NCBI GenBank assembly: GCA_964016885.1
Contig: OZ024740.1
Span: forward strand, 436,542,001-436,606,000
Length of the DNA stretch: 64,000 nucleotides
Direction: 5' to 3'
DNA from: Eledone cirrhosa
Taxonomy: Eukaryota
Part shown: one piece after another, positions 1-64,000 of the stretch
Layout: each line of letters begins with the position of its first letter
Position numbering within the stretch: the first letter of the stretch is position 1
The notes under the pieces: generated by a model
Told to the model about the DNA's origin: nothing
The model's input: the letters and a program-made list of their open reading frames with translations, nothing else
Database searches by the model: none
Position numbers and translations under genes: made by a program

Positions 1-487
1 ACATATACAATCACCCGCATACACACACTCGTAAAAATAAGAATGTAAAAAACATAGATATAAAAAACATAGATATAAAAACACACATACACACACATAT
101 ATATACGTACACACGCACACATACGTAGGCGTTCGTATACATATACAGAACGTATACACACATAAGCACACTCAGACACATAGATACAGATTATAAATCA
201 GCCATATGAATAAATCAGTACAAATATAAAATCGGCTGCGAAACAACAGAATATATCAGGAGTGGAAAACGCAAGTGACAGGTGATATCAGGTAGTGAAA
301 GAAAATGGGGAAGTAAAATGTAGAATGTGAAGATATTAGGTAAGTGAATCGAAAAGTAGGGGGGGGGGGGTACTGGTGGATGTGAAGTAAAAATAAAAAT
401 AAAATTAAAAATAAAGTTAAAAATGAAAGTAAATCAGAAAGAGAAATCTGTAAAGAGGATAATTTAAGGAAAGTGAAGAATAAGAGT

Positions 488-2335
488 TTATGGAGGATAA
501 GTATCTGAAAGTGAGTTAAGTTTATATGAGCTGGAAAGCAAGTGTGATTTCATGTGTGGGCAACTAGTGAAAATGTCTGTTTTTGTATTTAGGCAGGTTT
601 TTGGTGATTTAAGGTTCTGTAAAATCCAATATTTTTCACTTATGCAGAGTGTGCATCTTCTTGTTCCTCTTACATATTCTTTAGATTGGTTCAAAATTGA
701 CCAATCCAATTTATATTGGATACCTTGGTCTTTCAAATCCCATATTCTGCTAGCCAGAGCTGTTGTGAATCTTTTTTCTGGATGTCGGAAAGATGCGACA
801 TGTGAGTAATAACGCGTTTTGAATTTGTCTTGTGTCATACCCACATATTGTTCGCTGGTGGCTGGTTGGTTGTTGCTGATGGTTGTCACTTTAGCCGCAT
901 ATACAATGGCTTTGGTGTTGCAGTTACCTTGTAATGGGCATTCACTTTTGACTCTACAGGAGCAATTTTCATGTTTTCTGGGTGATTTCTTATTGATGAT
1001 ATAAGATTTAATAGGGGGACCGCAGGAGTAGCTAATGTTGACACAGTTTCTATTGAAGATCTTATAGTATCTATGTGTTCTAGGGAAATGTTTATCTAAG
1101 AGCTCTAGGAATTTTTTGCCTACATTAGTTTTAACTGCTAGAGAGTAAGGGGCTGTGAACCAGATTGTTTTTCTTTTCCTATTATTATGATTAAAAGAGT
1201 TAGTATTGTTGGGTATGTACTTAATCGGTTCGCTAAATCCGCTATTTTGAAGGGCTTTATTATAGTAGTGATGCCTTATTGAAAATAGCTTCTGAGGAAG
1301 AGAGGGTGGAGATCCTACGGCTAATATTAGGGATAAGGTTTTTAAAAACTATAGGAGGATGGCAAGAGCCTTTATTTATATATTTTAAATTTTCATTAGG
1401 TTTATGGTATGGTTTATAAGAAGCAGTAGGCAAATCTAGGTTTATATCTAGAAAATTAACATTGGAAAGGTTAGTGTCAATAGTAATTTTAAGATTAAAA
1501 CTAGCGAAGGTTTTTATTAAGTCTTTCCTTAGTCTATCTAAGTTATGACCTATGGTGGTATGGGAAAGTATTAGACCATCGTCGCGATAAAGCCCAAAAA
1601 TATGGTTGGGGAATTTTTCTTTGAGTGTGTGTAGGAGGAATAGGCCGACTAAATCACAAACATCAGCACTGTCAAAAGAGCCCATTGAGACATCGAATGG
1701 GCTCTCTGGGTTAGATATTTTTACTCAAGTGTCATTATCAGTAAAGAGTAGAGTATTTCTAGCATGCAAGATGACATTCTCTTCAATATCAGAAACATTG
1801 GTAAACTTTCTAGCGAAATTTAAGGCTTTCGCTAAAAGAGTCTGAGTGATAGACGGGTAGAAATCTACAATGTCAAATTGGGTGAATCTAGAACTATTTT
1901 TATCTTTAATATTATTAAACCAATGTACTACGGAAGACCTATTTATCCATTGGAGTAATTCAGACTTACTTCTAATCTGTGTGTTTATATTATTTAAAAT
2001 TTTTTTGTTGGCAAGACCGATATCAGTCTTAGCAGGGTTTATTAATCTACAACTAGGACGATTAATAAAGTCAGGTTTGTGATCTTTAAGGGTGATATAT
2101 TCATTACGTTTAGCAAGTTTTTCGGTCCTATTATCTATTTTTAAAGAACTAGCTAATTCTTTAGCTTCCTTATTTATATTATTATACGTGTTTATATTAG
2201 CTATTTGGTATTTAGAGGTGATGTTATCTATTAAGAGTTGGTCATGTAAATTATTATTAACTTCGTATAAGTTTTTAGTTTTGTCGGAGAAAATGAACTT
2301 ATTTTTAGAAGATTTGAATATTGAAACTTCAATAC
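488..2335 (-). mobile_element. Penelope-like element, Naiad-type (RT + Cys linker + GIY-YIG endonuclease); 5'-truncated and disrupted
   Basis: Manual translation gives FSDKTKNLY, ITLKDHKPDF..PSCRLINPAK, QFDIVDFYPSI, FDVSMGSFDSADVCDLVG, GLYRDDGL, IWFTAPYS..KHFP..KIFNRN..SYSC, a CSCx5Cx5C linker, IVYAAKV..YVGMT..FKTRY..H, CTLCISEK and LNTK..CPH. In-frame TGA at 1725-1727 and a frameshift near 1265. The 5' end abuts (TA)n. Confidence 0.9.
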
Positions 2336-2337
2336 TT

Positions 2338-2427
<90 letters not shown>
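2336..2427. repeat. (TA)n microsatellite (others at ~2634-2700, 4210-4337, 5855-5990, 7347-7426, 28011-28036, 32395-32427, 34081-34124)
   Basis: Read directly from the sequence. Confidence 0.98.
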
Positions 2428-2431
<4 letters not shown>

Positions 2432-2547
2432 GTCTTCTATGGGACTAGAACTGTTTCATTCGGCAGAAATCATCAGAAGAGCACCAGGAGAGCTCTCTTG
2501 ATGGATTTCTCCCGAATGAAACAGTTCTAGTCCTGTAGAAGCCATTT
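2428..2547. repeat. ~120-bp imperfect palindrome (foldback/MITE-like)
   Basis: The arm aaatgtcttctatgggactagaactgtttcattcggcagaaatcatcagaagagc has a near reverse complement at 2492-2547. A part copy lies at ~33130-33154. Confidence 0.85.
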
Positions 2548-2636
2548 CTATATTATATATTAAATATTTATACTCTGCTATGTATTGAGTACTTTACTTA
2601 CTGTGGTTACTCCCGATTGAACCCGGGATAAACATA

Positions 2637-2705
<69 letters not shown>

Positions 2706-3986
2706 AAGTATGACCCCGACGGCAGAGCTCAAGCCGTTTCGACGTTTCTGGACTAAAGTGATTACCCACTCTACTACCTTAAGTATTGTGTACTCTGGTG
2801 CGTTATGGTCCATCTGGTTTCTTACCACGCCTCCTTTGTTATATATATATATAGATATATATATATGCGTGTGTGTATGTGTGTGAGTGTGTATCATCAT
2901 CATCATCATCTTATGTTCACTTTCCATGGGGTGAACAGCTGGTTTCAGTCTCAATCCTTATTGAAATCTTCATCAGAAACTATTTATATCTTTCACAATC
3001 TACACAACGAAAGGCTTTATACAGCCGTCAGATATGGCGGACCTAGACAAGACAATCAGAGCTACTAATTTTCATAATGGTCGTGTTTACTGTGCTAATT
3101 AAATCAAATATACTGTGCAGTAAACAACATATCTCTATAAACAGTACAGGTCTTATTTATCTCTCGGTTGAAGCAGAGGAATAGCTTGTGCTTACATTTC
3201 TCGCAGCTTCGGTCAAAAACCAGTAATGTTTGTACAGATATCAATTTATAGTATAAGCTGGTTAATACATATTATCATATATAATTGAATTAACTACCAT
3301 CTTTAATCACTTAAATTATACATATTAGTAAGTTCAGTTCTCTAGTTCTACTATATCTGATGGGTATATAAAACCTTTAGTTGTGTATTTCCTCATTGAT
3401 TGTGAAGGATGTAGACAGTTTCTGATTACAATTTCAACAAAGACCAAAACTTGAATGAAACTGTTCGTGTTTTTCAATTTAGAGAAAAATACATAAATAT
3501 CTCATGTTTATTGTGTTTAAATACATTTTTATAATGTTTACATTCACGTTTTCTCAGATTTGGTTAAAGCTCTGTACTGTTTGTGCAGATGTTAATATAT
3601 ATCTGGGCCCTCCGTAGCTCAGTATGGTCAAAGGAAAAAGTTGAAAATGCAATTAGAATCTTTAAACAGGTATATTTACTATAATCTGTAACTTTACCGA
3701 TTTCAGGATTTTCAAACGTTAAGAGTGATGGAAAGATGTGTGTCTATGCCGACTTGTAACTCACATCTATATGTGTATATGTGTACATGTCTTTTACTTA
3801 GTCTCGCATTACCGTTGGATTCGTAGGTGTAAAATGTATATCTAATAGGTCTTATAAGAATACATATAGAAAATAAGAAGTTATAATTAATAGAATATAT
3901 GGAAATCCTCAACATTATTATTGGATGTGTTCTTAACATTTTCCTCTTTAATCACGGATATTAAATTACTAGGAAATTTGTCTCTA

Positions 3987-4157
<171 letters not shown>

Positions 4158-4209
4158 TTGTCTCTACATGTACATGTGTGTATATTATATATCTCGACAT
4201 GTACATGTG

Positions 4210-4247
<38 letters not shown>

Positions 4248-4259
4248 CATGTACATGTG

Positions 4260-4338
<79 letters not shown>

Positions 4339-5208
4339 CTACTACATCTGACTAACAAACTATCCTCTTGCATTATCTGTGTTAACTGCCGAATGTATTT
4401 TAATTTTGTTTTAATTTTAATTTTGATTTTGATCTTGAATTTGAATTTCTATACAGAAATAATATAGTATAATATATGTCACCCCACTGTACATCAATAT
4501 ATATATATGTATCTGTATTTTTCTTGAGTTGGAAAGGAGGTCAATTATGTGTACAAACATTGAAAAATGCTCCGAAGATTCCAAGCCTAGGTTTGGATGA
4601 AACAATTGTAAGTGAATAAATGCTTTAAACATAACTTTGATTCTTGTGAATTCTATATATATATATGTATGTATGTACATACAAACTTTCTAAGTATTTG
4701 ACTCTAACCATTATTTTCAGTATTACCACCTCACAGTAATTACTCAATTTGTATGTGTGGATGTGTGTGTCTGTGTCTGTGGGGGTGGGTGTGAGTGTAT
4801 GTGCAAGTCAACCTACATAAGTCTTTTTATTTGTAAATTTTCTAGTATTCTACTCTAACCATAATTTTCAGTAGTACCACTCCACATAAATTCCTCAATT
4901 TAAGAATGACCTGTAGTATCGAATTTCATACTATTAACCTCAATTGAATATATATCTGACCAGGAATGCTTTTTGTGAAAATCAGTCATATGGAACTATT
5001 GTCATCTTGCCTAACGGTTTGAACTTTACAACACCACCTGCCTCTTTGAGGTCAAATACCAACCTTACTAGCATCTACAAACTGACCAATGAGAATTAAG
5101 ACTATTCCTACTGACAACATTAAATTATTCCTAACAAGCTCATATGTCCCAAGGCTCTGATACCATCAACACCATAAACACAGAGCTGGCATATCTAAGA
5201 ACTGACTA

Positions 5209-5264
5209 ACTGCCTGATGAGGTCATAGCCATTTAATGGCTAACATCGAAATATATATAGCAGT
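5209..5264 (+). ncRNA. Type I minimal hammerhead ribozyme (Penelope pLTR type)
   Basis: actgc-CTGATGA-ggtcatagccat(tta)atggctaacatc-GAAA-tatata-TA-gcagt: 5-bp stem I, intact core, palindromic stem III. AATAAA follows at once, then (TA)n at 5310. Confidence 0.85.
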
Positions 5265-5334
5265 AAATAAAGGATTATGAGTTCATGCAATTGACTTATC
5301 TTTCGTCACTATATATATATATATATATATATAC

Positions 5335-5838
5335 ATGTCCTGCGTCTCCAATAGACCAGCGTCTGTCCTTAGGGCATCAACATACGTTAACCTTGGTCTT
5401 CCTCTTCCAGTGTGTCCATGTAGGGGCTCCCACGGGAGCACTGAGTGCAATGTCAACTCTGGATGTCGGTGAGCATGTCCAGCTAACCTCAGTCTCCTCT
5501 GTATCACTTTTGAGGTGACTTTTGGGATGCTCCCATACAGCTCTGAGTTTTCATCTTCAGTGTATACTGATTAATGTTCAGAGCCATCCTCAGCATTCTC
5601 GTATAGCACCCATCCACCATCTGAGTGAGTTTCTTGGTCAGTGTCCAAGTCTCAGACCCGTACAGCAGCACAGACTCCACTACAGCAATGAAGATGCGGA
5701 TTTTCAGGTCTTTACGAAGGTCCGACTTCCACACCGATCTCAAGCTCTGGCACGCCACCCATGGCAGCGATAATGAGGGACAGAGACCGGTGGAGAGAAC
5801 TCGTCCATGGATCTCGGGAATTTTACCCGCCCTAGAAA
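5335..5838. mobile_element. RTE-type LINE 3' fragment with a 5' inversion
   Basis: Minus 5335-5755 encodes [49 protein letters not shown]. Plus 5760-5835 continues [18 protein letters not shown]-like atatatacatgt at 5327-5338 and 5839-5850. Confidence 0.85.
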
Positions 5839-5894
5839 ATATATACATGTGCATTTATATATATATATATATATATATCTACATGTACATACGT

Positions 5895-5925
<31 letters not shown>

Positions 5926-5930
5926 CATAC

Positions 5931-5984
<54 letters not shown>

Positions 5985-5992
<8 letters not shown>

Positions 5993-7204
5993 TATAAAGC
6001 TGACGGCCGTATGTAGGTAACAAACTTTACGCCAAGAGGCTGGACCAAACAGCACCAAATTTGCACCATAGATGTAACTTTTTCCAAGTAAGAAGGTGAG
6101 GGTATTTTTGTCTACTGAATTTTGTTAAAAGATTAAATACATTATTTAAATATTCACTTCTTTAAAATTTAAAATGTCAACACTTCCGGTTATACGACAT
6201 TCCTAACGTCTTCACGAACCAAAGTATCGTCTTCCTGTTTTCTTTCGGTTGCAACGTTTTTCGAAATATTTACTTCTACGTTCACAGATTGATTTTTTTA
6301 GTTTCAGAAGATCCCGTTAAGAGTGAAAGCAGCGATTCTTTGCTTAAACTTTAATCTGTTATTTTAATATATATATATATATAATTATATATTCGTGTAC
6401 AGATATTTTAGCATACACAAAAACGATATATAAACAAATGTATTTATTTCTCGAAAGCACAGACGGCTTATCGTCATTGTTACTGCCGATATGCCACCCA
6501 AAAAGTCCTAGCCTGGCCGCAAGATCAGATTTTCCAGAAGAAAAAATGTTACTAGAGCAACAGAGAGACTAAGCTTCGCGATTTCCATCAACAAAGATAA
6601 AGAAGGAAGAGGAGAGGAAGGAGAGAAGCAGAAAATAAATCTACAATGAAAGAACATCTTAAAGTTTATCCAAGGCAAATGTTGTATTTATTAACATTTA
6701 AATCTGCAGGTTCTTAGCAATCTTGTTGGCGCTTTAGTATGGTATTCAATTCTCATATCGCTTTTGATTGATATGGTGCATATATCGCAGCTATTCATAT
6801 GTTTTATAAAAGAGAGATGTTTGTTGGTTGGTTCCTTCGCGTATCACACGAAAAAAAACAAAAGTGACAATCGGAAAGTATGTACAGGATTGGGATAAGA
6901 GTATATCCAGGAAAATTTATTGATACTAATTTTATAACACCAAAGAAGAAGAAAGATATACCAGGTATGCTAACCAGCCTGACTGCTATTTCTAGCAGGT
7001 TGGGAATCAACCATAAGGGATTCTCTCTGCGAGTTCGTTGTCAGTGATAATCGTGTTTCGAGGCCTATGTCTCCGATTCCAACGGTGGTTTACACACACA
7101 CACACGCGCACACGCACACACACGAACACTCACACAGGAACACACACACACACATATATATATACACACATATATATACACTCACACACACACACACACG
7201 AACA

Positions 7205-7240
<36 letters not shown>

Positions 7241-7345
7241 ACACACTGTAAACAAGACAATGCATTCAATACAGACGTTTTCTCTTCTGCCGGTCTTCTC
7301 TTATCATTTGTTAACCTTGGCGAAGCTGGCTGGGTACCTCAGCTA

Positions 7346-7346
<1 letters not shown>
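5985..7346 (+). mobile_element. Non-autonomous Helitron
   Basis: The 5' end tatactataaagctg resembles the 5' end at 35716. The 3' end has a GC-rich degenerate hairpin (ccttggcgaagctggctggg) then CTAG|T. No TSD; sits in (TA)n. Confidence 0.6.
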
Positions 7347-7427
<81 letters not shown>

Positions 7428-8199
7428 TTGTGTATCAAGTAAATATCTTAAATAACCTCCTATTTGACAGATGAAATGACTGCCTCTTCTTACTCCCGTC
7501 TCTTTCTTAGTTTTTTAACCAATGTTTTTTATTTGTTTTTATTTGCTTTTGTTTCTTTTATGTTTTCTGTTGTATTTCTTTCCATTTACACCACAGATAT
7601 GAACTAAGTTGTCTCCCCATTCAACTCAGTATCAAGTATCAGTAGTGATAAACCATTTGCTCCAGGCAGTCATTAAACGTGTCTTATCAATACATGTCTT
7701 GGCCTTCAGAAAGATTCTGCCAAGCAACGTTTCCATGTTAAAACATCGTTAACATTATTGATTATGTTCTAATTTCAAGGGTATAGGAAAAGTGATAAAA
7801 ATGCCGTTTGTCATCGATCTGCAATATCACTGTTGCTATCACAGAAAATAAGGTGGGAAATTATTGTTCTAAGTACATTCCTATCTATAAAAACAATAGT
7901 AAAACACTGTATAGGTAATGACAACGAAAAAATAATGATTATCACGTTGATAATATTAATTATCGTAATTATTATTTCTTTTTCTCTTCCACGGGGCAAT
8001 GGGTGAGGGAAACGTTACAAAGTGAAATTACAAACCTGATGGCGGGGGTTAACCCAGCATCGATTATGGAAATCCCTGGTGTGGGAAACAAAAGTATACA
8101 ACACGTATGAAATGAAGCGTCTCAATAGAGGTGAAGGAGAGCCAGTTGTGGCCCTTGTGATTAAGTATGAAATACAGCAGATTACCATGACAACTACAA

Positions 8200-8780
8200 G
8201 AAAGTATCATCTCATATCTGTGTTCTCTGCTCTAGAAACATATGCTGGAAGTAGGCCAACATACTCCTGCCATTCTCGTAACCCTCACCCACCTTTCAGC
8301 AAATTCACTGAAGGGAAACACATCTCTCCAGCAGCCTCTTCCTCTCCAAGTGCAACTTGGCGATATTGATGAGAGCTTGCCGAAGAGAAAACTTTGTGTT
8401 CAGTCCTTTCCACCATATAGGGGGCCGACTGGTAATTCCAGTCAAAAGAAAGTGGTGTGGTTCTCCTCACGTAGGACGAATCTGATAGCTGAATCCGTCA
8501 TACATGCGACTATAACTGCTCGACATCACATCATAAGTCAACAGTTCTCGGACAATGAACGAGTGTATACAGAATAGTTTCGTAGCCCTCCATGCAGCTG
8601 TTCGCTTGATCCTCGCCGATGAGTAATATGTCCCCTGAGAATGTCATTACATTATTTCCCATTTAAATAATGCAAGGTTTTACTTAGGCTGGCTGCTTTG
8701 CCTGACATGTACCGAACTATGAACGTCCCACATTCCAAGTGACCAATGCTGGTGTTCGCGTCACACGAGATTGCAGACAA
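8200..8780 (-). mobile_element. Possible highly decayed RTE endonuclease region
   Basis: Only fragmentary motifs in different frames (LVTWNVG; GYENGRSMLAYF). Confidence 0.25.
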
Positions 8781-9177
8781 ACTGCAGAAAATATAGCAGA
8801 GGTAGTAACAACAAGTACAACAATAGGTTCCAGGGTTGAGGACCATGACTGTTATAACCCCTTCTTCTAGAGTACTACCTGTTGTAACTCAGGAAATAGA
8901 GAGAGCGAAAGCAAAACAAATCCCCCCGTCTTTAGTATCCTCATCCCCAGGGTCTGAGAAGTTAAGGCACCGAGAAACAAGGTGTCCTTTCCTCCAGACT
9001 GATGAGATCCAATGAGTTAGCTGTGATGGAGTTGAGATGGAAACAAGAGAATGTTGCGAAATATCTCTTGCTCCAAATATCATTAATGTAATATTTCGTA
9101 TCTCAGAATGTGGATACTGTCGTAATATTTTGTATTTTTCTACCTAGTCTTACACCAAGTTTACAATATTATTACCT

Positions 9178-9303
9178 TTACGATCTGAGTTCAAATCCCG
9201 TCGAGGTTAACTTTGCCTTTCATCCTTACGGGGTCGATAAAATAAAGTACCAGTAATGTACTGGGTAATTGCTGGCCTTGTGCCTAAAGTAGAAACAATT
9301 ATT
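9178..9303 (+). mobile_element. tRNA-derived SINE fragment with Meta-like core
   Basis: B-box gagttcaaatccc followed by ctttgcctttcatccttacggggtcgataaaataaagtaccag. Homologous to 33418-33548 (-) and 11805-11918 (+). Confidence 0.8.
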
Positions 9304-9987
9304 ACCTTATATAATACTGGGATAGCTATGTTGTTGGTGGCTCACACTTCTTTCTTCTTCATTTTAAAGAAGAAAAACCCCCAAAAGTTTACTATTTAGC
9401 CTTGTTGTGATTCACAACAATGGAAGGAATATTATAGACGAATTATTCCTTCCTAACAGATCCTTTCGTTCATTTGTATTGTACTCTGTCTAGTTCGTTA
9501 TTTCCTATGTATTTATAAACCTGTGTTTCGGCTAATATTCTGATAACTCTTTCTTTATCTAACATTATATAACAGTATTCATAATTAATTTCCCTCTTTT
9601 CGGGGTTTCCTTAGCGTATATCTCATTAATTTCTTTTGTAAATCTGTGTATTTTCTGCAATGGTGTTTCTATATTTAACCAGCAACAATAATCAACCCGA
9701 GGGAAACCATGTAAACAAGATGGCTGATTGTTCTCCTATAACCCAAAGTTAAGAGGAGAATACGTACTCGAAGTTTGATACATAAAAATATCCATAAAAT
9801 GGAACGTTCAAAAGCCTATATCGCCAGAAACAAATAAGACGAGGCCCTGAAAAATAAAAACATTAATAACCTAAATCAACTTTATTTTTCATTTAAAAAC
9901 AGGCTTCGATTCCAGTCAAGTAGCGAAGCTGAGAAGATTCATTCTTAAAATAAAATTGAAAAAATAAACATAAAAATGAACACAAAA

Positions 9988-10397
9988 TACACTTGAGTCT
10001 CGAATAATCGACCCCCCCCCCCATTCCCCCTTTATTTATTTTTCAGATTTTTTCCACATCCCATCCACCTCCGCTCATATTCCACCCCACCACCACCAGC
10101 TTATTATTTGTGCTAATCTATCTCCGACGAAATTTTATTTTAAGTGGTAGCACTCCTGCGACAATTGTCTTTATATATATATAAAAAAACATTATACATG
10201 ATAAAAAAAAGTGCATTACAAGAAATCTCATACGGTATAAAATAAATAGGATTAATTGGGATCTCAATATGTAAACTAAACGACTAATTCTGTTTTTTTT
10301 TTAATCAATAGAGACAACCTAGGAAAGTTAGCGAATCTCCACCACCACCTACCAGCCTCTTATTCCAAACCCCTCTATTATTTGGGACCCGAGAGTA
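9988..10397. mobile_element. MITE-like element with degenerate terminal inverted repeats
   Basis: Left tacacttgagtctcgaataat vs reverse complement of the right end tactctcgggtcccaaataat (16/21 identical). TA at both ends; non-coding. Confidence 0.5.
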
Positions 10398-10959
10398 CAA
10401 AAATGGAAATAACAGAACATAATACCAAGACAATTGCGACAACCCCAATACAAATCGGTAGCACCCTAACAAAATATGATAGAAATATTATATGAATGGA
10501 GAACAGATTTCAATGCATTATCTTATGAAGCTGGGGATTTCCAACACAAAATGTACCTAAATTTGAGATAATTGAATTATTAACATCGATAGATTTACAT
10601 GTAACCCAGTGAAGGACTCTCCTAATGATAAAATAGCAATAAACCTGACGATAAAAGAGCAATAAAAATAGTAAAAATCAATATTGGCCACCTTATACTT
10701 ATTAGAAATAGATAGAAACGGGATAGACTAAATAATCGAGGAAAAAGCCACACAAATCACAAAACAATTCTTTTTTTCAAACGTTCCCATATCTAAGCCC
10801 AGCAAACAACGTTGATGTCATACAGAGAGAGGTTGAGGAATACTTCACAAACGGAATATAAGAAAACACTTCGAAATGAAAACGTATCTAAAAGACAGGT
10901 TTGTTGCTAAATGGTAAGAAATCGCTTATGAAAATTACCAAGAAGGAAAATCGATGCTG

Positions 10960-11659
10960 CGAAGACTGAGACACTCTCAAGAAAGTCTGTGCAGTACACT
11001 CTAGATGTAAGTAAATTTCCACTGAAGCAGGTAGAGAAGTTCAAATATCTCGGAACGTGTTTGCGAGAGATGGAAGGCAGCAGGTTGAATTAAGTGTAAT
11101 AATTGCAGGAACTGGTGCAGTAATACGTCAGCTTCAGCATACCGGTAATAAGAAGAAGGGAGCTAGATGTAAAAGCCAAACTCAGTATCTTACCTATGGA
11201 CTTGAATTTTCGGTAATGACCGAAGAAATACGATCGCGAATACAAACGACCGGAATAGGGTTCCTCCGAAGGGTCTTTGGAGTAACGTTATTAGATAAAG
11301 TGCGTAGCTCGGGGGTCAGAGAGTCACTCCAAGTAAAGCCGCTACTTCTCCGAATTGAGAGATCACAGCTCCAATACTATGGGCATGTGGTTAGAATGTA
11401 TCAGGAAAGAATTGCTGGTCATATTTTAAGGACAGAACCCACCGGCAGGAGACCTAAGGGTAGATCTCAAGCAAGATGGTTGGATAACATCCATAAGCTC
11501 GGCTGGTTTCACTTGGGGATCTAGTCAGATCAATTGGAGATGGTTGCTTCTGACAGGACCCATTGGAAGGAGTATTTGAGGACTCTGCCCCCACGACCCT
11601 CCCAAGAAGAAGAAGAAGAAGAAGAAGAAGAAGAAGAAGAAGAAGAAGAAGAAGAAGAA
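10960..11659 (+). mobile_element. RTE-clade LINE 3' fragment with (GAA)n tail
   Basis: LKQVEKFKYLG..GFLRRVFGVTLLDKVRS..RIERSQLQYYGHVVRM..GRRPKGR..W. (GAA)n at 11604-11659. Confidence 0.9.
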
Positions 11660-11804
11660 GCGCAGTTAGCCAGAACAAATACCGAGACATTTTTAATCCG
11701 ATCCCCTAAAAACTGGTCGACTTGAAAGAATATGAAATAACACTTCATTTTACACAGAATAGAAAACTATAAACAACTGCATAACGACATAAAGATGTTT
11801 AACA

Positions 11805-11918
11805 TTGGTATCATCGCTAGAAGTCGTTAGAACGTCAGGTGGATCTTCTGAGGTATTCATTTTGGCTCTCTCTTCTCTGAGTTCAAATGGCGCTGATGTC
11901 AACTTCGTTATTCATCCA
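11805..11918 (+). mobile_element. Decayed Meta-like SINE head running into the minisatellite
   Basis: gtcgttagaac..ggtattcat..ctctgagttcaaat..gtcaactt..ttcatcc aligns with the SINE at 33418-33548 (-). Confidence 0.6.
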
Positions 11919-14895
11919 TTGATATCAATACGACACCCCCAGTTCACCAGTAGCTGTAGTAGATATCAATACGACACCCCAGTTCACCAGTAGCTGTAGT
12001 TGATATCAATACGACACCCCAGTTCACCAGTAGCTGTAGTTGATATCAATACGACACCCCCAGTTCACCAGTAGCTGTAGTTGATATCAATACGACACCC
12101 CAGTTCACCAGTAGCTGTAGTAGATGTCAATACGACATCCCAGTTCACCAATAGCTGTAGTAGATATCAATACGACACCCCCAGTTCACCGGTAGCTGTA
12201 GTTGATATCAATACGACACTCCAGTTCACCAGTAGCTGTAGTAGATGTCAATACGACACCCCCAGTTCACCAGTAGCTGTAGTTGATATCAATACGACAC
12301 CCCAGTTCACCAATAGCTGTAGTTGATATCAATACGACACCCCCAGTTCACCAGTAGCTGTAGTTGATATCAATACGACACCCCAGTTCACCAGTAGCTG
12401 TAGTTGATATCAATACGACACCCCAGTTCACCAGTAGCTGTAGTTGATATCAATACGACACCCCCAGTTCACCAGTAGCTGTAGTTGATGTCAATACGAC
12501 ACCCCCAGTTCACCAATAGCTGTAGTAGATGTCAATACGACACCCCAGTTCACCAGTAGCTGTAGTAGATATCAATACGACACCCCCAGTTCACCAATAG
12601 CTGTAGTTGATGTCAATACGACACCCCCAGTTCACCAATAGCTGTAGTAGATGTCAATACGACACCCCAGTTCACCAGTAGCTGTAGTAGATGTCAATAC
12701 GACACTCCAGTTCACCAATAGCTGTAGTTGATATCAATACGACACCCCAGTTCACCAATAGCTGTAGTAGATATCAATACGACACCCCCAGTTCACCAGT
12801 AGCTGTAGTAGATGTCAATACGACACCCCCAGTTCACCAGTAGCTGTAGTAGATGTCAATACGACACCCCCAGTTCACCAATAGCTGTAGTAGATATCAA
12901 TACGACACCCCCAGTTCACCAGTAGCTGTAGTAGATGTCAATACGACACTCCAGTTCACCAGTAGCTGTAGTTGATATCAATACGACACCCCCAGTTCAC
13001 CAGTAGCTGTAGTTGATATCAATACGACACCCCAGTTCACCAATAGCTGTAGTAGATATCAATACGACACCCCCAGTTCACCAGTAGCTGTAGTAGATGT
13101 CAATACGACACTCCAGTTCACCAGTAGCTGTAGTTGATATCAATACGACACCCCCAGTTCACCAATAGCTGTAGTTGATATCAATACGACACCCCCAGTT
13201 CACCAGTAGCTGTAGTTGATATCAATACGACACCCCCAGTTCACCAGTAGGTGTAGTTGATATCAATACGACACCCCCAGTTCACCAATAGCTGTAGTTG
13301 ATATCAATGCGACACCCCCAGTTCACCAGTAGCTGTAGTAGATGTCAATACGACACCCCAGTTCACCAGTAGCTGTAGTAGATGTCAATACGACACAACC
13401 AGTTCACCAGTAGCTGTAGTTGATATCAATACGACACAACCAGTTCACCAGTAGCTGTAGTAGATATCAATACAACACCCCCAGTTCACCAGTAGCTGTA
13501 GTTGATATCAATACGACACCCCAGTTCACCAATAGCTGTAGTAGATATCAATACGACACCCCCAGTTCACCAGTAGCTGTAGTTGATATCAATACGACAC
13601 AACCAGTTCACCAGTAGCTGTAGTAGATGTCAATACGACACCCCAGTTCACCAGTAGCTGTAGTAGATGTCAATACGACACCCCAGTTCACCAGTAGCTG
13701 TAGTAGATGTCAATACGACACCCCAGTTCACCAATAGCTGTAGTAGATGTCAATACGACACCCCAGTTCACCAGTAGCTGTAGTAGATGTCAATACGACA
13801 CCCCAGTTCACCAATAGCTGTAGTAGATATCAATACGACACCCCCAGTTCACCAGTAGCTGTAGTAGATGTCAATACGACACCCCAGTTCACCAATAGCT
13901 GTAGTTGATATCAATACGACACCCCCAGTTCACCAGTAGCTGTAGTAGATGTCAATACGACACCCCAGTTCACCAGTAGCTGTAGTAAATGTCAATACGA
14001 CACCCCCAGTTCACCAGTAGCTGTAGTAGATGTCAATACGACACTCCAGTTCACCAATAGCTGTAGTAGATATCAATACGACACCCCCAGTTCACCAGTA
14101 GCTGTAGTAGATGTCAATACGACACCCCAGTTCACCAATAGCTGTAGTTGATATCAATACGACACCCCCAGTTCACCAGTAGCTGTAGTAGATGTCAATA
14201 CGACACCCCAGTTCACCAGTAGCTGTAGTAGATGTCAATACGACACCCCAGTTCACCAGTAGCTGTAGTAGATGTCAATACGACACTCCTAGTTCACCAG
14301 TAGCTGTAGTTGATATCAATACGACACCCCCGGTTCACCAGTAGCTGTAGTTTCTCACTTCAATACTACACCCCCAGTTCACCAGTAGCTGTAGTTTCTG
14401 ACTTCAATACTACACCCCCAGTTCACCAGTAGCTGTAGTTTCTCACTTCAATACGACACCCCCAGTTCACCAGTAGCTGTAGTTTCTCACTTCAATACGA
14501 TACCCCCAGTTCACCAGTAGCTGTAGTTTCTCACTTCAATACGATACCCCCAGTTCACCAGTAGCTATAGTTTCTCACTTCAATACGATACCCCCAGTTC
14601 ACCAGTAGCTGTAGTTTCTCACTTCAATACGATACCCCCAGTTCACCAGTAGCTGTAGTTTCTCACTTCAATACGACACCCCCAGTTCACCAGTAGCTGT
14701 AGTTTCTCACTTCAATACGATACCCCCAGTTCACCAGTAGCTGTAGTTTCTCACTTCAATACGACACCCCCAGTTCACCAGTAGCTGTAGTTTCTCACTT
14801 CAATACGACACCCCCAGTTCACCAGTAGCTGTAGTTTCTCACTTCAATACGACACCCCCAGTTCACCAGTAGCTGTAGTTTCTCACTTCAATACT
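11919..14895. repeat. 40/41-bp minisatellite, ~73 copies
   Basis: Unit gat(a/g)tcaatacgacacccc(c)agttcacca(g/a)tagctgtagt(t/a). The last ~13 units, from ~14351, carry tttctcacttcaat. Confidence 0.97.
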
Positions 14896-17680
14896 ATATA
14901 TTTTTTTTTTTTTCTGGCTCTAAGTTAGTTTCACTTTACCATAGTATTATTTTCTACAGTTCTTACATTCTCTGTGTTAATCTCACTTTCAACTGATCCT
15001 AACTACTTCCATATTTAGTTATGTTCTATTTCCCTGGTTTCAATCTCTCAATAGAATTTAATGCTTCTAACTTGCATCTTATAACTTGCGTAATTTGCAT
15101 ATGGTTCATATTTTGTAGCATTTGTAAGCGTTGGTGGTTTCGTTCAAGAGATTTTCCTCGTGTCAAAGCTAGACAGAAAAGTAGAGGAAACAGGAACAAA
15201 AAGATCCTCTCTTCCTACGAGGATAAAACTGTTTTTGTTTTTATATATATATATATATATATTCTCTATGCCTTACAGTGGTTAGTGGGTTACTTTGTTT
15301 ATGTGAAATCTCTCCAATATACATGTAATGTAAGGGCTTTGTATATTGCTAGTAAGCAGATTATGGGTCTGTAGTTTGGAGTTCCCTGGTGTTTTCGATA
15401 TGGCGAATCAATATTGTTTTCTTCTTTAGCAAGCAGTCAGCTGTTGATATTGGTCTGTTTAGTAATTCAGTAAATGAATGCTGATGCCACATATTCATGA
15501 AGATGTGGAACCAATATTCAATGAACACACAAAACAGGAATTTAGAGAGTAACTGCAGGAACTTGTATTCTTTATTATGTTGGTAAAATTCCTGCAAGTT
15601 ATGCTGAGCCATGCTTCTCTCTCCTGCCATCTTCTCCCTGTCTTATAATCCGTTCGGCTCAACTTTTTTTCATTCCATTTTTCCTCCCGCAACTTTTATA
15701 TTTTTGTTGATGTTGGTGTTACGGTTGTGTGTGTGTGAGAGAGAACGTGTGTGTGTGTGTGTGTGTGAACGTGTGTGAACGTGTGTGTGTGTAAATATGC
15801 GTGTATGTGTGTGTGCATGAGTTTGAGTGTGTGAGTGTATGAGTAGGTGTGTTTGAGTGTGTATGTGTGTGTGTGTTGGTGTGTCAATGTGTGTGTGTGT
15901 GTGTCAGTGTGCGTGTGTGTCAGTGTGTGTGTATGTCAGTGTATATCAATGTGTGTCCGTGTGTGTGTCTCCGTAGAATATTTGGGTATTTCTTCCAACA
16001 AACCTTATTCTCCTGTTACAACCACTCGCGGTTTTCAGTGTCTTTATTTTTCAGCCAAACTTCGCTCACTTTATTTTTTTTTGTAGGTTTTTATATTTTT
16101 ATTTTTGGTGTTGTTCTTGTTTTTGTTTTTTTTCGGGGGGGGGGGGGTTACTACCAGTATTTTTTCTATATTAATGTTATATTTTCTAAATATTTTTCTT
16201 TTTTTTTTGTATTTTTTCTTCTTTACCTTTTATATAGTCTTTTTTTTTTTGTTTCCCTAAGTAAGGATAAGTCATCCTTTTTTGTTTTCGATTTTATATA
16301 ATATATTTTCTTTCTGTTGTACATTTGGTGGGTTTAACTGGAAAGTTCCTTGCTCTATTAGGGTCAAACTGGAATTCCCTTGACACAACCCTGGCTACTG
16401 TATAGATTAAATCATTTAGACTGTTCATGTTTAAGTTTGTTTCTGCCGGAGGAGTTTCTAGCTGGATGGCGGGAGAAGAGGTTGTATTTAGCTATTATTT
16501 CATGGACGGCGAAGAGGCTGTATTTAGTTATTATTTCATGGAGATATTTGTTTATTCGTAGCTTAGCCAAGGATTTCTGTTGATCCACGTTTATTGATTT
16601 TGCTATGTTCACATTTCTTTATTTTCTGTGTTCTTTATCACAGACTTCCCTCCTGCTAATCTCCTCTATTGTGTTTTTATTCACTTTATTTTTAAGTTTG
16701 GGATCGAAGATATTTTTGTGGTTCTGTATTTGGTTGACTGTTTCCATGGAGATTTATGTGGTCTTCAGACTCGTTTAAAGGACTTCGTTTCTTGTTATGT
16801 GTCTTATTATTTTACCGTAATACCTTGTTCTTTATGTCTAGGATACAGTTGTGATATTTTAATTACGTATTTGAACTTCACTTGTTGTGAGAGCAGTCGA
16901 GACTGTTTGTTTTGTTGCTGTTGTTGTTGTGGGAATTTATATGTCTTATGTTAAGCAGTTACTTTGGTACTGCTTTTTTAGTTTCTGGAAAGGTATTTTT
17001 ATTTTCGATTCCAATCTTTTCAATGGAGCAAAAATGAATCGTTTCCCTAAAATACTACAACTTTTCAGACCAATTCCTTTACAAGTACATACCAGTCACA
17101 GAAGCCGTACGGCACATATTACTTCAATCTAACACCCAATATTTTAACTATTTATAGCAAAGGAAAGCTGTTCCAACTGGTATTCGAGACAACCAAAAAC
17201 AGATTTTTGGGACCCATTTTATTCGTCACAAGTTCACACTTTCCTCTGTGACCTCACCAAAGATAAATAGAAAGACACTTTCAAATTAATTAGCAGTCAG
17301 TCAACCAGTCGATACTCTGAATTGAAGGAATAACTGCTAATCTTCTGCAGTTAGTAGTAGTCAACGTATTCAACACCCATAACTTTACTAACTCCAGTCG
17401 GTGACACTATCCGAATCAAATCACGACGGAAAAGAAAATACAACAAATCGACATACCTGACCGAAAATTAAGAAAGGAATTCCATTAAACTTTTGTGTGG
17501 CTTCCAAAATCTGTTCAAATTTGATGAGAAAGTTTCAAGTTTCAAGTTTCAAGTTTCAAAGTACACCGACATCCAACAAAATGATCTTATATTTTCTTAT
17601 TTTCTGTTGAATGGAACAATTTCATTGCACCAGAGACATAGGTATGCCGTTAATTTATCCGCTGGTCTGACAACAGGGAT

Positions 17681-18181
17681 CATTATCATCATCATCATCT
17701 TCTTCTTCTTCTTCTTCTTCTTCTTCTTCTTCTTCTTCTTCTTCTTCTTCTTCTTCTTCTTCTTCTTCTTCTTCTTCTTCTTCTTCTTCTTTATGGTGAC
17801 AGAGTCCTCAAACACTCCTTCCAGTAGGTCCTGCTCGAAGAAAACAGTCTCCATCTAATCCGGGTGGATCCCCAAGTGAGACCAGTCAAGCCCATGGATG
17901 TTATCCACTCAGAAGCTCAGGGTCTACCCTTGGGTCTCCTGCCGGTTGATTTTGCCCGTGAAATCTGTCCAGCGATTCTTCTCTGGGACATTCTAACCAC
18001 ATGTCCATAGTATCGGAGCTTTGATCTCTCAATTCGAAGAAGTAGAGGCTCTTCCTGGAGTGACTCTCTGATCTTCGAGCTACGTAATCTATCAAGTAAC
18101 GCTACTCCAAAGACACTACGGAGGAACTTCATTTCGGCCGCTTGTATTCTTTCAGGGATTACCCAGAGAATGAGTCGCAAG
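17681..18181 (-). mobile_element. RTE-clade LINE 3' fragment, (GAA)n(GAT)n tail, TSD
   Basis: RIQAAEMKFLRSVFGV..RIERSKLRYYGHVVRM..GRRPKGRP. 13-bp direct repeat tgacaacagggat at 17668-17680 and 18182-18194. Confidence 0.9.
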
Positions 18182-18207
18182 TGACAACAGGGATGATAAT
18201 TATTTTA

Positions 18208-18414
18208 CAAGGGTAAAGTTCATAGGCTGAAAGGTTCATAGGCTGACCAAGATACTCACATGGAATGACGAAATGGAGTATACTTTTTAACGTAGTCCCT
18301 GCAAGGAAACAATACAGCTTTTAATAAGAAGGGTTGAAATTATTGCATGCAATATTTCAGAGCTCTAGCATCACTCCTTCATAGTCAGCCAATGAACTTT
18401 TCAGTCACCCCTCG
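18208..18414. mobile_element. Mariner-derived MITE
   Basis: Left ..ggctgaaaggttcataggctgac; right gtcagccaatgaacttttcagtcacccctcg, a mariner-like TIR (cgagggg..aaaagttc). Non-coding. Confidence 0.65.
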
Positions 18415-19048
18415 GATTTAAAATAAATATTTTACATGAAAAGAGAAACAAAATTAAATAATGAAAAACGGTGTGGGTTAGGGTCAGATTCTACACCCCT
18501 GTTTAGGCAGTATATCACAGCGGGGCCCTCTCTATAAAATAGTAACGGCATTGATTTGAAGAACAGCCAAGGACACCTGCTGCATCAGTCTTTACATTTC
18601 AAGGGGCTCCTTCCTTAGCTGGGCTACTCCTGATTTTATGGAAGAAAATGCAGGTTCGAAGGCAGAGGGTACCAAAGATCTCGATGTCAGCCGGCGCGAA
18701 AAATAAACGGTTGGTCACGTCTGATTGGTCGGAAGTTTTTAACAGAATTTCTGCTGATGATGATTCTACTACTACAACTACAAATAATAATATTAATAAT
18801 AATTCTTTCTTTATTAACCACAAGGGTTTACATAAAGTAGACATTAAGGACAGTACAGGACAATACAGGACGGTACAAATGAGCATTTCTGCGTGTAAAA
18901 AAAAACAGAGGATGTAATAAAAAATAACAATGAAAAGTTCCCCAATAGAGGGGAGATTTCCGAGGGACATTTGTGGAGAAAGCCCATTAAAAGGCCAGTG
19001 ACCCTGACCACCAGGGAAAGCGCCCTCTCCCAGTTTTCCACCTTTAAT

Positions 19049-22000
19049 TTACAGACACATACTCAGAGAAGGCCCATTCACTCGGGCCATACTTGTTCTC
19101 TCACCCATCTTTCAAGTAAATACTGGGAAGAGAGCACTTCCCTCTCTACCCTGATTTTCCTTTTCAAATGAAATTTGAAAAAGTCAATCAGGGCATCACC
19201 GAAGAGGTAAGTGCTCGTCTTCAGCCCTTTCAAACGTGTCCACCATACTATCTCTTTCGCCATGGCCACCAGACAGATAAAAACTTCCTGCCCTTCCCGG
19301 CTAAAGGAAGAAGGCGGGGCAATCCTCACGATGGACTCAGCTGATAGCTGGATCCGTCCTACACGTGACAGCAGGTGTTCGACATAAACCCACAAGTCAG
19401 CAATGCTCGGACACTGGACGAGTGCGTGCAGGACGGTTTCATCGCCCTGCGCGCATCTCGGACATGCCCGGCTGACGGCACCTCAATGCCTGTAGAGTTT
19501 ATCCCGAACTGGCAAAGCTCCTCAGTAGCACTGCCAGGCCAGGGATTTCTGGAAGTTGTCCATAGGCCCCGGCCCGAAAGTCCTTCCGAAGAGATTGGCT
19601 AGTTGATTTTCGTCGACGCCTAGAGTTTCTCCAAGTACGTCGTCGCTCTTCCCCTCCACTAATCCCCGCCTGACTGCTCCAGCGCAGTCAGGCGGGGCTT
19701 AGGACAAGGTACGGCGGTCAGGCGGTAGTAGATGACAGACGCGATGTACGCGTTAGCCACCTCCGCTCGACCTTTCAGGGATAGCTTCCTCTCCACCCAT
19801 TTCTGGGTGAGAGAAGCCACCCTGCTCGTCACCTCGTCCCAGTTTTTGTCCGTCTGGAGGTCCGGACCGAACGAGACCCCTAGCAATTCAACTGGTCCGT
19901 CCGTCCAGCGCCCGACGCCGCTGTTGGACGGCATGGACCTGCCTCTCCAGGTACCGAGATGCAGGCCCACTGACTTTTCCTGGTTGATCATTGCTCCGGT
20001 CACCGCTTCGTATTCTCTGAGTGTAGTGCCGATCGCCTCGATGTGTTTGGCGTTCGAGACCACTACGGTGACTTCGTCCGCATATGCTGACACGGATCTT
20101 CCGCATCCTAGTTCGCGCGGGACTCCCCTCAACGTCTCCAGTTCGTGCAGTAATGGCTCGAGAGTCAATGCGTACAAGAGGGACGAGAGGGGACATCCTT
20201 GGCGGACCGAGCGCATGATGTTGAACGGTTCCGAAAGGTGACCGTTCACTCTCACCACAGAGCAGATGTCGGTGTGCATAGCAGCAATCCAGCCTCTGAA
20301 GACGGGCCCAAAGTCAGCCGCCCTCAGGTCTGCCGCTAGGTAACGATGGTCGACCCTATCGAAAGCTTTTGACTGATCTAAATTGATCAAGGACCCACCC
20401 GTGCCAGGTTCCCTAGCTACCCTCTCTACGATGTATCGCATGAGGTGGAGGTTGTCGTGGAAGGATCTGTCGGGAATGGCGCATGTCTGCGCCTCTCCCA
20501 CCAGACAACCAACGACAAGCGCCAAGCTCTTTGCTAGCACCTTGGCCAAAATCTTGAACTCTGTGTTTAGCAGAGTTATGGGCCTGAAATTATCTATGTT
20601 ATCTCCCTTGTTCAGATCCTTTCTCAGCAGCGCCACAGCTACTCGGCTCACAGAGCTGGGAATTCTCCCGTTCTGTTGCCAGTTGCAGTAGACGTCCGCC
20701 AAGAGACCTCCGAACAAGTCTGGCATCTGTACGTAAAGTTCATAGGGCAGACCATCCAAACCAGGCGATTTACCCCTTGTGCAGCCAGTCATTGCCTCCC
20801 GTACTTCAGCGGCTGTTATCGGCTTTTCGCAACACTCCGCCTCAGTGGCCGAGAGCCGCGGCAGTCCGTCGAGGTAGACACTAAAGTCCATCCCTCGATT
20901 CAGCCCGCCGCTGCCCCCGAACAGTTGGGCGAAGTGTCGCTGGAAATCTTCACACATTTGCCCGGGATCGAGTAGCATGCGCCCGTCGTGGTCCACCAAA
21001 GACCGGATCGTGGCTTTGTTGCCACGACGCGCCTCCGCCACTCGGGCCCATTGAACGGCTTTCGTCCCCTCGTGTCTGAGAGCAGGCACCCTAGCTCTGA
21101 CAACGCAGCCTTCGTGCTTTGCATTGAAGAATTGGTCAAGGGCCAATTTCGCCGCAAGCACGTCGGTCGCGATGCCTTTGCTAAGCGCCGCGTCTAATTT
21201 TCTAACTAGTTCTCCCTCTGCTCTATTTTTATCTATTGCTAAAGCCTTACTAAACCTAATGGATTCTATTCTAATCGCTCTTTTCAGAGCAAACCACCAC
21301 TTGTTGTTGACAATGGCCCCCGTCAATGCCCGCTTAACTAGTTCGCTAATCTGGTCTCTGTAGGCCTTGCGCGCTGGTAAGGACGCGTTTAGCTTCCAGT
21401 AGCCGGGTCCTCGTCTATGAAGCCTATCTAAGTCAAGCACACAGATCACGAATTTGTGGTCCGTGTAGCTGACTATCTTGAATTGTGGTCAGCCTATGCT
21501 AGACCTATCTATTTCCCTACAAAATATTCTATCTAGATATCATCTGGATGACCCTTACGATTTGTCCAAGTCCACATTGGCACATTCGGGAAATCCAATC
21601 GGTACCTGCCAGACAGTTCAAAACGCCTGAGCAGGTTGGTGAGGCTCTTGCACCCTCCACCCCTATCCGCTAATCCCACACAGTCCCAGCGTGCATCTAA
21701 GATCCCGTTCCAGTCGCCCACTAAAACTAAAGAGCGGGACGTTCCAAGAAAGGTCTCCAGACGCCGGTAGAAATCAGGCCGCCCTGCTCCTGTCGGGGCA
21801 TAGACGGCCACTAGCCTGAAAGCTTGCCCGTCTCCGCTGGTCACGTCCAGCACCACCAACTTACCTTCTGGGTCCAGGAAGATGGCCCGTATGGCGAGAT
21901 CCAAACCTCTCCGAAAAAGCACAGCAACTCCTCCCCCGATCCAGGACGGCTGGGTGATGCGGCGTACACATCGTAGCCGCCGAAGATCGGTGCAAAGGCC

Positions 22001-22137
22001 CGAGTTTCGGAGATTCTGGTCTCGCTGATGGCCACTACATCTATATTTAGTAACCTGAGGTCGTTGAGCAGGTGGCCCTGCTTCCATGACCACCCCAAGC
22101 CACGCGCATTTATGCTGCCTATTCTGAGTGATGTCAT
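19049..22137 (-). pseudogene. Tx1 ORF2 (APE endonuclease, reverse transcriptase, C-terminal zinc finger)
   Basis: GSINARGL, ISET, AVYAP, LVGDWN, YLDRIF, TDH, GPGYWKLNAS, KSPGLDGLP, FRPITLLNTEFKILAK, DQSKAFDRVDH, VRQGCPLS, YADE (mutated YADD), CPRC..ETVLHAL..C. Several frameshifts and an internal deletion at ~19665. Confidence 0.93.
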
Positions 22138-22171
22138 GTTGAAATGGAGTGGAAAAGATGGGAAAGACCAC

Positions 22172-24096
22172 TTACCTTACTTCTCGTAGAGGAAGGATGG
22201 TTTGTCCATCCTTTTCACTGCTTGTGGCCTCCTCCGGAAGGATGTCCTTATAAATCCTCCTGGAGAGTGCTTGTCGGAAGTCTCCGATGTCTTTGGGGAA
22301 TTTTTGTTTTAGTGTCGTGTACGTTTTCTGTGTGATGCGACTGATTTGTAAGTGTGGAGGTGGTCTGAACTTTTGGGTTGTTGTGTAGTCTTTTTCTGTG
22401 ATGCTGGTGTTGTGTTGGATGTAGTGTAATAATTGGTTGTTCAAATTTAATGCTGTGTAGTGTGTATCGTTTTGGTTGTTTTGTTTTGTTTGCGTTTGTT
22501 GTGGGTTTGTTTCTGCTTCGCTTTTTGGTGACTTTTGTGGTGTTGGGGTTAATGATGGTGATGGTGTTGGTGTTTGTGGTGATGGGGTTGGTGATGCTGG
22601 TGCGGATGGTGGCATATCTGTCCTAACTTTTTTGTTTGATAGTTTATTTGTTTCCCTCTGTATTTTATTTTTGGAGGGGGAGGGAAGAGAATTTTTTCTT
22701 TTTTGGTTTCTTTTTTTCTTTTTTCCTGATACCGTTTCCCACTCCTCGTCGTCACAATCTGTCTCCAGTTGTGATAGGCCGGGGAGTGGAAAATCCTCCA
22801 CAGGCGTTGGTTTTGGTTGTGGCGTGGAGGATGGTGTAGGCGCTGGTGCTAGTTATGGCACGTTGTGTGGTGGTGGTGTTAGTTTTGGTACTGTTGCTGG
22901 GGTTGTTGCTGTTACAGTTGCTTCTGTTGTTGCTGCTACAGTTGTTGCTGCCATCTCTGCTGCTGGTGGTGTTGATGGTTGAGTCACTGGAGTGGGTAAG
23001 AGAGGTGGCCTCAACCTTTTAGCCTGAGGGCAGAAAGCCCTTAGGTGGGTTCCTTCACCACAAACGACACACCTAGGCCTTCTGCCCTCGACGATTACGG
23101 TGAGGTGGCTGCCGTCAGTGAGGTCTATTACCTCTGGGATCTCCTCAATGCTTTTTTGGTCCGCTTGGATCAGGAGCTCCATCCCAGATCCGGACCAGTT
23201 CTCCTGCTTTTCTTTCGCTATTTCGATTATCTTGGTGTTGGCTTCGATGCCGGCGAGGACGGCAGCTATTAGCCAGGGAATTTCGATGGCCGGTGGAACG
23301 TGGGTCACCCTGATCTTCACGAGTCTCTGGCCACAATAGCTTGGGACGAGTGTGAAGTCGTCACTTCTGAATGGCCTATGGAGTGTTCTCTGGCCTCCTG
23401 TGGTGTTTCAAAGAACACGTCCACGGTTCCATATTCCTGCCCACGTCTGATGTGGGTTTTTTTTTGCCCACACATGTCCCAAAGCTTTTTGGATTTGGGA
23501 CTCGGATGCCCGTTCCACTCGGCGCGATTTTATGTTAATCGTCCGATAAGACACGGTGCATAGGCGCCGATGATCCATTTTATTAGGTGGGGGCGGGTGA
23601 GGCTGACCCTGTACCCATCTTTCTTTACCATTTTTTTTGGCTCCTTCTAATTCCGCCTGAGTTACCTGGAATGCTTCGCACTGTTTTGCTACTCTGGCAA
23701 AATTCAGGGTGGTTTTCTTAATGTCATTGTTGCTGTTGTTTTTATAGTTATTTTTGTTATTGTTAATTTTAGTTTCAGTTGTGGTGGTGGTGGCATCAGT
23801 TGTGTTCGGTGTGGAAGAGTTCATTTTGGTTGAATTCATTTCGATATCACGAGTTAATTTATTTTTTCTTTTGTTTCTGTTGTCGCTGTGGTGGTGGTGG
23901 GGGTGGCGGCTTTAACATCTGCAGTCATTGGTAATGGCGGGAAATGAATGTCTGCCTGAGACAAATTTAAAATATTGCTACTGCTTATATTTTTAGTGTT
24001 GGCAAACGTAGTAATATTTACAATGATGGTGTCGGTGTGAGGTGTTAGTTTGTGAGGAAGGCTCTCAGCTACTGGGTTCAGCTGTGAGTCGGCCAT
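22172..24096 (-). pseudogene. Tx1 ORF1 (nucleic-acid-binding, CCHC knuckle)
   Basis: Collinear broken ORFs 24096-23854, 23839-23408, 23320-22853 (KIRVTHVPP..VEGRRPRCVVCGEGTHLRAFCP) and 22801-22172 (EWETVSGKKKKR, P/T/Q-rich), directly upstream of ORF2. Confidence 0.8.
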
Positions 24097-24313
24097 GATT
24101 TTTCAAAGAAATATTTTTTTGTTTGATAATTATAAAAAGTTTAAATTTTGTGCTCAAGGCCCCAATCTTTTTGAGTGTCCTTTTCAGAAATCAATGTATG
24201 TGCACTTATATACAGTTAACAATAAAAAATTTCCATAAATGGCAATTTTAAACAACTGAAAATAACAAACCTTTGCGGAACTCACGATAATACGATTTAC
24301 TACGTAGGTCGCC

Positions 24314-25445
24314 AATAATAATAATAATAATAATAATACTTTCTTTATTAACCACAATGGTTTACATAAAGTAGATATTAAGGACAGTACAGGACAATAC
24401 AGGACGGTACAAATGAGCATTTCTGCGTGTAAAAACAAAAACAGAGGATGTAATAAAAAATAACAATGAAAAATTCCCCAATAGGGGGGAGACATCGGAG
24501 GGACATTTGTGGAGAAAGCCCATTAAAAGGCCACAGTAACCCTGACTACCAGGGCAAGTGCCCTCTCCCAGTTTTCCACCTTTAATTTACAGACACAAAC
24601 TCAGAGTAGGCCCATTCACTCGGGCCATTCTTGCTTCTCTCACCCATCTTTCAACAAAATGCTGGGAAGAGAGCACTTCCCTCTCTACCCTGATTTTCCT
24701 TTTCAAATGAAATTTGAAAAAGTCAATCAGGGCATCACCGAAGAGGTAAGTGCTCGTCTTCAGCCCTTTCAAACGTGTCCACCATACTATCTCTTTCGCC
24801 ATGGCCACCAGACAGATAAAAACTGCCTGCCCTTCCCGGCTAAAGGAAGAAGGCGGGGCAATCCTCACGATGGACTCAGCTGATAGTTGGATCCGTCCTA
24901 CACGTGACAGCAGGTGTTCGACATAAACCCACAAGTCAGCAATTCTCGGACACTGGACGAGTGCGTGCAGGACGGTTTCGTCGCCCTGCGCGCATCTCGG
25001 ACATGCCTGGTTGACGGCACCTCCATGCCTGTAGAGTTTATCCCGAACTGGCAAGACTCCTCGGTAGCACTGCCAGGCCAGGGATTTCTGGAAGTTGTCC
25101 ATAGGCCTCGGCCCGAAAGTCCTTCCGAAAGAGATTGGGTAGTTGATTTTCGTCGAGGCCTAGAGTTTCCCCCAAGTACGTCGTCGCTCTTCCCCTCCAC
25201 TAATCCTCTATAGAACGCCGAGGTGGAGTTTCCACCGATCACATTGCCCGATTGGTCGAGGGCTGTGAGCGCCTGAAGACATTCCTGTCTCCAAGCGCTC
25301 CCTCTCGGTCTTCGCTTGACCCAGGACTGCAGCTCCGTCAAGGAAACGAGCTGGGGAAAGACGAGTCTATCAAACGGCGACCACACCTGATCACCGTCGA
25401 GGAAGAGGTGGAGATGTCGTAGACAGTACGCCAGGCGATCGCAGG
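24314..25445 (-). mobile_element. 5'-truncated second copy of the same Tx1 family
   Basis: Highly similar to 18800-19665 (MDNFQKSLAWQCYRG..CPRCAQGDETVLHALVQCP..). (ATT)n tail at 24314-24337. Retains sequence deleted in copy 1. Confidence 0.93.
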
Positions 25446-25462
25446 GTTAAACCTCCAGTTAT

Positions 25463-25600
25463 TGCTGGTACTCATTTTCAGCTGAGTATACTGGAGCATC
25501 GTGAAATGAAGTGTTTTTCTCAAGAACACGAGACATAACCCAGTACAGGAATCGAACTACGATATTATGTTCATAAGTCCTTACGACTAGGTCACGTGCG
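25463..25600 (-). mobile_element. SINE fragment
   Basis: B-box-like gttcgattcc, followed by gtgttcttgagaaaaacacttcatttcacgatgctccagtatactcagctgaaaatgagtacc, typical of tRNA-SINE cores. Confidence 0.6.
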
Positions 25601-25639
25601 CTTCTACAGTCGTTGAAGCTGAAGTATATATATTTTCTT

Positions 25640-26460
25640 TTTGTTTCATGGATGAGAAACTGCAAGCTTATCAGCAAAAAATTATGCATGGATATGTTGC
25701 CCGGAAGCTCCAGAGTGAGAGTAATATAGATAAGGAAAGTAGTCTATCTTGGACCAGCAACTGCTATATTGGCTCCCACTTTGAAGGATACGTTTTTGCA
25801 ATCAAAGAACAGGAGACCAACACGAAATACCTGATTCACAAAAGAGATAGGGATGCAGGCAAAACACTTAGATGTGACTCTGCAGAATTAACATCGAAGA
25901 TATCACCCATGTCATAAGCAGGTGTCCAAATATGTCATCGCGGTACTATCTACCTATGAGGCATGATGTAGTGGCCAAAACACTGTACAATGCAATCCGT
26001 GAAAAAGATAGCCCCGATAATAAACACATTAAAAGCTACAGCAATGTGGAAGACATACATATACATAATAGGAAAGAGTACTGGTGGAATGTTCCAGTAA
26101 AAGCCCCAATAAAATGCAGACATAACAGACCCGATATGGGACAGGGAGAAGAAAACATGCACAGTAGTGGAAGTTAGCTGCCCAGCAGATGCCAATATAA
26201 TATCAAAGATCAGCGAAAAAGAGGATATCTATGCAAAACTAATGAGAAATCTGCAGATACTCCACCATGATTACACCTTCAGATTTATGCCTGTGATTAT
26301 TGGGGCACTGGGGTATGTTAGTAACTGCCTCAATACAAATCTTGAGAAGCTGGGCTTCACAAGAACAGAAGGAACAAAACTAGTTAGGAAATTATAAGTA
26401 CAATCCATTAATGGAACAGTAAAAATATATAAAACATTCCAAAAATTCTGCATGCAATAA
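25640..26460 (+). mobile_element. RLE-type LINE 3' fragment (R4/Dong-like)
   Basis: MHGY..SLSW..EGYVFAIKEQE..TKY; C..EDITHVISRCP..Y..RHDVVAK; WWN..HNRPD..EVSCPAD..EKEDIY..PVIIGALG. This is a knuckle plus a PD..E-type restriction-like endonuclease; frameshifted. Confidence 0.85.
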
Positions 26461-26699
26461 CTGCATATACACATGTACAGATACAAAGCATATGGACATG
26501 TACACATGCAACTCAAAACATACACATCCACACATACAACAACATCCATACCTACACATGCATGCAAGCAGACATACATACATATCTACCTAGTTGATGT
26601 GTCAATTACAATGAGAGAGTTTTGTGTCTATGTTAGAAACCGACTCTCTCTCTCTCTATTGGCAAACATTTGTAAAATTATAAAACCAGAACATACATA

Positions 26700-26985
26700 C
26701 TTACATACTTACATGGTGGCTGCCAACTCGTTTTCGAGTACGGCCACTACTTTATATCCATGAACGAGTGTGGCTTTTTAGTCCAGCCAGCGACTTGAAA
26801 ACTCTGGTACAAACACTACACTTGTGACAATTATTGACACCTAGTGCTGGGCCCATGGTACCATGTGACCCAAGGTGTCGTGTGAGATCACTACTCGACC
26901 TGCATACCCTTCCACAAACATTACATGTCGTCGTCTGATGAACACTTATAGCTCCACGGGTGCCTGCTTGCCTGTTCTTGTGCAC
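26700..26985 (-). mobile_element. RTE-like LINE 3' end with two C2H2 zinc fingers
   Basis: CNVCGRVCRSSSDLTRHLGSH and CSVCTRVFKSLAGLKSHTRS, a short 3' UTR, then a (TAAG/TATG)n tail. Confidence 0.65.
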
Positions 26986-27017
26986 ATACTTACATACATA
27001 CATACTTACATACATAC

Positions 27018-27048
<31 letters not shown>

Positions 27049-27599
27049 CATACATACATACATACATACATACAAATTTGTGAAATTATAAAACATACAT
27101 ATATACATACATACATATACATACATATATACATATACACATACATACACTTGCCTTACTGTCTGTCTGTGTATGTGTTGTGTCAGGTCGCTCTTCGGCG
27201 CTATTGGTAACATGTAACCCAGTACAACCTGTGCAAATTCGGATCGTCGGTGACTAAACTGGCAACCCCACTAAGATTGCTTGATGTGGGGGTTGATTTT
27301 GGGACACCCTGCGGAATGAAAAACAAAACCCGTTAAAGGGTGGAAGAGCTCAGGAGGGTCAACGGCCATCCAATAAAGGTCTTCTTTTTAAGGTTTTTTT
27401 TTTGTAGAGCGAGAGACCCTAGTCTTCATTAAGACATCTCTCTCTCTAGGAGAGGGGTCATTCTGATATAAAACCTGCGACTTCATTTGCATCCAATGAT
27501 GTTGATCAGTTCTTCTTTTGGGGTAAAGTATTCGATGTTCAGAGAATGGGATTGACCCCATACAAATCCTTTCCTCACTTAAAGAAGCTTCAATAACAG

Positions 27600-27750
27600 G
27601 CATCACTTGATGTGTGACATCTTTTTACGATGCGTGGCATGGCTGGCCAAAGGCAAGTCCCTAGCAGGACTAGGAAGCCACGCCCGTGATGCTCATGCTT
27701 AAGTATCAAGCGATGGCATTACTCAAAATCGAGTTGCAGCCATCATGTGT
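27600..27750 (+). mobile_element. Related RTE-like 3' end
   Basis: CDIFLRC..KSLAGLGSHARDAH*. The UTR tggcattactcaaaatcgagttgcagccatcatg matches the minus-strand UTR at ~26712-26747. Confidence 0.55.
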
Positions 27751-28005
27751 GTATATATACTTGTGTATATATACCTGTGTATATATACACAGGTATATAT
27801 ATATATACAGGTATATATACACAGGTATATATACCTGTATATATATATACCTGTGTATGTAGTGACAGAAAACAAAATATTATTTGAATATGTTTGTTTT
27901 TTTAATCTTACGGAAGACAATCTCTGGACATGTTTCACTCTCATTAGAAATATTCTGTAAACTTGTAGACTCGCCACTATATCTGACCGAGGTATGAGCG
28001 ATCAA

Positions 28006-28036
<31 letters not shown>

Positions 28037-28160
28037 CGGTAAATATTGATACAATTCAATTCAAGCACTCAACGTACTTTTTCCACATAGGAATGACGGA
28101 GTATTTTTAGAATAGAAAAAACGAAATAGTTTCAGATTTTAAAGTCCTTTATTGATAATG

Positions 28161-28233
28161 CTGTGGTACATATTTCAATGACGACAGTGGCCACACGATT
28201 ACGCTTAACCAGTGCCATGATCTTATCAGACAG
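28161..28233 (-). ncRNA. Degenerate type I hammerhead ribozyme
   Basis: ctgt-CTGATAA-gatcatggcactggtta..tggccactgtcgtcatt-GAAA-tatgta-CC-acag, then AATAAA (28148-28153). Two core mutations. Confidence 0.6.
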
Positions 28234-29057
28234 TTTCTTATATAATAAGGTTACGTTCTCGAGGCAATCCAAATTAAAACGACAAGGGAACGGACAAAGA
28301 TGATTTTCTTGAAGCCTTCGTCCGTTCCCTTGTGAGCCCTAATTTCCCACCACAGTTTTGCGCAGGCACAAATGTGAAGGAAGTTTACCATCTAACTACT
28401 ACCCAAAACCCAACGAAAGTAGCCTAGGCATCCCCCCAACCAATCTCCCCCGACCAATAAGGTGACACAGTCACGGGATTCACGCCAGGCGGTAAGTTAT
28501 AGTTTACTGCTGGTCCCACGTGTCCAGCAGTAGCCAACCAAAACTTTATGCTAAAGTATAAGTTTCAATACTACCCCTAATTATGTTTTGACAATAGAAT
28601 TGACCATCACCCGCGAAGAGAATATTATCTTAATTCTCGGGTCTAGATATGGTTTCACAATGGAAATGAAAATTGGTAATACGATTGAAAATTAGAAATA
28701 AAAAGTTAAAATCTTGATTGAGGTTAATAAAAAAAAAAATAATAAATAGGAGGATGTATAAATTATAGTTAAAAATTATGAAAAGGGGATCAATATTAGA
28801 TATTACAGATATATTATCCATATATTGAACGGTAGTACAGTAACGAAGAACGGAATATAAATTTAAAGTATAGAACGTAATAATTAAACAAACAATTAGT
28901 TAATATCTTCTATCACAAGAATCAAAACAAAAAATACATTATTACAAAATGAGAGAGAAAAAAATATATATGAGAAAAAGATAAAGTATAAATATATATA
29001 TATATAATTATAAAATAACAGGAGGCTGGACTGGTGTAAATCCTTGAAAGGTTTATT

Positions 29058-29115
29058 ATATTATGATCATTTCAATGACCGGGTTTGGTATGAATCCGGT
29101 GATATCATCAGGTAT
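29058..29115 (-). ncRNA. Type I hammerhead ribozyme (one stem I mismatch)
   Basis: atac-CTGATGA-tatcaccgg..ccggtcatt-GAAA-tgatca-TA-atat-AATAAA. Confidence 0.7.
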
Positions 29116-32100
29116 TCGAAATATAACAAAGGAATATAACAGATAAAATCCATGGGGCTGAAAATCAGAGACAAGAGGACGACCGACTATTTAGCAGCTT
29201 CTACCTCAGTCGGTCGCCCTCGAGTGTTGATTATTAAGTCTGCTTATGACCATCTGGTGAGAGGGGCTAAGCTTATAATGTGCTACTAACTCACCCTCAA
29301 AAAGAAAAGGTCATGCCACAATCAGGCTGACCGTGCGTGCTAGAAATTGCCGCGAAAAATGTTTTTTCCAAAGCACATATATCTTTAACAAAGGCATATA
29401 TAGTGGGCGTCTGTATGGTATAATGTGTGGACAGAAATTTCGGTTAGCAATTAGGAACGTTAAACTTATGTTTAGAGTTATAGGATGAAATTAGAAAAAT
29501 AAGAGAAATAAGGTTTAAGGTTTGGGTTGTGAGATTTAGTTAAAGAATTTACAGACAGAGTCTTTTATGAAAAAGTTTAAGTATATTATAGATAGTCTCG
29601 ATAAGTTTTCAGGGTAGGATATAGAGTAAAGATTAAGCCCTTGTTTAGCAGTCAATAATCAGCGACGACTGCAGATCCCGGCTAGCCCTTCCTAACCACG
29701 TGTCAGCCGTTCCGAGTAATATCGTCTAGCGAAAGAAATGGAAATTAATTTTTCCGAGCACTCCAGGAATGTAACTGTCTTAGGCGTCGGGTGTGTTAGC
29801 GGGAAGTCCGCCATCGCCGTCAGGCCATCGTCTATACCAAACGAATACTATTAATTAACACAGGAGGGGGATTTATTTACGTGCCAGTAGAGGGAGGCAT
29901 GATACAGCTAATAGTTATGATTAAGCCTAGAAATTTAAAGGTACTATTTAGCAGCCAAAACCGGCGGCGCGGCGGGCCCCGGGGCGAAGCAGCCGTTCCG
30001 AGTAATTTCGTTTACCGAAAGAAGGGGAAATTTGTTTTTCCAAGCACTCAAGGAAGGCTCAACCATCCGGGCGCCCGGCGCGCAGCGGGGAAAAGCCGCC
30101 ACATCTGTCGGATCATCGCGTGTTACCAAACGATTATTATATATTCACACCCGTGATGTGAGGTTGAAAGTGGTAAAACCCGATGAAATGCGCAAAAAGA
30201 CTATATTTAGTCCCCAGTTAGTCCGGGTATAGGTAGTGTGGTTCTTAGGTGGGTAGGGGGAGTGAATAAAGATAAACGGGTATAAGGGTACAGAGAGTAA
30301 TATTCTAGTGTCGTGTGCTAATGAGCACAATAAGTATATAATGAGAGTAAAGCGAGTAAATAGATACCTAAATAAAAGGAACAATAAGCAAAATACATAA
30401 ATAAAAAGCAGAGTACAAAAATAAAAATAAAAATGCATAAATAAAAATACATAAATAGAACGCCGTCATAGGTAGGGTGGTGATGGAGTAAAACGGAAGT
30501 ATATAAGAACATATCGGAGAAATCAAAACACAGGGGAAATACAATATAAATCAAGGTGCAGTTAGATAATACAAGGTTATACATATAGATATAGAGGATG
30601 GAAGAGATGGAATGGTATCAGGTGATACCTAGTGTATGTTCGAGTCTCAGAATTCAAAGTGAATCACAAAGGCCCTGAAGTATAGGGTAGAGAATTCAGT
30701 CAATACAGTACAGGTAATAGTAGAATTATGTCGGAGTCTGGATATTCCCGACAGGGAAGCAGCAGTGGACCAGGTGGGAGGTAGACAAAGCACAGAGCAG
30801 CCAAAATTCGAATGGTGTGTAGATTAGTTAGTCCCATGCTGACAAGAGCTGTACACTGGAGTCAGTGCCGCTGTTCATTATTACATCTGAAAGCGCTCAA
30901 CATTTCTGGAGCATTATTTATTTAGGTTAGTTGGTTTACCTCTGGATAAAGTGGGGCATTCCGTATGGTCAATCTCGATGTAATATTATGGAGAGTACTT
31001 AACGTAATGCAACTCACCCGTCTTCGTTTGTGAAGTTGGTGGTGCGAGAACGGAGTTAATTATTATAAAATAACAGGAGGCTGGACTAGTGTAAAACCTG
31101 ATATCACGGGTGTGAATATATAATAATCGTTTGGTAACACGCGATGATCCGACAGATGTGGCGGCTTTTCCCCGCTGCGCGCCGAGCGCCCGGATGGTTG
31201 AGCCTTCCTTGAGTGCTTGGAAAAACAAATTTCCCCTTCTTTCGGTAAACGAAATTACTCGGAACGGTTGCTTCGCCCCGGGGCCCGCCGCGCCGCCGGT
31301 TTTGGCTGCTAAATAGTACCTTTAAATTTCTAGGCTTAATCATAACTATTAGCTGTATCATGCCTCCCTCTACTGGCACGTAAATAAATCCCCCTCCTGT
31401 GTTAATTAATAGTATTCGTTTGGTATAGACGATGGCCTGACGGTGATGGCGGACTTCCCGCTAACACACCCGACGCCTAAGACAGTTACATTCCTGGAGT
31501 GCTCGGAAAAATTAATTTCCATTTCTTTCGCTAGACGATATTACTCGGAACGGCTGACACGTGGTTAGGAAGGGCTAGCCGGGATCTGCAGTCGTCGCTG
31601 ATTATTGACTGCTAAACAAGGGCTTAATCTTTACTCTATATCCTACCCTGAAAACTTATCGAGACTATCTATAATATACTTAAACTTTTTCATAAAAGAC
31701 TCTGTCTGTAAATTCTTTAACTAAATCTCACAACCCAAACCTTAAACCTTATTTCTCTTATTTTTCTAATTTCATCCTATAACTCTAAACATAAGTTTAA
31801 CGTTCCTAATTGCTAACCGAAATTTCTGTCCACACATTATACCATACAGACGCCCACTATATATGCCTTTGTTAAAGATATATGTGCTTTGGAAAAAACA
31901 TTTTTCGCGGCAATTTCTAGCACGCACGGTCAGCCTGATTGTGGCATGACCTTTTCTCTTTGAGGGTGAGGTAGTAGCACATTATAAGCTTAGGCCCCTC
32001 TCACCAGATGGTCATAAGCAGACTTAATAATCAACACTCGAGGGCGACCGACTGAGGTAGAAGCTGCTAAATAGTCGGTCGTCCTCTTGTCTCTGATTTT

Positions 32101-32145
32101 CAGCCCCATGGATTTTATCTGTTATATTCCTTTGTTATATTTCGA

Positions 32146-32203
32146 ATACCTGATGATATCACCGGATTCATACCAAACCCGGTCATTGAAATGATCATAG
32201 TAT
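32146..32203 (+). ncRNA. Type I minimal hammerhead ribozyme
   Basis: atac-CTGATGA-tatcaccggattcataccaaacccggtcatt-GAAA-tgatca-TA-gtat: 4-bp stem I, palindromic stem III, AATAAA at 32204-32209. Confidence 0.82.
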
Positions 32204-32391
32204 AATAAACCTTTCAAGGATTTACACCAGTCCAGCCTCCTGTTATTTTATAATAATTAACTCGGTACTCGCACCACCAACTACACAAACGAAGACAGGT
32301 GAGTTGCATTGCGTTGAGTACTCTCCATAATATTATATCGAGATTGACCATACGGAATGACCAGTTCTATCCAGTGGTGAACCAACCAACC

Positions 32392-32429
<38 letters not shown>

Positions 32430-32544
32430 AACATATATATCGAGATGGAAATGAGAGTATAGGTAAGGAATATAGTAAGTTCAATTAAATTCACAATGCT
32501 GTGTTAATATCGGTCAATTATGTCCTTGTAAAGTGCACATAAAA

Positions 32545-32827
32545 TTCATTGTCCGTCCGTTATCCCTCTGGCTCCAGTGGTGCCCGGCCCTTCTGGTCCT
32601 GCCTGAATTACCTCCAAACAGCTGTTAGTCGCTATAGAGCCAACCTTCAGATATGCCACCGATGATGATTCCAACTGCCAATGCGGACAATTACAAACTA
32701 TGGAGGAACTTTTAGTTTGCCCCAATCTTGAATATTCAAGCCCACGAAACGACATTGAAATCACCCCAGGTAAGGCTCTGTGCACAACACTGGATGGGTG
32801 TGGTTTAGAGACTCCATAAGAAAGAGA
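32545..32827 (+). mobile_element. Vingi/Ingi-like LINE 3' fragment
   Basis: PSGSSGARPFWSCLNYLQTAVSRYRANL..DDSNCQCGQLQTMEELLVCP resembles the Vingi C-terminus (W..LNRLRTG..CECG..QT.H...CP). Ends in aagaaaga. Confidence 0.65.
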
Positions 32828-33417
32828 CCCTGGATTTTTTTAATAGTTACAAAAGTACAATATTCAACACTCATTCATATCCATAAATCAAAACTTGATT
32901 TAACAAGTTCTTGTCTTCAACTGAAAATTTTTTAAATGTTCAATAATCTTTAAATCATACCAAAACCGCTTCTCTGCATGTTTTAAATATTTCGTTGTTA
33001 TTTTTATCCAATTCTTCATTTCAAAAGTTTATGTTCAAATTGTGTGTAAATCGGAGGTAACCACAGTAAATAAGGCACTCAATACGTTAGTAGAATGAGA
33101 ACAACGAAATTTAGTATAGAAATTATTTGTACAGGACTAGAACTGTATCATTCGTATGAAAGGCTTGAGTTGCTTTATAACTTGGATATTTTTACCTACA
33201 TATTACTAATAAATATATATATATATATATATACATATATATGAACATGTAATTTCGAATGGAGTCGTAGGGGTGCCGTAGTGATATATATTCTTGGGCA
33301 CATTAAATTGTTAAACTTACCCTATGATATGAACTCAGCAGATATGAACATTCTTTCAGAGACGGAGTAAGAATCATAGTGAAGAAGTCAGAAAAAGATA
33401 TAGAGGAAAAATCGTAG

Positions 33418-33548
33418 TGGTACGTTTTTATCGACCTTGAAATAATGAAAGGTAAAGTTGACTTCGGCAGGATTTGAACTCAGAGAGATTGAATGAATAC
33501 CGCAAAGAATTCTATCCGAACTTCTAACGACTCTACCAATTCGCTACC
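33418..33548 (-). mobile_element. Meta-like tRNA SINE
   Basis: A-box-like tggtagagtcg, B-box gagttcaaatcc, core gtcaactttacctttcat..ggtcgataaaaacgtacc. Confidence 0.75.
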
Positions 33549-34078
33549 ACTGTTTAAGATTAGGGCTTGTTAAATATTAAGTATTCAATTATCTATTTTC
33601 CTTCGAGCTTTGCATTATTAAGTGACTTTTATTATCTTACCATTTATACAATAATAAGTAGTATATAAAAATACTTTTGTTAATGACAAAAAAAAGGTAT
33701 TTCATAAGCAAGATATTTGTAACTGTAAGAATTATCTGAGTTATCTAAGTTCAATTCTAAGTGGGCTCACCATTTTAACTTTAGAAATCAGCTGGATATC
33801 AAGTTGATTTGAAACCAACCCCACTGAGGGCAAGCAAAGTGACATTATTGATTTAGTAAATGTTGGAACTGGTCACGAAAGCAAAAGACATGATCTATTT
33901 GTTCCAAGCAGGAGGTGAAAATACATTAAAATATTGTCTGTTACCAGGAACAACTGCAGAGAAGGTTCTCAAACATTCATTATTTATATTCATATATATA
34001 TATATATATATGTGTGTATGTGTGGGGGGGTGTATATATGTTTGTTTGTGTTTGTCCGTGTGCGCGTTTGTGTGTGTT

Positions 34079-34127
<49 letters not shown>

Positions 34128-34259
34128 AGAGAGAGAGAGAGAGAGAGAGAGTGTGTGCTCTGTCTGTGTTGTGGTGGTTCTTATATGACAGACATTTCAT
34201 ATATAAATTCTTTGAAAAATAAATTCTTTGAAAAAAATTTCAATTCGAAACATATTTAT

Positions 34260-34800
34260 TACACAATGAAATATGAGCAGAGCATATGGCCCTTGGTGGA
34301 ACCTCTAGATTGGGGGATATCGTTGTGGTTTATGACTCGGCTTCAACAACTGTAGTTTGGCGGCAGCACAAATATGATGGGTGGAGAACAAAATTCAGAT
34401 GGGTGTAGTTGGGAAAAGTTGATTGATGGCTGGAGAAACAAGTGCATCGGGAGGGTCTAGATAACAAGTTGTTTCAGGGATAGTATAGAGTCGCTTGTTG
34501 GAAAGTCTGAAAGAGATAAGACTAAGTGTTTATGAATTAACGCTTGAAGAATGTTTGAGATTTCGTATTTGCCAGTTAGTTGAATTAGCTTCTTTCCGAT
34601 TCGGTTTCGAATATATGAATGTGGTAGAACTCCCATAGAGAAATGTGCAGTAGTCTAGTGTAAATAGCTTTTTTTTTCTTTTGTAGAAGATCATCAACTA
34701 ATCTGAGTTGAATTATTTGGGGCTTATGAAAACAAAGCCTTAACTTTGAGATTTAGTTTCCACAACGTGAGATTGCTTGGGCAAATTATTTTAGAGAAAT
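34260..34800 (-). mobile_element. Decayed CR1/Zenon-like LINE 3' region
   Basis: Weak motif LDYCTFLYGSS and 3'-UTR-like ccaagggccatatgctctgctcata; many stops. Confidence 0.3.
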
Positions 34801-35715
34801 GTGAAGCCAATAACTTGTAGATATGAATTGAACAACTGTGCCCACTACCAGGGTTCCTCTTTTCATTAAAGTTATTCAACTATACTTAATTTTGAAAATG
34901 TTATTTAGAAAGGCATGAATGTCACACTTTCTAATTTACTACTTTTATACATTCTCAGAAAATCCAATGTTTCAAGATAAAGTTAAAGAATGGAGAATTT
35001 CTGCAAGAAACAAACTCTCGCGGAGATGAATATCTGTTATATTGAAATAAAGAATTCATTTATCTCCCTCTATTGAGTCAATTAATTGACAAATAACAAA
35101 TGTTAAACCATTTTCGCAGATCTTTTGGAATTTATTTCCAACATGTAAATTCATTGAAGGTTGTAGTGTTAAATAGACAAAACAGTAACACAAAGAAATG
35201 TCTGCAAAGACTTGGCTTCATCAGACACAAACTTGCTCTAAATAGTTGAAATAAGAAATTGAATATTAAATTTTAAAGACAAAAATTAAAACTGAACAAG
35301 CTGTCTTCATTTCTGACCCAATTAAGTATTTATATCTTCTTATATTTCATCATTAGTGATACCAGCATCCTTTGATGTTATCCTCAATGCTAGACTGTAC
35401 TACAGATATTATCTATTTTTAGATAAATGGTTTATATAGAGAAATGATAACACAGTAACTGTATATAGAGATGTAAACACTGTAAATGTATAAAGAGATA
35501 TAAACACTGTAACTATATATAGAGATATAAACACTGTAAATATATATAGAGATATATAAACACTGTAGCTTATATATAGAGATATAAACACTGTAACTGT
35601 ATATATAGATATATAAACACTGTAACTATATATAGAGAGATATAAACACTGTAACTGTATATATAGATATATAAACACTGTGACTATATATAGAGGTGTA
35701 AACATTGTAACTGTA

Positions 35716-36612
35716 TCATAATCTATAAAGCTCAGTGTGTGGTCATGCTCCTTCGTTATAGAAATCTACGATATAGAATTTCTTCAATTGAAATTTACAA
35801 TTCAGTATTCGAAATAGTTTCGATTGCGTCTTGACGCAGATAATTTTTTCAATTTCACCCACAATTACGCAAAAAATAGATAAAACTCAATATTTTACGA
35901 TTTTTCTCTCTCATTTAAACTGCTGAACTCTTTCTACTACCATTCAAAATGTATACAACTTCATACTTTCTGCTACTTTCTCTTTCCAAGCTTGATGGTG
36001 ATACTGTCCGTTCACACCACTCCCTACTGTCTTAAATTTAGAAAACACATATCCTCTATGAGGTTACTAAACCAGCTAGAAACAGCAGCTAACTCTCCCC
36101 CATATCACACCCCTCCCTAATGTCTTAAATTTAGAAAACATATCTTCTATGAGGTCACTAAACCTGCTAGAAACAGCAGCTAACTCTCCCCCATATCACA
36201 CCACACCCTACTGTCTTAAATTTAGAAAACACATATCCTCTATGAGGTCACTAAACCTGCTAGAAACAATAGCTAACTCTCCCTCATATCACAACCCTTC
36301 CTACTGTCTTAAATTTAGAAAACACACAGACAACCATGCAGAACAACTCCATCGCAGCTCCGTTGTTCGGCTGGCATCGTCTACGCGCGTGTTGCGCAAG
36401 TACTGTAAAACAATAAATTTCAACACTTTTTTGCACAGAGATAATATCCATAGGTGAAACTATAATTGTCACTGTTGGCGCAGCTCATGCTTCCAGGTCC
36501 GCAATTCATTCACCCAGTGCCTGGCAGACAAAAAAGTGCTGCCATAAATTGGGTGGTGCAACCTAACTTTGGTAACTTAATGACGCCGAGCAACGCCGGG
36601 CTTTAATGCTAG
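35716..36612 (+). mobile_element. Non-autonomous Helitron
   Basis: A|TC start, subterminal hairpin gccgagcaacgccgggc, CTAG|T end, no TSD. Removing it restores the minisatellite unit ctgta+tatatagatatataaaca. Confidence 0.85.
36013..36327. repeat. ~92-bp tandem repeat (~3.4 copies) inside the Helitron
   Basis: tgtcttaaatttagaaaacac recurs at 36028, 36121, 36212 and 36305. Confidence 0.92.
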
Positions 36613-36938
36613 TATATAGATATATAAACATTGTAACTATATAGAGATATAAACACTGTAATTATATAGAGATATATAAACACTGTAACTAAATAGAGAT
36701 ATATATAAACTCTGTAATTATATAGAGATATATGAACACAAACTAAATGGAGATATATATAAACACTGTAACTATATATAGAGATATATAAACACTGTAA
36801 CTATATATAGAGAGATATAAACACTGTAACTATATATAGATATATAAACACTGTATCTATATATATACGTGAAAACATTGTAACTGTATAAACGATATCT
36901 TCATTGACAGAAAAAGAGACGAGATGTTTAGATCTTAC

Positions 36939-39900
36939 GTGTTGTCTGGTTATAGAGTGTTGACTGGCTATAGAGTGTTGACTGTTTATAGAGTGGTGTC
37001 TGGTTAGAGAGTGTTGACTGGTTATAGAGTGTTGACTGGCTATAGAGTGTTGACTGTTTATAGAGTGGTGTCTGGTTAGAGAGTGTTGACTGGTTATAGA
37101 GTGTTGTCTGGTTAGAGAGTGTTGACTGGTTAGAGAGTGTTGACTGGTTATAGAGTGTTGACTGGTTAGAGAATGTTGACTGGTTAGAGAGTGTTGACTG
37201 GTTAGAGAGTGTTGACTGGTTAGAGGGTGTTGACTGGTTATAGAGGGTTGAATGCTTAGAGAGTATTGTCTGGTTATAGAGTGATGCCTGCTTATAGAGT
37301 GTTGTCTGGTTATAGAGTGATGCCTGCTTATAGAGTGTTGTCTGGTTATAGAGTGTTGTCTGGTTATAGAGTGTTGACTGGTTATAGAGTGTTGTCTGGT
37401 TATAGAGTGTTGTCTGGTTATAGAGTGTTGACTGGTTATAGAGTGTTGACTGGTTATAGAGTGTTGTCTGGTTATAGAGTGTTGACTGGTTATAGAGTGT
37501 TGTCTGGTTATAGAGTGTGGTCTGGTTATAGAGTGTTGTCTGGTTATAGAGTGTTGACTGGTTATAGAGTGGTGACTGGTTATAGAGTGTTGTCTGGTTA
37601 GAGGGTGTTGACTGGTTATAGAGTGTTGTCTGGTTAGAGAGTGTTGTCTGGTTATAGAGTGTTGTCTGGTTAGAGAGTGTTGTCTGGTTGTAGAGTGTTG
37701 ACTGGTTATAGAGTGTTTTCTGGTTAGAGAGTGTTGACTGGTTAGAGAGTGTTGACTGGTTATAGAGTGTTGTCTGGTTAGAGAGTGTTGACTGGTTACA
37801 GAGTGTTGACTGGTTATAGAGTGTTGTCTGGTTAGAGAGTGTTGACTGGTTACAGAGTGTTGACTGGTTATAGAGTGTTGACTGGTTAGAGAGTGTTGAC
37901 TGGTTATAGAGTGTTGTCTTGTTATAGAGTGTTGACTGGTTAGAGAGTGTTGTCTGGTTATAGAGTGTTGTCTGGTTATAGAGTGTTGACTGGTTATAGA
38001 GTGTTGTCTGGTTATAGAGTGGTGTCTGGTTATAGAGTGTTGACTGGTTATAGAGTGTTGTCTGGTTATAGAGTGTTGACTGGTTATAGAGTGTTGTCTG
38101 GTTATAGAGTGTTGACTGGTTATAGAGTGTTGTCTGGTTATAGAGTGTTGACTGGTTATAGAGTGTTGTCTGGTTATAGAGTGGTGTCTGGTTAGAGAGT
38201 GTTGACTGGTTAGAGAGTGTTGACTGGTTATAGAGTGTTGTCTGGTTATAGAGTGTTGTCTGGTTATAGAGTGTTGTCTGGTTATAGAGTGTTGTCTGGT
38301 TATAGAGTGTTGACTGGTTATAGAGTGTTGTCTGGTTATAGAGTGTTGACTGGTTATAGTGTGTTGTCTGGTTATAGAGTGTTGACTGATTATAGAGTGT
38401 TGTCTGGTTAGAGAGTGTTGACTGGTTATAGAGTGTTGTCTGGTTAGAGAGTGTTGACTGGTTATAGAGTGTTGTCTGGTTATAGAGTGTTGAATGGTTA
38501 TAGAGTGTTGTCTGGTTAGAGACTGTTGTCTGGTTATAGAGTGTTGTCTGGTTATAGAGTGTTGTCTGGTTAGAGAGTGTTGTCTGGTTATAGAGTGTTG
38601 TCTGGTTATAGAGTGTTGACTGGTTATAGAGTGTTGACTGGTTATAAAGTGTTGTCTGGTTATAGAGTGTTGTCTGGTTAGAGAGTGTTGACTGGTTATA
38701 GAGTGTTGACTGGTTATAGAGTGGTGACGGGTTATAGAGTGTTGTCTGGTTAGAGGGTGTGGACTGGTTATAGAGTGTTGTCTGGTTAGAGAGTGTTGTC
38801 TGGTTAGAGAGTGTTGTCTGGTTAGAGAGTGTTGTCTGGTTGTAGAGTGTTGACTGGTTATAGAGTGTTTTCTGATTATAGAGTGTTGTCTGGTTATAGA
38901 GTGTTGTCTGGTTATAGAGTGTTGTCTGGTTATAGAGTGTTGACTGGTTATAGAGTGTTGTCTGGTTATAGAGTGTTGTCTGGTTATAGAGTGTTGTCTG
39001 GTTATAGAGTGTTGACTGGTTATAGAGTGTTGTCTGGTTAGAGAGTGTTGTCTGGTTAGAGAGTGTTGTCTGGTTAGAGAGTGTTGTCTGGTTGTAGAGT
39101 GTTGTCTGGTTATAGAGTGTTGTCTGGTTGTAGAGTGTTGACTGGTTATAGAGTGTTTTCTGGTTATAGAGTGTTGTCTGGTTATAGAGTGTTGTCTGGT
39201 TATAGAGTGTTGTCTGGTTATAGAGTGTTGACTGGTTATAGAGTGTTGTCTGGTTATAGAGTGTTGTCTGGTTATAGAGTGTTGTCTGGTTATAGAGTGT
39301 TGACTGGTTATAGAGTGTTGTCTGGTTATAGAGTGTTGTCTGGTTATAGAGTGTTGACTGGTTATAGAGTGTTGTCTGGTTAGAGAGTGTTGTCTGGTTA
39401 GAGAGTGTTGTCTGGTTAGAGAGTGTTGTCTGGTTGTAGAGTGTTGTCTGGTTATAGAGTGTTGTCTGGTTGTAGAGTGTTGACTGGTTATAGAGTGTTT
39501 TCTGGTTATAGAGTGTTGTCTGGTTATAGAGTGTTGTCTGGTTATAGAGTGTTGTCTGGTTATAGAGTGTTGACTGGTTATAGAGTGTTGTCTGGTTATA
39601 GAGTGTTGTCTGGTTATAGAGTGTTGTCTGGTTATAGAGTGTTGACTGGTTATAGAGTGTTGTCTGGTTATAGAGTGTTGTCTGGTTATAGAGTGTTGAC
39701 TGGTTATAGAGTGTTGTCTGGTTATAGAGTGTGGACTGGTTATAGTGTGTTGTCTGGTTATAGAGTGTTGACTGGTTATAGAGTGTTGTCTGGTTAGAGA
39801 GCGTTGACTGGTTATAGAGTGTTGTCTGGTTATAGAGTGTTGACTGGTTATAGAGTGTTGTCTGGTTAGAGACTGTTGTCTGGGTATAGAGTGTTGTCTG

Positions 39901-42900
39901 GTTATAGAGTGTTGTCTGGTTAGAGAGTGTTGTCTGGTTATAGAGTGTTGTCTGGTTATAGAGTGTTGACTGGTTATAAAGTGTTGTCTGGTTATAGAGT
40001 GTTGTCTGGTTAGAGAGTGTTGTCTGGTTATAGAGTGTTGTCTGGTTAGAGAGTGTTGTCTGGTTATAGAGTGTTGTCTGGTTATAGAGTGTTGACTGGT
40101 TATAAAGTGTTGTCTGGTTATAGACTGTTGTCTGGTTAGAGAGTGTTGTCTGGTTAGAGAGTGTTGACTGGTTATAGAGTGTTGACTGGTTATAGAGTGT
40201 TGTCTGGTTATAGAGTGTTGACTGGTTAGAGAGTGTTGTCTGGTTATAGAGTGTTGACTGGTTATAGAGTGTTGACTGGTTATAGAGTGTTGTCTGGTTA
40301 TAGAGTGTTGTCTGGTTATAGACTGTTGTCTGGTTATAGAGTGTTGTCTGGTTATAGAGTGTTGTCTGGTTATAGAGTGTTGTCTGGTTATAGACTGTTG
40401 ACTGGTTATAGAGTGTTGACTGGTTATAGAGTGTTGACTGGTTATAGAGTGTTGTCTGGTTATAGAGTGTTGACTGGTTAGAGAGTGTTGACTGGTTATA
40501 GAGTGTTGTCTGGTTATAGAGTGTTGACTGGTTAGAGAGTGTTGACTGGTTATAGAGTGTTGTCTGGTTATAGAGTGTTGTCTGGTTAGAGAGTGTTGTC
40601 TGGTTATAGACTGTTGACTGGTTATAGAGTGTTGACTGGTTATAGAGTGTTGACTGGTTATAGAGTGTTGTCTGGTTATAGAGTGTTGACTGGTTAGAGA
40701 GTGTTGACTGGTTATAGAGTGTTGTCTGGTTAGAGAGTGTTGACTGGTTAGAGAGTGTTGACTGGTTATAGAGTGTTGACAGGTTATAGAGTGTTGACTG
40801 GTTATAGAGTGTTGTCTGGTTATAGAGTGTTGACTGGTTATAGAGTGTTGACTGGTTATAGAGTGTTGACAGGTTATAGAGTGTTGACTGGTTATAGAGT
40901 GTTGACTGGTTATAGAGTGTTGACTGGTTATAGAGTGTTGACTGGTTATAGAGTGTTGACAGGTTATAGAGTGTTCACTGGTTATAGAGTGTTGTCTGGT
41001 TATAGAGTGTTGACTGGTTATAGAGTGTTGACTGGTTATAGAGTCTTGACTGTTTAGAGCGTGTTGACTGGTTAGAGAGTGTTGACTGGTTAGAGAGTGT
41101 TGAATGGTTAGAGAGTGTTGACTGGTTATAGAGTGTTGACTGGTTATAGAGTGTTGACTGGTTAGAGAGTGTTGTCTGGTTAGAGAGTGTTGACTGGTTA
41201 GAGAGTGTTGACTGGTTATAGAGTGTTGTCTAGTTAGAGAGTGTTGACTGGTTATAGAGTGTTGACTGGTTATAGAGTGTTGTCTGGTTAGAGAGTGTTG
41301 ACTGGTTATAGAGTGTTGACTGGTTAGAGAGTGTTGTCTGGTTAGAGAGTGTTGACTGGTTATAGAGTGTTGACTGGTTAGAGAGTGTTGTCAGGTTATA
41401 GAGTGTTGACTGGTTACAGAGTGTCGTCTGGTTATAGAGTGTTGTCTGGTTAGAGAGTGTTGACTGGTTATAGAGTGTTGACTGGTTAGAGAGTGTTGAC
41501 TGGTTATAGAGTGTTGTCTGGTTATAGAGTGTTGACTGGTTAGAGAGTGTTGACTGGTTATAGAGTGTTGAATGGTTAGAGAGTGTTGACTGGTTATAGA
41601 GTGTTGACTGGTTATAGAGTGTTGACTGGTTAGAGAGTGTTGTCTGGTTAGAGAGTGTTGACTGGTTAGAGAGTGTTGACTGGTTATAGAGTGTTGTCTA
41701 GTTAGAGAGTGTTGACTGGTTACAGAGTGTTGACTGGTTATAGAGTGTTGACTGGTTATAGAGTGTTGTCTGGTTAGAGAGTGTTGACTGGTTATAGAGT
41801 GTTGACTGGTTAGAGAGTGTTGACTGGTTAGAGAGTGTTGTCTGGTTAGAGAGTGTTGACTGGTTAGAGAGTGTTGACTGGTTATAGAGTGTTGTCTAGT
41901 TAGAGAGTGTTGACTGGTTACAGAGTGTTGACTGGTTATAGAGTGTTGACTGGTTATAGAGTGTTGTCTGGTTAGAGAGTGTTGACTGGTTATAGAGTGT
42001 TGACTGGTTAGAGAGTGTTGTCTGGTTATAGAGTGTTGACTGGTTACAGAGTGTCGTCTGGTTATAGAGTGTTGTCTGGTTAGAGAGTGTTGACTGGTTA
42101 TAGAGTGTTGACTGGTTAGAGAGTGTTGACTGGTTATAGAGTGTTGTCTGGTTATAGAGTGTTGACTGGTTAGAGAGTGTTGACTGGTTATAGAGTGTTG
42201 TCTGGTTATAGAGTGTTGACTGGTTAGAGAGTGTTGACTGGTTATAGAGTGTTGTCTGGTTATAGAGTGTTGTCTGGTTAGAGAGTGTTGTCTGGTTATA
42301 GACTGTTGACTGGTTAGAGAGTGTTGACTGGTTATAGAGTGTTGTCTAGTTAGAGAGTGTTGACTGGTTACAGAGTGTTGACTGGTTATAGAGTGTTGAC
42401 TGGTTATAGAGTGTTGTCTGGTTAGAGAGTGTTGACTGGTTATAGAGTGTTGACTGGTTAGAGAGTGTTGACTGGTTAGAGAGTGTTGTCTGGTTAGAGA
42501 GTGTTGACTGGTTAGAGAGTGTTGACTGGTTATAGAGTGTTGTCTAGTTAGAGAGTGTTGACTGGTTACAGAGTGTTGACTGGTTATAGAGTGTTGACTG
42601 GTTATAGAGTGTTGTCTGGTTAGAGAGTGTTGACTGGTTATAGAGTGTTGACTGGTTAGAGAGTGTTGTCTGGTTATAGAGTGTTGACTGGTTACAGAGT
42701 GTCGTCTGGTTATAGAGTGTTGTCTGGTTAGAGAGTGTTGACTGGTTATAGAGTGTTGACTGGTTAGAGAGTGTTGACTGGTTATAGAGTGTTGTCTGGT
42801 TATAGAGTGTTGACTGGTTAGAGAGTGTTGACTGGTTATAGAGTGTTGTCTGGTTATAGAGTGTTGACTGGTTAGAGAGTGTTGACTGGTTATAGAGTGT

Positions 42901-45900
42901 TGTCTGGTTATAGAGTGTTGTCTGGTTAGAGAGTGTTGTCTGGTTATAGACTGTTGACTGGTTATAGAGTGTTGACTGGTTATAGAGTGTTGACTGGTTA
43001 TAGAGTGTTGTCTGGTTATAGAGTGTTGACTGGTTAGAGAGTGTTGACTGGTTATAGAGTGTTGTCTGGTTATAGAGTGTTGACTGGTTAGAGAGTGTTG
43101 ACTGGTTATAGAGTGTTGACAGGTTATAGAGTGTTGACTGGTTATAGAGTGTTGTCTGGTTATAGAGTGTTGACTGGTTATAGAGTGTTGACTGGTTATA
43201 GAGTGTTGACAGGTTATAGAGTGTTGACTGGTTATAGAGTGTTGACTGGTTATAGAGTGTTGACTGGTTATAGAGTGTTGACAGGTTATAGAGTGTTGAC
43301 TGGTTATAGAGTGTTGTCTGGTTATAGAGTGTTGACTGGTTATAGAGTGTTGACTGGTTATAGAGTGTTGACTGTTTAGAGCGTGTTGACTGGTTAGAGA
43401 GTGTTGACTGGTTAGAGAGTGTTGAATGGTTAGAGAGTGTTGACTGGTTATAGAGTGTTGACTGGTTATAGAGTGTTGACTGGTTAGAGAGTGTTGTCTG
43501 GTTAGAGAGTGTTGACTGGTTAGATAGTGTTGACTGGTTATAGAGTGTTGTCTAGTTAGAGAGTGTTGACTGGTTACAGAGTGTTGACTGGTTATAGAGT
43601 GTTGACTGGTTATAGAGTGTTGTCTGGTTATAGAGTGTTGACTGGTTATAGAGTGTTGACTGGTTAGAGAGTGTTGTCTGGTTATAGAGTGTTGAATGGT
43701 TATAGAGTGTTGTCTGGTTATAGAGTGTTGACTGGTTAGATAGTGTTGTCTGGTTAGAGAGTGTTGACTGGTTAGAGAGTGTTGACTGGTTATAGAGTGT
43801 TGACTGGCTATAGAGTGTTGTCTGGTTATAGAGTGTTGTCTGGTTATAGAGTGTTGACTGGTTACAGAGTGTCGTCTGGTTATAGAGTGTTGTCTGGTTA
43901 GAGAGTGTTGACTGGTTATAGAGTGTTGACTGGTTAGAGAGTGTTGACTGGTTAGAGAGTGTTGACTGGTTATAGAGTGTTGTCTGGTTATAGAGTGTTG
44001 ACTGGTTATAGAGTATTTTCTGGTTATAGAGTTTTGTCTGGTTATAGAGTGTTGTCTGGTTATAGACTGTTGTCTGGTTAGAGGGTGGTGTCTGGTTAGA
44101 GAGCGTTGACTGGTTATAGAGTGTCGACTGGTTATAGAGTGTTGACTGGTTGTAGAGTGTTGTCTGGTTATAGAGTGTTGATTGGTTATAGAGTGTTGAC
44201 TGGTTAGAGAGTGTTGTCTGGTTATAGAGTGTTGACTGGTTATAGAGTGTTGTCTGGTTAGAGAGTGTTGATTGGTTATAGTGTGTTGACTGGTTAGAGA
44301 GTGTTGTCTGGTTAGAGAGTGTTGTCTGGTTAGAGAGTGTTGACTGGTTATAGAGTGTTGACTGGTTATAGAGTGTTGTCTGGTTATAGAGTGTTGACTG
44401 GTTATAGAGTGTTGTCTGGTTAGAGAGTGTTGACTGGTTATAGAGTGTTGTCTGGTTATAGAGTGTTGACTGGTTAGAGAGTGTTGACTGGTTATAGAGT
44501 GTTGTCTGGTTATAGAGTGTTGACTGGTTATAGAGTGTTGACTGGTTATAGAGTGTTGTCTGGTTAGAGAGTGTTGACTGGTTATAGAGTGTTGACTGGT
44601 TAGAGAGTGTTGTCTGGTTATAGAGTGTTGTCTGGTTATAGAGTGTTGTCTGGTTATAGAGTGTTGTCTGGTTAGAGAGTGTTGTCTGGTTATAGAGTGT
44701 TGTCTGGTTAGAGAGTGTTGACTGGTTATAGAGTGTTGACTGGTTATAGAGTGTTGTCTGGTTAGAGAGTGTTGACTGGTTATAGAGTGTTGACTGGTTA
44801 GAGAGTGTTGTCTGGTTATAGAGTGTTGTCTGGTTATAGAGTGTTATCTGGTTATAGAGTGTTGTCTGGTTAGAGAGTGTTGTCTGGTTATAGAGTGTTG
44901 TCTGGTTAGAGAGTGTTGACTGGTTATAGAGTGTTGTCTGGTTAGAGAGTGTTGTCTGGTTATAGAGTGCTGACTGGTTATAGAGTGTGGCTGGTTATAG
45001 AGTGTTGTCTGGTTATAGAGTGTTGACTGGTTATAGAGTGTTGTCTGGTTAGAGAGTGTTGTCTGGTTAGAGAGTGTTGACTGGTTAGAGAGTGTTGTCT
45101 GGTTATAGAGTGTTGACTGGTTATAGAGTGTTGTCTGGTTAGAGAGTGTTGTCTGGTTATAGAGTGTTGTCTGGTTATAGAGTGTTGTCTGGTTAGAGAG
45201 TGTTGACTGGCTATAGAGTGTTGTCTGGTTATAGAGTGTTGTCTGGTTATAGAGTGTTGACTGGTTAGAGAGTGTTGACTGGTTATAGAGTGTTGTCTGG
45301 TTATAGAGTGTTGACTGGTTATAGAGTGTTGTCTGGTTAGAGAGTGTTGACTGGTTATAGAGTGTTGACTGGTTATAGAGTGTTGTCTGGTTATAGAGTG
45401 TTGTCTGGTTATAGAGTGTTGTCTGGTTATAGACTGTTGTCTGGTTAGAGAGTGTTGTCTCGTTAGAGAGTGTTGACTGGTTATAGAGTGTTGACTGGTT
45501 ATAGAGTGTTGTCTGGTTAGAGAGTGTAGACTGGTTAGAGAGTGTTGACTGGTTATAGAGTGTTGTCTGGTTATAGAGTGTTGTCTGGTTATAGAGTGTT
45601 GTCTGGTTATAGACTGTTGTCTGGTTAGAGAGTGTTGTCTCGTTATAGAGTGTTGACTGGTTAGAGAGTGTTGACTGGTTATAGAGTGTTGACTGGTTAT
45701 AGAGTGTTGACTGGTTATAGAGTGTTGTCTGGTTATAGAGTGTTGACTGGTTATAGAGTGTTGACTGGTTATAGAGTGTTGTCTGGTTATAGAGTGTTGA
45801 CTGTTTAGAGCGTGTTGACTGGTTAGAGAGTGTTGGCTGGTTAGAGAGTGTTGAATGGTCATAGAGTGTTGACTGGTTATAGAGTGTTGTCTAGTTAGAG

Positions 45901-48900
45901 AGTGTTGACTGGTTACAGAGTGTTGACTGGTTATAGAGTGTTGACTGGTTATAGAGTGTTGTATGGTTATAGAGTGTTGACTGGTTAGAGAGTGTTGTCT
46001 GGTTAGTGAGTGTTGACTGGTTATAGAGTGTCGTCTGGTTATAGAGTGTTGACTGGTTAGAGAGTGTTGTCTGGTTAGAGAGTGTTGACTGGTTAGAGAG
46101 TGTTGACTGGTTATAGAGTGTTGTCTGGTTATAGAGTGTTGACTGTTTAGAGCGTGTTCACTGGTTAGAGAGTGTTGACTGGTTAGAGAGTGTTGAATGG
46201 TTAGAGAGTGTTGACTGGTTATAGAGTGTTGACTGGTTACAGAGTGTTGACTGGTTATAGAGTGTTGACTGGTTATAGAGTGTTGTCTGGTTATAGAGTG
46301 TTGACTGGTTATAGAGTGTTGACTGGTTAGAGAGTGTTGTCTGGTTATAGAGTGTTGACTGGTTATAGAGTGTTGTCTGGTTATAGAGTGTTGACTGGTT
46401 AGAGAGTGTTGTCTGGTTAGAGAGTGTTGACTGGTTAGAGAGTGTTGACTGGTAATAGAGTGTTGACTGGCTATAGAGTGTTGTCTGGTTATAGAGTGTT
46501 GTCTGGTTATAGAGTGTTGACTGGTTACAGAGTGTCGTCTGGTTATAGAGTGTTGTCTGGTTAGAGAGTGATGACTGTTTATAGAGTGTTGACTGGTTAG
46601 AGAGTGTTGACTGTTTAGAGAGTGTTGACTGGTTATAGAGTGTTGTCTGGTTATAGAGTGTTGACTGGTTATAGAGTGTTGTCTGGTTAGAGAGTGTTGA
46701 CTGGTTATAGAGAGTTGTCTGGTTATAGAGTTTTGTCTGGTTATAGAGTGTTGTCTGGTTATAGACTGTTGTCTGGTTAGATGGTGGTGTCTGGTTAGAG
46801 AGCGTTGACTGGTTATAGAGTGTCGACTGGTTATAGAGTGTTGACTGGTTGTAGAGTGTTGTCTGGTTATAGAGTGTTGATTGGTTATAGAGTGTTGACT
46901 GGTTAGAGAGTGTTGTCTGGTTATAGAGTGTTGACTGGTTATAGAGTGTTGTCTGGTTAGAGAGTGTTGATTGGTTATAGTGTGTTGACTGGTTACAGAC
47001 TGTTGTCTGGTTAGAGAGTGTTTTTTGGTTAGAGAGTGTTGACTGGTTATAGAGTGTTGACTGGTTATAGAGTGTTGTCTGGTTATAGAGTGTTGACTGG
47101 TTATAGAGTGTTGATTGGTTATAGTGTGTTGACTGGTTATAGAGTGTTGACTAGTTAGTGAGTGTTGTCTGGTTATAGAGTGTTGTCTGGTTATAGAGTG
47201 TTGACTGGTTATAGAGTGTTGTCTGGTTATAGAGTGTTGACTGGTTATAGAGTGTTGACTGGTTATAGAGTGTTGTCTGGTTAGAGAGTGTTGACTGGTT
47301 ATAGAGTGTTGTCTGGTTATAGAGTGTTGACTGGTTAGAGAGTGTTGACTGGTTATAGAGTGTTGTCTGGTTATAGAGCGTTGACTGGTTATAGAGTGTT
47401 GACTGGTTATAGAGTGTTGTCTGGTTAGAGAGTGTTGACTGGTTATAGAGTGTTGACTGGTTAGAGAGTGTTGTCTGGTTATAGAGTGTTGTCTGGTTAT
47501 AGAGTGTTGTCTGGTTATAGAGTGTTGTCTGGTTAGAGAGTGTTGTCTGGTTATAGAGTGTTGTCTGGTTAGAGAGTGTTGACTGGTTATAGAGTGTTGA
47601 CTGGTTATAGAGTGTTGTCTGGTTAGAGAGTGTTGTCTGGTTATAGAGTGTTGTCTGGTTATAGACTGTTGTCTGGTTAGAGAGTGTTGTCTGATTAGAG
47701 AGTGTTGACTGGTTATAGAGTGTTGACTGGTTATAGAGTGTTGTCTGGTTAGAGAGTGTAGACTGGTTAGAGAGTGTTGACTGGTTATAGAGTGTTGTCT
47801 GGTTATAGAGTGTTGACTGGTTAGAGAGTGTTGACTGGTTATAGAGTGTTGACTGGTTATAGAGTGTTGACTGGTTATAGAGTGTTGTCTGGTTAGAGAG
47901 TGTTGTCTGGTTAGAGAGTGTTGACTGGTTAGAGAGTGTTGACTGGTTATAGAGTGTTGACTGGCTATAGAGTGTTGTCTGGTTATAGAGTGTTGTCTGG
48001 TTATAGAGTGTTGACTGGTTATAGAGTGTTGTCTGGTTATAGAGTGTTGACTGGTTATAGAGTGTTGACTGGTTATAGAGTGTTGTCTGGTTAGAGAGTG
48101 TTGACTGGTTATAGAGTGTTGTCTGGTTATAGAGTGTTGACTGGTTAGAGAGTGTTGACTGGTTATAGAGTGTTGTCTGGTTATAGAGCGTTGACTGGTT
48201 ATAGAGTGTTGACTGGTTATAGAGTGTTGTCTGGTTAGAGAGTGTTGACTGGTTATAGAGTGTTGACTGGTTAGAGAGTGTTGTCTGGTTATAGAGTGTT
48301 GTCTGGTTATAGAGTGTTGTCTGGTTATAGAGTGTTGTCTGGTTAGAGAGTGTTGTCTGGTTATAGAGTGTTGTCTGGTTAGAGAGTGTTGACTGGTTAT
48401 AGAGTGTTGACTGGTTATAGAGTGTTGTCTGGTTAGAGAGTGTTGTCTGGTTATAGAGTGTTGTCTGGTTATAGACTGTTGTCTGGTTAGAGAGTGTTGT
48501 CTGATTAGAGAGTGTTGACTGGTTATAGAGTGTTGACTGGTTATAGAGTGTTGTCTGGTTAGAGAGTGTAGACTGGTTAGAGAGTGTTGACTGGTTATAG
48601 AGTGTTGTCTGGTTATAGAATGTTGACTGGTTAGAGAGTGTTGACTGGTTATAGAGTGTTGACTGGTTATAGAGTGTTGAGTGGTTATAGAGTGTTGTCT
48701 GGTTAGAGAGTGTTGTCTGGTTAGAGAGTGTTGACTGGTTAGAGAGTGTTGACTGGTTATAGAGTGTTGACTGGCTATAGAGTGTTGTCTGGTTATAGAG
48801 TGTTGTCTGGTTATAGAGTGTTGACTGGTTACAGAGTGTCGTCTGGTTATAGAGTGTTGTCTGGTTAGAGAGTGTTGTCTGGTTATAGAGTGTTGACTGG

Positions 48901-51900
48901 TTATAGAGTGTTGACTGGTTATAGAGTGTTGACCGGTTATAGAGTGTTGATTGTTTAGAGCGTGTTGACTGGTTAGAGAGTGTTGACTGGTTAGAGAGTG
49001 TTGAATGGTTAGAGAGTGTTGACTGGTTATAGAGTGTTGACTGGTTATAGAGTGTTGACTGGTTAGAGAGTGTTGTCTGGTTAGAGAGTGTTGACTGGTT
49101 AGAGAGTGTTGACTGGTTATAGAGTGTTGTCTAGTTAGAGAGTGTTGACTGGTTACAGGGTGTTGACTGGTTATAGAGTGTTGACTGGTTATAGAGTGTT
49201 GTCTGGTTATAGAGTGTTGACTGGTTATAGAGTGTTGACTGGTTAGAGAGTGTTGTCTGGTTATAGAGTGTTGACTGGTTATAGAGTGTTGTCTGGTTAT
49301 AGAGTGTTGACTGGTTAGAGAGTGTTGTCTGGTTAGAGAGTGTTGACTGGTTAGAGAGTGTTGACTGGTTATAGAGTGTTGACTGGCTATAGAGTGTTGT
49401 CTGGTTATAGAGTGTTGTCTGGTTATAGAGTGTTGACTGGTTAGAGAGTGTTGACTGGTTAGAGAGTGTTGAATGGTCATAGAGTGTTGACTGGTTATAG
49501 AGTGTTGACTGGTTAGAGAGTGTTGTCTGGTTAGAGACTGTTGACTGGTTAGAGAGTGTTGACTGGTTATAGAGTGTTGTCTAGTTAGAGAGTGTTGACT
49601 GGTTATAGAGTGTTGACTGGTTATAGAGTGTTGTCTGATTATAGAGTGTTGTCTGGTTATAGAGTGTTGTCTGGTTATAGTCTGTTGTCTGGTTAGAGAG
49701 TGTTGTCTGGTTAGAGAGTGTTGACTGGTTATAGAGTGTTGACTGGTTATAGAGTGTTGTCTGGTTAGAGAGTGTAGACTGGTTAGAGAGTGTTGACTGG
49801 TTATAGAGTGTTGTCTGGTTATAGAGTGTTGACTGGTTAGAGAGTGTTGACTGGTTATAGAGTGTTGACTGGTTATAGAGTGTTGACTGGTTATAGAGTG
49901 TTGTCTCGTTAGAGAGTGTTGACTGGTTATAGAGTGTTGACTGGTTATAGAGTGTTGTCTGGTTATAGAGTGTTGACTGGTTATAGAGTGTTGACTGGTT
50001 ATAGAGTGTTGTCTGGTTATAGAGTGTTGTCTGGTTATAGAGTGTTGTCTGGTTATAGACTGTTGTCTGGTTAGAGAGTGTTGTCTGGTTAGAGAGTGTT
50101 GACTGGTTATAGAGTGTTGACTGGTTATAGAGTGTTGTCTGGTTAGAGAGTGTAGACTGGTTAGAGAGTGTTGACTGGTTATAGAGTGTTGTCTGGTTAT
50201 AGAGTGTTGACTGGTTAGAGAGTGTTGACTGGTTATAGAGTGTTGTCTAGTTAGAGAGTGTTGACTGGTTACAGAGTGTTGACTGGTTATAGAGTGTTGA
50301 CTGGTTATAGAGTGTTGTATGGTTATAGAGTGTTGACTGGTTAGAGAGTGTTGTCTGGTTAGTGAGTGTTGACTGGTTATAGAGTGTCGTCTGGTTATAG
50401 AGTGTTGACTGGTTAGAGAGTGTTGTCTGGTTAGAGAGTGTTGACTGGTTAGAGAGTGTTGACTGGTTATAGAGTGTTGTCTGGTTATAGAGTGTTGACT
50501 GTTTAGAGCGTGTTCACTGGTTAGAGAGTGTTGACTGGTTAGAGAGTGTTGAATGGTTAGAGAGTGTTGACTGGTTATAGAGTGTTGACTGGTTATAGAG
50601 TGTTGACTGGTTAGAGAGTGTTGTCTGGTTAGAGAGTGTTGACTGGTTAGAGAGTGTTGACTGGTTATAGATTGTTGTCTAGTTAGAGAGTGTTGACTGG
50701 TTACAGAGTGTTGACTGGTTATAGAGTGTTGACTGGTTATAGAGTGTTGTCTGGTTATAGAGTGTTGACTGGTTATAGAGTGTTGACTGGTTAGAGAGTG
50801 TTGTCTGGTTATAGAGTGTTGACTGGTTATAGAGTGTTGTCTGGTTATAGAGTGTTGACTGGTTAGAGAGTGTTGTCTGGTTAGAGAGTGTTGACTGGTT
50901 AGAGAGTGTTGACTGGTAATAGAGTGTTGACTGGCTATAGAGTGTTGTCTGGTTATAGAGTGTTGTCTGGTTATAGAGTGTTGACTGGTTACAGAGTGTC
51001 GTCTGGTTATAGAGTGTTGTCTGGTTAGAGAGTGATGACTGGTTATAGAGTGTTGACTGGTTAGAGAGTGTTGACTGGTTAGAGAGTGTTGACTGGTTAT
51101 AGAGTGTTGTCTGGTTATAGAGTGTTGACTGGTTATAGAGTGTTGTCTGGTTAGAGAGTGTTGACTGGTTATAGAGTGTTGTCTGGTTATAGAGTTTTGT
51201 CTGGTTATAGAGTGTTGTCTGGTTATAGACTGTTGTCTGGTTAGAGAGTGGTGTTTGGTTAGAGAGCGTTGACTGGTTATAGAGTGTCGACTGGTTATAG
51301 AGTGTTGACTGGTTGTAGAGTGTTGTCTGGTTATAGAGTGTTGATTGGTTATAGAGTGTTGACTGGTTAGAGAGTGTTGTCTGGTTATAGAGTGTTGACT
51401 GGTTATAGAGTGTTGTCTGGTTAGAGAGTGTTGATTGGTTATAGTGTGTTGACTGGTTAGAGACTGTTGTCTGGTTAGAGAGTGTTGTCTGGTTAGAGAG
51501 TGTTGACTGGTTATAGAGTGTTGACTGGTTATAGAGTGTTGTCTGGTTATAGAGTGTTGACTGGTTATAGAGTGTTGATTGGTTATAGTGTGTTGACTGG
51601 TTATAGAGTGTTGACTAGTTAGTGAGTGTTGTCTGGTTATAGAGTGTTGTCTGGTTATAGAGTGTTGACTGGTTATAGAGTGTTGTCTGGTTATAGAGTG
51701 TTGACTGGTTATAGAGTGTTGACTGGTTATAGAGTGTTGTCTGGTTAGAGAGTGTTGACTGGTTATAGAGTGTTGTCTGGTTATAGAGTGTTGACTGGTT
51801 AGAGAGTGTTGACTGGTTATAGAGTGTTGTCTGGTTATAGAGTGTTGACTGGTTATAGAGTGTTGACTGGTTATAGAGTGTTGTCTGGTTAGAGAGTGTT

Positions 51901-54900
51901 GACTGGTTATAGAGTGTTGACTGGTTAGAGAGTGTTGTCTGGTTATAGAGTGTTGTCTGGTTATAGAGTGTTGTCTGGTTATAGAGTGTTGTCTGGTTAG
52001 AGAGTGTTGTCTTGTTATAGAGTGTTGTCTGGTTAGAGAGTGTTGACTGGTTATAGAGTGTTGACTGGTTATAGAGTGTTGTCTGGTTAGAGAGTGTTGT
52101 CTGGTTATAGAGTGTTGTCTGGTTATAGACTGTTGTCTGGTTAGAGAGTGATGTCTGATTAGAGAGTGTTGACTGGTTATAGAGTGTTGACTGGTTATAG
52201 AGTGTTGTCTGGTTAGAGAGTGTAGACTGGTTAGAGAGTGTTGACTGGTTATAGAGTGTTGTCTGGTTATAGAGTGTTGACTGGTTAGAGAGTGTTGACT
52301 GGTTATAGAGTGTTGACTGGTTATAGAGTGTTGACTGGTTATAGAGTGTTGTCTGGTTATAGAGTGTTGACTGGTTATAGAGTGTTGACTGGTTATAGTG
52401 TGTTGACTGTTTAGAGCGTGTTGACTGGTTAGAGAGTGTTGACTGGTTAGAGAGTGTTGAATGGTCATAGAGTGTTGACTGGTTATAGAGTGTTGACTGG
52501 TTAGAGAGTGTTGTCTGGTTAGAGAGTGTTGACTGGTTAGAAAGTGTTGACTGGTTATAGAGTGTTGTCTAGTTAGAGAGTGTTGACTGGTTACAGAGTG
52601 TTGACTGGTTATAGAGTGTTGACTGGTTATAGAGTGTTGTCTGGTTATAGAGTGTTGACTGGTTAGAGTGTGTTGTCTGGTTAGTGAGTGTTGACTGGTT
52701 ATAGAGTGTCGTCTGGTTATAGAGTGTTGACTGGTTAGAGAGTGTTGTCTGGTTAGAGAGTGTTGACTGGTTAGAGAGTGTTGACTGGTTATAGAGTGTT
52801 GACTGGCTATAGAGTGTTGTCTGGTTATAGAGTGTTGTCTGGTTATAGAGTGTTGACTGGTTACAGAGTGTCGTCTGGTTATAGAGTGTTGTCTGGTTAG
52901 AGAGTGTTGACTGGTTATAGAGTGTTGACTGGTTAGAGAGTGTTGACTGGTTAGAGATTGTTGACTGGTTATAGAGTGTTGTCTGGTTATAGAGTGTTAA
53001 CTGGTTATAGAGTGTTGTCTGGTTAGAGACTGTTGTCTGGTTAGAGAGTGTTGTCTGGTTAGAGAGTGTTGACTGGTTATAGAGTGTTGACTGGTTATAG
53101 AGTGTTGTCTGGTTATAGAGTGTTGACTGGTTATAGAGTGTTGATTGGTTATAGTGTGTTGACTGGTTATAGAGTGTTGACTAGTTAGTGAGTGTTGTCT
53201 GGTTATAGAGTGTTGTCTGGTTATAGAGTGTTGACTGGTTATAGAGTGTTGTCTGGTTATAGAGTGTTGACTGGTTATAGAGTGTTGACTGGTTATAGAG
53301 TGTTGTCTGGTTAGAGAGTGTTGACTGGTTATAGAGTGTTGTCTGGTTATAGAGTGTTGACTGGTTAGAGAGTGTTGACTGGTTATAGAGTGTTGTCTGG
53401 TTATAGAGTGTTGACTGGTTATAGAGTGTTGACTGGTTATAGAGTGTTGTCTGGTTAGAGAGTGTTGACTGGTTATAGAGTGTTGACTGGTTAGAGAGTG
53501 TTGTCTGGTTATAGAGTGTTGTCTGGTTATAGAGTGTTGTCTGGTTATAGAGTGTTGTCTGGTTAGAGAGTGTTGTCTTGTTATAGAGTGTTGTCTGGTT
53601 AGAGAGTGTTGACTGGTTATAGAGTGTTGACTGGTTATAGAGTGTTGTCTGGTTAGAGAGTGTTGTCTGGTTATAGAGTGTTGTCTGGTTATAGACTGTT
53701 GTCTGGTTAGAGAGTGATGTCTGATTAGAGAGTGTTGACTGGTTATAGAGTGTTGACTGGTTATAGAGTGTTGTCTGGTTAGAGAGTGTAGACTGGTTAG
53801 AGAGTGTTGACTGGTTATAGAGTGTTGTCTGGTTATAGAGTGTTGACTGGTTAGAGAGTGTTGACTGGTTATAGAGTGTTGACTGGTTATAGAGTGTTGA
53901 CTGGTTATAGAGTGTTGTCTGGTTATAGAGTGTTGACTGGTTATAGAGTGTTGACTGGTTATAGTGTGTTGACTGTTTAGAGCGTGTTGACTGGTTAGAG
54001 AGTGTTGACTGGTTAGAGAGTGTTGAATGGTCATAGAGTGTTGACTGGTTATAGAGTGTTGACTGGTTAGAGAGTGTTGTCTGGTTAGAGAGTGTTGTCT
54101 GGTTAGAGAGTGTTGACTGGTTAGAGAGTGTTGACTGGTTATAGAGTGTTGTCTAGTTAGAGAGTGTTGACTGGTTACAGAGTGTTGACTGGTTATAGAG
54201 TGTTGACTGGTTATAGAGTGTTGTCTGGTTATAGAGTGTTGACTGGTTAGAGCGTGTTGTCTGGTTAGTGAGTGTTGACTGGTTATAGAGTGTCGTCTGG
54301 TTATAGAGTGTTGACTGGTTAGAGAGTGTTGTCTGGTTAGAGAGTGTTGACTGGTTAGAGAGTGTTGACTGGTTATAGAGTGTTGACTGGCTATAGAGTG
54401 TTGTCTGGTTATAGAGTGTTGTCTGGTTATAGAGTGTTGTCTGGTTAGAGAGTGTTGTCTTGTTATAGAGTGTTGTCTGGTTAGAGAGTGTTGACTGGTT
54501 ATAGAGTGTTGACTGGTTATAGAGTGTTGTCTGGTTAGAGAGTGTTGTCTGGTTATAGAGTGTTGTCTGGTTATAGACTGTTGTCTGGTTAGAGAGTGAT
54601 GTCTGATTAGAGAGTGTTGACTGGTTATAGAGTGTTGACTGGTTATAGAGTGTTGTCTGGTTAGAGAGTGTAGACTGGTTAGAGAGTGTTGACTGGTTAT
54701 AGAGTGTTGTCTGGTTATAGAGTGTTGACTGGTTAGAGAGTGTTGACTGGTTATAGAGTGTTGACTGGTTATAGAGTGTTGACTGGTTATAGAGTGTTGT
54801 CTGGTTATAGAGTGTTGACTGGTTATAGAGTGTTGACTGGTTATAGTGTGTTGACTGTTTAGAGCGTGTTGACTGGTTAGAGAGTGTTGACTGGTTAGAG

Positions 54901-57900
54901 AGTGTTGAATGGTCATAGAGTGTTGACTGGTTATAGAGTGTTGACTGGTTAGAGAGTGTTGTCTGGTTAGAGAGTGTTGACTGGTTAGAGAGTGTTGACT
55001 GGTTATAGAGTGTTGTCTAGTTAGAGAGTGTTGACTGGTTACAGAGTGTTGACTGGTTATAGAGTGTTGACTGGTTATAGAGTGTTGTCTGGTTATAGAG
55101 TGTTGACTGGTTAGAGTGTGTTGTCTGGTTAGTGAGTGTTGACTGGTTATAGAGTGTCGTCTGGTTATAGAGTGTTGACTGGTTAGAGAGTGTTGTCTGG
55201 TTAGAGAGTGTTGACTGGTTAGAGAGTGTTGACTGGTTATAGAGTGTTGACTGGCTATAGAGTGTTGTCTGGTTATAGAGTGTTGTCTGGTTATAGAGTG
55301 TTGACTGGTTACAGAGTGTCGTCTGGTTATAGAGTGTTGTCTGGTTAGAGAGTGTTGACTGGTTATAGAGTGTTGACTGGTTAGAGAGTGTTGACTGGTT
55401 AGAGATTGTTGACTGGTTATAGAGTGTTGTCTGGTTATAGAGTGTTAACTGGTTATAGAGTGTTGTCTGGTTAGAGAGTGTTGACTGGTTATAGAGTGTT
55501 GTCTCGTTAGAGAGTGTAGACTGGTTAGAGGGTGTTGACTGGTTATAGAGTGTTGTCTGGTTATAGAGTGTTGACTGGTTAGAGAGTGTTGACTGGTTAT
55601 AGAGTGTTGACTGGTTATAGAGTGTTGACTGGTTATAGAGTGTTGTCTGGTTATAGAGTGTTGACTGGTTATAGAGTGTTGACTGGTTATAGAGTGTTGT
55701 CTGGTTATAGAGTGTTGACTGTTTAGAGCGTGTTGACTGGTTAGAGAGTGTTGACTGGTTAGAGAGTGTTGAATGGTCATAGAGTGTTGACTGGTTATAG
55801 AGTGTTGACTGGTTAGAGAGTGTTGTCTGGTTAGAGACTGTTGACTGGTTAGAGAGTGTTGACTGGTTATAGAGTGTTGTCTAGTTAGAGAGTGTTGACT
55901 GGTTACAGAGTGTTGACTGGTTATAGAGTGTTGACTGGTTATAGAGTGTTGTATGGTTATAGAGTGTTGACTGGTTAGAGAGTGTTGTCTGGTTAGTTAG
56001 TGTTGACTTGTTATAGAGTGTCGTCTGGTTATAGAGTGTGGACTGGTTAGAGAGTGTTGTCTGGTTAGAGAGTGTTGACTGGTTAGAGAGTGTTGACTGG
56101 TTATAGAGTGTTGACTGGCTATAGAGTGTTGTCTGGTTATAGAGTGTTGTCTGGTTATAGAGTGTTGACTGGTTACAGAGTGTCGTCTGGTTATAGAGTG
56201 TTGTCTGGTTAGAGAGTTTTGTCTGGTTATAGAGTGTTGACTGGTTATAGAGTGTTGACTGGTTATAGAGTGTTGACCGGTTATAGAGTGTTGATTGTTT
56301 AGAGCGTGTTGACTGGTTAGAGAGTGTTGACTGGTTAGAGAGTGTTGAATGGTTAGAGAGTGTTGACTGGTTATAGGGTGTTGACTGGTTATAGAGTGTT
56401 GACTGGTTAGAGAGTGTTGTCTGGTTATAGAGTGTTGACTGGTTAGAGAGTGTTGACTGGTTATAGAGTGTTGTCTAGTTAGAGAGTGTTGACTGGTTAC
56501 AGGGTGTTGACTGGTTATAGAGTGTTGACTGGTTATAGAGTGTTGTCTGGTTATAGAGTGTTGACTGGTTATAGAGTGTTGACTGGTTAGAGAGTGTTGT
56601 CTGGTTATAGAGTGTTGACTGGTTATAGAGTGTTGTCTGGTTATAGAGTGTTGACTGGTTAGAGAGTGTTGTCTGGTTAGAGAGTGTTGACTGGTTAGAG
56701 AGTGTTGACTGGTTATAGAGTGTTGACTGGCTATAGAGTGTTGTCTGGTTATAGAGTGTTGTCTGGTTATAGAGTGTTGACTGGTTACAGAGTGTCGTCT
56801 GGTTATAGAGTGTTGTCTGGTTAGAGAGTGATGACTGGTTATAGAGTGTTGACTGGTTAGAGAGTGTTGACTGGTTAGAGAGTGTTGACTGGTTATAGAG
56901 TGTTGTCTGGTTATAGAGTGTTGACTGGTTATAGAGTGTTGTCTGGTTATAGAGTGTTGACTGGTTATAGAGTGTTGACTGGTTATAGAGTGTTGTCTGG
57001 TTAGAGAGTGTTAACTGGTTATAGAGTGTTGTCTGGTTATAGAGTGTTGACTGGTTAGAGAGTGTTGACTGGTTATAGAGTGTTGTCTGGTTATAGAGTG
57101 TTGACTGGTTATAGAGTGTTGACTGGTTATAGAGTGTTGTCTGGTTAGAGAGTGTTGACTGGTTATAGAGTGTTGACTGGTTAGAGAGTGTTGTCTGGTT
57201 ATAGAGTGTTGTCTGGTTATAGAGTGTTGTCTGGTTATAGAGTGTTGTCTGGTTAGAGAGTGTTGTCTGGTTATAGAGTGTTGTCTGGTTAGAGAGTGTT
57301 GACTGGTTATAGAGTGTTGACTGGTTATAGAGTGTTGTCTGGTTAGAGAGTGTTGTCTGGTTATAGAGTGTTGTCTGGTTATAGACTGTTGTCTGGTTAG
57401 AGAGTGTTGTCTGATTAGAGAGTGTTGACTGGTTATAGAGTGTTGACTGGTTATAGAGTGTTGTCTGGTTAGAGAGTGTAGACTGGTTAGAGAGTGTTGA
57501 CTGGTTATAGAGTGTTGTCTGGTTATAGAGTGTTGACTGGTTAGAGAGTGTTGACTGGTTATAGAGTGTTGACTGGTTATAGAGTGTTGACTGGTTATAG
57601 AGTGTTGTCTGGTTATAGAGTGTTGACTGGTTATAGAGTGTTGACGGGTTATAGAGTGTTGACTGTTTAGAGCGTGTTGACTGGTTAGAGAGTGTTGACT
57701 GGTTAGAGAGTGTTGAATGGTCATAGAGTGTTGACTGGTTATAGAGTGTTGACTGGTTAGAGAGTGTTGTCTGGTTAGAGAGTGTTGACTGGTTAGAGAG
57801 TGTTGACTGGTTATAGAGTGTTGTCTAGTTAGAGAGTGTTGACAGGTTACAGAGTGTTGACTGGTTATAGAGTGTTGACTGGTTATAGAGTGTTGTCTGG

Positions 57901-60900
57901 TTATAGAGTGTTGACTGGTTAGAGTGTGTTGTCTGGTTAGTGAGTGTTGACTGGTTATAGAGTGTCGTCTGGTTATAGAGTGTTGACTGGTTAGAGAGTG
58001 TTGTCTGGTTAGAGAGTGTTGACTGGTTAGAGAGTGTTGACTGGTTATAGAGTGTTGACTGGCTATAGAGTGTTGTCTGGTTATAGAGTGTTGTCTGGTT
58101 ATAGAGTGTTGACTGGTTACAGAGTGTCGTCTGGTTATAGAGTGTTGTCTGGTTAGAGAGTGTTGACTGGTTATAGAGTGTTGACTGGTTAGAGAGTGTC
58201 GACTGGTTAGAGAGTGTTGACTGGTTATAGAGTGTTGTCTGGTTATAGAGTGTTGACTGGTTATAGAGTGTTGTCTGGTTAGAGAGTGTTGACTGGTTAT
58301 AGAGTGTTGTCTGGTTATAGAGTTTTGTCTGGTTATAGAGTGTTGACTGGTTATAGAGTGTCGTCTGTTTATAGAGTGTTGTCTGGTTATAGAGTGTTGA
58401 CTGGTTGTAGAGTGTTGTCTGGTTATAGAGTGTTGATTGGTTATAGAGTGTTGACTGGTTAGAGAGTGTTGTCTGGTTATAGAGTGTTGACTGGTTATAG
58501 AGTGTTGTCTGGTTAGAGAGTGTTGATTGGTTATAGTGTGTTGACTGGTTAGAGAGTGTTGTCTGGTCAGAGAGTGTTGTCTGGTTAGAGAGTGTTGACT
58601 GGTTATAGAGTGTTGTCTGGTTATAGAGTGTTGACTGGTTATAGAGTGTTGATTGGTTATAGTGTGTTGACTGGTTATAGAGTGTTGACTGGTTAGAGAG
58701 TGTTGCCTGGTTATAGAGTGTTGTCTGGTTATAGAGTGTTGACTGGTTATAGAGTGTTGTCTGGTTATAGAGTGTTGACTGGTTATAGAGTGTTGACTGG
58801 TTATAGAGTGTTGTCTGGTTAGAGAGTGTTGACTGGTTATAGAGTGTTGTCTGGTTATAGAGTGTTGACTGGTTAGAGAGTGTTGACTGGTTATAGAGTG
58901 TTGTCTGGTTATAGAGTGTTGACTGGTTATAGAGTGTTGACTGGTTATAGAGTGTTGTCTGGTTAGAGAGTGTTGACTGGTTATAGAGTGTTGACTGGTT
59001 AGAGAGTGTTGTCTGGTTATAGAGTGTTGTCTGGTTATAGAGTGTTGACTGGTTATAGAGTGTTGTCTGGTTAGAGAGTGTTGTCTGGTTAGAGAGTGTT
59101 GACTGGTTATAGAGTGTTGACTGGTTAGAGAGTGTTGTCTGGTTAGAGAGTGTTGACTGGTTATAGAGTGTTGTCTGGTTATAGAGTGTTGACTGGTTAG
59201 AGAGTGTTGTCTGGTTAGAGAGTGTTGACTGGTTAGAGAGTGTTGACTGGTTATAGAGTGTTGTCTGGTTATAGAGTGTTGACTGGTTATAGAGTGTTGA
59301 CTGGTTATAGAATGTTGTCTGGTTATAGAGTGTTGACTGGTTAGAGAGTGTTGTCTGGTTAGAGAGTGTTGTCTGGTTAGAGAGTGTTGACTGGTTAGAG
59401 AGTGTTGTCTGGTTATAGAGTGTTGACTGGTTATAGAGTGTTGTCTGGTTAGAGAGTGTTGTCTGGTTATAGAGTGTTGTCTGGTTAGAGAGTGTTGTCT
59501 GGTTATAGAGTGTTGACTGGTTATAGAATGTTGTCTGGTTATAGAGTGTTGACTGGTTAGAGAGTGTTGTCTGGTTATAGAGTGTTGTCTGGTTAGAGAG
59601 TGTTGTCTGGTTATAGAGTGTTGACTGGTTATAGAGTGTTGTCTGGTTATAGAGTGTTGACTGGTTATAGAGTGTTGACTGGTTAGAGAGTGTTGTCTGG
59701 TTAGAGAGTGTTGTCTGGTTAGAGAGTGTTGACTGGTTAGAGAGTGTTGTCTGGTTATAGAGTGTTGACTGGTTATAGAGTGTTGTCTGGTTAGAGAGTG
59801 TTGTCTGGTTATAGAGTGTTGTCTGGTTATAGAGTGTCGTCTGGTTAGAGAGTGTTGTCTGGTTAGAGAGTGTTGTCTGGTTAGAGAGTGTTGACTGGTT
59901 AGAGAGTGTTGACTGGTTAGAGAGTGTTGTCTGGTTAGAGAGTGTTGTCTGGTTAGAGAGTGTTGACTGGTTAGAGAGTGTTGACTGGTTATAGAGTGTT
60001 GTCTGGTTATAGAGTGTTGACTGGTTATAGAGTGTTGTCTGGTTATAGAGTGTTGTCTGGTTATAGAGTGTTGTCTGGTTATAGGGTGTTGACTGGTTAT
60101 AGAGTGTTGACTGGTTATAGAGTGTTGACTGGTTATAGAGTGTTGTCTGGTTATAGAGTGTCGACTGGTTATAGAGTGTTGTCTGGTTATAGGGTGTTGG
60201 CTGGTTATAGAGTGTTGACTGGTTATAGAGTGTTGATTGGTTACAGAGTGTTGTCTGGTTATAGAGTGTTGACTGGTTAGAGAGTGTTGTCTGGTTGTAG
60301 AGTGTTGACTGGTTATAGAGTGTTTTCTGATTATAGAGTGTTGTCTGGTTATAGAGTGTTGTCTGGTTATAGAGTGTTGTCTGGTTAGAGAGTGTTGACT
60401 GGTTAGAGAGTGTTGACTGGTTATAGAGTGTTGTCTGGTTATAGAGTGTTGACTGTTTAGAGCGTGTTCACTGGTTAGAGAGTGTTGACTGGTTAGAGAG
60501 TGTTGAATGGTTAGAGAGTGTTGACTGGTTATAGAGTGTTGACTGGTTACAGAGTGTTGACTGGTTATAGAGTGTTGACTGGTTATAGAGTGTTGTCTGG
60601 TTATAGAGTGTTGACTGGTTATAGAGTGTTGACTGGTTAGAGAGTGTTGTCTGGTTATAGAGTGTTGACTGGTTATAGAGTGTTGTCTGGTTATAGAGTG
60701 TTGACTGGTTAGAGAGTGTTGTCTGGTTAGAGAGTGTTGACTGGTTAGAGAGTGTTGACTGGTAATAGAGTGTTGACTGGCTATAGAGTGTTGTCTGGTT
60801 ATAGAGTGTTGTCTGGTTATAGAGTGTTGACTGGTTACAGAGTGTCGTCTGGTTATAGAGTGTTGTCTGGTTAGAGAGTGATGACTGTTTATAGAGTGTT

Positions 60901-63900
60901 GACTGGTTAGAGAGTGTTGACTGTTTAGAGAGTGTTGACTGGTTATAGAGTGTTGTCTGGTTATAGAGTGTTGACTGGTTATAGAGTGTTGTCTGGTTAG
61001 AGAGTGTTGACTGGTTATAGAGAGTTGTCTGGTTATAGAGTTTTGTCTGGTTATAGAGTGTTGTCTGGTTATAGACTGTTGTCTGGTTAGATGGTGGTGT
61101 CTGGTTAGAGAGCGTTGACTGGTTATAGAGTGTCGACTGGTTATAGAGTGTTGACTGGTTGTAGAGTGTTGTCTGGTTATAGAGTGTTGATTGGTTATAG
61201 AGTGTTGACTGGTTAGAGAGTGTTGTCTGGTTATAGAGTGTTGACTGGTTATAGAGTGTTGTCTGGTTAGAGAGTGTTGATTGGTTATAGTGTGTTGACT
61301 GGTTACAGACTGTTGTCTGGTTAGAGAGTGTTTTTTGGTTAGAGAGTGTTGACTGGTTATAGAGTGTTGACTGGTTATAGAGTGTTGTCTGGTTATAGAG
61401 TGTTGACTGGTTATAGAGTGTTGATTGGTTATAGTGTGTTGACTGGTTATAGAGTGTTGACTAGTTAGTGAGTGTTGTCTGGTTATAGAGTGTTGTCTGG
61501 TTATAGAGTGTTGACTGGTTATAGAGTGTTGTCTGGTTATAGAGTGTTGACTGGTTATAGAGTGTTGACTGGTTATAGAGTGTTGTCTGGTTAGAGAGTG
61601 TTGACTGGTTATAGAGTGTTGTCTGGTTATAGAGTGTTGACTGGTTAGAGAGTGTTGACTGGTTATAGAGTGTTGTCTGATTATAGAGCGTTGACTGGTT
61701 ATAGAGTGTTGACTGGTTATAGAGTGTTGTCTGGTTAGAGAGTGTTGACTGGTTATAGAGTGTTGACTGGTTAGAGAGTGTTGTCTGGTTATAGAGTGTT
61801 GTCTGGTTATAGAGTGTTGTCTGGTTATAGAGTGTTGTCTGGTTAGAGAGTGTTGTCTGGTTATAGAGTGTTGTCTGGTTAGAGAGTGTTGACTGGTTAT
61901 AGAGTGTTGACTGGTTATAGAGTGTTGTCTGGTTAGAGAGTGTTGTCTGGTTATAGAGTGTTGTCTGGTTATAGACTGTTGTCTGGTTAGAGAGTGTTGT
62001 CTGATTAGAGAGTGTTGACTGGTTATAGAGTGTTGACTGGTTATAGAGTGTTGTCTGGTTAGAGAGTGTAGACTGGTTAGAGAGTGTTGACTGGTTATAG
62101 AGTGTTGTCTGGTTATAGAGTGTTGACTGGTTAGAGAGTGTTGACTGGTTATAGAGTGTTGACTGGTTATAGAGTGTTGACTGGTTATAGAGTGTTGTCT
62201 GGTTAGAGAGTGTTGTCTGGTTAGAGAGTGTTGACTGGTTAGAGAGTGTTGACTGGTTATAGAGTGTTGACTGGCTATAGAGTGTTGTCTGGTTATAGAG
62301 TGTTGTCTGGTTATAGAGTGTTGACTGGTTATAGAGTGTTGTCTGGTTATAGAGTGTTGACTGGTTATAGAGTGTTGACTGGTTATAGAGTGTTGTCTGG
62401 TTAGAGAGTGTTGACTGGTTATAGAGTGTTGTCTGGTTATAGAGTGTTGACTGGTTAGAGAGTGTTGACTGGTTATAGAGTGTTGTCTGGTTATAGAGCG
62501 TTGACTGGTTAGAGAGTGTTGACTGGTTATAGAGTGTTGTCTGGTTAGAGAGTGTTGACTGGTTATAGAGTGTTGACTGGTTAGAGAGTGTTGTCTGGTT
62601 ATAGAGTGTTGTCTGGTTATAGAGTGTTGTCTGGTTATAGAGTGTTGTCTGGTTAGAGAGTGTTGTCTGGTTATAGAGTGTTGTCTGGTTAGAGAGTGTT
62701 GACTGGTTATAGAGTGTTGACTGGTTATAGAGTGTTGTCTGGTTAGAGAGTGTTGTCTGGTTATAGAGTGTTGTCTGGTTATAGACTGTTGTCTGGTTAG
62801 AGAGTGTTGTCTGATTAGAGAGTGTTGACTGGTTATAGAGTGTTGACTGGTTATAGAGTGTTGTCTGGTTAGAGAGTGTAGACTGGTTAGAGAGTGTTGA
62901 CTGGTTATAGAGTGTTGTCTGGTTATAGAATGTTGACTGGTTAGAGAGTGTTGACTGGTTATAGAGTGTTGACTGGTTATAGAGTGTTGACTTGTTATAG
63001 AGTGTTGTCTGGTTAGAGGGTGTTGTCTGGTTAGAGAGTGTTGACTGGTTAGAGAGTGTTGACTGGTTATAGAGTGTTGACTGGCTATAGAGTGTTGTCT
63101 GGTTATAGAGTGTTGTCTGGTTATAGAGTGTTGACTGGTTACAGAGTGTCGTCTGGTTATAGAGTGTTGTCTGGTTAGAGAGTGTTGTCTGGTTAGAGAG
63201 TGTTGACTGGTTATAGAGTGTTGACTGGTTATAGAGTGTTGTCTGGTTAGAGAGTGTTGTCTGGTTATAGAGTGTTGTCTGGTTATAGACTGTTGTCTGG
63301 TTAGAGAGTGATGTCTGATTAGAGAGTGTTGACTGGTTATAGAGTGTTGACTGGTTATAGAGTGTTGTCTGGTTAGAGAGTGTAGACTGGTTAGAGAGTG
63401 TTGACTGGTTATAGAGTGTTGTCTGGTTATAGAGTGTTGACTGGTTAGAGAGTGTTGACTGGTTATAGAGTGTTGACTGGTTATAGAGTGTTGACTGGTT
63501 ATAGAGTGTTGTCTGGTTATAGAGTGTTGACTGGTTATAGAGTGTTGACTGGTTATAGTGTGTTGACTGTTTAGAGCGTGTTGACTGGTTAGAGAGTGTT
63601 GACTGGTTAGAGAGTGTTGAATGGTCATAGAGTGTTGACTGGTTATAGAGTGTTGACTGGTTAGAGAGTGTTGTCTGGTTAGAGAGTGTTGACTGGTTAG
63701 AGAGTGTTGACTGGTTATAGAGTGTTGTCTAGTTAGAGAGTGTTGACTGGTTACAGAGTGTTGACTGGTTATAGAGTGTTGACTGGTTATAGAGTGTTGT
63801 CTGGTTATAGAGTGTTGACTGGTTAGAGTGTGTTGTCTGGTTAGTGAGTGTTGACTGGTTATAGAGTGTCGTCTGGTTATAGAGTGTTGACTGGTTAGAG

Positions 63901-64000
63901 AGTGTTGTCTGGTTAGAGAGTGTTGACTGGTTAGAGAGTGTTGACTGGTTATAGAGTGTTGACTGGCTATAGAGTGTTGTCTGGTTATAGAGTGTTGTCT
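36939..64000. repeat. 18-bp satellite, ~1500 monomers, runs off the window end
   Basis: Monomer gagtgttg(a/t)ctggtta(t/g)a, with higher-order duplications marked by shared rare variants. Confidence 0.99.

What the first reader, a model, noticed from the sequence alone, without database searches (positions are those of the whole stretch)
5140..32210. Three sequence-divergent hammerheads share one architecture: upstream hairpin, C-C mismatch in stem II, palindromic stem III, AATAAA
Seen: the ribozymes at 5209(+), 28161(-) and 29058(-)/32146(+) differ in stems I and II. Yet all have about three basal stem II pairs, then a C opposite C (ggtC..Catc; gatC..Catt; tatC..Catt), a T-N4-A stem III and AATAAA within ~10 nt. 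Hairpins lie 50-60 nt upstream at 28282-28333 (18 bp) and 29175-29221 (14 bp). Each has a single imperfection that is G-U on the ribozyme strand but A-C on the other strand. A weaker hairpin (5142-5194) precedes the 5209 copy. Inference: structure conserved at the RNA level, possibly a distinct hammerhead subtype with an RT-recognition or tertiary-contact module.
Basis: partly seen in the sequence, partly recalled or inferred. Interest (0 to 1): 0.72.

Follow-up and report, generated by a model that had tools for sequence, protein, structure and literature searches.

The report
Penelope hammerheads keeping an unpaired C
These hammerhead-ribozyme motifs are the end repeats of a known kind of jumping gene, present in about 88,000 copies in this animal genome; one lineage of them keeps an unpaired cytosine that is likely a contact point, whereas the upstream hairpin and the AATAAA are not special to that lineage.

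Summary
The four motifs, the two C's, the AATAAA and the hairpins are at the stated places, with corrections: the 28161 copy has two core substitutions (G8A, U16.1C), and family C opens stem II with U·U. They are type I hammerheads in the pseudo-LTRs of Hydra-clade Penelope-like elements: one protein-coding family (5209) and two in which no ORF was found. About 88,000 genome matches carry C·C (control 78). Across 28 sequence clusters the fourth step of stem II stays unpaired in 25 and has a 5' C in 26, while neighbouring pairs change together; 41 other hammerhead clusters and 26 published Hydra rows lack it. The palindromic stem III is the known dimer design. The upstream hairpin is strong in two families, weak at 5209 and not detectable in the largest families. 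AATAAA also follows hammerheads without C·C, and 0 of 219 copies end in poly(A). The likelier reverse-transcriptase signal lies downstream: copy ends fall in two tight clusters just before a duplicated RCTCC…GAGYGC motif. Cleavage is untested. The scan noted the C·C trait before, elsewhere in this genome (e1-8670794, e1-9970313). Verdict: new variant of a known kind.

The parts
4683..5310 (+). Family A: 5'-truncated 3' UTR/pseudo-LTR of a protein-coding Hydra-clade Penelope-like element, ending in (TA)n
   Evidence: 94% identical to longer copies; in 7 of 7 extended loci an RT/GIY-YIG ORF lies upstream on the same strand
5142..5194 (+). Weak upstream hairpin (7+7 bp, 21-nt AC-rich loop), homologous to a hairpin in sister family F4
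   Evidence: z -2.0; consensus fold with F4, 3 of 14 pairs changed on both sides
5210..5263 (+). Type I hammerhead A; C·C at 5224/5244; stem III TATATA; predicted cut after 5259
5266..5271 (+). AATAAA after hammerhead A
28037..28985 (-). Family B element, about 0.9-1 kb, no ORF found, flanked by (TA)n
28282..28333 (-). Upstream hairpin B, 18 bp with one G-U
   Evidence: family z -5.9
28161..28233 (-). Type I hammerhead B; C·C at 28219/28180; this copy has G8A and U16.1C and is likely inactive
28148..28153 (-). AATAAA after hammerhead B
28065..28102 (-). ACTCC...GAGTGC motif downstream of hammerhead B
29004..31099 (-). Family C: one full turn of a 2.06-2.08 kb unit without ORF (likely non-autonomous)
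29175..29221 (-). Upstream hairpin C, 14 bp with one G-U
   Evidence: family z -7.8; covariation among C subfamilies
29058..29115 (-). Type I hammerhead C; U·U at step 1, C·C at 29101/29077; stem III TGATCA; AATAAA at 29057-29052
30893..30912 (-). Second copy of the motif (GCTCC...GAGCGC in the family numbering) in the family C leader
31095..32394 (+). Family C: inverted, 5'-truncated second arm, ending in (TA)n
32040..32086 (+). Upstream hairpin C, second arm
32146..32203 (+). Type I hammerhead C, second arm; C·C at 32160/32184; AATAAA at 32204-32209
32260..32321 (+). First copy of the downstream motif (ACTCG...GAGTAC in this copy)

Best explanation
The motifs are type I hammerheads in the pseudo-LTRs of Hydra-clade Penelope-like retroelements, and one sub-lineage keeps an unpaired C at the fourth step of stem II that likely acts as a base-specific contact point in a ribozyme predicted to cut only slowly, as a dimer. 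Shown: host element, copy number, covariation around an unpaired C, palindromic stem III, the two clusters of copy ends, no poly(A) tails. Inferred chain: (1) tandem copies give a longer-than-unit transcript; (2) the 2-bp stem III is unstable alone, so two motifs pair through the 8-nt palindrome AU-N4-AU; (3) C10.4 sits where stem II would meet stem I in the folded ribozyme and would dock an RNA partner or the element's protein; (4) most RNA that is copied is uncut or re-joined; (5) the RT starts internally, just 5' of either of two RCTCC...GAGYGC motifs, 45-60 and 130-200 nt past the cut site, primed at (TA)n; (6) families B and C borrow the protein of coding families. AATAAA is likely the pseudo-LTR poly(A) signal, and the upstream hairpin is a variable accessory.
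For: Host: ORF upstream of hammerhead A in 7 of 7 extended loci; Hydra motifs RW[KR], DKT, CxCx5C, CxxC-E, CxH in intact ORFs of 847-894 aa (against PMC8557442 section 11); hammerhead 265 nt before the start codon in tandem copies. C: 5' C in 26 of 28 clusters and in 15 of 15 multi-copy clusters, unpaired in 25 of 28; positions 2, 3, 5-8 paired in 22-28 of 28, and at most 0.1% of 5000 shuffles reach the observed counts; other hammerheads paired in 35 of 41, C·C in 0. Genome counts with AATAAA: C..C 58,943, non-C 5' 3,027, C..non-C 2,620; C-G 302, and the first 100 listed look like scattered single variants (by eye). EN tree: 22 of 24 linked rows C·C in one group, 0 of 24 in the other. Dimer: stem III costs 2.7-4.5 kcal/mol in the monomer, self-duplex gains 2.2-10.5; dimer cleavage and low activity are published for PLE hammerheads (PMC4209133). 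Ends: e.g. family C 22 of 48 at +48-58 and 24 of 48 at +192-204, motifs at +60 and +204; 0 of 219 A-tails; internal initiation at two sites and protein-assisted cleavage are published for a Poseidon element (PMC11167929).
Against: No cleavage, structure or binding data. The clusters share ancestry, so they are not independent, and my sample was seeded by patterns that named C or non-C at these positions and was filtered for stem pairing. The partner is U or A in 6 of 28 clusters, so C·C itself is not invariant. No sequence partner for the C was found: AATAAA spacing varies 0-8 nt. The EN tree is a quick, midpoint-rooted tree without published proteins and has long-branch warnings and four doubtful links (L117, L265, L319, L325). 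Three or four of 18 family A copies begin at or just after the cut site, which could mean some cleaved template, but (TA)n microhomology explains it as well and family F4 shows none. The second motif copy was not evident in every family (B, F4).
Confidence: 0.6

Rival explanations
1. The mismatch is a brake: it only weakens stem II so that the ribozyme does not destroy the template too fast, and the identity of the base does not matter.
For: Closing the mismatch is computed to stabilise stem II by 3.8-6.7 kcal/mol in 8 examples; most copies that reach the hammerhead run through it (A 11 of 18, F4 7 of 10); C-G variants never form a visible family; partner base varies.
Against: A brake could use any mismatch, yet the 5' base is C in 15 of 15 multi-copy clusters and the position is fixed while flanking pairs turned over. 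The weak stem III and first pair already limit activity.
Confidence: 0.25
2. First reader's module: upstream hairpin, C·C, palindromic stem III and AATAAA act together as one RNA subtype, with the hairpin as RT-recognition or tertiary partner.
For: Hairpins are strong in B and C and show some two-sided changes; all three window families have one.
Against: No hairpin above shuffles in the AGG/AAG families (best z -1.6 to +0.1 in four clusters of 3 or more); distance to stem I ranges 15-65 nt; AATAAA and palindromes occur without C·C (window 4568-4620); copy ends map to a downstream motif. Many apparent long hairpins in other copies are fold-back junctions of inverted insertions.
Confidence: 0.1
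3. The C is kept for a reason outside the ribozyme (a promoter or DNA-binding site in the pseudo-LTR) or is an inherited accident.
For: Pseudo-LTRs hold promoters (PMC6765202 passages); the lineages share an ancestor.
Against: Bases on either side of both C's change freely but in pairs, which fits RNA structure rather than a DNA motif; endonucleases of the C·C families are only about 40% identical.
Confidence: 0.08

Closest known systems
Hammerheads of Hydra-clade Penelope-like elements (Craig et al. 2021, PMC8557442; seen: passages, section 11, supplement parts 1, 2, 52, 53)
   Same: Type I hammerhead near the 3' end of an RT + C-terminal endonuclease element with RWK, DKT, CxCx5C, CxxC and CxH motifs; (TA)n targets; inverted 5'-truncated copies; U·U at the first step of stem II in many rows.
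   Different: By eye, none of the 26 listed Hydra rows has C·C at step 4; their stem III is 3-4 bp with a 1-3 nt loop, not 2 bp plus a palindromic tetraloop. Elements here are about 4 kb with 1.1-1.9 kb 3' UTRs against under 3 kb, and very abundant.
Minimal PLE hammerheads (Cervera and De la Pena 2014, PMC4209133; seen: abstract, results, discussion, part of methods; figures and supplements not seen)
   Same: Short stem I, long stem II, small palindromic stem III, dimer model, high variability within one genome.
   Different: Their text describes an extra unpaired base before 10.1 and a conserved G10.1-C11.1; here G-C at step 1 occurs in 4 of 28 clusters and the conserved oddity is at step 4.
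Non-LTR retrozymes (PMC7229834, passages; bioRxiv 10.64898/2026.07.22.740005, parts 1-3 of 5)
   Same: Non-coding tandem units with a type I hammerhead, proposed to derive from PLE pseudo-LTRs; fits families B and C.
   Different: Family C's unit is 2.07 kb against 51-972 bp in that survey, and copies are dispersed, truncated and inverted like PLEs.
PAc, Poseidon element of Anolis (Frangieh et al. 2024, PMC11167929; seen: abstract, main text, part of methods)
   Same: Internal RT initiation at two sites downstream of the hammerhead, uncut RNA as template, AT-rich target.
   Different: Other clade; there the ORF starts inside the hammerhead, here 186-265 nt after it; the two end clusters here are 80-145 nt apart and each precedes a copy of a sequence motif.

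Membership tests
Type I hammerhead ribozyme | Core CUGANGA, GAAA, UH at a three-stem junction | tested here: met
   Met in A and both C copies and in the family B majority; not met in the window's B copy (G8A, U16.1C)
Type I hammerhead ribozyme | Stems I and II supported by covariation | tested here: met
Type I hammerhead ribozyme | Match to an Rfam hammerhead model at gathering score | tested here: not met
   0 matches in the window
Type I hammerhead ribozyme | Self-cleavage | not testable with these tools
   no assay; no RNA run listed
Dimer-type PLE hammerhead | Short palindromic stem III, unstable as monomer | tested here: met
   27 of 28 clusters palindromic allowing G·U; energies
Hydra-clade PLE (family A and sisters) | Single ORF, RT then C-terminal endonuclease, upstream of the hammerhead | tested here: met
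   Pfam gave no hit on five ORF pieces, so domain names rest on motifs
Hydra-clade PLE (family A and sisters) | RWK, DKT, CxCx5C linker, CxxC and CxH in the endonuclease | tested here: met
   L326, L334, L307 have all; family A has RWR in place of RWK
Hydra-clade PLE (family A and sisters) | Insertion into (TA)n; tandem and inverted pseudo-LTR structures | tested here: met
   123 of 219 ends run directly into TA repeats; inverted and tandem copies
Hydra-clade PLE (family A and sisters) | Generally shorter than 3 kb | tested here: not met
   unit about 4.1 kb; a typical trait, not a strict one
Hydra-clade PLE (family A and sisters) | Placement with published Hydra proteins in an RT tree; absence of the CCHH motif | not tested
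   tree holds only this genome's endonucleases
Non-autonomous PLE derivative / non-LTR retrozyme (families B, C) | No coding capacity, hammerhead in a repeated unit | tested here: met
   C: tandem 2.06-2.08 kb units, no tblastn hit to three Hydra ORFs below E 0.29; B: no ORF within the longest 0.9 kb copies, tandem form not seen
Non-autonomous PLE derivative / non-LTR retrozyme (families B, C) | Circular RNA intermediate | not testable with these tools
   no RNA data

The most novel reading that the evidence does not exclude
A Hydra sub-lineage has evolved its own hammerhead class in which an unpaired C10.4 is a specific docking site for the element's protein or the partner ribozyme, and all Hydra elements carry a duplicated RCTCC...GAGYGC RNA signal that fixes where the telomerase-like RT starts, which would be the first sequence-defined template-recognition signal for Penelope-like elements.
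Probability: 0.3. Interest if true: 0.65.

Novelty: new variant of a known kind. Interest (0 to 1): 0.42.

Why it matters
What hammerheads do in Penelope-like elements, and how their RT picks its start, are open questions (PMC8557442, PMC11167929). This genome offers tens of thousands of copies in many lineages that single out one testable base and one testable downstream motif. The ribozyme class, host element and dimer design are known, so the gain is a sharper experiment, not a new kind of system.

Tried and rejected
Rfam: no match. Pfam on five Hydra ORF pieces: no match. Sequencing runs: no RNA holder listed; no reads were laid. Metagenome and viral contigs: 116 and 120 pattern matches, of which 3 and 1 passed a loose stem filter, none convincing and none with a Hydra ORF; these collections hold little animal DNA, so spread in other animals is untested. 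Idea that AATAAA is locked in a downstream hairpin: paired in 8 of 23 clusters against 3.6 expected, significant only in family F4; not established. Idea that AATAAA pairs back as a distal stem I: seen by eye in B and C, not in A. First upstream-hairpin screen was confounded by fold-back junctions and was repeated with a filter (170 of 240 copies kept, clusters of one not shown). First alignments of the hairpins held non-homologous rows; searches use 6 hand-picked rows each, and the family B alignment was not repeated and shows little two-sided change. Pile-up of 5' ends at the cut site: weak in A, absent in F4. Lunse, Weinberg and Breaker 2017 (RNA Biol 14:1499), the largest survey of PLE hammerhead variants, is not held; I know it only from a review passage, and it, or the unseen figures and supplements of PMC4209133, may already show this variant. 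Paper searches for prior description: (0 papers). I did not identify the organism; octopus and cephalopod were guesses used as search terms.
Full report
Observation. The window lies in a 3.0 Gb animal genome. Four type I hammerhead folds are present at 5210-5263(+), 28233-28161(-), 29115-29058(-) and 32146-32203(+). All have C opposite C at the fourth step of stem II, a T-N4-A stem III and AATAAA 0-7 nt after stem I. The hairpins at 28333-28282 and 29221-29175 are as described, each with one G-U. Corrections: the 28161 copy has G8A and U16.1C, while its family majority is intact; family C starts stem II with U·U; the 5209 copy has an extra A·A; the two family C motifs are arms of one inverted insertion. 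Rfam reports nothing.

Host elements. The three motifs belong to three dispersed repeat families (1,229-3,320 first-look candidates each). Copies have ragged 5' ends and sharp 3' ends. For family A, 7 of 7 extended loci carry an RT/endonuclease ORF ending about 1.1 kb upstream on the same strand, and tandem copies place the hammerhead 265 nt before the start codon. Near-intact ORFs of family A (847 aa, L325) and its sister F4 (894 aa, L326) show RW[KR], DKT, CxCx5C, CxxC-E and CxH, the motifs given for the Hydra clade (PMC8557442 section 11). Further C·C families (AGG type) are also linked to Hydra ORFs 1.3-1.9 kb upstream. Family C is a 2.06-2.08 kb unit without a Hydra-like ORF, found in tandem and inverted form. 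Family B reaches about 0.9 kb without an ORF. Both are likely non-autonomous; that is inference.

The C·C step. Genome-wide, the core pattern with C at both positions has 87,974 matches (control 78). With AATAAA required, C..C gives 58,943 (control 1), non-C at the 5' position 3,027 (control 452) and C..non-C 2,620 (control 8), about 91% C..C. C-G gives 302, and the first 100 listed look like single variants of many families (by eye). Copy counts are dominated by a few families, so I clustered 327 hammerheads from fetched loci. Among 240 with T-N4-A stem III (28 clusters at 80%), step 4 is C·C in 18, C·A in 4, C·U in 2, paired in 3 and U·C in 1; the 5' base is C in all 15 multi-copy clusters. 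Steps 2, 3 and 5-8 pair in 22-28 of 28 with several pair types and exceed partner shuffles (at most 0.1% of 5000); step 1 does not (20 of 28, 29% of shuffles). Among 87 other hammerheads (41 clusters) step 4 is paired in 35 and never C·C. Limits: clusters are related, the sample was seeded by patterns naming these positions, and detection required some stem pairing. A quick endonuclease tree (79 rows, midpoint root, no published proteins) splits this genome's Hydra elements into two groups (SH-aLRT 99): 22 of 24 linked rows are C·C in one, 0 of 24 in the other, with four doubtful links. The 26 published Hydra hammerhead rows lack C·C by eye. The trait is therefore real, lineage-specific and most likely selected at the RNA level.

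Stem III. The palindrome is general: 27 of 28 clusters here and 28 of 30 even-length stems in the other group. Computed energies make the monomer stem III unfavourable by 2.7-4.5 kcal/mol and the 8-nt self-duplex favourable by 2.2-10.5. This is the dimer design described for PLE hammerheads, which cut weakly in vitro (PMC4209133; PMC3088659 passages, also note U·U at step 1 as tolerated).

Upstream hairpin. After removing fold-back junctions, best-of-nine-window z scores were -7.8 (C), -5.9 (B), -3.2 (F4), -2.0 (A) and -1.6 to +0.1 for four AGG/AAG clusters of 3 or more copies. A and F4 share a homologous hairpin (3 of 14 pairs changed on both sides), and C subfamilies keep theirs (3 of 17); rows were hand-picked. 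The hairpin is real in some families and is not part of a universal module.

AATAAA and copy ends. AATAAA follows 20 of 28 T-N4-A clusters and 16 of 41 others, at 0-8 nt from stem I. No copy ends in an A-run (0 of 219), and 123 run straight into TA repeats. Ends form two tight clusters past the cut site: C 22 of 48 at +48-58 and 24 at +192-204; AGG 30 of 49 at +46-53 and 18 at +135-139; F4 7 of 21 at +38-59 and 12 at +148-153; B 16 of 23 at +38-61 and 7 at +128-131; A 11 of 13 at +46-49; two further families gave no reference. The first cluster lies just before ACTCC...GAGTGC (motif start +55 to +63). In C and AGG the second lies just before a second copy, GCTCC...GAGCGC; in B and F4 a second copy was not evident in the reference. 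A Hydra family without C·C shows the same pattern (ends at +34 and +112, motif at +42), and similar paired motifs are visible by eye in the published Hydra-1_Ajap leader. This matches internal RT initiation at two sites on uncut RNA, shown for a Poseidon element (PMC11167929). Most long copies also run through the upstream hammerhead (A 11 of 18 distinct loci, F4 7 of 10, output partly cut), so the copied template is mostly uncut or re-joined.

Mechanism. Shown: element identity, covariation, the fixed C, end positions. Inferred: dimer cleavage, a base-specific contact by C10.4, RT recognition at the downstream motif, poly(A) role of AATAAA, borrowing of protein by B and C. I favour a contact over a pure brake because the 5' base stays C while its partner and neighbours vary. 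That the fourth step lies near the stem I/stem II contact zone is recalled hammerhead geometry, not tested here.

Novelty. Element class, ribozyme class and dimer design are known. I found no description of the C·C variant or the duplicated motif in nine paper searches, but could not read Lunse et al. 2017 or the figures of PMC4209133. The scan already reported the C·C trait on other pieces of this genome; my counts were made before that look-up and agree. A word search for the downstream motif in earlier notes returned nothing. Verdict: new variant of a known kind, interest 0.42.

Noticed in passing
   Followed up: partly
window 488-2444 (-), continuing into L170: A second, very abundant Hydra lineage (ORF broken by a TA run and frame changes). 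Its hammerhead lies about 1.25 kb downstream, outside the window, and is of the published type without C·C.
   Followed up: yes
window 29704-29861 and 29990-30150 (and inverted copies 31205-31556): Internal 160-bp duplication (73% identical) in the family C unit, each copy containing GAGTGCT; family A and F4 UTRs also hold short internal repeats.
   Followed up: no
window 18783-25206 (-): Decayed non-LTR retrotransposon with an ORF1 bearing a zinc knuckle, an endonuclease-RT ORF2 (Pfam RVT_1) and a duplicated 890-bp 3' end, 95.5% identical.
   Followed up: no
window 36939-63997: 27-kb satellite of an 18-bp unit with strong GC skew (about 0.7), running to the window end.
   Followed up: no
window 11919-14880: Tandem array of 72 copies of a 41-bp unit.
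   Followed up: no
L306:6833(+), L032:587(+) and relatives: A family with C·U at step 4, stem III TGCGCA and mostly no AATAAA, often as short head-to-head palindromes.
   Followed up: partly
L319:3565(-): Hammerhead with C·U at step 4 but stem III CATGTG, 280 nt before a Hydra ORF; suggests the unpaired C extends beyond the T-N4-A group.
   Followed up: no
many loci, e.g. L106, L128, L144, L185: Very short inverted insertions form perfect 60-80 bp fold-backs directly upstream of hammerheads and can be mistaken for conserved hairpins.
   Followed up: yes
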